Positions 1 through 33,045 of a DNA stretch of 33,045 nt are shown here, one piece after another. The stretch spans positions 1-33,045 of the IMG/VR virus record IMGVR_UViG_3300045988_036764. One strand, 5' to 3'. Below the pieces are notes generated by a model. That model did not search any database. It was not told the DNA's origin and worked only from the letters and a program-made list of their open reading frames with translations. The stretch comes from a virus. Positions within the stretch are counted from its first letter, which is position 1. Every line of letters begins with the position of its first letter. The translations under genes and the position numbers were made by a program.

Positions 1-48
1 GAGGGCCACAAGGCCCTAAAGGTGAGCCATTTAGATATAGCGACTTTA
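1..48. repeat. Terminal overlap copy 1 (identical to 32998-33045)
   Basis: GAGGGCCACAAGGCCCTAAAGGTGAGCCATTTAGATATAGCGACTTTA is found at both window ends, in the same reading frame of the collagen-like gene. Confidence 0.95.
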
Positions 49-518
49 CACAGGAACAACTTAACGCACTTAAAGGGCCAAAGGGTGATAAAGGCGAACC
101 ATTCAAATATTCTGATTTTACTGCAGAACAATTACTAGCTTTAAGAGGGCCTAAAGGAGACCCTGGAAGCGGTGGCGGACAAGTAACCTCACAACCTATT
201 GAATTATATGAAGTTGTATGGGGTACTGCTAAGGCTGGAGCGTATGGTGCGGATAGAGGTTATTTAGCGTTCGACCCCTTAACAGGCTGGGGATACTTGC
301 ATTTTGACTTTATATTGACTAACCCTTCTGGCAATGGTGGTATGGTCGCACAGCTCCCACCAAATGCACCGGTCGCAGTACGACTAATAGAAAAAAGCGT
401 TAATGTAAATAATAATAGTGTTTATGTTGAGCGAAATAGCCGTATAATTAAAGCCTGGGGGGTACCGGCGAACACTCGATATATTATTGATATTATAGGG
501 TACTGGAGAAAGGGGTAA
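1..518 (+). CDS. Collagen-like tail fibre protein, C-terminal part (continuation of 32358 ORF)
   Basis: Open from the window edge (codons start at nt 3) to TAA at 516-518. Translation: [59 protein letters not shown], followed by a roughly 115-aa non-collagenous C-terminal domain. Confidence 0.85.
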
Positions 519-521
519 ATA

Positions 522-860
522 ATGTGGACTTGGCAATTTGAGCTAAATGACATCTTAACAACACTCACAATAGTGGGTGTTGTTGCAGGTGCAGGATATA
601 GATTGTTGATTATTCCGTTGTTACAACAATTAGACTCACAACGGATGCAAGATAATCTTATTTTTCAAGAAAAGTGGGGTGTGCTAACTGATACTCTAAA
701 AGACTTGAAAGATGAAATTAAATTATCACGTGCAGAACGAATTAAAGCTGAAAGCAAGCAAGTATTGTTGACAGCAAAAGTTGAAGCCTTAGAAGTACGT
801 GTTGATGATATAAAGGAAGAACTTCATGAACATACCGCCAAAGCTCATCAATACAGTTAA
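522..860 (+). CDS. Membrane-anchored coiled-coil protein, possibly a lysis accessory
   Basis: SD AGGGGT lies upstream. N-terminal hydrophobic segment ILTTLTIVGVVAGAGYRLLIIPLL, then a charged heptad-like region. It sits directly upstream of the holin/endolysin genes. Confidence 0.55.
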   Translation: MWTWQFELNDILTTLTIVGVVAGAGYRLLIIPLLQQLDSQRMQDNLIFQEKWGVLTDTLKDLKDEIKLSRAERIKAESKQVLLTAKVEALEVRVDDIKEELHEHTAKAHQYS

Positions 861-1197
861 AAAATCATATCAATCTGTAAGGGTGGCCAACATCCACCCA
901 ACAGGTGTATTAGCGACGAGGGTACTAGTATTAGTTATGCTAGTACCTATTTTATTGGTGATTACTCAATATATCATGGCTTTTATTAGTGGTTATGTAT
1001 CAGACGAAGCCAATAAGATAATTAGCGTTGGTATTAATATCATAGATCATATCTTTATTCCGTCTGTGTTAACTGCATTAGTAGGGTTCTTAGCATTGTG
1101 GATAGATAAAGACGGAAATGGAATACCAGACAAATTAGAGGAACAACCCAAAATACCACCATTACCAAACATTACAGAAAGGAGTGATAAGAAGTGA
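826..1197 (+). CDS. Putative holin (2-3 predicted TM segments)
   Basis: Hydrophobic segments VLVLVMLVPILLVITQYIMAFISGYV and IFIPSVLTALVGFLALWI, with a charged C-terminal tail. Its stop overlaps the endolysin start (GTGA). The true start may be internal, because the first 35 nt overlap the previous ORF. Confidence 0.5.
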   Translation: MNIPPKLINTVKKSYQSVRVANIHPTGVLATRVLVLVMLVPILLVITQYIMAFISGYVSDEANKIISVGINIIDHIFIPSVLTALVGFLALWIDKDGNGIPDKLEEQPKIPPLPNITERSDKK

Positions 1198-1817
1198 GAA
1201 AAGGATTTGATATTTCAGCGTGGCAAGAAGATTATAACGGCAATCCTTATTTTAATCTTGAACGAATGGAACAGGCTAAAGCAGAAGGCAATGAATTTGT
1301 CATTATTAAGCTAGGTGAAGCGTATAATGTGGATGAATATTTTGAAGAACATATGACTGCAGCATTAGAAGCAGGCTTGGAAGTAGGTGTGTATTACTTT
1401 AGCCATGCATATACAGAAGCTACAGCAGTACAAGAAGCAGAATGGGTAATCAATACATTAAATGCATATGGTTATACTGATTGGCATCTACAAGCTGGCA
1501 TTTGGTATGACTATGAAGAACACACTCAACTACGTGCATATATTAATGCTGGCGCACTTACATCTCAAGATATGACTAACTGCATGAGTAGATTTGTAAA
1601 TAGATTATGGCAAGCAGGATTTAATAATGTAGGCATCTATAGTGGATATTCCTTATTATGGGATGAAACATATGCATATAGTCAGATGCCAAGCGTTCCT
1701 ATATGGTGCGCACAATATGGCGCAACAGAATGTGATTATCCAGATGTTAAGATTTGGCAATACAGTGACAGTGGATATGTAGCAGGGGCAGAAGTAGATG
1801 TTAATTATATGTATTAG
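1194..1817 (+). CDS. Endolysin, glycoside hydrolase family 25 muramidase (single domain)
   Basis: The sequence GFDISAWQ...FVIIKLGE...VGVYYFSHA...WYDYEE...GIYSGYSLLW...PIWCAQYG...KIWQYSDSG..VDVN matches the GH25 lysozyme pattern. SD AGGAG lies upstream of a GTG start. Confidence 0.9.
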   Translation: MRKGFDISAWQEDYNGNPYFNLERMEQAKAEGNEFVIIKLGEAYNVDEYFEEHMTAALEAGLEVGVYYFSHAYTEATAVQEAEWVINTLNAYGYTDWHLQAGIWYDYEEHTQLRAYINAGALTSQDMTNCMSRFVNRLWQAGFNNVGIYSGYSLLWDETYAYSQMPSVPIWCAQYGATECDYPDVKIWQYSDSGYVAGAEVDVNYMY

Positions 1818-1826
1818 GGGGTAAAT

Positions 1827-2228
1827 ATGTATGAGAAAATCAAAACTACAATTAATGGCATTAACTATCGTTATGCTATTATCGGTGTTATTGTGTTCAT
1901 CTCTATCTTTTGCATCTGGTATATCTTCCACGAACCAAGAGGAAGCAACGATAACAATACCATTAACACAGTGGAACGAATTGAAGAGCAACAACGAGAA
2001 AGCCTTGAACTTAATCGAAGTATCCAGCATTCCATTGACAGAAACACAGAATATAGTCATGAAGCAAAAGAACGAATTGACAGAAGCACACAATACAATA
2101 ACGAAATTGGAAAGCGAATTGATGAAAGCAAAACTTCAATCAATGAAGCAAGAGGTTACCTTGAACGAAATGCAAGCATCTTTGACCGAATTGAAAGGGC
2201 AAATAGAGAACGACAAGAAAACTATTAA
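1827..2228 (+). CDS. i-spanin-like protein (N-terminal TM, charged helical periplasmic domain)
   Basis: ATG lies 5 nt after GGGGG (1817-1821). TM segment YAIIGVIVFISIFCIWYIF, then repeated ERIxxx units (ERIEEQ, ERIDRS, KRIDES, DRIERA). It is located immediately after the endolysin. Confidence 0.55.
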   Translation: MYEKIKTTINGINYRYAIIGVIVFISIFCIWYIFHEPRGSNDNNTINTVERIEEQQRESLELNRSIQHSIDRNTEYSHEAKERIDRSTQYNNEIGKRIDESKTSINEARGYLERNASIFDRIERANRERQENY

Positions 2229-2304
2229 ACGATTACGGATGCAACGCAATTTATCTCAAGTATTAGGTGGCGGTGCAATTATAGGGGTGGCTTTTAAACA
2301 TTAA
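1831..2304 (+). CDS. Secreted or lipoprotein-like coiled-coil protein with C-terminal hydrophobic segment (o-/u-spanin-like), +1 frame over 1827-2228
   Basis: ATG lies 4 nt after the 1827 ATG and shares the same SD. Signal-peptide-like MRKSKLQLMALTIVMLLSVLLCSSLSFASG, a heptad-rich middle region, and C-terminal VLGGGAIIGVAF-KH. Confidence 0.55.
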   Translation: MRKSKLQLMALTIVMLLSVLLCSSLSFASGISSTNQEEATITIPLTQWNELKSNNEKALNLIEVSSIPLTETQNIVMKQKNELTEAHNTITKLESELMKAKLQSMKQEVTLNEMQASLTELKGQIENDKKTIKRLRMQRNLSQVLGGGAIIGVAFKH

Positions 2305-2369
2305 GGAAGTGATCTAATCTATCTCCTTACCATGCAAAGGTGGATGTATGGAATTTTTATATAAGAGGT

Positions 2370-2630
2370 ATTGTAAGGATTGCCCCTTATTTGCCCCTTT
2401 TTGAAATGTAGTGATTAGATAATATAGTAGTGGTGCGGAGCGTTGAGTATAAACCCTCAATCCGCACCATTTCTACAGGCTAATTAACAGATTGTAACGA
2501 ATTGTAACAGACAATAACGGACATAGAAGTTATATAGCTATTTGGTAAGGGTAGGAGTAACAAATCGTAACGCATTGTAACGATAATTTGCCCCTTTTCT
2601 GCCCCTTTAAAAAATAAATATTTGCCCCTT
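2370..2630. promoter_or_regulatory. attP region with two families of arm-type direct repeats
   Basis: TTGCCCCTT occurs at 2380, 2391, 2588 and 2622, with the variant CTGCCCCTT at 2599. TTGTAAC(G/A) occurs at 2492, 2502 and 2575, with variants at 2371 (TTGTAAG) and 2565 (TCGTAACG). All copies share one orientation. They flank a central hairpin and lie adjacent to the integrase gene. Confidence 0.7.
2431..2469. other. Imperfect hairpin in the centre of attP (candidate core region)
   Basis: TGGTGCGGA-gcg-TTGAG-tataaacc-CTCAA-TCCGCACCA, i.e. a 9 bp plus 5 bp stem. The 3' arm ...CCCTCAATCCGCACCA resembles a tRNA T-stem/acceptor/CCA 3' end. Confidence 0.45.
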
Positions 2631-2643
2631 TTATATGAGGGTT

Positions 2644-2682
2644 GAAAAAAGCCACTGCACATGATGCGGTGGCTCATTTTTT
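2644..2682. terminator. Bidirectional intrinsic terminator (end of int; end of the rightward lysis transcript)
   Basis: A 10-bp stem AGCCACTGCA / TGCGGTGGCT (2650-2674) with loop CATGA. An A-run lies upstream and TTTTTT downstream. Confidence 0.75.
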
Positions 2683-3844
2683 ATTTATTTGCAAGTACTT
2701 TACCCATATTAGTAATTGCTGCATTTACTTCTTGTTTCATTTCATCGGTTACATGAGTATATATAGCAAGTGTAGTACGTGGCTCATTATGGCCCACACG
2801 TTCCATAATTGCTTTTAAAGGCACATTGGACTCTGCAAGAATAGATATATGAGTATGTCTGAATGTATGTGTGCTTACAGGTTTGTGAAAGTCAAGTTTT
2901 TTTATAATTCGATTAACATAATGTAGATCATATGGTAATCCACCATCAGTAACAAAGATATATCCTAAATCAGCAAACTTAGATTTCCATAATCGTCTTG
3001 CTTGATTAGCAGTAATAAAATGATTAATGATTTGTACTGCCCTAGCATCTAACTTTACCCTGCGGATAGAATGAACATTCTTTGGGGAAAGGCGCATAGC
3101 AGGGTCTGAAAAACTACCACGAGTAGACAAAGTAGCGTTTATATCAATCTCTGCATTTTCTCTATCATAGTCTTGAGTGCGCAATGCTACCATTTCACCA
3201 AATCTAAGACCAGTTAAAGATTGAAATTCACATAATAGAGATACATGATGATTAATAGTATCTAATTGTGTAAGTAAATCTTTTAGTTCATCTTTAGTAA
3301 GGAATTTAGAACGCTGTTTCTTGATGCGGTTAACATCTGCTACAGGCTTTTGGAGTTCTATATTATCTAAAAATGAAATGTCACGGATATACTCCATGCG
3401 CCTTGCATACTTCAATGATTGTCTAATTAGGCTAAGAGCAAGCTTAGTATAGTTATATGAATATTGGCAAGCGAATTTATCAAAGGTACTTTGGATAATA
3501 TAAGGAGATAACTTAGATAATAATATATCAGTAGGGAACCATTTAATAACTTGCTTATGTAAATTATCCATACTATATTGAGTAGATGATTTTCTAAACG
3601 CACGCTTTGACTCTAAATATTCAGATACAACATCATTCAATGTCATATCTTTGGCAATATCTGTATTAGTGGCCAAGTCAATTTTCTTTTGTAATTCAGC
3701 CTGCGCAAGCTTGTATGCTTGTCTACTATTAGAAGTATATGTAACAGATACTCTTTTTGTTTTACCACTATATGTATCTGTATAGCGTTCTTGAAATTTA
3801 TATTTAGTAATACCAGCTTTAGTGGTTATCGTTTCAACCCACAT
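2681..3844 (-). CDS. int: Tyrosine recombinase / phage integrase
   Basis: 387 aa. N-terminal SAM-like region. Catalytic region ...LTGLRFGEMVAL...HTFRHTHISILAESNVPLKAIMERVGHNEPRTTLAIYTHVT carries the R...HxxR...Y signature. SD AGGAGG lies upstream. Confidence 0.95.
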   Translation of the reverse strand: MWVETITTKAGITKYKFQERYTDTYSGKTKRVSVTYTSNSRQAYKLAQAELQKKIDLATNTDIAKDMTLNDVVSEYLESKRAFRKSSTQYSMDNLHKQVIKWFPTDILLSKLSPYIIQSTFDKFACQYSYNYTKLALSLIRQSLKYARRMEYIRDISFLDNIELQKPVADVNRIKKQRSKFLTKDELKDLLTQLDTINHHVSLLCEFQSLTGLRFGEMVALRTQDYDRENAEIDINATLSTRGSFSDPAMRLSPKNVHSIRRVKLDARAVQIINHFITANQARRLWKSKFADLGYIFVTDGGLPYDLHYVNRIIKKLDFHKPVSTHTFRHTHISILAESNVPLKAIMERVGHNEPRTTLAIYTHVTDEMKQEVNAAITNMGKVLANK

Positions 3845-3850
3845 TAAAAA

Positions 3851-3937
3851 ATACCTCCTAGGCTAAAAATGGTATAAGAAATAAGCCTTAGAGGTATGAT
3901 ATAATAATGGTGGAGTAAAAATGAAATACCTCTAAGG
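3851..3937 (-). promoter_or_regulatory. int leader with mutually exclusive pairings around the Shine-Dalgarno
   Basis: On the int mRNA there are three segments. A = CCUUAGAGGUAU (3937->3926). B = AUACCUCUAAGG (3897->3886). C = CCUAGGAGGUAU, the int SD (3862->3851). A:B pair 12/12. B:C pair 10/12, covering GAGGUAU. Confidence 0.4.
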
Positions 3938-3983
3938 TATGTAGTTTTTAGTGGCCCTCACTGCGGTGGGGGCTTATTTTTTT
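3912..3983 (+). ncRNA. Candidate ~70-nt antisense sRNA between immA-like gene and int
   Basis: An extended -10 TGaTATAAT (3897-3905) on the + strand is followed about 50 nt later by a + strand-specific terminator (3953-3983). Both flanking genes are on the - strand. The RNA would carry AUACCUCUAAGG (3926-3937). Confidence 0.3.
3953..3983 (+). terminator. Intrinsic terminator oriented on the + strand inside a minus-strand gene block
   Basis: Stem GCCCTCAC / GTGGGGGC (8 bp with one G-U pair), loop TGCG, followed by TTATTTTTTT. There is no U-run in the minus orientation. Confidence 0.6.
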
Positions 3984-3989
3984 ATGTAA

Positions 3990-4256
3990 TTAAAGCACAT
4001 GATGATAGAAATCTATTTCTTCAAGTAATTCATCTGTAAGTTCTTTTCGTCTTACCATGTGTTCAATTAAATTAACATGATGATCTATGTGAAAATCATC
4101 ATTAATGATATGCAGCAATTCATGCTTTACTTCGTTACGCATATCTTCAAAAGACATATTCTTGCGAATATAAATATTGTGTACACCTTCATCTTCCCCA
4201 ACAGATGCCACAGCTTTAACATTAGGAATATCACACTCAATAATATTAACAACCAC
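3990..4256 (-). CDS. ImmA/IrrE-family-like zinc metallopeptidase (short), putative anti-repressor protease
   Basis: HExxH motif within EVKHELLHIIND. It lies directly downstream of the XRE repressor and upstream of int, the same order as immR-immA-int modules. Confidence 0.7.
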   Translation of the reverse strand: MVVNIIECDIPNVKAVASVGEDEGVHNIYIRKNMSFEDMRNEVKHELLHIINDDFHIDHHVNLIEHMVRRKELTDELLEEIDFYHHVL

Positions 4257-4280
4257 TCTCTAACATCCCCCATTACAAGT

Positions 4281-4667
4281 TTATTTGTGTTTTAGTTTGA
4301 GTAATTCTATATATTCTACAGCTTTTTCCATATCCTCCTTAGAGATACCACGAGATGCGGAGAATAACATACGCATTTCTGGACGAGTGCGAAGCATTTC
4401 CGCATACTCTGCAGTTTCTGCATCTAAATAATAATTAGTAGATTGCTCATTTGTTGGAATATTCTCATCATAACCAAGTAACCATGCAGGGCTAACATTT
4501 AATGCTTTAGCAATAATATATACTTTATCTTGCTTTGGTTCGTATCGGTCATTTAACCAATCAGAAATGGAGGATTGACGGATACCTGTACGCTTTGCTA
4601 ATTCAGTTTGAGTTATTTTGCGTTCTTTCATGATACTTTTTAAACGATTTATAAAATGAATACTCAT
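4281..4667 (-). CDS. XRE-family HTH repressor (cI/ImmR-like)
   Basis: Helix-turn-helix region ITQTELAKRTGIRQSSISDWLNDRYEPKQDKVYIIAKALNVSPAWLLG. Divergent from the early operon. Has a C-terminal extension. Confidence 0.9.
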   Translation of the reverse strand: MSIHFINRLKSIMKERKITQTELAKRTGIRQSSISDWLNDRYEPKQDKVYIIAKALNVSPAWLLGYDENIPTNEQSTNYYLDAETAEYAEMLRTRPEMRMLFSASRGISKEDMEKAVEYIELLKLKHK

Positions 4668-4700
4668 GATAACTTCTCCTCTAATACTTGCTATACGATT

Positions 4701-4729
4701 ATTATAAACGGAAAACCGTCAAAAGTAAA
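4701..4729 (-). promoter_or_regulatory. Candidate leftward promoter of the repressor operon
   Basis: On the minus strand: TTTACT (4729-4724), a 17-nt spacer, then TATAAT (4706-4701). The spacer contains operator ACGGTTTTCCGT. Confidence 0.45.
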
Positions 4730-4819
4730 CATATTTTTATAAATATTAAACCAAACTTAAACGGAAAACCGATAGACAAAAGAGAAAAACAAGTGTATTA
4801 TTGAATTACGGAAAGCCGA
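4708..4819. promoter_or_regulatory. Operator repeats of the lysis-lysogeny switch (O1-O3)
   Basis: ACGGAAAACCGT at 4708-4719 (dyad ACGG-N4-CCGT), ACGGAAAACCGA at 4761-4772, and ACGGAAAGCCGA at 4808-4819. Confidence 0.65.
4773..4801 (+). promoter_or_regulatory. Candidate rightward early promoter
   Basis: TAGACA (4773-4778), a 17-nt spacer, then TATTAT (4796-4801). It is flanked by operators O2 and O3. Confidence 0.45.
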
Positions 4820-4842
4820 TAATTAAAAAAGGAGGTGAAAAA

Positions 4843-5064
4843 ATGGAATTTGATTATACAAATCTAAGAGCGTTTATCAAAGAACATTTTCACAATCTAA
4901 AAGAGTTTGCTCAATTTCTAGGTATTGGAACAACACAGCTGGGGCAACGCTTAGCGAATAAAGTACCATTTACTCAAAGAGAAATTGATAGAGTGGCAAA
5001 CAATATGGAATGTGGAAAGTTAGACATGAATAAAATTGATGCTCTTTTTTTTCAAAAGAAATAA
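4843..5064 (+). CDS. Cro-like HTH regulator
   Basis: ATG at 4843 lies 7 nt after AGGAGGTG, so the TTG at 4801 in the track is less likely. HTH-like LKEFAQFLGIGTTQLGQRLANKVPFT. It is the first gene of the rightward operon. Confidence 0.7.
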   Translation: MEFDYTNLRAFIKEHFHNLKEFAQFLGIGTTQLGQRLANKVPFTQREIDRVANNMECGKLDMNKIDALFFQKK

Positions 5065-5075
5065 CGGAAATCTGA
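5064..5075. promoter_or_regulatory. Fourth operator-like copy (O4)
   Basis: ACGGAAATCTGA followed by TAATTAAGGAG. This parallels O3 (ACGGAAAGCCGA followed by TAATTAAAAAAGGAG). Each copy sits just before an SD. Confidence 0.45.
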
Positions 5076-5097
5076 TAATTAAGGAGAGTTAATACAC

Positions 5098-5259
5098 ATG
5101 AAAGAGATAAAAGAAAAATTACACCAAGTAATTTTAAAAAGATTAGATATGGCAATGGAGGAAACAAGTTACACAGATCCATATATCGTTCCATATATTG
5201 AACTATACGAACACTTAGAAGAAAAGAGTGTTCTACAACTAGTAGAACACTCTAAATAA
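5098..5259 (+). CDS. Small hypothetical protein (53 aa), not in the ORF track
   Basis: ATG follows AAGGAGAG. Translation: MKEIKEKLHQVILKRLDMAMEETSYTDPYIVPYIELYEHLEEKSVLQLVEHSK. Contains the inverted repeat GTTCTAC-N5-GTAGAAC (5229-5247). Confidence 0.5.
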   Translation: MKEIKEKLHQVILKRLDMAMEETSYTDPYIVPYIELYEHLEEKSVLQLVEHSK

Positions 5260-5403
5260 TTAATCCTTATTAAGTTGTTTGTGATATTCCTTTAGTGCTT
5301 CAACGATTGCAGCCGTAATAGCACTGGGAACATCGGTACCATTTTGGATTGTTAGTGCGTGCGCACGAGCAATAGCATCGATTTTTGAAAAGTCGATTTT
5401 CAT
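5260..5403 (-). CDS. Small hypothetical protein (47 aa), lone minus-strand gene inside the early region
   Basis: Internal ATG of track ORF 5260..5508, preceded by AAGGAGGTG. Translation: MKIDFSKIDAIARAHALTIQNGTDVPSAITAAIVEALKEYHKQLNKD. A minus-strand extended -10 (TGtTATACT) lies upstream. Confidence 0.55.
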   Translation of the reverse strand: MKIDFSKIDAIARAHALTIQNGTDVPSAITAAIVEALKEYHKQLNKD

Positions 5404-5464
5404 ATACTCACCTCCTTTTAAGATGAGTATAACATGAGCGATAAAAATTGAAGAGGTAATACAA

Positions 5465-5863
5465 ATGAAAGAAATCAAAATGGCAGGAAAGCTAGAGTGT
5501 AATTTCAATACTCAATTACAGCAACATATGGATAATGTGGGAAGCAAGTTAAATGCATTAGTAGATGCAATTAAGTTAGCAAGAAATGACGGATATAACT
5601 TAACTGTAGATATTAGCAAGTTAGAAAAGGAAACGCTGTTAAATATGGAAACAAATAAAACAAAAGAATACACAGTAAAAATTAGAGTAGATACAGCTGG
5701 CTTAGATGAAGCAATTAAGAAATTAAAGAAGATAAATAAATTAAAAAAGGAAAGCGAACAAGTAACACCAGTTTTTAATTTAAAAGGTGGGCTAAATAAA
5801 AATAATATGAAGCAAATATTAGAAGGTATTGAGATTGAGAGAAAAGCACTCGATAAGGAATAG
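5465..5863 (+). CDS. Hypothetical early protein (132 aa, Lys-rich)
   Basis: SD GAAGAGGT lies upstream. No motif recognised. Confidence 0.6.
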   Translation: MKEIKMAGKLECNFNTQLQQHMDNVGSKLNALVDAIKLARNDGYNLTVDISKLEKETLLNMETNKTKEYTVKIRVDTAGLDEAIKKLKKINKLKKESEQVTPVFNLKGGLNKNNMKQILEGIEIERKALDKE

Positions 5864-5879
5864 AAAGGAATGTGTAGTA

Positions 5880-6098
5880 ATGGAAAGTGTTCAACCAAAG
5901 TATGTTCCTATTAGCACACTAGCTAAGATATGGGGACGGAGCAAAATGTATATCTATAGAAGAATAGATATGATCCGCAATGAAGGTAGATTTAATGAAA
6001 TCTGTATGCAACTAGGCCCACAACAAACGCTGGTACATGTAGATAAATTTGAAGCATGGATGAAAGGGCAGCACATGAAGTGGCTAAAGGGGGCATAG
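5880..6098 (+). CDS. Excisionase-like / MerR-type HTH DNA-binding protein
   Basis: Internal ATG after GAAAGGAA. The sequence YVPISTLAKIWGRSKMYIYRRIDMIRNEG resembles excisionase-family HTH proteins. Confidence 0.5.
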   Translation: MESVQPKYVPISTLAKIWGRSKMYIYRRIDMIRNEGRFNEICMQLGPQQTLVHVDKFEAWMKGQHMKWLKGA

Positions 6099-6101
6099 AA
6101 G

Positions 6102-6332
6102 ATGAACATTATAAATCTAATAACAACCGTGCAATGGTGCTTAGGAATATTAGGGTTAGGACTATATGGAGGAATTGAGCAAGCAGAAGGCTGGCAAATA
6201 TTAATCAATATAGTTTTAACAATAACAACTGGCATCACAATTTGGATGTTAGGCAGGGTTAAGGAGGTGATAAAACATGAAAGACAAAAAAGAAAAAGCA
6301 CTAGATTTACTAAAAACATATTTAATGTTTGA
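6102..6332 (+). CDS. Small membrane protein (2 TM)
   Basis: Hydrophobic segments WCLGILGLGLYGGI and ILINIVLTITTGITIWMLG, with a basic C-terminus. Confidence 0.55.
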   Translation: MNIINLITTVQWCLGILGLGLYGGIEQAEGWQILINIVLTITTGITIWMLGRVKEVIKHERQKRKSTRFTKNIFNV

Positions 6333-6564
6333 TGATGAAGAAATGCAGGTGTTAAGGGAACGCATTACATCAATTAGCGTAAGCAATAAAAGCGCAAGTT
6401 TAGACTTTACTATTCTTGCTAATGGATGCGCTATTTTTGTTAAGCGAAAGACAGGGGAATATGTATTACGCATAACAGGTAAAGGCCCAATTAAAGAGAA
6501 CAAAGTATATCTTGCATTAAGGGCAAGAGAAATACTGCTTGATGCGGTGACAAGCAATGAGTAA
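6277..6564 (+). CDS. Hypothetical early protein (95 aa)
   Basis: Strong SD AAGGAGGTG lies 7 nt upstream. No motif recognised. Confidence 0.6.
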   Translation: MKDKKEKALDLLKTYLMFDDEEMQVLRERITSISVSNKSASLDFTILANGCAIFVKRKTGEYVLRITGKGPIKENKVYLALRAREILLDAVTSNE

Positions 6565-6745
6565 AAACCGCAGCAGATGTAGCATATGTGATGCGTGCAA
6601 TAAAAAAAGCCGTGCCTACATACACTGTAGACAGGCTAAAGGAATTATATGTATGGAACATTGCGATGCATGCCAATATTTAGAGATTGAACAAGGCGAC
6701 ATGCATTGCAATTATCCTAGGCAAAAAGAAAAGGCCACTAATTAA
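6557..6745 (+). CDS. Small Cys-rich (zinc-finger-like) protein
   Basis: Cys pairs in CSICDACNKK...CRQ...CMEHCDACQY...HC. Its start overlaps the previous stop. Confidence 0.5.
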   Translation: MSKNRSRCSICDACNKKSRAYIHCRQAKGIICMEHCDACQYLEIEQGDMHCNYPRQKEKATN

Positions 6746-6762
6746 AGTAGCCTAATCAAGCA

Positions 6763-6894
6763 CGTAATTACGCACCAAACCTAACGTAATTATATCACAC
6801 ATGGGCATGAAAGACTAGAGAAAAGCTTATTTCAAGGCTTTTCTTATTAACTAGATATAACATATTAACAAATCAACCATGGGGAGTAATTACG
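6763..6894. promoter_or_regulatory. Candidate replication origin / Rep-binding region
   Basis: Perfect palindrome CGTAATTACG at 6763-6772. Related copies ACGTAATTAT at 6784-6793 and GTAATTACG at 6886-6894, the latter abutting the rep ATG. Hairpin GAAAAGC..GCTTTTC at about 6820-6843. Confidence 0.35.
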
Positions 6895-7692
6895 ATGAGG
6901 AAGCGTAAGAAGGTCATATCTAAAAACATGATAGAGGTACTTGATTATCACACATCAAGAACTTATAGAAAGAATGGGAAGCGTGTAAAAAAGAAAAACA
7001 TCACACCAGAAGCCGTGAAAAAGCAAAATGAAAAACAAGCGGAAGCAATGCTGCGTATGTTGATTGATAATAACTTCACTACAAATGATTGTTACATCAC
7101 ACTCACATATAAAGAACAGCCTGCAACATGGGACGATGCAAAGAAAGATATTCAGAATTTTATAAGACGGCTTAAACGTAGATATAAAAAACTGGATAAA
7201 GAATTGAAATACATTTACATAGCGGAAGGGAAAACAAGAATACATTTCCACATGATCATCAACAATGCAGAACTATATTCAGATGAGTTGAATGAACTTT
7301 GGCCACATGGCATGCATAAGTTGATGTTGTATCAAGGAAGGGCAGAAGATGCAGTGAGATTAGCAAGCTACTTTGTAAAAGAAAAACGGAGTGCATGTTA
7401 TTCAGATAAAGAGGATGCATTTAAGCGCAGGTGGAACAGTAGCAAGAATTTAGAAAAACCAAAAGTAAAAACAGAAATATTGAAGCCAAGCGAATGGAGA
7501 GATTACATCCAACCGCCAAAAGGCTATTACGTGGAAACAGACAGTGTAGTTGAAGATGTATCTGATGAAGGTTATCCTTATAGATTTTACAGATTAATAA
7601 GAATTGAGGAGGTAAAACATGGCACTACTAGGAATAGGAGTTGTAGTAGGGGTAATGCTAGGGGTATCAATCATGGCATTATGCGTAATTAG
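6895..7692 (+). CDS. HUH-superfamily rolling-circle replication initiator (Rep)
   Basis: Three ordered motifs with about 45-aa spacing. Motif I is CYITLTY. Motif II is RIHFHMIIN (H-hydrophobic-H). Motif III is LASYFVKEK (Y-x-x-K). Confidence 0.7.
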   Translation: MRKRKKVISKNMIEVLDYHTSRTYRKNGKRVKKKNITPEAVKKQNEKQAEAMLRMLIDNNFTTNDCYITLTYKEQPATWDDAKKDIQNFIRRLKRRYKKLDKELKYIYIAEGKTRIHFHMIINNAELYSDELNELWPHGMHKLMLYQGRAEDAVRLASYFVKEKRSACYSDKEDAFKRRWNSSKNLEKPKVKTEILKPSEWRDYIQPPKGYYVETDSVVEDVSDEGYPYRFYRLIRIEEVKHGTTRNRSCSRGNARGINHGIMRN

Positions 7693-7741
7693 TAAAGAAT
7701 GTGAGAAATGGGAGGATGAAGTAAGTGATAAACGTAAATGA
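7619..7741 (+). CDS. Small single-TM protein (40 aa), not in the ORF track
   Basis: ATG lies 6 nt after GAGGAGG. Translation: MALLGIGVVVGVMLGVSIMALCVISKECEKWEDEVSDKRK. It overlaps the rep 3' end and the ssb start. Confidence 0.5.
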   Translation: MALLGIGVVVGVMLGVSIMALCVISKECEKWEDEVSDKRK

Positions 7742-8093
7742 AGTATTTTTGAGCGGTAACGTAGTAGCAGATGCAGAACTACGATACACAAAAACTGGAA
7801 AGCCAGTACTTACATTTAGAATGGCAACAAATAAATATGTGAATGAGCAACAGAGTACACAATATCACAACATTGTATGCTGGGTTGATGCGGAAAAATA
7901 CAGTGGATTAAAGAAAGGTGATTTTGTATCAGTAAATGGTGAACTAAGAACTAGATCATATGAAAAAGACGGAGGGAAAAGATACATTACAGAGATTGTG
8001 GCCAAAGTCCTTACATATGGATTGAAAGAAAATGAAAGTACATCAAATTTTGAAAATGGGTTTGTAGACGATGATGAGCCCATTCCATTCTAG
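7725..8093 (+). CDS. ssb: Single-stranded DNA-binding protein
   Basis: OB-fold start INVNEVFLSGNVVADAELRYTKTGKPVLTFRMA, plus the hallmark acidic tail DDDEPIPF. GTG start follows GGGAGGA. Confidence 0.9.
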   Translation: MINVNEVFLSGNVVADAELRYTKTGKPVLTFRMATNKYVNEQQSTQYHNIVCWVDAEKYSGLKKGDFVSVNGELRTRSYEKDGGKRYITEIVAKVLTYGLKENESTSNFENGFVDDDEPIPF

Positions 8094-8103
8094 GAGGTAA
8101 TAA

Positions 8104-8310
8104 ATGCGAAGAGGTAGACCAAGAAAGATATGTAGCCACTCATTTGGGCCAGCAAAAAGCGGTGCGCTATGGGTAAAAACATCATGCCCCAAAGGGAAAA
8201 CATCAATTAAAGTATTCAAAGGCAAAACAGCAGGCACTTTATATTGGCTGAAAAAAGAAGAATGTGAAGATTGCCCTGCATATAGTCCTACAAAGGTTTA
8301 TGCAAAATAG
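8104..8310 (+). CDS. Small basic protein (RGRPRK AT-hook-like N-terminus)
   Basis: SD AGGAGGT lies upstream. Translation begins MRRGRPRKIC... and contains 4 Cys. Confidence 0.55.
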   Translation: MRRGRPRKICSHSFGPAKSGALWVKTSCPKGKTSIKVFKGKTAGTLYWLKKEECEDCPAYSPTKVYAK

Positions 8311-8321
8311 GAGGGAACAAC

Positions 8322-8585
8322 ATGAAAAGCACAAGCATGGCAGGTGTACCGATGAATTGCATAAATTGGCTGGCACTAGGTGCGGTAGTATACGGTGCAA
8401 TGGATAAGCGAAATGCATTAAAAGTATTGGGATTAAAGGAACAAATAAATGCAGATGTGTTACAGCCATTGATTGACAGAGGACTAAGCCAAAGAAAAAT
8501 AGCAGAAGAATTAGAAGCAAGTCAAAGCTTGATTAAAAATATTTGTAAAAAATTAGGAATTAAAACAAAACGAGGTAGAAAATAA
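8322..8585 (+). CDS. HTH DNA-binding protein
   Basis: C-terminal HTH GLSQRKIAEELEASQSLIKNICKKLGI followed by a basic tail. Its stop overlaps the ATG of the adhesin gene (TAATG). Confidence 0.6.
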   Translation: MKSTSMAGVPMNCINWLALGAVVYGAMDKRNALKVLGLKEQINADVLQPLIDRGLSQRKIAEELEASQSLIKNICKKLGIKTKRGRK

Positions 8586-10072
8586 TGAAAAAAGTAATGT
8601 TAGCAGTAATGGTATTAAGCGCAGTAGTTAATGGTGCATATGCAAATGGAACAAATAATTTAGTAGGTGGTACAGATAACACAATCACACCAGCATCTCA
8701 TAGTAGTGCAGTATTTGGTTATCAAAATAAAATTGATGCTAATAACGCAATTGCATTCGGTGAAAACAACGTGGCAAGCGGTACTAATTCCTTTGTAGGT
8801 GGTAATGATAGCAAGGCAACAGGTCGCAACTCCTTTGCATATGGTAGCCATGCAGAAGCGTTGACTGAATACACGTATGCAATTGGTAGCCAAGCTAGAA
8901 CATCAGCATATGACACTATTGCAATTGGCAATGGCGCATATGTAAGTGGTGTATCTAGCGTTGCAATTGGGCGCACAAACAATATCACTGGTGAAAATAC
9001 AGTGGTTGTAGGTGCTAATAACAAAGACATTAAAGGCAATCAATCAACTGTGATTGGCTACAATAACAAAATGGCTGGTGATATGGAACAAACTATCATT
9101 GGCGCAAATTCTGAAACTGCAGGACAGGGCTCTATGGCCATTGGGACACATACAAAGGTTACTGCAATTGATGCGGTAGGCATTGGCAATAATATTGTGG
9201 CGGATAAGCCAAATAGTGTTGCATTAGGAACAAACAGTGTAACAGACAATGCAGTTAATCAACTACAAGCAATGGTAAACAATACAACATATGTATTTGC
9301 TGGTACAGATGCAACATCTGTAGTAAGCGTAGGCAGTAAACAACGTGCAGGCTTTGGTGGAGTAAAAAATTATGTTCGCCAAGTACAGAATGTTGCAGCA
9401 GGCAGAGTAGATGCATCTTCAACTGATGCAGTAAATGGTTCACAGCTACATGCTGCATATGATGCCATTAATACAATGGGTGAAGATATTGATAAAGCAC
9501 TAGATGCACAACAACAATTCAATACTGCAGTACATAACACACTAGCAAATCATAAGGATGCAATCAAAAATAATACACAACACATTGCACAACATGATGC
9601 GGACATTGCAAATAATAAAAATGCTATTAAGGCTAATGATCGTGTATTGAAAAATCATGAAGAGCGCATTGATAAGTTAGAGCATCAAGCAAGCAATACA
9701 TTAACAAATTTAAAATCAGACATTAAGCAATTAGACGGACGAATTAATAAAGTGGGTGCAAGTGCAGCTGCATTAGCTGGACTACATCCAATGGAATTTA
9801 ACAAAGATGATAAATTTAGCACATCTGTAGCATATGGTCACTATAAAAATGCCAATGCAGTGGCACTAGGTGCATACTACAGACCAAATGAAAAAGTATT
9901 ACTTGGCATTGCAGGTACATTTGGCAGTGAAAACATGTACAACGTAAGCGCATCTTTCAAATTTGGCAAACATAGTGAATATGAACCACAAGCGAAACGT
10001 GACGGAGAAATTGAAGCTATGAAAGCACAAATTGCAGAATTAACAGCAAGACTTGATGCGGTAAGCAAATAA
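8585..10072 (+). CDS. Trimeric autotransporter adhesin (YadA-like, type Vc)
   Basis: Signal peptide MKKVMLAVMVLSAVVNGAYA. About 200 aa of Hep_Hag-type head repeats (NSFVGGNDSKATGRNSFAYGSHAEA, SVAIGRTNNITGENTVVVGANN...). Neck motif VVSVGS...RQVQNVAAGRVDASSTDAVNGSQLHA. Coiled-coil stalk. YadA-type anchor GASAAALAGLHP...AVALGAYYRPNEKVLLGIAGTFG...NVSASFKFG. A roughly 30-aa coiled-coil tail follows the anchor. Confidence 0.9.
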   Translation: MKKVMLAVMVLSAVVNGAYANGTNNLVGGTDNTITPASHSSAVFGYQNKIDANNAIAFGENNVASGTNSFVGGNDSKATGRNSFAYGSHAEALTEYTYAIGSQARTSAYDTIAIGNGAYVSGVSSVAIGRTNNITGENTVVVGANNKDIKGNQSTVIGYNNKMAGDMEQTIIGANSETAGQGSMAIGTHTKVTAIDAVGIGNNIVADKPNSVALGTNSVTDNAVNQLQAMVNNTTYVFAGTDATSVVSVGSKQRAGFGGVKNYVRQVQNVAAGRVDASSTDAVNGSQLHAAYDAINTMGEDIDKALDAQQQFNTAVHNTLANHKDAIKNNTQHIAQHDADIANNKNAIKANDRVLKNHEERIDKLEHQASNTLTNLKSDIKQLDGRINKVGASAAALAGLHPMEFNKDDKFSTSVAYGHYKNANAVALGAYYRPNEKVLLGIAGTFGSENMYNVSASFKFGKHSEYEPQAKRDGEIEAMKAQIAELTARLDAVSK

Positions 10073-10079
10073 AATAGGT

Positions 10080-10096
10080 GGGCGGTATATCCGCCC
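10080..10096 (+). terminator. GC-rich hairpin after the adhesin gene (weak U-tract)
   Basis: GGGCGG-tatat-CCGCCC lies 8 nt after the stop codon and is followed by TTACC. Confidence 0.45.
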
Positions 10097-10121
10097 TTAC
10101 CTAAAACTAGGGGGCAAAGTT

Positions 10122-10895
10122 ATGAACCATGTAACAACACTATTTAATAGTAATGAGTTTGGGGAACTAAGAACTATCATTATTGAAAATGAAGTGTACT
10201 TTGTGGCCAAGAGCGTAGCAACTGCACTTGGATATAAAGATACTGCAGATGCAATCAGAAAACATATTGATGAAGAAGATAAGCTGCGTTGGCAAATTGC
10301 CGACACAGGCCAAAAGAGGGAGACATATTTAATCAATGAGTCTGGACTATATTCATTGATATTGAAATCAAAGATGCCAAGTGCGAAGAAATTTAAACGC
10401 TGGGTAACTAGCGAAGTACTTCCACAAATTAGAAAAACAGGAAGCTATGATCTACATATTCCAAAGACATTACCAGAAGCATTGAGATTGTATGCAGATG
10501 AAGTAGAAGCACATAACCAATCAAAGGCAATTATTGAGCAACAGAAACAACAAATAGCGGAATATGAGCCAAAGGTTGACTATGTGGATAAAATACTAAG
10601 CAGTACAAATGCAATGACAGTAACACAGATTGCTGCAGACTATGGATTAAGTGCTAAAGCATTAAACAAGATACTACATGATGCACACATTCAACGCAGC
10701 GTAAATGGGCAATGGATTTTGTATAGTGACTTAATGCGTAAGGGATACACAAAGACTAAGACACACACATATATGACTACAGACGGAAGATTGGAGTGCA
10801 AAGCATCTACACGCTGGACACAAAAAGGAAGATTGATGATACACGAGTTACTAAAGAAGCTGGGCATCAATGCAGTGTGTGAGGAGGTAGCATGA
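10122..10895 (+). CDS. Phage antirepressor, Bro-N domain + KilAC domain
   Basis: Bro-N region: FGELRTIIIENEVYFVAKSVATALGYKDTADAIRKHIDEEDK...ESGLYSLILKSKMPSAKKFKRWVTSEVLPQIRKTG. KilAC-like region: VDYVDKILSSTNAMTVTQIAADYGLSAKALNKIL. Confidence 0.9.
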   Translation: MNHVTTLFNSNEFGELRTIIIENEVYFVAKSVATALGYKDTADAIRKHIDEEDKLRWQIADTGQKRETYLINESGLYSLILKSKMPSAKKFKRWVTSEVLPQIRKTGSYDLHIPKTLPEALRLYADEVEAHNQSKAIIEQQKQQIAEYEPKVDYVDKILSSTNAMTVTQIAADYGLSAKALNKILHDAHIQRSVNGQWILYSDLMRKGYTKTKTHTYMTTDGRLECKASTRWTQKGRLMIHELLKKLGINAVCEEVA

Positions 10896-11311
10896 AGCCA
10901 TTAGTATATAAAGGCCTAAGAAAGAACTTAAACAGGTCAGAATGGGTAAGCAGTGATGAAATAAAGCAAAGCTACTCACAAATAAGGCTATTAGCAGTAG
11001 AAAATGACACCTATGCATGGGTACCAATTGAGGACGGAACACTATGCAGAGGAAGCGAAGCAAAAGACACGCTAGGGAAAAGAATATACGAAAAGGACCA
11101 TATAGAGTTTGATTGCAAATCAATACAAGATACACCAATGGTAGGGGAAGTATATTACAGCGTGGATAAATACCAATGGAGATGCAAGGCAATTAACCAG
11201 CAGGACACAACACAACATGATGCGGTATTAGATTTTGACTTAGCATTTGTATTGAACAATGGGAAAGTAAAAGTAATAGGCAATAGATTAGAGGGATATG
11301 AGCATGAATGA
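10892..11311 (+). CDS. YopX-like protein
   Basis: LGKRIYEKDHIEF...MVGEVYY...VKVIGNRLEGYE resembles the YopX pattern (GK.IYEGD...G.V......IGNI.EN.EL). Confidence 0.5.
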   Translation: MKPLVYKGLRKNLNRSEWVSSDEIKQSYSQIRLLAVENDTYAWVPIEDGTLCRGSEAKDTLGKRIYEKDHIEFDCKSIQDTPMVGEVYYSVDKYQWRCKAINQQDTTQHDAVLDFDLAFVLNNGKVKVIGNRLEGYEHE

Positions 11312-11528
11312 CAGATATAGAAATGTATGCAAAGCACATGATCATATTGTAAAAGGGCGCTCAAAAGAAGTTAGAAAAGTGTTCATCCCACATTGGGGTT
11401 ATGTATTCATATCATCTGATGCATTGATAAAGGCAAGAATAAGAAGAGATGAATTAAAGGAAAACAAAGCATTTAATCAATGGGCGAGGAGTTATTATGA
11501 AACCACCATGCAGGGAGTGCCAATTTAG
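11298..11528 (+). CDS. Hypothetical protein (76 aa)
   Basis: ORF in operon context. No motif recognised. Confidence 0.5.
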   Translation: MSMNDRYRNVCKAHDHIVKGRSKEVRKVFIPHWGYVFISSDALIKARIRRDELKENKAFNQWARSYYETTMQGVPI

Positions 11529-11706
11529 AGAAGTAGGATGCCACAGTAAATGTGAAAGCTATATTCAATGGAGAGCGCAACTAGATAAATATAACGAACA
11601 GAAGAACATGCAAGGAGATGCCTATAAATATATTGGGGATAACGTAAGAACCATTAGGCACAGAATGAGAAAGATAAAAGGATATAGCTGCACTGTGAGG
11701 GATTAA
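11497..11706 (+). CDS. Small Cys-rich protein
   Basis: PCRECQFREVGCHSKCESY (CxxC...CxxxC). SD GAGGAG lies upstream. Confidence 0.55.
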   Translation: MKPPCRECQFREVGCHSKCESYIQWRAQLDKYNEQKNMQGDAYKYIGDNVRTIRHRMRKIKGYSCTVRD

Positions 11707-11709
11707 GAA

Positions 11710-12057
11710 ATGAAGTTAGATTTATGGGTAAGGCTAAATATAACAATGGCTGATGATAGCAAGGTAAGTGGCTGGACACAGATATATGGAAAACATGAGT
11801 TAGCCATGTATAAAAAACCTTTCAAAGAATTAAAGCCTATTGTAAGTGATCACATAGAAAAAATGAACTGGCTAACTATTTGTAATAGGCGGTACGAAAC
11901 AAACCAAGTAATAGAAATTAATACAAGCAAGATAAAGCGGTATGTAATAAAAGAGTGCGTGCAACCATGTGAAAATAACGAAGAATGGGAATATGCTAGG
12001 AAATGGTACAGAGAATATAAACAAAAAGAACGTGAAAACGTTCAGAAAATAAGCTAG
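11710..12057 (+). CDS. Hypothetical protein (115 aa)
   Basis: SD GAGGGA lies upstream. No motif recognised. Confidence 0.55.
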   Translation: MKLDLWVRLNITMADDSKVSGWTQIYGKHELAMYKKPFKELKPIVSDHIEKMNWLTICNRRYETNQVIEINTSKIKRYVIKECVQPCENNEEWEYARKWYREYKQKERENVQKIS

Positions 12058-12068
12058 GAGAATATGAA

Positions 12069-12365
12069 ATGCAAAGAAAGTGTCATAGATGTGATAGGTT
12101 ATTTACACCAGATAGCCATAGCTCATGGTGTCCAGATTGTAGAGCAGGCAAACCAGTAAAGCCTAGAAAGACAAAGGAACAAATAGAGCTAGAGCGCCTT
12201 GAACGATTAGAGAAAGAATTTAAATACACAAGATACTGTATACAGTGTGGAAAGAAGTTCTATACAAATGATACACGTAAGGTAATATGCGGTGATTGGG
12301 AATGTGAAGAAAAACAAAGATTTGAACTTCGAAGAGCAAACTGTAGGAAAGGAAAACAAAAATGA
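12069..12365 (+). CDS. Double zinc-ribbon-like protein
   Basis: CHRC...CPDC and CIQC...C..WEC pairs, with a basic linker. Confidence 0.55.
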   Translation: MQRKCHRCDRLFTPDSHSSWCPDCRAGKPVKPRKTKEQIELERLERLEKEFKYTRYCIQCGKKFYTNDTRKVICGDWECEEKQRFELRRANCRKGKQK

Positions 12366-12859
12366 GGATACTAAGCATTGGGTTTGGGGATAAAAAGAAA
12401 GTAAAGTATGAGAAAGCAAATAATGCTGGTATTACTGAAACATATCAATTAAGTACGGAGGACGATTTCAGACCAGAGATATTAGAACCATATGTAAATG
12501 CAAGAGCATTAGTATTTGAAGTGTTTAAAGTATTTAAGCTATTTGAAGAAGAGTGGATGAAGATTAAATCCATTAGTTTTAAATGGCATAAAGAAATGCC
12601 TAAAGTTATTACAGAAGTAAAGTATGTGCTTTTAATAACAAACAAAAAAGGGGATGAATGTACAATTAGCACTTCATGGCTTCCAGTAGAAGAGGAAACA
12701 CAAGATAAACTAATTCCATTAGTAGAAGAAATAGAACTATTTGTAAGAGGTGCAAGAGCGCAGGGGAAACTATGGGAAGATGAATTAGACAATGATGCGG
12801 TTGAGGGTGAAACATTTCACATCAATGATCTAGTACAAGAAGGAGAAGAGGATGATTAA
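12362..12859 (+). CDS. Hypothetical acidic protein (165 aa)
   Basis: ATGA start/stop overlap. Strongly acidic C-terminus ...DELDNDAVEGETFHINDLVQEGEEDD. Confidence 0.55.
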   Translation: MRILSIGFGDKKKVKYEKANNAGITETYQLSTEDDFRPEILEPYVNARALVFEVFKVFKLFEEEWMKIKSISFKWHKEMPKVITEVKYVLLITNKKGDECTISTSWLPVEEETQDKLIPLVEEIELFVRGARAQGKLWEDELDNDAVEGETFHINDLVQEGEEDD

Positions 12860-13202
12860 AAACCAATTAATTTATGTAGCGCATCCATATGCAGGAAAGG
12901 AAGCTAATAAGTATTCCATTGATACAATTATGGAAAACTTAGTAATGCTAGATAAGAACAACACATATCTATCACCTCTTCACAATTTCAGTATGTTGTA
13001 CTTTGATACACAGTATTCAAAAGGCTTAAAAATATGTTTAGACATGTTAAATAAATGTGATGCATTAGTATTATGTGGTGAATGGGAAACATCTAAAGGC
13101 TGCATTGGTGAATGGTCATTTGCAATAGCAAAAGGGATACCAATATATACATGGAAAGAATGGACAGATAAATTAAAGGAACAGGGAGATAATAGCCGAT
13201 GA
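12852..13202 (+). CDS. Nucleoside 2-deoxyribosyltransferase-like protein (DUF4406/DUF1937-like)
   Basis: The pattern IYVAHPYAG......SPLH......CLDMLNKCDALVLCGEWETSKGCIGEWSFAIAKGIPIY fits that fold family. Confidence 0.45.
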   Translation: MIKNQLIYVAHPYAGKEANKYSIDTIMENLVMLDKNNTYLSPLHNFSMLYFDTQYSKGLKICLDMLNKCDALVLCGEWETSKGCIGEWSFAIAKGIPIYTWKEWTDKLKEQGDNSR

Positions 13203-13624
13203 CAGGAAGGGAATATTTAAATCAGATACGTGATACTGATTTGAATATCAAATGTAAGGAAAGAGAAGTGTTAAGGCTGCAACAAGATATAATGTATCTA
13301 CAAGCACTAGACTACAGTAAAGACATTGTAAGCGGAGGGCAACCAATCACATTTGAAGATAAGATAGCAAACATTGATGCACTATCAAATGAACTAATGA
13401 GGGAGTGGAGCGGTTACCTAAGAGAAAGGGAAAGAGCAAGATTTCTTATTAATGCAATATCTAGTGCCAAGCAAAAGGCGGTACTGATTGATAGATACAT
13501 TAATTGTTACACATGGGAAAAGGTAGCAGAATTAATAGGGTGTTCGGTGCAAAACATTCACAATCTGCATAAGCGTGCAATTAGAAATTTTGAAGTAATT
13601 TTTAAAAAGGTTGATAGTATTTGA
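13199..13624 (+). CDS. Sigma-70 region-4-like late gene regulator (DUF1492 / RinA-ArpU-type)
   Basis: C-terminal HTH QKAVLIDRYINCYTWEKVAELIGCSVQNIHNLHKRAIRNF. It is the last early gene before the packaging module. Confidence 0.7.
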   Translation: MTGREYLNQIRDTDLNIKCKEREVLRLQQDIMYLQALDYSKDIVSGGQPITFEDKIANIDALSNELMREWSGYLRERERARFLINAISSAKQKAVLIDRYINCYTWEKVAELIGCSVQNIHNLHKRAIRNFEVIFKKVDSI

Positions 13625-13649
13625 CTATCAATTTATGGGATACTATACG
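13621..13649 (+). promoter_or_regulatory. Candidate promoter upstream of the late operon
   Basis: TTGACT (13621-13626), a 17-nt spacer, then TATACG (13644-13649). Confidence 0.3.
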
Positions 13650-13724
13650 TGGGCATGGATGAAGAGAACACTTTCAACAAGCCTCCTAGAAAAACTACAC
13701 ACTATTAAGGACTACATCATACAC

Positions 13725-13757
13725 AGGTCGCACAACACAGTATGATGCGGTCCTTTT
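13725..13757 (+). terminator. Weak terminator-like hairpin in the late-operon leader
   Basis: GG(t)CGCA...TGCG(gt)CC followed by TTTTT. The stem is imperfect and the loop is 13 nt. Confidence 0.3.
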
Positions 13758-13777
13758 TAGTTTATAAGGGGTATTTG

Positions 13778-14071
13778 ATGAAACATAAAAGAATTACATC
13801 CAAGAAAACAATACAAGAAGTTCGCAAGCCATATTGTGAAATATGTGGACAAAGAACAAATATAGAACCACATCATATTAATACACGTGGAAGCGGTGGT
13901 GGAGATATTAAGGAGAACTTAATACAACTCTGTACACAATGCCATATCAATACACACAGTGGACAATATCCAACTAAAGATGATTGTTTAAATAAAGTAG
14001 CAGAGCGTGAAGGTATTACATATGATGAAGTATATGCAATTAATCGTAGAGCAATGGGATATGATGTATGA
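13778..14071 (+). CDS. HNH-type endonuclease (small)
   Basis: Internal ATG follows AAGGGG. The sequence CEICG...EPHHINTRGSGGGDIKENLIQLCTQCHINTH matches the HNH zinc-finger pattern. Confidence 0.65.
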   Translation: MKHKRITSKKTIQEVRKPYCEICGQRTNIEPHHINTRGSGGGDIKENLIQLCTQCHINTHSGQYPTKDDCLNKVAEREGITYDEVYAINRRAMGYDV

Positions 14072-14259
14072 CTAGAATATGTTGTGACAGAGATAGATGC
14101 CTTAATAATAAATATGGTATCTGCACTGCAGACACAATTGAATATGAAGGGATATGTCAAAGCTACATTACAACTAATGATGCAAGAAAAACTAATTGCG
14201 GATTATGTAGAAGAACACATGGAAAGTTAAAGCGTAATAGCAATAGGGTATTAAAGTAG
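14068..14259 (+). CDS. Small Cys-rich protein (DUF1540-like)
   Basis: The sequence CCDRDRCLNNKYGICTADTIEYEGIC resembles the DUF1540 pattern. Confidence 0.45.
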   Translation: MTRICCDRDRCLNNKYGICTADTIEYEGICQSYITTNDARKTNCGLCRRTHGKLKRNSNRVLK

Positions 14260-14269
14260 AGGTGATGCA

Positions 14270-14665
14270 ATGCTAAAAGCATGTAGCTATTGTGGAGGAA
14301 TACATGAAGGAGATTGTCCACATAAACCAAAACGCAACTACAAGCAGGAGCATGCAAATGCATCTGATAGCAGGAAGAAAGAACGGAAGTTCAGAAGTAG
14401 TATTGAATGGCAAGACTGCAGAAGAAATATATTAGATCGTGATAAGCATCTATGTAGACTATGCTTGCACGAAGATAATTATATTAGTGTAGGGCAACGC
14501 TTAGATGTACATCACATTGAGCCATTACATGAAGCATGGAAGAAGCGTACTGATGAAAAGAACTTGATTACATTATGTAAGATGCATCACTACAAAGCAG
14601 ACCATGGAGAATATAAGAGGGAGTACTTAAAAAAAATAATTAGCACCCCCCCTACCATAAAATAA
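14270..14665 (+). CDS. HNH endonuclease associated with the terminase
   Basis: CSYCGGIHEGDC..., WQDCRRNILDRDKHLCRLC...LDVHHIEPLHE...NLITLCKMHHYKADH. It is located directly upstream of terS. Confidence 0.85.
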   Translation: MLKACSYCGGIHEGDCPHKPKRNYKQEHANASDSRKKERKFRSSIEWQDCRRNILDRDKHLCRLCLHEDNYISVGQRLDVHHIEPLHEAWKKRTDEKNLITLCKMHHYKADHGEYKREYLKKIISTPPTIK

Positions 14666-14699
14666 ATTTTTGGCGAAAAAGTCCAAGACCGTACTGCTC

Positions 14700-14766
14700 A
14701 CCACAATTTACACAATTTTCCCTAATGGGACATGCGTGCGCACGTGAATATATATTTATTTATATT
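14700..14766. promoter_or_regulatory. Candidate cos / terminase recognition region
   Basis: Direct repeat CACAATTT at 14702 and 14711. GC-rich perfect palindrome CGTGCGCACG at 14735-14744. AT-rich tract at 14747-14766. It lies in the intergenic region between the HNH gene and terS. Confidence 0.4.
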
Positions 14767-14812
14767 GTAACTATACAAGGATGCTGAAATAGAGAGGAAA
14801 GGAGGTAGACCC

Positions 14813-15268
14813 ATGAGAAAGGCTGTATCAGCAAGGACTACAAAGAAGCACTTAACAAAGGCAGAAAAAGAAAAACGTATAGCTGTAGAAAATGCGTTTA
14901 TTGATGATGCGGAAATAGAACCGCCAAGCTATTTAACTAAAACACAATTAGAAGCATTTCATTTTATTGTTGATGCATTAAGGCAAGCTAAAGTATTAAG
15001 TCGATTAGATACACAAACGATTATTCAAGCTAGTGTGGTTATTGATATGTTACACACTGCAAATAAGCGTGTGGCCAAAAGACCAACACTTGCAATTGAT
15101 AGAGAATTTGTAGCAACACAAGAGAAGCTGGTGAGAACATATTTAAAATTATGTGATGAATTGTGTCTATCTCCACAATCTAGGGCGAAGCTTGGAGTAC
15201 TTGTAGCTAATCAAAAAGAAGAAGAACAAGATCCATTGCTTAATGTACTGCAAGGGGGTAGTAGTTGA
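14813..15268 (+). CDS. terS: Terminase small subunit (P27 family-like)
   Basis: SD AGGAGGT lies upstream. The sequence ...LTKTQLEAFHFIVDALRQAKVLSRLD...LCDELCLSPQSRAKLG is typical of P27-type small subunits. Confidence 0.8.
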   Translation: MRKAVSARTTKKHLTKAEKEKRIAVENAFIDDAEIEPPSYLTKTQLEAFHFIVDALRQAKVLSRLDTQTIIQASVVIDMLHTANKRVAKRPTLAIDREFVATQEKLVRTYLKLCDELCLSPQSRAKLGVLVANQKEEEQDPLLNVLQGGSS

Positions 15269-16965
15269 TGAATAAAAAACATCCAGCCTACAAGTACGCA
15301 ATGGATGTAGCAGAGGGTAAAGTCAATGCACCTAAATATGTCAAACTACAGGTAAAGGAATTTCTTACTATTGCCAATGGTAAAGATAGCCGTTACATGA
15401 TTGACGATAACAAAGTGCATACTATAGGCGAACTATTGAAGTTGATGGTAATGCCTAAAGGCTTGAAAGCTAATTCTACTGTGTATGATGCGATGGCTGG
15501 GTTTCAATGGCTATTCATCATAGCTATTCTAGGCACTGTAGAACGTGATAATAAAGATAAACGAAGATATGAAAATGCTATATTAGAAATATGTAGAAAG
15601 AACGGCAAGACATTCCTAATTGCTGTTCTTTTTATTTTGCTTTTCTTCATTGAACCTAAATTCTCTAAATTCTACTCAGTCGCTCCAGATGGTTCGCTAT
15701 CTCGTGAAATTAAAACGGCTATTGAAGAGATAATCAGAAGTAGTCCAGCACTATTGGGGAAGATGAACGGCAAAGAAAAGTTTAAAATATTGCGTGATTA
15801 CATCCACTGTAATATTACTGAAAACAGATATACACCTCTTAACTACTCAACAGGGCGGTTAGATGGTAAATTGCCTAGTGTATTTCTTGTAGATGAAACA
15901 GGAGCATTGCCAAATACCTATGCTATTGAAGCTATGAGGTCAGGGCAGTTGACGATACTCAACAAGCTAGGCTTCATTATTTCAACTAAATATCCTACAC
16001 TTAACAATCCATTTGAAGATGAAGTGGACTATGCAAAGCGTGTATTGAATGGTGCAGTAGATGATGATAAGGTGTTCGCCTTGTTATATGAACCAGATGA
16101 TACAAAAGGATGGGCCACAAACGATGAAGTACTAGAACAAAGTAACCCACTAGCTATTGAAATGGAAGAAATCATGGATGACTTGAAATCGAAAAGGCAA
16201 GTAGCTATAGAGATTGAAAGCAAGCGTGAGAACTTCATAACAAAGCATTGCAATATCATTTATAGCGGTGCTGGTAGTGAAAGCTTTGTAAACGTTGCTG
16301 ATTTACAAAAGGGTGCAATAGATCATATCGACTGGAGCGGTAGAGAAGTATTCCTTGGGGTTGACTTAGCTATGACTACTGATAACTGTGCCGTATCTAT
16401 GGTGGCATTTGATGAAGAAACAGAAAAGGTGTACCTTGATGCGGTGGCCTTTGTACCAGAAGATAGAATAGATGAAAAGTCAAAATTGGAACGTATTCCA
16501 TATCGTGATTTTATTAATGCTGGATATTGTCTAGCGTGTGGCAATCGTACAGTAGATTATGGTGCAATTGAACGCTTTATTATGGCAATTGAAAGCAAAT
16601 ATGGAGTTACAGTAATGGGGATTGGCTATGATAGATATAATGCACTATCAACTGCGCAAAAATTAGAAGATGCAGGCTATACAGTGGTAGAAATTAAGCA
16701 ACATTCTAGTGTATTACATCCTGCTACTAAATGGCTTGCAGAGTTAGTAGCAGAAGGAAATTTAGTATATGAAAAAGGAAATAAGTTACTAGAAATCAAC
16801 TTTGAAAATTCAAGATGTGTGTACGATACCAATATGAACCGATATGTAAATAAAAAGAAATCAAGGGGCAAAGTTGATATGGTAGTAGCTGGTATCAATG
16901 CAATGTATTTGTTGCATCAAAATTATATGCTTAATAGTACCCTTGATTGGGTAGTGCAAATGTAG
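15268..16965 (+). CDS. terL: Terminase large subunit
   Basis: ATG overlaps the terS stop (TGATG). Walker A-like CRKNGKT and Walker B-like VFLVDETG. C-terminal nuclease-size domain. About 565 aa. Confidence 0.9.
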   Translation: MNKKHPAYKYAMDVAEGKVNAPKYVKLQVKEFLTIANGKDSRYMIDDNKVHTIGELLKLMVMPKGLKANSTVYDAMAGFQWLFIIAILGTVERDNKDKRRYENAILEICRKNGKTFLIAVLFILLFFIEPKFSKFYSVAPDGSLSREIKTAIEEIIRSSPALLGKMNGKEKFKILRDYIHCNITENRYTPLNYSTGRLDGKLPSVFLVDETGALPNTYAIEAMRSGQLTILNKLGFIISTKYPTLNNPFEDEVDYAKRVLNGAVDDDKVFALLYEPDDTKGWATNDEVLEQSNPLAIEMEEIMDDLKSKRQVAIEIESKRENFITKHCNIIYSGAGSESFVNVADLQKGAIDHIDWSGREVFLGVDLAMTTDNCAVSMVAFDEETEKVYLDAVAFVPEDRIDEKSKLERIPYRDFINAGYCLACGNRTVDYGAIERFIMAIESKYGVTVMGIGYDRYNALSTAQKLEDAGYTVVEIKQHSSVLHPATKWLAELVAEGNLVYEKGNKLLEINFENSRCVYDTNMNRYVNKKKSRGKVDMVVAGINAMYLLHQNYMLNSTLDWVVQM

Positions 16966-16980
16966 AAAGGGGGTGAAATA

Positions 16981-18231
16981 TTGGGATTAATTAAAAATAT
17001 CTTTGGTTTAGAGGTACGTGAAGAGTCTGTAGTGAATGAAAATTCTTTCATTGATACAGCTGATGATGTAGATTTAGGACTTCCTAGCTTCGATGCATCA
17101 ACACGAGTAACAAGACAACAAGCGTTAAGTGTGCCAGCGGTAGCAAGTGCGTTATTTTTAATTAGTGGTATTATTGCTGGTATTCCTATCAAGTTATACA
17201 GACGAGATGGAAATACTATCACAGAAATCACAGATGATGAACGCACAAAGCTATTGAACATTGAAACAAATTCAACACTAGGTGCATTTGAAACAAAGCA
17301 AGCTATGATTAATGATCTAATCATGGAAGGTGCTTGTTATTGTTACATTGGGAAAGATGGGAATAACGCTACATCATTACAATACTTGCCTAAATATCGT
17401 GTAAGCGTGCTTGATAACGGCAAACTAATTGATAGGACTGTACTATTCTTAGTGGATGGTAGCTATTACGATAACTTTAATATCATGCGTGCGGTTAGAA
17501 ATAGCAACGATGGGGTGCATGGTAGAGGGTTATTAGATGATAACGCTACACAAATTTCTAGTATGTATAATGCGTTAGTGTATGAAAATGGTGTAATCAG
17601 CAAGGGTGTGCGTAAAGGCTTCCTTAAATCAGAGGGGAGATTGACGGTCAAAGCACTTGAAGCACTCAAAAAAGCATGGCGAATGATGACGGCTAAGCTA
17701 GGCACTAGCGATGTAATTGTACTTAATAAGGGCATTACATTTGAAAGTGCTGATAGTACAGCCGTAGAAAACCAGCTCAACGAAAGTAAACAGACAAACG
17801 CTGACTTAATTTATAAATTGTTTGGTTTTACTGATAAAACATTTATAGATGAGAAAGCGTTTAATATTTTTGTTAAAACTACGATTATGCCAATCGTGAA
17901 TTGCTTTGTTGAAGCTATTAATCGTTCAATGTTGCTTGAAACTGAAAAAGGTAATCTGTATTTTAGCTTAGATATGAATGATCTATTGAAAGCAGATATG
18001 CTTACACGTTTTAATGCATATAAAACAGCACTTGAAAGTAACTGGATTAACGTGGATGAAATTCGTCAACGTGAAGATTTATCTCCTATGGGTATTGACT
18101 TCGTAAGTATGAACCTTGCGAACGTGTTCTATTATCCACAAACGAAGAAAGTGTATACACCAAATACTGGTGTACTTGGTGATTTAACTACACTAAAATC
18201 TGTGAAAGGGGGTGAAAATAATGAAAATTGA
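16981..18231 (+). CDS. Portal protein (HK97 family-like)
   Basis: 416 aa. TTG start follows GGGGGTG. Sits between terL and the prohead protease. Confidence 0.85.
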   Translation: MGLIKNIFGLEVREESVVNENSFIDTADDVDLGLPSFDASTRVTRQQALSVPAVASALFLISGIIAGIPIKLYRRDGNTITEITDDERTKLLNIETNSTLGAFETKQAMINDLIMEGACYCYIGKDGNNATSLQYLPKYRVSVLDNGKLIDRTVLFLVDGSYYDNFNIMRAVRNSNDGVHGRGLLDDNATQISSMYNALVYENGVISKGVRKGFLKSEGRLTVKALEALKKAWRMMTAKLGTSDVIVLNKGITFESADSTAVENQLNESKQTNADLIYKLFGFTDKTFIDEKAFNIFVKTTIMPIVNCFVEAINRSMLLETEKGNLYFSLDMNDLLKADMLTRFNAYKTALESNWINVDEIRQREDLSPMGIDFVSMNLANVFYYPQTKKVYTPNTGVLGDLTTLKSVKGGENNEN

Positions 18232-18820
18232 AGTCCGTAATGGTGCAGTTACGATTGAAGGCTATGTAAATGTTACAGAGCGTTTAAGCAAGCCTATTCG
18301 TGATGTAAGGGGTAATTTTTTAGAAAAAGTACAAAGTGGTGCGTTCAATTCTGCATTACAACGCAATAATAATGTAGAGTTACGCTTCAACCACCGCAGA
18401 AAATTGGGAGACCAACAAGACGGTTCGCTTGAATTAAGAGAAGATAGCATTGGATTATACGCAAAAGCTATTGTATCTGATGCGGAAGTAGTACAACTTG
18501 CAGAAAATAGACAACTTAAAGGCTGGTCTTTTGGTTTTAGAAAGCTAGAAGATAGCTGGGATAAACAAGAAAATATGCCAGAAATCCGTACGCTTAAAGC
18601 TATTGATGTAAGTGAAGTTAGTATTTTATCTGTGAACCCTGCATATATTGCAACATCTATCAATGTACGAGCAGATGAAGGTGAAGATTTACTTGAGTGT
18701 AGATCTAACGAAACTGCAACAGGTACATTGGAATATGATATTGAAGAACGTAAGACTGATGATGATGAAGAAACCAGCAATCAGAAATATCATGACATTT
18801 TAAATAAATTAAATGCTTAG
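18221..18820 (+). CDS. Prohead protease (HK97 family)
   Basis: The sequence VTIEGYVNV...FLEKVQSGAFNSAL...VELRFNHRRKLGD...EDSIGLYAKA...KGWSFGFR matches the prohead protease pattern. ATG at 18221 is preferred over GTG at 18212 on SD spacing. Confidence 0.85.
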   Translation: MKIEVRNGAVTIEGYVNVTERLSKPIRDVRGNFLEKVQSGAFNSALQRNNNVELRFNHRRKLGDQQDGSLELREDSIGLYAKAIVSDAEVVQLAENRQLKGWSFGFRKLEDSWDKQENMPEIRTLKAIDVSEVSILSVNPAYIATSINVRADEGEDLLECRSNETATGTLEYDIEERKTDDDEETSNQKYHDILNKLNA

Positions 18821-18846
18821 CATCCACCATATGTGGGTGCTTTTTT
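18820..18846 (+). terminator. Hairpin + U-tract between protease and capsid genes
   Basis: GCATCCAC-catat-GTGGGTGC followed by TTTTTT. Confidence 0.55.
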
Positions 18847-18868
18847 AATGCAAAGAAAAGAGGATAGC

Positions 18869-20026
18869 ATGAATTTTAAAAAACTTATTGAAAAACGTAA
18901 TGGTTTGGTTGAAGAAATGAACAACCTTGTTAAAGTGGCAGATGAAGAAACTCGTGCATTGAATGAAGAAGAAACATCTAAATTTGAAGAACTTCGTAAA
19001 GAAGTAGCTGGTATTGACCGCACATTGGAACTTGCAAAAGAAGAACGCTCCATGATGTCTGTATCTAACGAAGAAGAACCTGGTAAAACTGATGAAAAAG
19101 CAATGGCAATGGCAGAAGAACGTGCATTTGCTAATTTCTTGCGTAGTGGTGAAACTACATTCGCTGATACTGAAACACGTGCAGATGTAAACCTTACTAA
19201 AGGTGATAACGGTGTAGTAATTCCATCCACAATTGCAGAACGCATCATTGGTACTGTTAAACGCATTGCACCAATCATTCAAAACTCTGATTTCTACGAT
19301 GTAAAAGGTGATTTGGTATTCGCAGTAGAAGATGAAAGCACAAACAAAACAACTTGTGCATATGTAGGCGAATTCCAAGAACTTGAAAGCACAAGCGGTA
19401 AATTCAAATCCGTTACATTAAAAGGTAATGTAGTAGGTGTATTGACTAAAGTATCTAAATCCTTAATCAATAACGCTGGCTTTGACATTGTAAACTATGT
19501 TGTAACTAAAGTAGCAGAAGCTATTGTAGTATTCTTAGAAAATGAAATGATTAATGGTACTGCTAAAATTCAAGGTTTATTGCAAGCTAAAAATGTAGTA
19601 ACCGCTGGTAGTGCAACTGCAATTACTGCTGATGACTTGATTGAACTTCAATTCAAAGTACCTCAAGCATATCGTGGTAATGGTGTATTCATCATGAACC
19701 CAGAAACATTCAAAGCGTGTGCTAAATTGAAAAACACACAAGGTGAATACTTGCTTAATAAAGACCTTACAAATGGTTATGGTTACACATTGTTAGGCCG
19801 TCCTGTTTACGAGTCTGACAATATGCCTAAAATTGCCACTAAAGCTAAAGTTGCAATCTATGCAGACCTTAAAGGTTATGCTACAAAAATTAGTGGTGAA
19901 AACTCTGAAATTTCTGTATTGCAAGAACGCTTCTATACTCAATACGCAGTTGGTGTAGCTGGTTATGTTGAAGTTGACGGCAAAATCGTTGATGAACAAC
20001 GTATTGCTACATTGGCCATGGCTTAA
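18869..20026 (+). CDS. Major capsid protein (HK97 family) with N-terminal delta/scaffold domain
   Basis: ATG follows AGAGGA. The track start at 18833 lies inside the hairpin. Coiled-coil N-terminus MNFKKLIEKRNGLVEEMNNLVKVADEETRALNEEETSKFEELRKE. Size and position fit. Confidence 0.9.
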   Translation: MNFKKLIEKRNGLVEEMNNLVKVADEETRALNEEETSKFEELRKEVAGIDRTLELAKEERSMMSVSNEEEPGKTDEKAMAMAEERAFANFLRSGETTFADTETRADVNLTKGDNGVVIPSTIAERIIGTVKRIAPIIQNSDFYDVKGDLVFAVEDESTNKTTCAYVGEFQELESTSGKFKSVTLKGNVVGVLTKVSKSLINNAGFDIVNYVVTKVAEAIVVFLENEMINGTAKIQGLLQAKNVVTAGSATAITADDLIELQFKVPQAYRGNGVFIMNPETFKACAKLKNTQGEYLLNKDLTNGYGYTLLGRPVYESDNMPKIATKAKVAIYADLKGYATKISGENSEISVLQERFYTQYAVGVAGYVEVDGKIVDEQRIATLAMA

Positions 20027-20031
20027 TAGTC

Positions 20032-20199
20032 ATGAAGTACAAGGTGTTAGTTGGTTATAGTGGGGTAGTATCTGCCCCACTTGATAGCATTGTTGAGTAT
20101 ACAGACGAGGTAATCATCAATGATCTATTGCAAGCTGGTTACATCGAGCCTGTAAAACAAGCTAAAACCAAAGCAAAAAAGGCTGAAACAGAGGAGTAA
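20032..20199 (+). CDS. Small hypothetical head-module protein (55 aa), not in the ORF track
   Basis: Translation: MKYKVLVGYSGVVSAPLDSIVEYTDEVIINDLLQAGYIEPVKQAKTKAKKAETEE. It exactly fills the capsid-connector gap. The SD is weak. Confidence 0.4.
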   Translation: MKYKVLVGYSGVVSAPLDSIVEYTDEVIINDLLQAGYIEPVKQAKTKAKKAETEE

Positions 20200-20201
20200 A
20201 C

Positions 20202-20495
20202 ATGAAAGTTAGTGAGTTAAATCTTGATATTGTATCGAACTATATTCGTGTTGATGTTACGGCCGATACTAAACCTATCTTAGACATGGTATTATCTGCA
20301 GCAATTTCCTATTGTATGACATACATGGGTATAGCTGATAAGACTACACTTGATGATTATGAAGATATGCCTATTGCCGTATTGAGTTTGTGCGGTGAAT
20401 TTTACGATAATCGTACATTCACGGCCGTTGAAAATGCGGTGGTAAACCCTACGGCACAAGCTATCTTAGATAAGTATTCAATGAACTTATTATAG
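20202..20495 (+). CDS. Head-tail connector (gp6-like)
   Basis: The sequence VSELNLDIVSNYIRVDVTADTKPILDMVLSAAISYCMTYMGI fits the phage gp6-like connector pattern. Confidence 0.7.
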   Translation: MKVSELNLDIVSNYIRVDVTADTKPILDMVLSAAISYCMTYMGIADKTTLDDYEDMPIAVLSLCGEFYDNRTFTAVENAVVNPTAQAILDKYSMNLL

Positions 20496-20503
20496 GTGAA
20501 ATT

Positions 20504-20848
20504 ATGTATAGAAAAGGTAGATTAAGCACTCTATTACAACATCAAGCAGAAATTCACGCTAACAGAAAATCAACTACTATGAATGAATTGGGGCAATATC
20601 CTATTGTTGATACAGTAATTGGCAATATGCATTGTGGTGTCATTCCACAGACTGGCGGTCTATTAAGTGGTAGAACGGCAGAGACTACACTTGCAAGAAC
20701 TACACATAAGGTAGTGTGCAGGTATCGTAACGATATTGAACCAGATATGTGGCTAATTATTGAGGGGCAGAAATATAACATCTTGTATGTTATGGATCCG
20801 TACCTTAATAAAGAGCGACTAGAAATATTTACAGAGGTTGTAATCTAA
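20504..20848 (+). CDS. Head closure / head-tail adaptor protein
   Basis: The pattern GRL....L........NELGQ......V..M.C.V.P..G........T....THKVVCRYRNDI fits the SPP1 gp16-type family. Confidence 0.65.
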   Translation: MYRKGRLSTLLQHQAEIHANRKSTTMNELGQYPIVDTVIGNMHCGVIPQTGGLLSGRTAETTLARTTHKVVCRYRNDIEPDMWLIIEGQKYNILYVMDPYLNKERLEIFTEVVI

Positions 20849-21306
20849 TGGGTATTGATATTGAAACAGAAGGTTTAAGTGAGTTTTCTCAAGAGTTGCT
20901 AGACCTAGCGACTAAAGACTTTCCGAAAGATACAAAGAACTTCTTGCAACGTGCTGGAAATAAGCTAAAGGCTAATGCCAAAAACAACTATAAAAGCGGT
21001 ACTACACAAGGCACTAAAAACCTTATCAAAGGCCTTAAACGTGATAGAGCGTATAAGCATGGTAAGGATGAGTGGCAAGTAAGGGTTAAGAATACAGCAC
21101 CGCACGCATGGTTAGTTGAACACGGACATGTGATGTTAGGCCATGCTGCACAAGGTAAACCTAAATTAATAGTTGGTAACACAGGGGAAGCCTTTGTAAG
21201 AGGGAAGAATGTAATGGGTAAAACGGCAAAAGCCTTTCCGTCAGAATATCAAGGGTTAGCGGAAGAATTTATTGATAAGATGCTTAATGAAAAAGGTTTA
21301 GGCTAG
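20848..21306 (+). CDS. HK97 gp10-family neck/tail completion protein
   Basis: The sequence ...LKANAKNNYKSGT...LIKGLKR...VKNTAPHAWLVEHGH matches the gp10 family signature. Confidence 0.65.
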   Translation: MGIDIETEGLSEFSQELLDLATKDFPKDTKNFLQRAGNKLKANAKNNYKSGTTQGTKNLIKGLKRDRAYKHGKDEWQVRVKNTAPHAWLVEHGHVMLGHAAQGKPKLIVGNTGEAFVRGKNVMGKTAKAFPSEYQGLAEEFIDKMLNEKGLG

Positions 21307-21758
21307 TGATAACTGCAGTTGAAATAGTAAAAGCATTAACAGTAAAGTGCAGAGAATTGCTTCAATGTGATGTTAATGATAGAGATATTTCAGAGGGATT
21401 TACTAGACCATCATTTTTTATTGAGGTAGTAGACTTTAACAATGAAGATATAGGCGAAATCCTAAGAGGTGATACGCTTAATATCTATATTTACTACTTC
21501 AATGAAAAACGTGAAATTGGCTATCTTAACTTACTCAAAGCAAGGGAAAGCTTGCGTGAGATGTTAGCAATGCCTGTTAACGTAGCAGATGGATTTAGTG
21601 TAACCGCATCTGATATAGTCGAAACAATCAATAAGGCTGATATGTCATATATCACTAACTTTGATGTAACGATCTATCAAAACAGACCAGAAGCAGATGC
21701 ACCTTACATGGAAGAGTTGTCAGTCAACGGAGAGTTGCAAAAGTCAACAGAACAATAG
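21306..21758 (+). CDS. Tail terminator / neck protein (by position)
   Basis: 150-aa ORF between the gp10-like and sheath genes. GTG start overlaps the previous stop. Confidence 0.45.
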   Translation: MITAVEIVKALTVKCRELLQCDVNDRDISEGFTRPSFFIEVVDFNNEDIGEILRGDTLNIYIYYFNEKREIGYLNLLKARESLREMLAMPVNVADGFSVTASDIVETINKADMSYITNFDVTIYQNRPEADAPYMEELSVNGELQKSTEQ

Positions 21759-21762
21759 TTAT

Positions 21763-21791
21763 AGCACCCACCCTGTATGGGTGCTATTTTT
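21763..21791 (+). terminator. Hairpin + U-tract upstream of the sheath gene
   Basis: AGCACCCA-ccctgta-TGGGTGCT followed by ATTTTT. Confidence 0.5.
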
Positions 21792-21812
21792 AATGGGTAA
21801 AAGGAGCATAAA

Positions 21813-22928
21813 ATGGCGATTGGCTTACCAAATATCGATATTGTCTTTTTACAAAAGGCAGTATCTGCGGTATTACGTTCCGAACGTGGTACGGCTTTAA
21901 TTATCGTTAAAGACGATAAACAAACTCAAATCAGTTATGATGTATTCAAATTTGAAGCAGATATTACCGATAAAAAATACAATGCCGATACAATTAAATT
22001 GTTGAAGCGTTGCTTTTATGTGAATGTAAATAAAGTAGTAGTATTACACGTTCCAACTAGAACAACTGCATTTGCAGATATTAAACAAGTATTAGACCGC
22101 ATTAAATATAACTGGGCTTGTACTACTGTAGCAGAATGGCAAACAGACTTAGTGTCTTACACTAAGAGCCGTAATGTTATTTCCAAAGGCCGTAAGGTTA
22201 AATGCGTAGTTGCTAACGTAGCAGTTGCAGATGATAAACACGTTGTAAATATGAAAGGTAATTTTGTACATGAAGCTGATGCGGAAGCTGGCACTAATGT
22301 CAAAATGACTGATTACTTACCACGTATTACATCTATTTTGGCTAACTTGCCAATGAATAGAAGTATCACATACTATGAATTGGAAGATTTAGACTATGTG
22401 GATAACTCTTATGTTACTGCAGAAAAAGATGTAAACAAATGGACTGATGAAGGCTGGTTGCTTCTTATTAATGATGATGAAGATAACGTAGTGCGTGTGG
22501 GCCGTGGTGTTAATACATTGACTACATTCACATCTACTGATACAGAAGATATGCGTAAAATCATCATCGTTGAAAGTATGGATTTAATTCAAGAGGATTT
22601 GTATTCCACGTTTAAGAAATACTACGTGGGTAAATATAAAAATCACTTGGATAACCAATACTTGTTTATTTCTTCTGTGAACGCATATTTCAAATCCTTA
22701 ACTAAAGTAGTTAATGGTGAAATTTTAGATCCAGAATATGACAATCATGCGTTTGTTGATGTAGAAAATCAACGTCAAGCGTGGTTATCTGTAGGCAAAA
22801 CAGAAGCAGAAGATTGGGATGAAGCAAAAGTTAAAGAAATGTCCTTCAAGTCTACTGTATTCATTGCTGCTAAAGTTAAAATTCTTGATGCTATGGAAGA
22901 TTTAAGCTTCCAAATTACTATGGAATAA
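21813..22928 (+). CDS. Contractile tail sheath protein (XkdK-like)
   Basis: 371 aa. SD AAGGAG lies upstream. N-terminus MAIGLPNIDIVF. Immediately precedes an XkdM-type tube gene. Confidence 0.8.
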   Translation: MAIGLPNIDIVFLQKAVSAVLRSERGTALIIVKDDKQTQISYDVFKFEADITDKKYNADTIKLLKRCFYVNVNKVVVLHVPTRTTAFADIKQVLDRIKYNWACTTVAEWQTDLVSYTKSRNVISKGRKVKCVVANVAVADDKHVVNMKGNFVHEADAEAGTNVKMTDYLPRITSILANLPMNRSITYYELEDLDYVDNSYVTAEKDVNKWTDEGWLLLINDDEDNVVRVGRGVNTLTTFTSTDTEDMRKIIIVESMDLIQEDLYSTFKKYYVGKYKNHLDNQYLFISSVNAYFKSLTKVVNGEILDPEYDNHAFVDVENQRQAWLSVGKTEAEDWDEAKVKEMSFKSTVFIAAKVKILDAMEDLSFQITME

Positions 22929-22939
22929 GGGGGTAAAGT

Positions 22940-23371
22940 ATGGCAAGTAAAGACATCCACAATCAAATCTTACGTGGCCAATTTGGTAAGGTATGGATTG
23001 ATGGCGAATTATATGCAAATGTTAAATCTTTTGAAGCTAAAATCTCCCTTAAATATGAAGCGGTAGACATTAATGGCGAAATGGGTGTACATCAACGCTT
23101 GGTAGGTTTTGAAGGTGCTGGTACATTAGTACTTCACAAAATCGATAGCCGTGTAGCACAAAAGATTGCTGGTAAAATCAAAAATGGTAGTGTACCAGAT
23201 ATTAAAATTGTATCTAAATTAACAGACCCAGATGTAAATGGTGCTGAACGTATCGAATTAACAGGTGTTACTTTGGACGAATTAACACATGGATTTGAAA
23301 ACAAAAAGGTACAAGAAGAAAGCTATCCTTTCAAATTTGCTGATTACAACTACTTAGACTTAATTCTTTAA
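22940..23371 (+). CDS. Tail tube protein (XkdM-like)
   Basis: The sequence ILRGQFGKVWIDGELYANVKSFEAKISLKYEAVDINGEMGVHQRLVGFEGAGTLVLHKIDSR matches the XkdM-family pattern. Confidence 0.85.
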   Translation: MASKDIHNQILRGQFGKVWIDGELYANVKSFEAKISLKYEAVDINGEMGVHQRLVGFEGAGTLVLHKIDSRVAQKIAGKIKNGSVPDIKIVSKLTDPDVNGAERIELTGVTLDELTHGFENKKVQEESYPFKFADYNYLDLIL

Positions 23372-23376
23372 TATAT

Positions 23377-23408
23377 AGGCGGTGCTTAATGCATCGCCTT
23401 TCCTTTTA
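23377..23408 (+). terminator. Hairpin + U-rich tract after the tube gene
   Basis: AGGCGGTGC-ttaat-GCATCGCCT followed by TTCCTTTT. Confidence 0.5.
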
Positions 23409-23426
23409 ATGTGAGGTGGATAATAT

Positions 23427-23804
23427 ATGGCTAAATTACAACTTGAAGATTTGCTTAACCGCAATATGCAAGAGGGTTTTCAATCTAAAGATGTGTATGT
23501 AAAAGGTTTAGGCGGTGAGTTGACTGTAATTCATCAACCACTACCAACAGTATTGCGTATTATGGACGATATTAAGCAAGATGCAACGCTATCCACGGTG
23601 ATGGATGCGATGGTACAACTCATCTATGCTTGCGTTCCTTTGTTTAAGAATAAAGAATTACAAGCAAAATATGAATGTGCTGAACCTACAGATGTAGTGT
23701 ATAAAGTCTTAAACGATAGCGTAGAAGACATTACTGCATTGGGTGAAGCTATCTTGGGTATGTATGGTATTGCAAATCCTGTTGAAGATGTAAAAAAGCA
23801 ATAA
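23427..23804 (+). CDS. Tail assembly chaperone (XkdN-like), short product
   Basis: 125 aa, located between the tube and tape-measure genes. Ends ...EDVKKQ* with a slippery A AAA AAG. Confidence 0.75.
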   Translation: MAKLQLEDLLNRNMQEGFQSKDVYVKGLGGELTVIHQPLPTVLRIMDDIKQDATLSTVMDAMVQLIYACVPLFKNKELQAKYECAEPTDVVYKVLNDSVEDITALGEAILGMYGIANPVEDVKKQ

Positions 23805-23956
23805 GAGCGGACAGGGAACTAACAATGTTCCGCTATTATATGCAAAAAGGCCATACATTATCCTCGTTACTTGCATTAGATCCATTAGAACGCACGTTTT
23901 ATAGTGCGTGCTTTGAATTGGATATGGAAGATTTAGAAAGGGGCAATAATGGCTAA
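23427..23956 (+). CDS. Tail assembly chaperone, -1 frameshift extension product
   Basis: After the slip the reading frame gives ...KKAIRADRELTMFRYYMQKGHTLSSLLALDPLERTFYSACFELDMEDLERGNNG*, ending just inside the tape-measure gene. This is the canonical G/GT-type arrangement. Confidence 0.6.
23792..23798 (+). promoter_or_regulatory. -1 programmed ribosomal frameshift site A_AAA_AAG
   Basis: The zero frame reads gtA AAA AAG caa taa. The -1 frame is open from here to TAA at 23954-23956. Confidence 0.65.
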
Positions 23957-25865
23957 AAGTATTAACGTATTACTTAGTCTTAAAGACCAATTCACCGCTC
24001 CTATGAAAAAGGCTGGGGATAGTGCGAAAGACACAGAACGCAAGATGGTAGCCATGAAGAATAAGTTAAGCAATTTTGGTAACGGAATTAATAACAAATT
24101 CTTAGGCATTGCTGGTAGCATCGGTAAAATGGGGTTGGCAATGTCAGGATTGGGTGCGTTCGCTAGTGTTGGGGCTATTGTTGAGTATGGTAAAAAGGCA
24201 CTAGAAACGGCTAAAAGTGCAGAGTTATCTCAAACATTATTGCGTAATAGCTTGGCTAATAACAATTCATTGTATGATAAATCCGCACAGTCGCTAGATG
24301 CTGCACAAAAGCAGTTAAACGAATATGCATCTAAATGGGGTCAAGTAGGGGTTATCTCTGCTGGCACTATTCGTGCTGGCTATCAAGAGTTAAATAAATG
24401 GAATGTTCCTGTTGATAAGGTGGACGGACTATCAGAAGCCTTAACAAATCTTGTAGCTGGTAAATTTGGTATTAATGCTACGGCGGAAGATGCACAACTG
24501 GCTTCGCAAGCAATCGGCAGAGCGTTCAATGGTGATGTAGCTGGATTGACTAAGATGAAGATACCTTTAACAGAAGCACAAAAGTTAATCATCAAAAATG
24601 GTACAGAAGCAGAGCGTTTGGCAACTATCAATGAAATAGTTAATGGTACATTCTCTAAACAGAATGAAATACTAGCTAATACACCAGATGGGCAACTAAA
24701 ACGGATGAAGAACCAACAGGCAGCATTAATGGCTACGATTGGTAAAGGGTTATTGCCTATGCAAAAGGCATTTATTGATATGGTTAGCACTATCATGCCT
24801 GTGGTCGCACCTGTAATACAAGACATATTCGGACTGTTTAGCGGTGCATTTACATGGATAGCACAGGTTATCACAGAAAACAAAGAAACCATTAAAACAA
24901 ATCTAACAGAAGGTATGAACGTAGTTAAAAGCGTTCTATCCACTTTAGGTGGTGTTATTAAGTGGTGTGTTGACAATCTTGGGTTCTTAGTACCTGTTCT
25001 TAAAGTAGTTGTAGCTGGGTTTGTTGCTTTTAATGTAATATCTAGCATCTTGCCTATATTGTTATCTATATTCAGTGGTTTTATGACTGTAGTAAAAATT
25101 GTAAGAGTATTGAATATGCTAATGATTGCAAATCCTATGGTGTTTGCATTATATGCCGTGATAGCTGCTATTGCGTTATTAATCTATAACTGGGATACGG
25201 TCAAAGAGGTAGCAATAGGTGTATGGGATGCAATTTCAAGTTATGCTAGTGAATTGTGGGAAAGCCTAGTAAGTGGATGTACTGAATTTGTAAACGGTGT
25301 TATAGAGGTTGTTACTCCTATCTATAACCGCTTCATGGAAATTATGAGCCCTATCTTAGATGGTGTTATGCAAATCTTCAATGGTATTATTGATTTCCTT
25401 GTAGGTGTATTCACAGGTAACTGGGATATGGCCTTTAGTGGTCTAGTCCAAATCTTTAATGGCTACTTTGGAATTATTAAATCTATTGCAGAAGATGTAC
25501 TTGGTTGGGTTCAAGATAAATTACAATGGGCTGGTGAGAAAATCGACTCTATCAAAGAGGGCGGAGCATGGCTATATAACAATACTATAGGCCGTGTAAC
25601 TGGTGAACATAATGCAACTGGTACAGAGTACTGGAAAGGTGGAGCGACATATGTCAACGAAAATCAACGTGGCGAAATTATCAATCTACCGAATGGATCA
25701 CAAGTAATTCCACACGATGAAAGCATGAAACAATTAGCAAGTGGTCGTGGTAATGTAACAGTCAATGTAACAGTACAAGGCAATGTGATTGGGAATGAAG
25801 ACTTCATGGATGCGTGCGGTAGACACGTTACAGATAAAGTAATGTTAGCTATGGGCAATATGTAG
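23949..25865 (+). CDS. Tail tape measure protein
   Basis: 638 aa, helical N-terminal half, central hydrophobic block (LGFLVPVLKVVVAGFVAFNVISSILPILLSIFSGF...). Lies after the chaperone pair. Confidence 0.9.
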   Translation: MAKSINVLLSLKDQFTAPMKKAGDSAKDTERKMVAMKNKLSNFGNGINNKFLGIAGSIGKMGLAMSGLGAFASVGAIVEYGKKALETAKSAELSQTLLRNSLANNNSLYDKSAQSLDAAQKQLNEYASKWGQVGVISAGTIRAGYQELNKWNVPVDKVDGLSEALTNLVAGKFGINATAEDAQLASQAIGRAFNGDVAGLTKMKIPLTEAQKLIIKNGTEAERLATINEIVNGTFSKQNEILANTPDGQLKRMKNQQAALMATIGKGLLPMQKAFIDMVSTIMPVVAPVIQDIFGLFSGAFTWIAQVITENKETIKTNLTEGMNVVKSVLSTLGGVIKWCVDNLGFLVPVLKVVVAGFVAFNVISSILPILLSIFSGFMTVVKIVRVLNMLMIANPMVFALYAVIAAIALLIYNWDTVKEVAIGVWDAISSYASELWESLVSGCTEFVNGVIEVVTPIYNRFMEIMSPILDGVMQIFNGIIDFLVGVFTGNWDMAFSGLVQIFNGYFGIIKSIAEDVLGWVQDKLQWAGEKIDSIKEGGAWLYNNTIGRVTGEHNATGTEYWKGGATYVNENQRGEIINLPNGSQVIPHDESMKQLASGRGNVTVNVTVQGNVIGNEDFMDACGRHVTDKVMLAMGNM

Positions 25866-25875
25866 GGGGTGTGAA

Positions 25876-26538
25876 ATGAGCTTTCAAGACAACGCTAAAA
25901 GCATAATGAAGCAACGCTTAATGACGAAACAAGCGGACTTGCAAAAGTTAGCGGTAACTCGTGCTACTAAGTTTGCTGATAAAATTTCACATGGTCTAGT
26001 CGGTAAGATTTTAGATTATGCCGAACGAAAACCAACTACAGATATTGTATTTCACTCTGAATTAACAGATGAATACATTACATTGCCTGTAGTACCTAAC
26101 CCTTTACCTACGATTAGTGAGCCACAATCTAACGAAACATTTAATGGTCTTAGGGGCGATATTAAACTCATAGGGCCTTTAGGACTGCGAACACTAACAC
26201 TAGATAATATCTTGTTACCGATTAATAAGGATTACTCATTTATTCGTGGTAATGGTAGCGATGGACTACAATGCTTGCAATTCTTTCAAGCACAACGGCA
26301 GATGAAAGCCGTGATGCGGATATGTATTATTCAATCTGATGGGAATGAAATCCTTAATATGCCATGTGTCATTAATGATCTATCTTACACATATGATAAG
26401 GTTGGAGATATTAAGGCAACAATAGGCATTGAAGAGTATGTATATACTAATACATCAACTACGGCTCAATCTTCGACTGGTGGCGAAAATAAGGCTACAG
26501 ATACAAAAGCTACTGATAGTAAGGCGGTTAAGAAATGA
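25876..26538 (+). CDS. Tail/baseplate protein (position of XkdP; no LysM seen)
   Basis: 220-aa ORF with SD GGGGGTG, located between the tape-measure and XkdQ-like genes. Confidence 0.45.
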   Translation: MSFQDNAKSIMKQRLMTKQADLQKLAVTRATKFADKISHGLVGKILDYAERKPTTDIVFHSELTDEYITLPVVPNPLPTISEPQSNETFNGLRGDIKLIGPLGLRTLTLDNILLPINKDYSFIRGNGSDGLQCLQFFQAQRQMKAVMRICIIQSDGNEILNMPCVINDLSYTYDKVGDIKATIGIEEYVYTNTSTTAQSSTGGENKATDTKATDSKAVKK

Positions 26539-28019
26539 AGTTACAGTATACGAACACAACTAAAGGAAAAGATGGTAAAGATGTTACTGAAACACGTGAA
26601 ATTACTGCCTACACAAATAACTATCAAAGGTCAGATGGTATTGATACATTAGGTCAAGAATTTACCTTTGATTTAGCAGATAACCCTTTTGATTTTAATC
26701 TTATGGGTACACGGCTTGCGATTGGTGGCAAGATTGAGTTTAGTAACCAACTAAGCAATAATAACAAGAGTGCTACAACAAAGCTGAACGAAGAGCAACA
26801 AGAACAAGTTATATTCCAAGGCATCGTGGTAGCAGAGAAACAAAGCGGTGCTAACAAATATAGTTACACTTGCTTTGATTACTGCTTTTATCTCAACAAA
26901 TCAGAGATAGAAATTCAATTCAATGGTGTTAGTGGCCTTGAAGCTATTAAAAAGGTGTGTAGTGAGAACAACGTGCCTTTGGGTAATGTGGCTGATATTA
27001 AGACGAATATCAAGAAGATATATCAAGGTGAAACAGTATCAGATGTTATCAAGGATATTATCAAGCAAGCCACAGAAGAAACTGGCTATAAATACCGCTT
27101 AGAATACAGAGATGGCAAGGTACACGTTGAGGACTACAAAGATTTAGTGCTAGATAAGGTTATCACTCAACCTATCAATAATTACTCAAGAGATTTAAGT
27201 ATGGAAGATATGCGTAATAGCATCGTGGCTATATCTCAAAAAGAAAAGAGTACATCGGTTAAGTCAACTATTCAAGATGATGAAAGCATCAAGAAATATG
27301 GCTTAATCAAGAAGATTGTTAAGGTTGATGATAAGAAGCAAGCACAGACCGCTCAAATTGCTAAAAAGACAATTCAAGATACAAATAAGGTAGCTGAAAA
27401 GTTAAACCTAACATTATTAGGTGATGATACAGTAAGGAGTGGTCGCATTATTATAATTGATGATTACACAGTGGACATACACGATAAATTCATAGTAGAA
27501 AACTGCAAACATAATTATGGAGTTAACCATACTATGACATTAGATCTAAAACGTGTAACTAAAGAACTTGATACAAGCAAGTATAAAACAAGCACTACTA
27601 AAACTGTTACACCAAATGCAACGAATAGTACTGCTAATGCAACACAGGTTGATGCTGGTATGAACGCACTCAACGGATATGAAAGCGTATATCGTGATAA
27701 TGGGTGCGTTGATGTGGCAGTTAAGGCTGGTTCATATTACAGTCCATTCTTAAAGCAACAAGCTGATATGGGTGTAGCAGATGTACCAACATTAGTTGGT
27801 AATGCACAAAACGCTGGATATAAAGTAGAAGCCTTTGATGGTTATGCTAAGAAAGGCGATATTCTTGTATATGGGAATAATCAACATGTTATTATTTCCG
27901 ATGGTGCTGGCGGTGGTTTTGGTAATAGTAGCAGTAAAGGTCATGCAATGTTTTATTCTGATGCTAATAACGCATGGCACACGAACGAAGCACCATCTAA
28001 AGTAATTAGAATGTCATAG
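26535..28019 (+). CDS. XkdQ-like baseplate hub protein with C-terminal Cys/His peptidase-like domain
   Basis: The N-terminal roughly 330 aa resemble the XkdQ/late control D-like family (IFQGIVVAEKQSG..YSYTCFDYCFYLNKSE). The C-terminal roughly 130 aa read ...YRDNGCVDVAVKAGSYY...AKKGDILVYGNNQHVIISDG..., i.e. papain-fold-like. Confidence 0.6.
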   Translation: MKLQYTNTTKGKDGKDVTETREITAYTNNYQRSDGIDTLGQEFTFDLADNPFDFNLMGTRLAIGGKIEFSNQLSNNNKSATTKLNEEQQEQVIFQGIVVAEKQSGANKYSYTCFDYCFYLNKSEIEIQFNGVSGLEAIKKVCSENNVPLGNVADIKTNIKKIYQGETVSDVIKDIIKQATEETGYKYRLEYRDGKVHVEDYKDLVLDKVITQPINNYSRDLSMEDMRNSIVAISQKEKSTSVKSTIQDDESIKKYGLIKKIVKVDDKKQAQTAQIAKKTIQDTNKVAEKLNLTLLGDDTVRSGRIIIIDDYTVDIHDKFIVENCKHNYGVNHTMTLDLKRVTKELDTSKYKTSTTKTVTPNATNSTANATQVDAGMNALNGYESVYRDNGCVDVAVKAGSYYSPFLKQQADMGVADVPTLVGNAQNAGYKVEAFDGYAKKGDILVYGNNQHVIISDGAGGGFGNSSSKGHAMFYSDANNAWHTNEAPSKVIRMS

Positions 28020-28027
28020 GGGGATAT

Positions 28028-28405
28028 ATGGAAGAGTGGCATAGTCAAATGGCATCTATGTTCAAAGAGCGAACTAACCCTATACGGATAGGTGCTTGTT
28101 TAGGTGAGGTTATCAGTACTTCACCGTGGAAGGTAGCTATTAGAGATGGTAAGTTTTTGATAGATGCATCTAATGGTTATGTATGCTTTCAATTAATTCA
28201 CCATATCACTACATACTCTTATCGACATAGTGGACAAATGACACATAAAGGGTGTCCTGCTGGCCCTAAATCTGATTACGATGCACAGGGTGAGGGTAAG
28301 ATAGTGCTTAATGAATTATGGAAAGCTGGCGATAAAGTACTTGTTATTCCAGATGAAAACGAACAACATTTCTTTATCGTTGATATAGTTAAGGAAGGTG
28401 TGTAA
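28028..28405 (+). CDS. XkdR-like baseplate protein (DUF2577-like)
   Basis: The sequence MFKERTNPIRIGACLGEVISTSPWKVAIRDGKFLID, together with gene order. Confidence 0.6.
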   Translation: MEEWHSQMASMFKERTNPIRIGACLGEVISTSPWKVAIRDGKFLIDASNGYVCFQLIHHITTYSYRHSGQMTHKGCPAGPKSDYDAQGEGKIVLNELWKAGDKVLVIPDENEQHFFIVDIVKEGV

Positions 28406-28842
28406 TGTTTCCTACAGATTACAACTTCACTAATTCCATTCAATCTACTAAAACGGCTACAAACGCACAACACAAGGTGGGGCGGTCATTTAAATTCGAC
28501 TATAAGACACATCGTTTTGTATTTGAAGATGGCCGCAATGTAGAAGATACGCAGATTGAAGCAATTAAACAATGGATTGAGTTATTTATTCGGACTGAAA
28601 TGAAGAAATACTTAATCTATAGTGATAGCTTTGGGTTGGATCTAACTAAGCTATTAGGGTACAGATTGCCACGAGCATATAAAGTATCTGAAATAAAAAG
28701 GAGAATAACCGAAGGTATCATGAACAAAGTACCATGTGTTGTAGTTGTCAAAGATTGGCAATTCAATGCTGGTATTTTTTATTTCACAGTAGTTACTAAT
28801 ACAGGGGAAGAGGTGAAGATAGAACATGAATTCGAATTATAG
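28405..28842 (+). CDS. XkdS-like baseplate wedge protein (DUF2634 / gp25-like)
   Basis: The sequence GRSFKFDYKTHRFVFEDGRNVEDTQIEAIKQWIELFIRTE, together with gene order. Confidence 0.6.
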   Translation: MFPTDYNFTNSIQSTKTATNAQHKVGRSFKFDYKTHRFVFEDGRNVEDTQIEAIKQWIELFIRTEMKKYLIYSDSFGLDLTKLLGYRLPRAYKVSEIKRRITEGIMNKVPCVVVVKDWQFNAGIFYFTVVTNTGEEVKIEHEFEL

Positions 28843-29905
28843 TGTTGATAGCATCCATAATACGATGCTTGAAAACATTGACGATGCGTATCAGAAAACC
28901 GAAGGCTTTCCAACGTATGACATAACAAGAGGTGAAGCATTTGCTTTACTCGAACTGTGGAAGAAGGCGGAAGAAATTGAACGCAAACAAAATGTGGATA
29001 ACTTAACAGGTGATGAACTAACAAGGGTAGTGTTCCAACGCAAAGGAACGCAACGAAAGTTAGCAACTAAGGCAGTATGTAACTTGCGTATTGTTGATGG
29101 TAACGGCACTATCCACGAGGGCGATTTATTCGAAAGTGAAAGCGGTATTCAATATGAGTCGCTAGAAAACAAGGATGTAGTAAATAACTCTATCATCAAA
29201 ATAAGATGCACTAAAGCTGGTGCAGTTGGTAATGTTCCTAAAGGCACAATAACCCAAATGCCTATTACTATTGCTGGTATCAATGCAGTAATCAATGATG
29301 ATGCTGCCAAAGGTGGAGAAGATGAGGAAGCGGATGATGATTTGCGTGAACGCTACTATGAAGAGTTAAGAGAACCAGCTACGAGTGGCAATGATTACCA
29401 TTATAAGCAATGGGCCAAAGAGGTAGAAGGTGTAGGTGAAGCTAATGTAATAGGCTTATGGAATGGTAACAATACTGTTAAGGTAGTTATCATCAATTCT
29501 GATAGAAAGGCAGCAAGTACCGATTTAGTTAAGCGTGTACAAGATTACATAGACCCAGATAGTAAAGGTATAGGCGATGGACAAGCACCTATAGGGGCAC
29601 ATTGTACTGTTGTTAGTGCTACAGAGGTGCCTATCAATATTGATGTAAGAGGTGTACAACACACTACATCTGCTACTAAATCTACTATTACAAATGACAT
29701 TACCGAAGCCGTAACTGCTTACCTAAAGAAGATAGCCTTTAAACAAAACTATGTATCAGTTGCACAGATTAGTAACATTATCATTGATAATGCTGGTGTT
29801 ACTGACTATGAAAGTGTAACTGTAAATGGACAGACAACTAAAATTAATCTAACAAATGAACAAGTTGCCGTATTAGGTACAGTTAGCGTGGCTTTAAATG
29901 ACTAA
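28826..29905 (+). CDS. Baseplate J-like protein (XkdT-like)
   Basis: 359 aa. The sequence ...LTRVVFQRKGTQRKLATKAVCNLRIVDGNGTIHEGDLFESESGIQYES...DDLRERYYEEL fits the Baseplate_J pattern. Confidence 0.8.
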   Translation: MNSNYSVDSIHNTMLENIDDAYQKTEGFPTYDITRGEAFALLELWKKAEEIERKQNVDNLTGDELTRVVFQRKGTQRKLATKAVCNLRIVDGNGTIHEGDLFESESGIQYESLENKDVVNNSIIKIRCTKAGAVGNVPKGTITQMPITIAGINAVINDDAAKGGEDEEADDDLRERYYEELREPATSGNDYHYKQWAKEVEGVGEANVIGLWNGNNTVKVVIINSDRKAASTDLVKRVQDYIDPDSKGIGDGQAPIGAHCTVVSATEVPINIDVRGVQHTTSATKSTITNDITEAVTAYLKKIAFKQNYVSVAQISNIIIDNAGVTDYESVTVNGQTTKINLTNEQVAVLGTVSVALND

Positions 29906-30515
29906 TACAGACTTCAAAGAATATGCATTAAAAGCCATTAATAAGATGTATCGTAATGATCCATGGGTTAGAGAATTATATCAAGCTGCAGGATTGCAAT
30001 TACAAGATATAGATGAACTACTAGATGTGTTACTAGATAATGGCTTCTTTGATGCGGTAGGTGAACGTGGTTTAAAGGTTTACGAAAAAGATTTAGGCAT
30101 CAAAGGTGATGGCTCAATTGAACAACGCAGATCCATAGTGCAAATGTTATGGAATAATAACGGCAAGTGTACGCTAGATAGAATTAGGGCAATCGTTAAA
30201 ACATTCGTTCTTGATGATGTAGATGTTCAGTTTGAAGATGGTGTATTAAAGTTAGAGTTTAACAACTCATCCTTTGTATATGCTATACCACAAATTAGAA
30301 GCAACTTGACTGTGGTGAAACCTTCACATATTGGATTAAGTATTAATGATGTGCATAGCGTTGATACTGATTTATATGCTGGTAGCATTGTTACTACATT
30401 TGAAACTACTACCATAAATCCGATGGTAGGTTTTAACTCAACGCTAGATGATGCATCTATAGTGGCTGGTGTATACATTACTAAAGCCAATGTGATTAAT
30501 TATATTAATTGTTAA
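29898..30515 (+). CDS. XkdU-like tail protein (DUF2313 / P2 gpI-like)
   Basis: The sequence YRNDPWVRELYQAAGLQLQDIDELLDVLLDNGFFDAVGERGLKVYEKDLGI. Confidence 0.7.
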   Translation: MTNTDFKEYALKAINKMYRNDPWVRELYQAAGLQLQDIDELLDVLLDNGFFDAVGERGLKVYEKDLGIKGDGSIEQRRSIVQMLWNNNGKCTLDRIRAIVKTFVLDDVDVQFEDGVLKLEFNNSSFVYAIPQIRSNLTVVKPSHIGLSINDVHSVDTDLYAGSIVTTFETTTINPMVGFNSTLDDASIVAGVYITKANVINYINC

Positions 30516-30526
30516 GGGGGTATATA

Positions 30527-31474
30527 ATGCCTAGTCAATATCCACAGAACGTGGTAACTAAAAACGGATTGGCAATGATTGCCGAAAGTGTGGCAACACG
30601 AAAGAATTTAATATTTACACGTGTAGTAGTAGGTGATGGAGATGCTACAGGTCGTAATTTTAATGATATGACTTCTGTAATTTCTCCTAAAATGGAACTG
30701 CCAGTAACAAGCGGTGTAAACGAGGGGAATGGTCAATATTTAATTACAGCCACTCTATCCAACAACACTTTAAATGTAGGCTTCTTCCCACGTGAAGTTG
30801 GACTATATGCAAAAGTAGATGGTAAAGCAGAAATGCTATATAGCTATACAAACGGTGGCAATAATGTAGGCTATGTGCCAGATAAGACTACACCGATTGA
30901 TAGCGAAATTTATAAAATCAGAACAGTAATTGGTAATGCAAAAAACATCACTATCAATATGTCTGATAGTACATTTGTTACTAAAGGTGAACTAGATAGA
31001 TATGTTGCTATTAATTCTGGTGCTTATATCAAGGATGCGAATAAAACTAATACAGGACTATCACTGATTAAAGGTGATAACACATCGAAGGTACTTGATT
31101 TTATTACTGCTAATTACAGTGATAGTGATACAAATAAAGTGCTTAATTTATCAACCCTTAAAAGCTTGTTGGGGCAAGGTGCCATAGTAGCATCTAAACT
31201 AACCAACAATGGTGGCTTTATTAAATTTGCTAACGGTTTCACTATCCAATGGGGAATTGGCGGTCAAGATAACGTAACTAAGTCAGAGGTAACCTTCCCA
31301 ATTAGATTTACTACTTTATTCATGGCTAATGCTATTGATGCATATTGGAGTGGTTCTGATACACCGAGATATTTTGCAAATTCTGCTAACGAAAGCAACA
31401 ATACAAAAGCGACATTTGTAGCAAGTGATAGATATGCAGCATCATATTATTGGTTTGCATTAGGAATGGCATAA
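30527..31474 (+). CDS. Tail fibre protein
   Basis: ATG follows AAGGGGG. N-terminus VVTKNGLAMIAESVATRKNLIFTRVVVGDGD resembles the conserved N-terminal domain of P2 gpH-type fibres. Confidence 0.7.
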   Translation: MPSQYPQNVVTKNGLAMIAESVATRKNLIFTRVVVGDGDATGRNFNDMTSVISPKMELPVTSGVNEGNGQYLITATLSNNTLNVGFFPREVGLYAKVDGKAEMLYSYTNGGNNVGYVPDKTTPIDSEIYKIRTVIGNAKNITINMSDSTFVTKGELDRYVAINSGAYIKDANKTNTGLSLIKGDNTSKVLDFITANYSDSDTNKVLNLSTLKSLLGQGAIVASKLTNNGGFIKFANGFTIQWGIGGQDNVTKSEVTFPIRFTTLFMANAIDAYWSGSDTPRYFANSANESNNTKATFVASDRYAASYYWFALGMA

Positions 31475-31490
31475 TAGAAGGAGAAAACAC

Positions 31491-31883
31491 ATGAACCAAT
31501 ATGTATTCGTATTAAATGAACAAGGTGAACGTATTACATCTTTTGTTGACAATATAATTAGCAAAGATGAATTACTAGATCATGCTAAAAAAGAATGGCC
31601 AAATGCAGCGGATTATATCTACTCCACAGACGGTGATAGCATGCTAGATGAATTTATGGCTGGCAAGTTTTATGTAAATGGTGAGTTTGTAATTCCACAA
31701 CCAAAAGAACCAACTAAGGCTGAACAAATTGCAGAAATTAAAAATTACTATGATAAACGATTTGATGCCCTTGATAAAGCCGTATTGCGTAGACGATTAG
31801 CGAATGCGGATATTAGTGATTTGCAAGCACAATATAAAACTTTACAAGCTGAAATGGTAACTAAAATTAAGGCGGTGAAATAA
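31491..31883 (+). CDS. Hypothetical protein, possible fibre assembly factor (by position)
   Basis: SD AAGGAG lies upstream. 130 aa. No motif recognised. Confidence 0.45.
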   Translation: MNQYVFVLNEQGERITSFVDNIISKDELLDHAKKEWPNAADYIYSTDGDSMLDEFMAGKFYVNGEFVIPQPKEPTKAEQIAEIKNYYDKRFDALDKAVLRRRLANADISDLQAQYKTLQAEMVTKIKAVK

Positions 31884-31884
31884 T

Positions 31885-32046
31885 ATGGAAGAAATCAAAA
31901 GCAATGTACCTGTAATGCGTTTTTGTGAATATTGTTGGGCCACTTTAAATGAAAATGGCACTTGCCCTACAGAGGGTTGCATTCATAATGATCTAATGGA
32001 TTTAGAAGAGGATGATGCGGATGTTACCAGTCCAACACAACTTTAA
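31885..32046 (+). CDS. Small zinc-ribbon-like protein (53 aa), not in the ORF track
   Basis: Translation: [53 protein letters not shown] (CxxC...CxxxxC). Confidence 0.45.
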   Translation: MEEIKSNVPVMRFCEYCWATLNENGTCPTEGCIHNDLMDLEEDDADVTSPTQL

Positions 32047-32356
32047 TGTCATTAAAGGGGAAGCAATCACTCTAAATGTTGGATATACAAATGCAGTAGA
32101 CAGCGAAAGCCTATTTGCATGTGTTAGAAAATATCCAACGGATGATGAGTATAAGGCAAAGTTTGATGTGGCAGTATCACAAGAGGGGTTAGAAGGTGAT
32201 GAATTGAGTAAAATCATCTTATCATTGGATACCAACACATTAGACTATGGCAAGTACTATTGGGATTTATTCATATGGAGTGGCGAAAAGCCTATTAAAT
32301 GTCTGATAAAAGGTGAAATAACAATAGCTGAAGGCATCAGCAATAGGGGGAAATAA
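32021..32356 (+). CDS. Hypothetical tail-fibre-module protein
   Basis: ATG at 32021 has the best spacing from AGAGGA. Translation begins [22 protein letters not shown]... and looks beta-rich. Confidence 0.5.
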
Positions 32357-32357
32357 T

Positions 32358-33045
32358 ATGAGTGATGAAAATATTCATATAAAGTCTAATGATGATGATA
32401 AAATCATTGTCAAAGATAATACCCAAATTATTAAATTGCAAGGGCCGAAGGGTGAACCAGGACCACCAGGGCCTCCTGGTCTTCCAGGGCCGAAAGGTGA
32501 ACCTGGTAAAAATGGAGTTGATGGTGTAAACGGCGAGCGAGGTATTCAAGGGCCACCAGGACCTCCTGGTAAGGACGGAGTTAACGGAGCAAAAGGTGAA
32601 CAAGGAATTCCTGGACCACCTGGCCCAAAAGGTGAACCGTTCAAATATTCCGATTTTACTGCTGAGCAATTAGCATTACTTAAAGGCCCTAAAGGAGATA
32701 AAGGTGAACCAGGCCCTCCTGGTACTGGTGCTAATGTAGACCTTAGTGGATATACAACAAAGATAGATGCTGATAATCTTTATTTAAAGAAAGTAGATTT
32801 AAGAAGCTATCTAACAATGTTAGGAGACCCCAAGTATGCGTTAAAAACAGAGTTAACTAGTTATTTACTAAAAACCGATGCTGAAACCAACTACAGCAAA
32901 AAGACTGAATTAGATAACTATGTTAAAAAATCTGAAATTAATCAGTATACTTCAGCATCTAATGTACAACTTACTCCAGAACAACTTGAAAAATTAAGAG
33001 GGCCACAAGGCCCTAAAGGTGAGCCATTTAGATATAGCGACTTTA
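32358..33045 (+). CDS. Collagen-like tail fibre protein, N-terminal part (ORF runs off the window end and continues at nt 49)
   Basis: ATG at 32358 follows GGGGGAAATAAT. Translation: [74 protein letters not shown]..., i.e. G-X-Y repeats. No stop before the window end. It lies downstream of the baseplate and fibre genes. Confidence 0.85.
32998..33045. repeat. Terminal overlap copy 2 (identical to 1-48); signature of a circular or concatemeric template
   Basis: Exact 48/48 identity with the window start. The ORF frame (codon starts divisible by 3) is continuous across the junction. Confidence 0.95.

Follow-up and report, generated by a model that had tools for sequence, protein, structure and literature searches.

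A strand-polar octamer of Veillonella phages is a candidate Chi sequence of the Veillonella parvula/dispar group

The octamer TGATGCGG is a candidate Chi sequence of the Veillonella parvula/dispar group, of a type known in phages; we put the probability of this reading at about 0.7. The word is real and exact, its polarity follows the DNA strand, and it is specific to one host lineage. It is enriched in the host DNA, denser in the phage than in the host, and densest on the right-end side of the phage genome. Chi is a short word that is read on the 3′-ended strand by a helicase-nuclease acting at double-strand ends, and it switches degradation to RecA-loading repair. In Firmicutes, AddAB is expected to be the Chi-reading enzyme; it is the putative reader of TGATGCGG, and the word would exert its biochemical effect there. 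All computational checks that were set agree with the Chi-like polar signal proposed by the sequence-only reading of this DNA.

The octamer in the phage genome

The window, i.e. the whole analysed stretch of 33,045 nucleotides, holds the entire 33-kb genome of a temperate Veillonella phage whose cos packaging is of HK97 type. The genome combines an HK97-type head with a contractile-tail-type baseplate module, and two HNH genes adjoin the terminase genes. The following modules are relevant here.

2681..3844, − strand: tyrosine integrase at the prophage edge, the anchor from which the host flanks of six chromosomal sites were recovered
6895..8093, + strand: replication initiator of rolling-circle type (REP_ORF2-G2P) and SSB; no other DNA-transaction genes are recognisable in the early region
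14270..16965, + strand: HNH endonuclease, P27-type small terminase and large terminase, the HK97-type cos packaging module
14666..14812, no strand: putative cos region, a non-coding gap that separates the HNH gene from terS and would set the virion ends

The recognisable genes of the early region include no recombinase, no exonuclease and no Gam-type gene; some ten small ORFs in this region have no annotation and could conceal an inhibitor. The putative cos was placed in the gap 14666..14812 on the basis of the HK97-type gene order. This gap contains the words CTGCTCACCAC and CCCCCCTACC, which are conserved in all group A relatives, and the palindrome GTGCGCAC. Packaging is probably rightward, which sets the orientation of TGATGCGG regarded as active; all 17 copies in the window are in the active orientation for entry at the putative right end. 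The sites are listed below.

2662..2669, + strand: copy 1, intergenic (lysis genes / integrase gene), 3′ part of a terminator-like hairpin
3322..3329, + strand: copy 2, antisense to the minus-strand integrase gene (2681-3844), relatives arranged alike
4354..4360, + strand: near-copy GATGCGG with A in place of the 5′ T, antisense to the minus-strand repressor gene, not an exact member
6540..6547, + strand: copy 3, ORF 6277-6564, read Leu-Asp-Ala-Val
7886..7893, + strand: copy 4, SSB gene (7725-8093), read Val-Asp-Ala-Glu
9169..9176, + strand: copy 5, YadA-like adhesin gene (8585-10072)
9595..9602, + strand: copy 6, same adhesin gene
10054..10061, + strand: copy 7, same adhesin gene
11218..11225, + strand: copy 8, ORF 10892-11311
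12793..12800, + strand: copy 9, ORF 12362-12859
13743..13750, + strand: copy 10, 3′ arm of a hairpin of terminator type that precedes the first HNH gene
14905..14912, + strand: copy 11, small terminase gene, read Asp-Asp-Ala-Glu
16437..16444, + strand: copy 12, large terminase gene
18478..18485, + strand: copy 13, prohead protease gene
22277..22284, + strand: copy 14, ORF 21813-22928
26312..26319, + strand: copy 15, ORF 25876-26538, other open frame (Val-Met-Arg)
30050..30057, + strand: copy 16, baseplate gene 29898-30515
32013..32020, + strand: copy 17, Asp-Ala frame of a 53-aa gene (31885-32046; gene call from an identical contig)

With 17 copies on the + strand and 0 on the − strand, the coordinates given by the sequence-only reading were exact throughout, and the extra GATGCGG heptamers it reported at + 4354 and − 21604 are both present. 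Its tally of 13 copies in the Asp-Ala frame of 11 genes holds with the 53-aa gene included, and we agree on the different frame at 26312 and the antisense position at 3322. The hairpins it saw at 2662 and 13743 are terminator-like, with folding z-scores of −4.1 and −3.1. Its count of ten copies in 6.5–14.9 kb had to be corrected to nine, eight of which lie left of the putative cos; the nearest of these, copy 10, is 997 bp away. Clustering near cos is marginal in the window alone (p = 0.04). In the relatives, the terminase genes part a denser left side (0.81 per kb) from a sparser right side (0.36 per kb).

Dinucleotide shuffles of the window gave a mean of 0.48 copies and a maximum of 3, in line with the earlier estimate of well under one octamer per strand. 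Codon-preserving shuffling (53 ORFs, 2000 shuffles) gave an expectation of 0.83 copies on the + strand (maximum 5) and 0.14 on the − strand, against 16 and 0 observed in this ORF set. The count is thus 19 times the codon-aware expectation, and codon-aware shuffling, named beforehand as a check, reproduces neither the count nor the 17:0 skew. Twelve of the 18 x-Asp-Ala-[GEDAV] contexts in the window are written as TGATGCGG, with GCG making up only 11% of the Ala codons. One-mismatch variants stay at background on both strands (11 vs 8), which shows that TGATGCGG is a sharply defined 8-mer; the 5′ T is present in 17/18 + strand GATGCGG copies. The following base, said to be always T or A, is so in 17/17 window copies, but this rule does not extend to 103 distinct sites in the relatives (T 0.49, A 0.38, C 0.10, G 0.04), where it is a preference only. 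An exact 8-mer with background flanks is what a site read by a translocating enzyme should show. The mean spacing in the window is ~1.9 kb (one copy per 1.94 kb).

Related phages and their recombination genes

The comparison with related phages, also suggested by the earlier reading, gave the same polarity. In 65 related loci TGATGCGG occurs 499:24 (+ vs −); the distinct sites number 60 on the + strand and 3 on the − strand against 2.6 expected (z = 34), and the next unrelated word reaches z ~13. Counted over 82 related loci, the integrase-strand genes hold 114 antisense copies and a single sense one, and genes of either orientation have the same density (0.39 and 0.41 per kb). This confirms that the orientation tracks the DNA strand and not the coding strand. 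The word is retained in 56/61 group A relatives at the site of copy 11, in 55/58 at copy 13 and in 35/43 at copy 14. The motif-free B1 relatives have GATAATGCGG or GACAATGCGG at the first of these sites; at the second, the word is missing from B1, B2 and C. At the third, B1 relatives with the identical Ala-Asp-Ala-Asp peptide use scattered synonymous codons, which shows that selection on TGATGCGG exists only in the word-bearing lineage.

The density of TGATGCGG is anticorrelated with phage recombination genes. Relatives with Erf or Rad52-like recombinases, NinB and a Gp157 gene contain almost no TGATGCGG. The phage L003/L437, whose TerL is 99% identical to that of the window and which is the only Rec+ phage with the window's structural module, carries Gp157 ('Mu Gam-like'), ERF and NinB; over the 9.4 kb of its early region TGATGCGG stands at 1:1, vs 0.75 per kb in 27 Rec-less relatives. 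'Gam-like' is the PHROG label for Pfam Sipho_Gp157, and a Gam-type function is putative here. The B1 relatives (Gp157, Rad52-like, NinB) have zero copies, and among loci with NinB and a Veillonella-like GC content (65 loci, 691 kb) the count is 34:10 vs 14.7:9.7 expected. The contrast by recombination module is confounded, since a rolling-circle Rep goes with the word-rich phages and a DnaD-like organizer with the word-poor ones, and the B1 phages also differ in GC (45%).

Host DNA and the sister lineage

The enrichment and polarity in the host were assessed on prophage flanks, a small sample of ~250 kb pooled and roughly 100 kb unique, always beside prophages and of mixed species. At six chromosomal sites, 36 copies of TGATGCGG are co-oriented and 4 are opposite; 31 are observed against a codon-aware expectation of 6.7 (4.6 times), and the word is top-ranked of all octamers in the host flanks alone. 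These results bear out the host enrichment and polarity that the sequence-only reading set as a check. The enriched flanks include core host genes (the men operon, ribosomal protein genes, mutSL and lepA) with the polarity of the prophage, and prophage and flank share the orientation at 6/6 integration sites. GC skew is positive on the TGATGCGG-bearing strand in 24/24 host flanks. Almost all genes of the sample are co-oriented with TGATGCGG, and the replication polarity, with the presumed assignment of leading and lagging strand, is taken from GC skew only. The density is 0.52 per kb in the phage vs 0.16 per kb in the host flank (~3 times), with a host range of about 0.16–0.19 per kb. The per-locus densities of prophage and host are not significantly correlated (rho 0.24, p 0.27). 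No AddAB or RecBCD genes lie within the host flanks sampled, and a literature search found nothing on AddAB or RecBCD in Veillonella or on either of them reading the word.

A sister lineage of the same phage family is poor in TGATGCGG. This lineage and its host flanks bear GAAGCGG instead, at 6:0 to 10:0 per locus. The word class, TGATGCGG or GAAGCGG, goes with the host flank and not with the phage module.

The proposed role and its likeness to known systems

On this reading the phage, which lacks a recombinase and an end-protection gene, has gathered the host Chi on one strand, as have E. coli phage LLS and Pseudomonas phage MD8. The terminase cut at cos would free the right end, where the nuclease would enter and move leftward, and all copies of TGATGCGG would face it. 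The nuclease would come upon the first copy after ~1 kb and would have met eight by 8.2 kb. With this the phage DNA would escape degradation and enter host RecA recombination, giving packageable concatemers. In the prophage state, the orientation matches the polarity of the surrounding chromosome. The earlier proposal was an array protecting linear or rolling-circle DNA. Its first half fits right-end entry; should Rep nick the + strand, the free end of a rolling-circle tail would meet TGATGCGG in the inactive orientation, which makes right-end entry after cutting at cos the better fit for a protective role.

The octamer might instead be a replication-linked single-strand signal, supposedly exposed on the displaced + strand of rolling-circle replication and on the chromosomal lagging-strand template, where it would mark sites of complementary-strand priming or of loading of a replisome component; this is unlikely. 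It would suit the rolling-circle-type Rep of all word-rich phages and the DnaD-like organizer of word-poor ones, the ~1.9 kb spacing, which is Okazaki-fragment size, the densest stretch beginning just downstream of the rep gene, and the host copies on the G-rich, gene-sense strand, i.e. the lagging-strand template. However, known primase sites are trinucleotides, and we know of no bacterial primase or primosome that needs a 7–8-base word. The identity of the sister word with the S. aureus AddAB Chi would be left unexplained, as would the matching anatomy, with proven Chi, of E. coli and Pseudomonas phages that replicate from theta to sigma. Slightly less probable again is an architecture word of KOPS/SRS type, which FtsK/SpoIIIE would read on duplex DNA and which would direct their translocation towards dif, with the prophage ameliorated to its replichore. 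Like these FtsK/SpoIIIE-orienting words, TGATGCGG is a polar octamer co-oriented with replication; it is first in the host flanks, 90% co-oriented, and prophage and flank agree at 6/6 sites. Yet the phage is ~3 times denser and stands at 19 times its codon-aware expectation vs 4.6 times for the host, and amelioration cannot overshoot the host, so this excess counts against a KOPS/SRS word. The density also varies with the recombination/replication module and peaks next to cos, neither of which a segregation signal predicts, and to our knowledge KOPS show no enrichment over the host level in phages, none near cos and none that tracks phage recombination genes. Known KOPS/SRS words are G-rich purine runs, whereas TGATGCGG ends in GCGG like AddAB Chi.

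Recognition by a phage-encoded protein, e.g. phage T5-like strand-specific nicking by one of the two HNH endonucleases, is improbable. The single strand of all phage copies, the HNH genes beside the terminase genes and the higher density in phage than host speak for it; against it, core host genes are enriched 4.6-fold with the same polarity and first rank, L003 keeps the family packaging/HNH region yet has a foreign early module without the word, and the class of word goes with the host flank rather than the phage module. A DNA uptake sequence for natural transformation, an alternative raised by the sequence-only reading, fails on polarity and is very improbable. Uptake sequences are split about evenly between the two orientations, with a host density of about 1 per kb, whereas TGATGCGG is polar in phages (499:24) and host (36:4) and reaches only about 0.16–0.19 per kb in the latter; a link to phage recombination genes is not expected either. 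In its favour, TGATGCGG bears a loose likeness to the Haemophilus core. Veillonella parvula is naturally competent, and its transformation by isogenic genomic DNA is ~100 times better than by PCR products, an unexplained difference (PMC5397411). A coding by-product, through a favoured Asp-Ala codon pair or base composition, can be dismissed. It would account for the 13/17 copies in the GAT-GCG frame and for nearly all genes lying on the + strand, but it is refuted by codon-preserving shuffles (0.8 copies), by the 114:1 antisense count and by relatives that have the same peptides without the word; copies also lie in another frame, in non-coding hairpins and antisense.

The Chi reading is further supported by comparison with known systems. 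E. coli Chi GCTGGTGG is likewise an octamer, with a comparable density in the host (1 per 4.6 kb vs roughly 1 per 5–6 kb in the sampled flanks), a modest host excess (O/E 2.3–2.4; 4.6 for TGATGCGG, from a small sample) and stronger over-representation in Rec-less phages; its sequence is unrelated and its enzyme family is another. Pseudomonas aeruginosa phage MD8 carries 32 Pseudomonas Chi sites GCTGGCGC and none opposite (PMC12315714). In the window, too, a host-specific octamer lies wholly on one strand of a temperate phage (17:0). The Pseudomonas word reportedly has an independent biochemical basis from a separate study, whereas the Veillonella word is drawn from genome data.

The E. coli phage LLS and MD8 have no recombination module and many Chi sites; LLS has one Chi per 1.86 kb, 2.5 times denser than its host (PMC12315714). 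Like the Chi-rich E. coli phages of the LLS type (PMC12315714; PMC3784561), the window is a temperate cos phage without recombinase or nuclease inhibitor, with a site per ~1.9 kb, nearly all sites active for right-end entry, about half of them near the right end, 2.5–3 times the host density, and Rec-module relatives without sites. It differs in its host, a diderm Firmicute (Negativicutes) in which Chi is undescribed and AddAB, not RecBCD, is expected, and in its HK97-type head, contractile-tail-type baseplate and rolling-circle-type Rep in place of lambda O/P; the phage is known from sequence alone.

The AddAB Chi words include AGCGG of B. subtilis, GAAGCGG of S. aureus and GCGCGTG of Lactococcus lactis (bioRxiv 10.1101/2021.07.08.451572). 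TGATGCGG, a candidate known here from its sequence, differs by one base from (T)GAAGCGG and requires the 5′ T. It shares with the AddAB Chi of Firmicutes the 3′ GCGG end (B. subtilis, S. aureus), the length of 7–8 bases, the location mostly within genes and a host co-orientation of ~90% (89.7% in S. aureus; 36:4 for TGATGCGG), and the sister Veillonella lineage bears the S. aureus word GAAGCGG itself.

Occurrence of the octamer in the phage genome and its relatives

The window is a complete temperate phage genome with 36% G+C, and its host is Veillonella. Relatives of its integrase occur in a 495-kb V. parvula contig, in a V. dispar MAG and in V. ratti, and the prophage adjoins a tRNA-Leu/Phe/Asp cluster and the menaquinone (men) operon. 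A near-identity search of the window against deposited phages gave no match. In exact look-ups, its integrase, lysin and last lysis-side gene were either unrecorded or present only on free 33-kb circular-type contigs without a host flank. The lysis genes are followed by the integrase and repressor genes on the − strand, the early region, the packaging and head module, and the tail and baseplate genes. The packaging and head module is of the HK97 type and encodes an HNH protein, a P27-type small terminase, the large terminase, the portal, an S78 protease and the HK97 capsid protein. The early region encodes a rolling-circle-type initiator (REP_ORF2-G2P), an SSB, an antirepressor, a YadA-like adhesin, a sigma-like regulator and two HNH proteins. 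No recombinase, exonuclease or Gam-type gene was detected in it with PHROGs and Pfam, about ten small ORFs being unannotated, and the Gp157, Erf, NinB, RecT and exonuclease genes of relatives have no tblastn match in the window.

Features of the window
2305–2680, beside the integrase gene (− strand): att region
4354, + strand: additional copy of the heptamer GATGCGG
7866–7872, 9575–9594, 11198–11217 and 13723–13742, + strand, 5′ of word copies: CACAACA-rich runs
8585–10072: YadA-like trimeric autotransporter adhesin (495 aa) with head, stalk and anchor domains; three word copies
14666–14812: gap of 147 bp between the HNH and small terminase (terS) genes; putative cos region
21604, − strand: additional copy of GATGCGG
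22277, + strand: word copy in an Ala-Asp-Ala-Asp coding context

The position of cos and the direction of packaging are deduced from the HK97-type order HNH–terS–terL, which makes the HNH–terS gap the likely cos region. Two words of this gap, CTGCTCACCAC and CCCCCCTACC, do not vary among about 60 relatives, and CATGCGTGCGCACGTG in the gap contains the palindrome GTGCGCAC. The adhesin is a candidate lysogenic-conversion gene of a diderm Firmicute; a 0.5-kb segment of it is 82–85% identical to DNA of four NinB-bearing loci (L435, L448, L454 and L452). The att region, of which about 220 bp are common to free phage contigs and to the host flank at the tRNA-Leu gene (11165–11500 in the related locus L083), is also where many metagenome contigs break. 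In some relatives, Fic and Abi_2 (abortive infection) genes lie between the repressor and integrase genes (L287 7953–9397, L299 7041–8051, L306 2174–3133) and are likely to be moron or defence cargo of the lysogeny module.

The sequence-only reading had pointed to the octamer TGATGCGG, which contains GATGCGG, as a Chi-like polar signal. All 17 + strand starts that it listed are exact, the − strand carries no copy, and the two additional heptamers are placed correctly. Dinucleotide-preserving shuffles of the window give 0.48 copies on average and 3 at most. The word is the top octamer of the window by strand skew. Variants with one mismatch do not rise above background on either strand (11 on +, 8 on −), so the signal is a sharply bounded 8-mer. 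A codon-aware null, in which synonymous codons were shuffled 2000 times among the 53 ORFs with all proteins preserved, predicts 0.83 copies on the + strand (maximum 5) and 0.14 on the − strand; 16 and 0 are observed. Of 18 peptide contexts that allow the word, 12 use it, GCG making up just 11% of the Ala codons. The two non-coding copies do lie in terminator-like hairpins. The cluster of copies in 6.5–14.9 kb holds nine on recount, not ten, and the T or A described after every copy is not a rule; in relatives it persists as a preference. The CACAACA-rich runs before some copies, e.g. acacaacacattgcacaaca and cagcaggacacaacacaaca, are probably a local coincidence or reflect a common peptide (Thr-Gln-His), since the logo of 103 distinct sites from relatives has no general upstream conservation.

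Eighty related loci were collected through the large terminase and sorted into classes. The 65 loci of the word-bearing class (35–37% G+C) contain 499 copies on the terminase strand and 24 on the opposite strand. Collapsing homologous positions leaves 60 distinct sites on + and 3 on −, where 2.6 are expected (z = 34); for the next unrelated word, z is about 13. The word is absent from nine relatives with about 45% G+C, termed B1, whose terminases are roughly 89% identical, and from two more distant groups. The word-bearing group retains it across several amino-acid variants, for example in 35 of 43 loci at the site corresponding to 22277, where the B1 phages encode the same Ala-Asp-Ala-Asp peptide with scattered synonymous codons. 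The flanks of the 103 sites are at background. As for Chi, the short word that switches an end-degrading helicase-nuclease of the RecBCD or AddAB type to RecA-loading repair, TGATGCGG is short and exact, has no conserved flanks and is missing in relatives from other host classes.

The orientation follows the DNA strand, as had been proposed, and not the coding strand. Integrase-strand genes of 82 integrase-centred loci contain 114 antisense copies (56 distinct contexts) and 1 sense copy, and the word density is alike in both gene orientations (0.39 and 0.41 per kb). The antisense copies and the equal densities exclude explanations based on mRNA, codon pairs or transcription. A coding artefact is refuted by the codon shuffles, by the antisense copies and by the relatives that encode the same peptides with scattered codons. 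A scan of the viral collection for a two-copy DNA pattern returned mostly chance matches in high-GC contigs and in tandem-repeat genes. Two loci with Veillonella-like G+C, L105 and L149, were rejected as carriers of dispersed sites; there the word belongs to the unit of a tandem repeat in genes for fibre or collagen-like repeat proteins, and L149 has it 10 times in 8.3 kb.

The octamer in Veillonella chromosomes

Host DNA was reached through integrase homologues in long contigs and one metagenome scan with an integrase alignment. The integrase-centred viral contigs mostly continue into lysis genes, as circular genomes do, and contain no host DNA; a concatenated-protein query for several host regions gave 4 weak matches only. 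Six chromosomal sites were obtained: the men operon (about ten strains, 71–99% identity), a transporter region, rpsF–ssb–rpsR, smpB–rnr–cysS, hemN–lepA–mutSL and one more. The sample is small, about 250 kb when pooled, all beside prophages and nearly all with co-oriented genes, opposite-strand genes amounting to only 10.6 kb.

In the host flanks, 36 copies point the same way as the neighbouring prophage and 4 the other way (0.16 per kb); the prophage halves of the same loci have about 127 and 0 (0.52 per kb). Extrapolated to 2.1 Mb, the flanks would correspond to about 350–400 copies. Codon shuffles of the host genes give 6.7 sense copies (maximum 16 in 500) and 0.9 antisense copies, compared with 31 and 3 observed. 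In an unbiased ranking of all octamers in the host flanks alone, TGATGCGG comes first, with 21 distinct co-oriented sites versus 3 and 2.6 expected. The word is therefore enriched in host core genes above the codon-aware expectation, as measured in flanks beside prophages, and more so in the recombinase-less phages of this host. The densities of prophage and host flank are not significantly correlated per locus; only the grouped contrast described below is significant. A second polar host octamer, TGCATTAG / GCATTAGC, ranks just below TGATGCGG in the pooled flanks (18:1 and 15:3 distinct sites). It is not enriched in phages and may reflect codon pairing or be a different architecture word.

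Replication polarity was read from gene direction and GC skew in flanks that contain neither origin nor terminus. GC skew is positive on the word-bearing strand in 24 of 24 flanks, as for leading-strand sequence, and the 36:4 bias follows the genes. At all six integration sites most prophage genes point in the direction in which the neighbouring host genes and the positive GC skew also run (L083, L287, L294–L297, L299, L302, L306, L371 and L373–L383). Phages of this family are always co-oriented with the presumed direction of replication at the integration sites seen. In 16 of the 21 host flanks listed, a word copy is no more than about 160 bp away from the integrase stop codon. No AddAB-like gene was found among the long ORFs of the flanks, and no addAB or recBCD in the host DNA examined. 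AddAB is expected in Firmicutes. A literature search returned nothing on the word itself, on a Veillonella Chi or on AddAB in Negativicutes.

Recombination genes of the phages and variant words

The abundance of the word varies with the gene content of the phage. One contig, IMGVR_UViG_3300045988_040268 (loci L003 and L437), is a mosaic. Its terminase and structural module is 99% identical to that of the window, and its early module encodes a Sipho_Gp157 protein (Pfam; the PHROG label is 'Mu Gam-like end protection'), an ERF-family annealing protein, NinB/Orf and a DnaD-like replisome organizer. The late region carries the word at the usual density of the family, 0.41 per kb. The early region has it only 1:1 in 9.4 kb, compared with 0.75 per kb in the 27 relatives without a detectable recombination (Rec) module, 24 of which have a detected rolling-circle Rep. 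This early module shares 80–89% nucleotide identity with a separate family of phages of about 41 kb. Sixty-five further NinB-bearing loci (34–38% G+C, 691 kb in total) have 34:10 copies against 14.7:9.7 expected; many of them are contigs of about 41 kb that share DNA at 80–89% identity with the L437 early module and the YadA segment with the window. The word-free B1 phages encode Gp157, a Rad52-like or Erf protein, NinB and a Holliday-junction resolvase. A search for a replacement word in B1 gave no clean outlier, which is explained by their Rec module. The informative Rec modules of the family are of the Erf/Gp157/NinB type, the search for RecT/YqaJ within the family having returned L289 only. 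The word is abundant in phages without recombination and end-protection genes and near chance in those with them, a contrast that is confounded with the type of replication module. This dependence is predicted for a Chi sequence and not for a segregation or uptake signal.

Several loci are poor in TGATGCGG (L287, L288, L359, L289, L364 and L366; terminase loci L070 and L072). The contrast is significant both in the prophage halves (0.16 versus 0.57 per kb, p = 9e-4) and in the host flanks (0 versus 0.19 per kb, p = 0.012). The top polar words of this set are TGAAGCGG and GAAGCGGA, and TGAAGCGG differs from TGATGCGG by one base. The heptamer GAAGCGG, which in this sub-class usually follows a T, is found 10:0 in L070 (6326–17734), 6:0 in L072, 8:0 in L359 and 9:0 in L287, where 4 copies belong to the prophage and 5 to the host flank. 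Codon shuffles give 2.2 copies where L070 has 9 (a count attained in 0 of 1000 shuffles) and 1.4 where L287 has 5 (8 of 1000). Over 138 low-GC loci, GAAGCGG and TGATGCGG are anticorrelated (rho = −0.28, p = 0.001); the GAAGCGG sample is small, and some main-class flanks also have a few copies of it. GAAGCGG gives Chi-like protection to rolling-circle plasmids in S. aureus, and its 3′ end is the B. subtilis Chi AGCGG (bioRxiv 10.1101/2021.07.08.451572). The sister word is a supported lead and is the strongest sequence-level link to AddAB; it suggests that the polar word has been switched by one base between Veillonella lineages.

A further word, GGCGCTGG, is present 12:0 in 32 kb that lack TGATGCGG, in L079 (4431–18793) and L080 (2335–8584) only. 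These are distant relatives with about 45% G+C and TerL proteins 63–66% identical, and L079 has a rolling-circle Rep. GGCGCTGG may serve a different host as its polar word, although with z = 6 the sample is too small for a clean rank. It is conceivable, at rather less than even odds, that the words of recombinase-less phages report the Chi specificity of their hosts. The one-base switch between TGATGCGG and (T)GAAGCGG in sister Veillonella lineages, with GGCGCTGG as a possible third word in a more distant host, would then form a natural series for AddB–Chi co-evolution.

A candidate Chi sequence of Veillonella

TGATGCGG is an exact, strand-polar octamer that faces the putative cos-proximal right end, and we propose it as a candidate Chi of Veillonella. 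As far as sequence analysis reaches, the Chi-like reading is supported by the codon shuffles, by the 499:24 and 114:1 ratios and by the host flanks. The following steps are drawn from knowledge of RecBCD and AddAB and from work on lambda (Kobayashi et al. 1982, cited in PMC12315714). The terminase would cut at cos and remain on the left end. The host helicase-nuclease would enter the free right end and travel leftward, the + strand being its 3′-ended strand. Within about 1 kb it would reach a word from the 3′ side, cease degrading that strand and load RecA, and recombination with a second phage copy could then yield the concatemers required for packaging. For the integrated phage, this orientation of the word matches the polarity of the surrounding chromosome at 6 of 6 integration sites seen. 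If Rep nicks the + strand, a rolling-circle tail would, at its free end, offer the word in an inactive orientation, which makes protection of the tail less likely than protection of the cos-cut right end.

Other roles for a polar word have to be weighed against this proposal. A signal for priming or for the replisome, linked to rolling-circle replication, fits the strand and the correlation with the replication module; such a 7–8-base word has no known precedent, however, and the identity of the sister word with a known AddAB Chi is left unexplained. The host skew of 36:4 is what a KOPS/SRS-type word orienting FtsK or SpoIIIE would show, but the three-fold excess in phages, the clustering near cos and the dependence on phage recombination genes do not fit such a word. 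Were TGATGCGG the site of a phage nickase, its enrichment in core host genes would be unexplained. The DNA-uptake-type signal that the sequence-only reading had offered as an alternative fails on polarity and on density: equal orientations and about one copy per kb of host are expected, and 499:24 in phages, 36:4 in host flanks and 0.16–0.19 per kb in flanks are seen.

No Chi has been described for Veillonella or any Negativicute. TGATGCGG, with GAAGCGG as its sister variant, would overturn nothing; it gives a specific, cheap-to-test candidate and a possible one-base specificity switch. The word statistics of phages and prophages may be a general route to Chi in uncultured or genetically poor bacteria. 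V. parvula is a naturally competent model commensal of mouth and gut, and genomic DNA transforms it about 100 times better than linear PCR constructs do (PMC5397411). Equipping such linear constructs, or rolling-circle vectors, with the word in its correct orientation is a practical lead for V. parvula.

The arrangement resembles that of E. coli phage LLS, which lacks a Rec module and has 23 Chi sites, one per 1.86 kb and 2.5 times as dense as in its host; 20 of these are oriented so as to act on RecBCD that comes in at the terminase-free right end (Zheng et al. 2025, PMC12315714). The same study lists 62 further phages of this kind and, besides these, Pseudomonas phage MD8 (32 sites versus 0). 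Chi is mostly missing from phages that have a Rec module together with a RecBCD inhibitor, a trend that Bobay et al. (2013, PMC3784561) also reported. The window has the word once per 1.94 kb and 17:0 on the terminase-gene strand, whose 3′ end would, from the gene order, lie at the right virion end. As in LLS, the density in the phages exceeds that in the host (0.52 versus 0.16 per kb), and recombinase, exonuclease and nuclease inhibitor genes are undetected in the early region with its ten or so unannotated small ORFs. The nearest copy lies about 1 kb from the putative cos, eight copies lie within 8.2 kb, and 8 of 17 fall in the 25% of the genome at the right-end side (p = 0.04). In relatives, the density is 0.81 copies per kb over 10 kb to the left of the terminase genes and 0.36 per kb on the right side, the left-side copies being spread over many different sequence contexts in a mosaic region. 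The LLS-type rule would thus extend from RecBCD hosts to a Firmicute-type host and a different phage architecture. The phenomenon itself is known from Enterobacteria and Pseudomonas; new here are the host clade and the candidate word.

Follow-up and report, generated by a model that had tools for sequence, protein, structure and literature searches.

Trimeric autotransporter adhesins (TAAs) have been described in Veillonella, in Escherichia coli prophages and in Fusobacterium. We compared these proteins with a TAA encoded by a phage (IMG/VR record IMGVR_UViG_3300045988_036764; the window analyzed here covers positions 1–33,045 of that record). VtaA, VtaE and VtaF of Veillonella parvula share with the phage protein the host genus as well as a signal peptide, YadA head repeats, a neck, a coiled-coil stalk, an anchor and a short coiled-coil extension. 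However, they are chromosomal proteins of ~3,000 aa encoded in or near an adhesin cluster, whereas the phage TAA has 495 aa. In a library of representatives at 50% identity, such giant TAAs matched the head/neck module of the query repeatedly (33–43% identity). The chromosomal adhesin cluster of V. parvula also encodes a short TAA, VtaB (Vpar_0039, ~469 aa), possibly a member of the same group with a coiled-coil periplasmic domain, which was reported to be co-induced with a prophage (PMC11633186). Phages are not mentioned in the Veillonella adhesin papers PMC7549365 and bioRxiv 10.64898/2026.01.22.700529, and we found no link between a Veillonella adhesin and the phage literature within the searchable papers. 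According to a review (PMC4393417), oral phage carry yadA homologues, which were first described in a salivary-virome paper of 2012.

Another example involves the E. coli phages P-EibC and P-EibD, whose prophage-encoded TAAs of ~500 aa are, like the protein studied here, accessory cargo followed by a stem-loop. When 50,697 deposited phage records were searched, only EibC and EibD matched over nearly the full length. An earlier note on this DNA had pointed to Eib as precedent for prophage-borne TAAs. The identity was 26–27% (tblastn, E 5e-7 to 5e-6), which reflects general TAA homology and not a close relationship to EibA/C/D/E/F. In addition, eibC stands alone between stem-loops, whereas the phage TAA gene overlaps a gene of the early operon and has no conserved promoter; the host of Eib is a proteobacterium, and that of the phage TAA is a diderm Firmicute. 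To our knowledge, Eib proteins have no post-anchor domain.

The best sequence relative with a solved structure was CbpF of Fusobacterium nucleatum (PDB 9gh4 / 9u93, E 2e-17), a protein of 489 aa with a similar architecture. CbpF is a CEACAM1-binding TAA, and the alignment runs past the anchor into its C-terminal extension (PMC12012533). In contrast, the head aligned weakly and in patches, and CbpF is chromosomal. The gene described here belongs to a kind already known, the prophage-borne TAAs such as Eib of E. coli; what is new is its occurrence as an optional cassette in Veillonella phages.

Phage, host and domain architecture

The window is a complete circular temperate phage of ~33 kb with a contractile tail, in which integrase, repressor, terminase, portal, capsid, sheath, tape measure, baseplate and fibre genes were all found; the adhesin gene is phage-encoded, as the earlier note had stated. 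The same note had described the remaining modules as Firmicute-type, and the packaging and tail proteins were indeed nearest those of Lactobacillus, Clostridium, Clostridioides and Fusobacterium phages. Its prediction of a diderm Firmicute host was correct, because close copies of the TAA gene (62–95% identity) occur in genome bins of Veillonella dispar and uncultured Veillonella; a 110-kb contig holds an integrated copy. Megablast of positions 6000–12000 against deposited phages gave no match; thus, there is no annotated close relative among these phages. The temperate phage is a common one of the human commensal Veillonella. Within it, the TAA gene has replication genes as neighbours, with the terminase gene 5 kb downstream, and the phage's own fibre and baseplate genes are located at 26535–31474. 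The features of the locus are listed in Table 1.

Table 1. Features of the TAA gene and its surroundings (positions in the window)
Feature	Position	Strand	Evidence
87-aa ORF with a C-terminal HTH-like segment (LSQRKIAEELEASQSLIKNICKKLGI)	8322–8585	+	Weak, sub-threshold HTH matches only (including PHROGs)
Left edge of the mobile unit, ~25–35 nt with Shine-Dalgarno GAGG (8572–8575)	8555–8584	+	Upstream alignment
Insertion/deletion unit relative to phages keeping only the HTH-like gene	8583–10102		blastn breakpoints
Predicted TAA gene, 495 aa	8585–10072	+	Pfam, NCBIfam, PDB relatives, allele intactness, dN/dS
Predicted signal peptide, aa 1–20, MKKVMLAVMVLSAVVNGAYA	8585–8644	+	Inspection; AF2 helix 2–15; conserved in intact alleles
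Predicted head, YadA-like beta-roll repeats, aa 21–215	8645–9229	+	Pfam YadA_head; AF2 beta-roll
Predicted connector and neck, aa 216–300 (...VNNTTYVFAG...VQNVAAGRVDASSTDAVNGSQLHAAY)	9230–9484	+	YadA_stalk 266–303; BpaA 4usx alignment; column entropy
Predicted coiled-coil stalk, aa 301–400	9485–9784	+	AF2 single helix 285–394; coiled-coil family matches
Predicted outer-membrane beta-barrel anchor, aa 401–462, four strands per monomer	9785–9970	+	Pfam; PDB alignments; AF2
Predicted post-anchor periplasmic coiled-coil domain, aa 463–495	9971–10069	+	Heptad register; AF2 helix; CbpF alignment
TGATGCGG octamer at the right cassette junction	10054–10061	+	Further in-gene copies start at 9169 and 9595
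G+C-rich stem-loop GGGCGGTATATCCGCCC (GGGCGG-TATAT-CCGCCC), right cassette edge	10080–10096	+	Fold; alignment

The profile search proposed in the earlier note, which had recognized a full set of YadA-like type Vc parts, yielded matches to all three expected Pfam domains above the curated cut-offs against which they were judged. YadA_head (formerly Hep_Hag) scored 51.1 bits (E 1.5e-13, cut-off 25), YadA_stalk 34.9 bits at residues 266–303 (VQNVAAGRVDASSTDAVNGSQL..., E 2e-8, cut-off 28.4), and YadA_anchor (PF03895) 41.2 bits at residues 406–460 (E 1.8e-10, cut-off 22.7). Similarity to EmaA and YadA was detected by NCBIfam, and sequence relatives in the PDB included CbpF, BpaA, UspA1, Hia and YadA. 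The anchor aligned with those of YadA (2lme), Hia (3emo/2gr7) and CbpF, and residues 192–301 aligned to the BpaA head/neck (4usx). Matches to coiled-coil families were also seen for the stalk. The connector and neck region (residues 216–300) is one that we take to be GIN-like. The N-terminus (MKKVMLAVMVLSAVVNGAYA followed by NG) is laid out like a Sec signal peptide, with n, h and c regions, as judged by inspection and the AF2 helix at residues 2–15. This predicted signal peptide consists of MKK, 12 hydrophobic residues and AYA, with N immediately after it; it has no extended signal peptide region and is conserved in 70 of 71 alleles. By its sequence features, the ORF is a complete type Vc trimeric autotransporter.

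The AF2 model was built for a monomer, and its confidence is low for both neck and anchor; it shows a signal helix, a beta-roll, a long helix, four strands and a terminal helix. The beta-roll (residues 24–215) had pLDDT values of 74–88. The long helix (285–394) precedes the anchor strands at 411–420, 423–432, 438–446 and 455–460, whose pLDDT was low (25–40) because a monomer was modelled. Foldseek of this model against the PDB returned nothing at E < 0.7; since the monomer of an interleaved trimer is unsuitable as a query, we relied on sequence profiles instead.

Approximately 33–35 residues follow the last anchor strand (...SASFKF-GK-HSEYEP...VSK), and the coiled-coil segment of about 30 aa previously noticed here was found as a heptad helix of 33 residues. 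In this tail (HSEYEPQAKRDGEIEAMKAQIAELTARLDAVSK), the residues I-M-I-L-L-V fall in one a/d heptad register, and an AF2 helix spans residues 470–494 (pLDDT 61–80). All TAA alleles have a heptad tail of 30–40 aa, although its sequence is divergent. The extension is shorter than 100 residues, mainly coiled coil, and without SLH or OmpA matches in Pfam; its predicted features match the class termed short periplasmic domain (bioRxiv 10.64898/2026.01.22.700529). According to the same study, a periplasmic domain is present in 99.8% of the TAAs of Negativicutes. The earlier note's statement that TAAs of Veillonella carry extra domains after the anchor was therefore correct, and the property is general (PMC7549365; bioRxiv 10.64898/2026.01.22.700529), so that the tail is expected and not remarkable. 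When VtaA, VtaE or VtaF was deprived of this coiled-coil domain by deletion, the protein was degraded and its function lost (bioRxiv 10.64898/2026.01.22.700529; PMC7549365).

We further checked the variation of the gene among phages. Of 71 distinct TAA alleles, 70 were intact, and one (L007) was 5'-truncated and had no signal peptide. dN/dS was 0.02–0.09 in every domain, with pS of 0.09–0.25. For alleles of the same class, we rejected diversifying selection on the head (dN/dS 0.03–0.09). Head variation instead arises by segment replacement; in the class of 427/431-aa alleles, residues 22–167 (nt 8649–9085) are replaced by a shorter segment. Across backbones, the head was 76–83% identical, whereas the signal peptide, stalk, anchor and tail were only 20–60% identical, the head thus being better conserved than the anchor. 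The connector and neck formed the most conserved part across phage alleles, with the lowest column entropy in bins 201–300, and the stalk was the segment most variable between backbones (23–40% identity).

An optional cassette in the early region

Among 58 distinct, closely related loci anchored on the antirepressor gene, the TAA gene was present in 29 and absent in the other 29. Compared with relatives of the L018/L016 type, which keep only the HTH-like gene, the blastn breakpoints fall at 8582 and 10103. A larger unit (8321–10107) is missing where both genes are absent, with breakpoints against L040 at 8320 and 10108. The cassette consists of a ribosome-binding site (RBS) and the ORF, in this backbone together with a hairpin, has base-sharp boundaries and lacks a conserved promoter. 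A short remnant of the TAA 3' end persists as a scar in L026-type phages, which shows that the gene can be lost.

The 87-aa ORF upstream is a variable partner of the TAA gene. It is missing together with the TAA gene in L040-type relatives, occurs in L018-type relatives as a variant of 60% identity with no TAA gene beside it, and is swapped for other genes in further relatives; TAA genes in other backbones occur without it. In TAATG, its stop codon and the start of the TAA gene overlap, and a GAGG motif precedes that start by 9 nt. The overlap that had suggested translational coupling to an HTH gene is thus real, but the HTH assignment is weak and sub-threshold. An overlap of 1 or 4 nt between the TAA start and the upstream gene was seen in 31 of 32 intact alleles of the 427–495-aa classes. 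When the 140 nt 5' of 25 distinct TAA alleles were aligned, conservation upstream of every TAA gene of this backbone family was confined to the ~25–35 nt bearing the RBS; in one relative (L093), homology begins at position 8555 of the window. We did not accept a promoter-like site (TTGACA-16-AAAAAT, 8473–8500) as a dedicated promoter, since it lacks conservation in relatives that carry the TAA gene. A promoter scan gave 8 sites compared with 18.8 in shuffled sequences, fewer than in the shuffles, although this simple consensus scan would miss a non-consensus promoter.

The gene is followed by a hairpin of 6 G-C pairs (about −17.5 kcal/mol with extension). It is invariant after every TAA gene in this backbone family, is missing from the TAA-less relatives L018 and L040, and was not found after homologous TAA genes in other backbones. 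On the plus strand it is followed by TTACCTAAAAC and not by a U-run. We rejected the hairpin as a plus-strand intrinsic terminator, since the T-run lies only on the minus-strand side and the site has a modest local fold z-score (−1.2). The G+C-rich hairpin described in the earlier note is therefore real, but it is neither a canonical plus-strand terminator nor present in other backbones. Being invariant, it could mark an independently regulated unit.

Three copies of the octamer TGATGCGG had also been noted within the gene. They are present, but reflect a genome-wide polar motif and were for this reason rejected as a feature of the TAA gene: the window holds 17 copies, all on the plus strand, compared with 0.48 expected, and the three copies in the 1.5-kb gene represent a marginal excess over the 0.77 expected from window density (P = 0.043). 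The copy at the right junction is common to TAA-positive and TAA-negative phages in the alignment. A literature search for the octamer yielded only unrelated primers and sequences.

Homologous TAA genes were found in four contexts, all in the early region and on the early strand. In other backbones, they are packed with a 2–5-nt gap upstream and a 4-nt overlap downstream, without a hairpin. No TAA gene was found in the cargo slot between integrase and repressor in the loci examined; this slot has Fic or Abi_2 in relatives. The view that the gene is not in a typical moron position holds in that it lies in the early/replication region, but the gene forms a moron-like accessory cassette that half of the close relatives carry, inserted between conserved genes. 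Like the lambda morons lom and bor, it shows presence/absence polymorphism between near-identical phages, base-sharp boundaries and a predicted outer-membrane product. However, a textbook moron brings a promoter and a terminator along and is active in the prophage, whereas in the TAA cassette only the short RBS-bearing segment is conserved and the start overlaps the upstream gene. The hairpin downstream of the gene, a possible terminator, has no plus-strand U-tract and is backbone-specific.

Possible roles of the phage adhesin

On balance, we consider it likely that the gene encodes a functional type Vc TAA of the Negativicutes kind, carried as an optional, promoterless cassette by widespread temperate Veillonella phages. 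Based on what is known of the family, the protein would be exported by the Sec pathway via its 20-residue signal peptide, and three copies, each contributing four beta-strands, would form a 12-stranded outer-membrane barrel inserted by BAM. The coiled-coil stalk of ~100 residues, the neck and the compact beta-roll head would cross this barrel, resulting in a short surface "lollipop". By analogy with VtaA, VtaE and VtaF, the C-terminal coiled coil of 33 residues may stay in the periplasm and guard the protein against degradation. As the cassette brings only its own RBS and overlaps the upstream gene, it is most likely co-transcribed with the early replication genes (Rep, SSB), and expression would be expected upon infection or prophage induction and not from a lysogeny promoter. 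The displayed head may then alter the binding of the infected or induced cell to other cells, host ligands or surfaces. Since the adhesin is intact and built like the host's own, the phage probably alters the adhesion targets of infected or lysogenic cells.

The timing and the beneficiary of this expression can be read differently. In classical lysogenic conversion, the adhesin would be made in uninduced lysogens through an unrecognised internal promoter or low-level read-through and, as suggested by analogy with Eib of E. coli prophages, would benefit the bacterium through aggregation, co-aggregation, host-ligand binding or interactions with serum or immunoglobulins. The existence of prophage-borne TAAs (EibC and EibD, with eibC stand-alone and bracketed by stem-loops) is consistent with such a role, as are the optional presence of the gene under purifying selection, the invariant stem-loop 3' of it in this backbone, and the aggregation, co-aggregation and surface binding mediated by Veillonella TAAs (PMC7549365). 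The absence of a conserved promoter, the only candidate (8473–8500) being itself not conserved, argues against it. So do the overlap of the start with an upstream early gene, the tight packing without a hairpin in other backbones, and the use of the repressor-adjacent, lysogeny-oriented slot by Fic/Abi_2 and not by TAA genes in the loci examined. We therefore regard lysogenic conversion as possible, though rather unlikely. Somewhat more doubtful is a function that serves the phage itself, with the TAA displayed soon after infection or induction and either blocking superinfection or the adsorption of progeny to the dying cell, through shielding or occupation of the surface, or tethering the cell to uninfected hosts, which would bring released phage to new cells. 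Recurrence of the early-operon position in four contexts and a cassette without a promoter would fit this function, and the conserved head on a divergent remainder suggests selection on one binding specificity moving between phages. Early-expressed phage proteins of the envelope, such as Llp of T5, are known to block receptors. However, half of the closest relatives have no TAA gene, which is thus not required for the lytic cycle, and a role in exclusion is not known for any TAA. In its fullest form, which we also hold to be unlikely, the adhesin would be an early lytic-cycle product and not a lysogenic-conversion factor, its promoterless head-neck-anchor cassette would be traded among unrelated Veillonella phages, always into the early operon, and its conserved head would act either in the exclusion of further phage or in tethering to fresh host cells, with better spread in dense oral biofilm.

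Both remaining explanations are highly improbable. YadA-like repeats occur in some phage fibres, and the neck-to-anchor part of the protein, but no other part, weakly matched phrog_17426 in PHROGs ("tail / adhesin", E 1.6e-4), so the product could be thought of as a tail fibre or receptor-binding protein of the virion that merely uses YadA-like head repeats. This reading is effectively refuted by the anchor domain above its Pfam cut-off, which comes with a signal peptide, by the location among replication genes away from terminase, by the separate fibre and baseplate genes, and by the lack of the gene in half of otherwise near-identical phages. A passenger gene acquired from the host chromosome, now decaying and without function, might account for the truncated L007 allele and the 3' scar of L026-type phages, but the selection analysis effectively refutes it: all other alleles are intact, dN/dS is low at appreciable pS, and several phage backbones maintain the gene.

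Our preferred reading, an optional promoterless adhesin cassette, bears on an abundant genus that acts as a bridging organism of oral and gut biofilms. In this genus, the adhesins with a demonstrated role in aggregation, co-aggregation and surface binding are its own trimeric autotransporters. V. parvula is open to genetic manipulation, and Vta adhesins can be detected and assayed with existing tools. The early-operon, promoterless layout raises the question of whether the adhesin is displayed for the phage's own benefit during infection. If a very common family of temperate phages equips roughly half of its lysogens or infected cells with an additional compact adhesin whose head is conserved, adhesion in Veillonella would be determined at the strain level by phage carriage.

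The phage-encoded adhesin and its host

The earlier note had read the trimeric autotransporter adhesin (TAA) ORF as a YadA-like protein and had proposed a profile-HMM search for its domains. We ran this search against Pfam-A, and head, stalk and anchor were all found above the curated cut-offs: YadA_head, the former Hep_Hag repeat (E 1.5e-13, 51.1 bits versus a cut-off of 25), YadA_stalk at residues 266-303, corresponding to the VQNVAAGRVDASSTDAVNGSQL neck (E 2e-8, 34.9 bits versus 28.4), and YadA_anchor at residues 406-460 (E 1.8e-10, 41.2 bits versus 22.7). The N-terminus (MKKVMLAVMVLSAVVNGAYA/NG) was laid out like a Sec signal peptide. NCBIfam models for EmaA, YadA, BimA and Ata showed partial similarity, but the scores were far under the exception-level cut-offs and the protein is therefore none of these. 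Its PDB relatives were all TAAs, namely Fusobacterium nucleatum CbpF (9gh4, PMC12012533; E 2e-17), BpaA (4usx), UspA1, BpaC, Hia and YadA. The mean pLDDT of an AlphaFold2 monomer model was 61. From the domain evidence and knowledge of the family, we are highly confident of the molecular identity and export route, those of a type Vc adhesin.

An extra coiled-coil segment after the anchor had been noted, of a kind absent from classical proteobacterial TAAs. The segment is real: 33-35 residues lie beyond the last barrel strand (...NVSASFKF), their hydrophobic I, M, I, L, L and V share one a/d heptad register, and the model ends in a helix. Such a tail is expected rather than unusual: a domain after the anchor is documented for Veillonella TAAs (Béchon et al.), and a periplasmic domain is present in 99.8% of Negativicutes TAAs. 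The 33-residue tail of the window TAA fits the short class of these domains (<100 residues, mainly coiled coil), and removal of the coiled coil from VtaA, VtaE or VtaF resulted in degradation and lost function (Dorison et al. 2026, bioRxiv 10.64898/2026.01.22.700529). Heptad tails were present in all 71 distinct phage TAA alleles recovered; they belonged to several unrelated sequence families, each of which kept the heptad pattern.

The window is a temperate, contractile-tailed phage, which also encodes large terminase, portal, capsid, sheath, tape measure, baseplate and fibre. Nucleotides 1-48 recur at 32998-33045 as a 48-nt terminal direct overlap, which shows the window to be the circular assembly of a complete, ~32,997-bp phage genome. 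The circle joins the lysis module to attP and integrase (excised form), and an ORF across the junction (window 1-100 and 32946-33045, frame 3), just past the tail-fibre genes, contains Gly-X-Y triplets (GPQGPKGEP...GPKGDKGE) and is probably a collagen-like fibre protein. No close DNA-level relative was found among deposited phages. The remaining modules were of Firmicute type, as had been stated: the terminase was nearest to Lactobacillus delbrueckii phages (54%), and the sheath to Fusobacterium phiHugo (41%) and Clostridium/Clostridioides myophages (30-34%). The proposed diderm Firmicute host was confirmed by TAA copies, 62-95% identical, that were found in genome bins of Veillonella dispar and uncultured Veillonella.

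Homology to an integrated copy (L001, on a 110-kb contig) starts at window 2454. In L001 (697-2480), the prophage adjoins the 3' end of an apparent tRNA gene (...GGTTCAAGTCCCTCCAACCGCACCA), and a core, CCGCACCATT, is common to the integration site and window ~2462-2471. The site lies ~0.5 kb downstream of an inverse-autotransporter beta-domain gene (PF11924). As a PF11924 gene also adjoins vtaB in the chromosomal adhesin cluster of V. parvula SKV38, the phage may integrate beside this cluster.

Features of the window (nucleotide positions) and of the TAA model (residues)
Feature	Position	Strand	Remark
GH25 endolysin	1194-1817		precedes attP and integrase
Tyrosine integrase	2681-3844	-	
CI-like repressor	4281-4667	-	
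Rolling-circle-type Rep	6895-7692		
SSB	7725-8093		
TAA ORF	8585-10072	+	495 aa
Bro-N/KilAC antirepressor	10122-10895		
ArpU/sigma-r4-like regulator	13199-13624		
TGATGCGG sites	2662, 3322, 6540, 7886, 9169, 9595, 10054, 11218, 12793, 13743, 14905, 16437, 18478, 22277, 26312, 30050, 32013	+	
TAA model, helix	residues 2-15		AlphaFold2 monomer
TAA model, beta-roll	residues 24-215		AlphaFold2 monomer; pLDDT 74-88
TAA model, single helix	residues 285-394		AlphaFold2 monomer
TAA model, four strands	residues 411-460		AlphaFold2 monomer; low confidence, which a single chain of an obligate trimer is expected to show
TAA model, terminal helix	residues 470-494		AlphaFold2 monomer

An optional cassette

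IMG/VR loci were gathered in two ways, anchored on the antirepressor (unbiased as to the TAA) and anchored on the TAA. Presence and absence were counted in the 58 distinct antirepressor-anchored loci that also retained SSB, in which Rep, SSB and antirepressor were 89-100% identical to those of the window. The TAA was found in 29 loci (11 of the 493/495-aa class and 18 of the 427/431-aa class); 11 had a 60%-identical version of the preceding HTH-like gene alone, and 18 had neither gene. Compared with HTH-only phages, DNA homology stops at 8582 and restarts at 10103, the missing part being the TAA ORF and the hairpin that follows it; compared with phages devoid of both genes, it stops at 8320 and restarts at 10108. 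These breakpoints are exact. In one type of TAA-less phage (L026 1472-1560; L035, L037-L039 and L043), the last ~23 nt of the TAA and a degenerate hairpin region remain, which argues for secondary loss of the cassette rather than primary absence; the remnant looks like a deletion scar. In the 427/431-aa class, 233 nt take the place of window 8649-9085 (head residues 22-167), and this is the only difference.

The 87-aa HTH-like protein (8322-8585) has a hydrophobic N-terminal stretch (NCINWLALGAVVYGAM) ahead of the HTH. At least three divergent versions of the protein exist (identities of about 95%, 60% and 39%), and they may or may not be accompanied by the TAA. Cargo also varies at a second slot, between integrase and repressor and on the same strand as the repressor. 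The window has no gene in this slot (3845-4280); L001 (4083-5231) and L147 (3751-4899) have Fic there, and L149 (1954-3081) has Abi_2.

Early-region position and flanking signals

The TAA start overlaps the stop of the 87-aa ORF (TAATG), with GAGG 9 nt upstream, which agrees with the coupling to the HTH gene described previously. Only about 25-35 nt 5' of the TAA, including the Shine-Dalgarno, were kept among 25 distinct upstream sequences. The sole promoter-like site (8473-8500, TTGACA-16-AAAAAT) was altered in many TAA-positive relatives, and on this ground it was discarded as a dedicated TAA promoter. The gene does lie in the early/replication region, as the earlier note had placed it, between the SSB and antirepressor genes; in representative loci examined in full, it lay downstream of the divergent CI-like repressor and was encoded by the early strand. 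The TAA was found in four early-region contexts; among loci in which the integrase-repressor slot was inspected, none had it there. Because the gene has no conserved promoter, is on the early strand and lies outside this slot, co-transcription with early genes is the most economical reading, and, judging from gene architecture only, the chances are about even that infection or induction switches on the TAA together with the early operon.

Nearly all alleles in the window's backbone had a 1- or 4-nt overlap between the TAA start and the upstream stop, and a 49-54-nt spacer with an invariant hairpin followed the gene. A second backbone (DUF2800/PD-(D/E)XK nuclease, Enc34-type SSB and family-A polymerase) carried a 447-aa TAA that was separated from the upstream gene by 2-5 nt, overlapped the downstream gene by 4 nt and lacked a hairpin. 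In a third group, with TAAs of 474-539 aa, the leader was 72-89 nt (36 nt in L139); here, L139 had PcfJ, AAA ATPase and RecT, and L146 had a distant Rep downstream of the TAA. Two stem-loops were conserved in the ~86 nt 5' of the TAA in ten aligned members of this group (TAAs of 474-537 aa), GTCCGCT...AGCGGAC and GGTAGAGT...ACTCTACC, the second followed by TGTATTGT (alignment A3, comprising the leaders of L004, L119, L126, L129, L131, L133, L137, L138, L145 and L146). Stem changes in the first were fully compensatory in L145 (GCCTACC...GGTAGGC), and in L119 the stem was kept and the loop alone changed. They may act as an attenuator or leader that governs how the TAA is expressed in this lineage.

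The G+C-rich hairpin noted after the TAA (10080-10096) is stable, at about -17.5 kcal/mol (local z-score just -1.2), but is not a canonical plus-strand terminator, since its T-run lies on the minus-strand side; in comparison with TAA loci of other backbones, it was specific to the window's backbone. The three copies of TGATGCGG reported in the TAA gene are present, with marginal significance (P = 0.043), but are not TAA-specific: this is the commonest 8-mer in the window, with 17 occurrences on the plus strand and 0 on the minus strand (0.48 expected). One site falls within integrase, a minus-strand gene; the polarity is therefore that of the genome rather than of the gene strand. Other Veillonella phage backbones were also polar (52:0, 46:15 and 31:7). 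TGATGCGG shares its GCGG end with the Chi sites of Bacillus and Staphylococcus and is a candidate for a Chi-like motif or a polar motif of another kind; the strict polarity makes a DNA-uptake sequence less likely. In alignment A1, the copy at 10054-10061 lay exactly at the right-hand cassette junction, and TAA-less phages with (L018) or without (L040) the HTH-like gene had the octamer at the same junction (...TTGATGCGG, then the RBS-ATG of the antirepressor). Its location there in TAA-positive and TAA-negative phages alike suggests that it may mark a recombination joint.

Selection, precedents and possible roles

Selection maintains the TAA gene, which has a modular make-up. Intact genes accounted for 70 of the 71 distinct alleles, and dN/dS was 0.02-0.09 in every domain, with pS of 0.09-0.25 (Nei-Gojobori, within three allele classes); that the TAA is a decaying gene is extremely improbable. 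The exception (L007 4068-5264) is 5'-truncated to 398 aa without signal peptide. Its phage is likewise missing the S68 and HTH genes, and the allele probably represents a pseudogene or a deletion derivative. Relative to the window, the head was 76-83% identical in 474-539-aa alleles, with merely 20-60% for signal peptide, stalk, anchor and tail; the 447-aa class kept the neck (91%) and anchor (90%), with 39% in the stalk and 27% in the tail. The pattern between backbones was mosaic, residues 201-300 (connector and neck) being the most conserved overall. In a 50%-identity representative library without taxonomy, the nearest relatives were short TAAs of 370-650 aa (50-71% identity), and repeated modules of giant TAAs (2,000-4,900 aa) matched the head/neck at 33-43%.

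Prophage-borne TAAs were said to be known from E. coli, and EibC and EibD were indeed recovered, as the only near-full-length matches (26-27% identity) among 50,697 deposited phage records. Homologues of yadA have been seen in oral viromes, according to a review (PMC4393417). No description of phage-borne Veillonella TAA genes was found in the literature on Veillonella and prophage with autotransporter, adhesin or YadA, and neither of two Veillonella TAA papers mentions phages. Whereas eibC stands alone between stem-loops, the window TAA goes beyond the Eib precedent in three ways: it is arranged in the early operon without a conserved promoter, TAAs recur in four early-region contexts, and the head is better conserved than the anchor. 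All three features favor a less ordinary reading, in which the TAA serves the phage itself through an early function, with a change in adhesion or aggregation; we give this reading well below even odds. A benefit to the lysogen through changed adhesion or aggregation is only slightly more likely, and a virion structural protein is most improbable. We regard the window TAA as a genuine TAA of the Negativicutes type, for whose carriage by a phage Proteobacteria offer a precedent.
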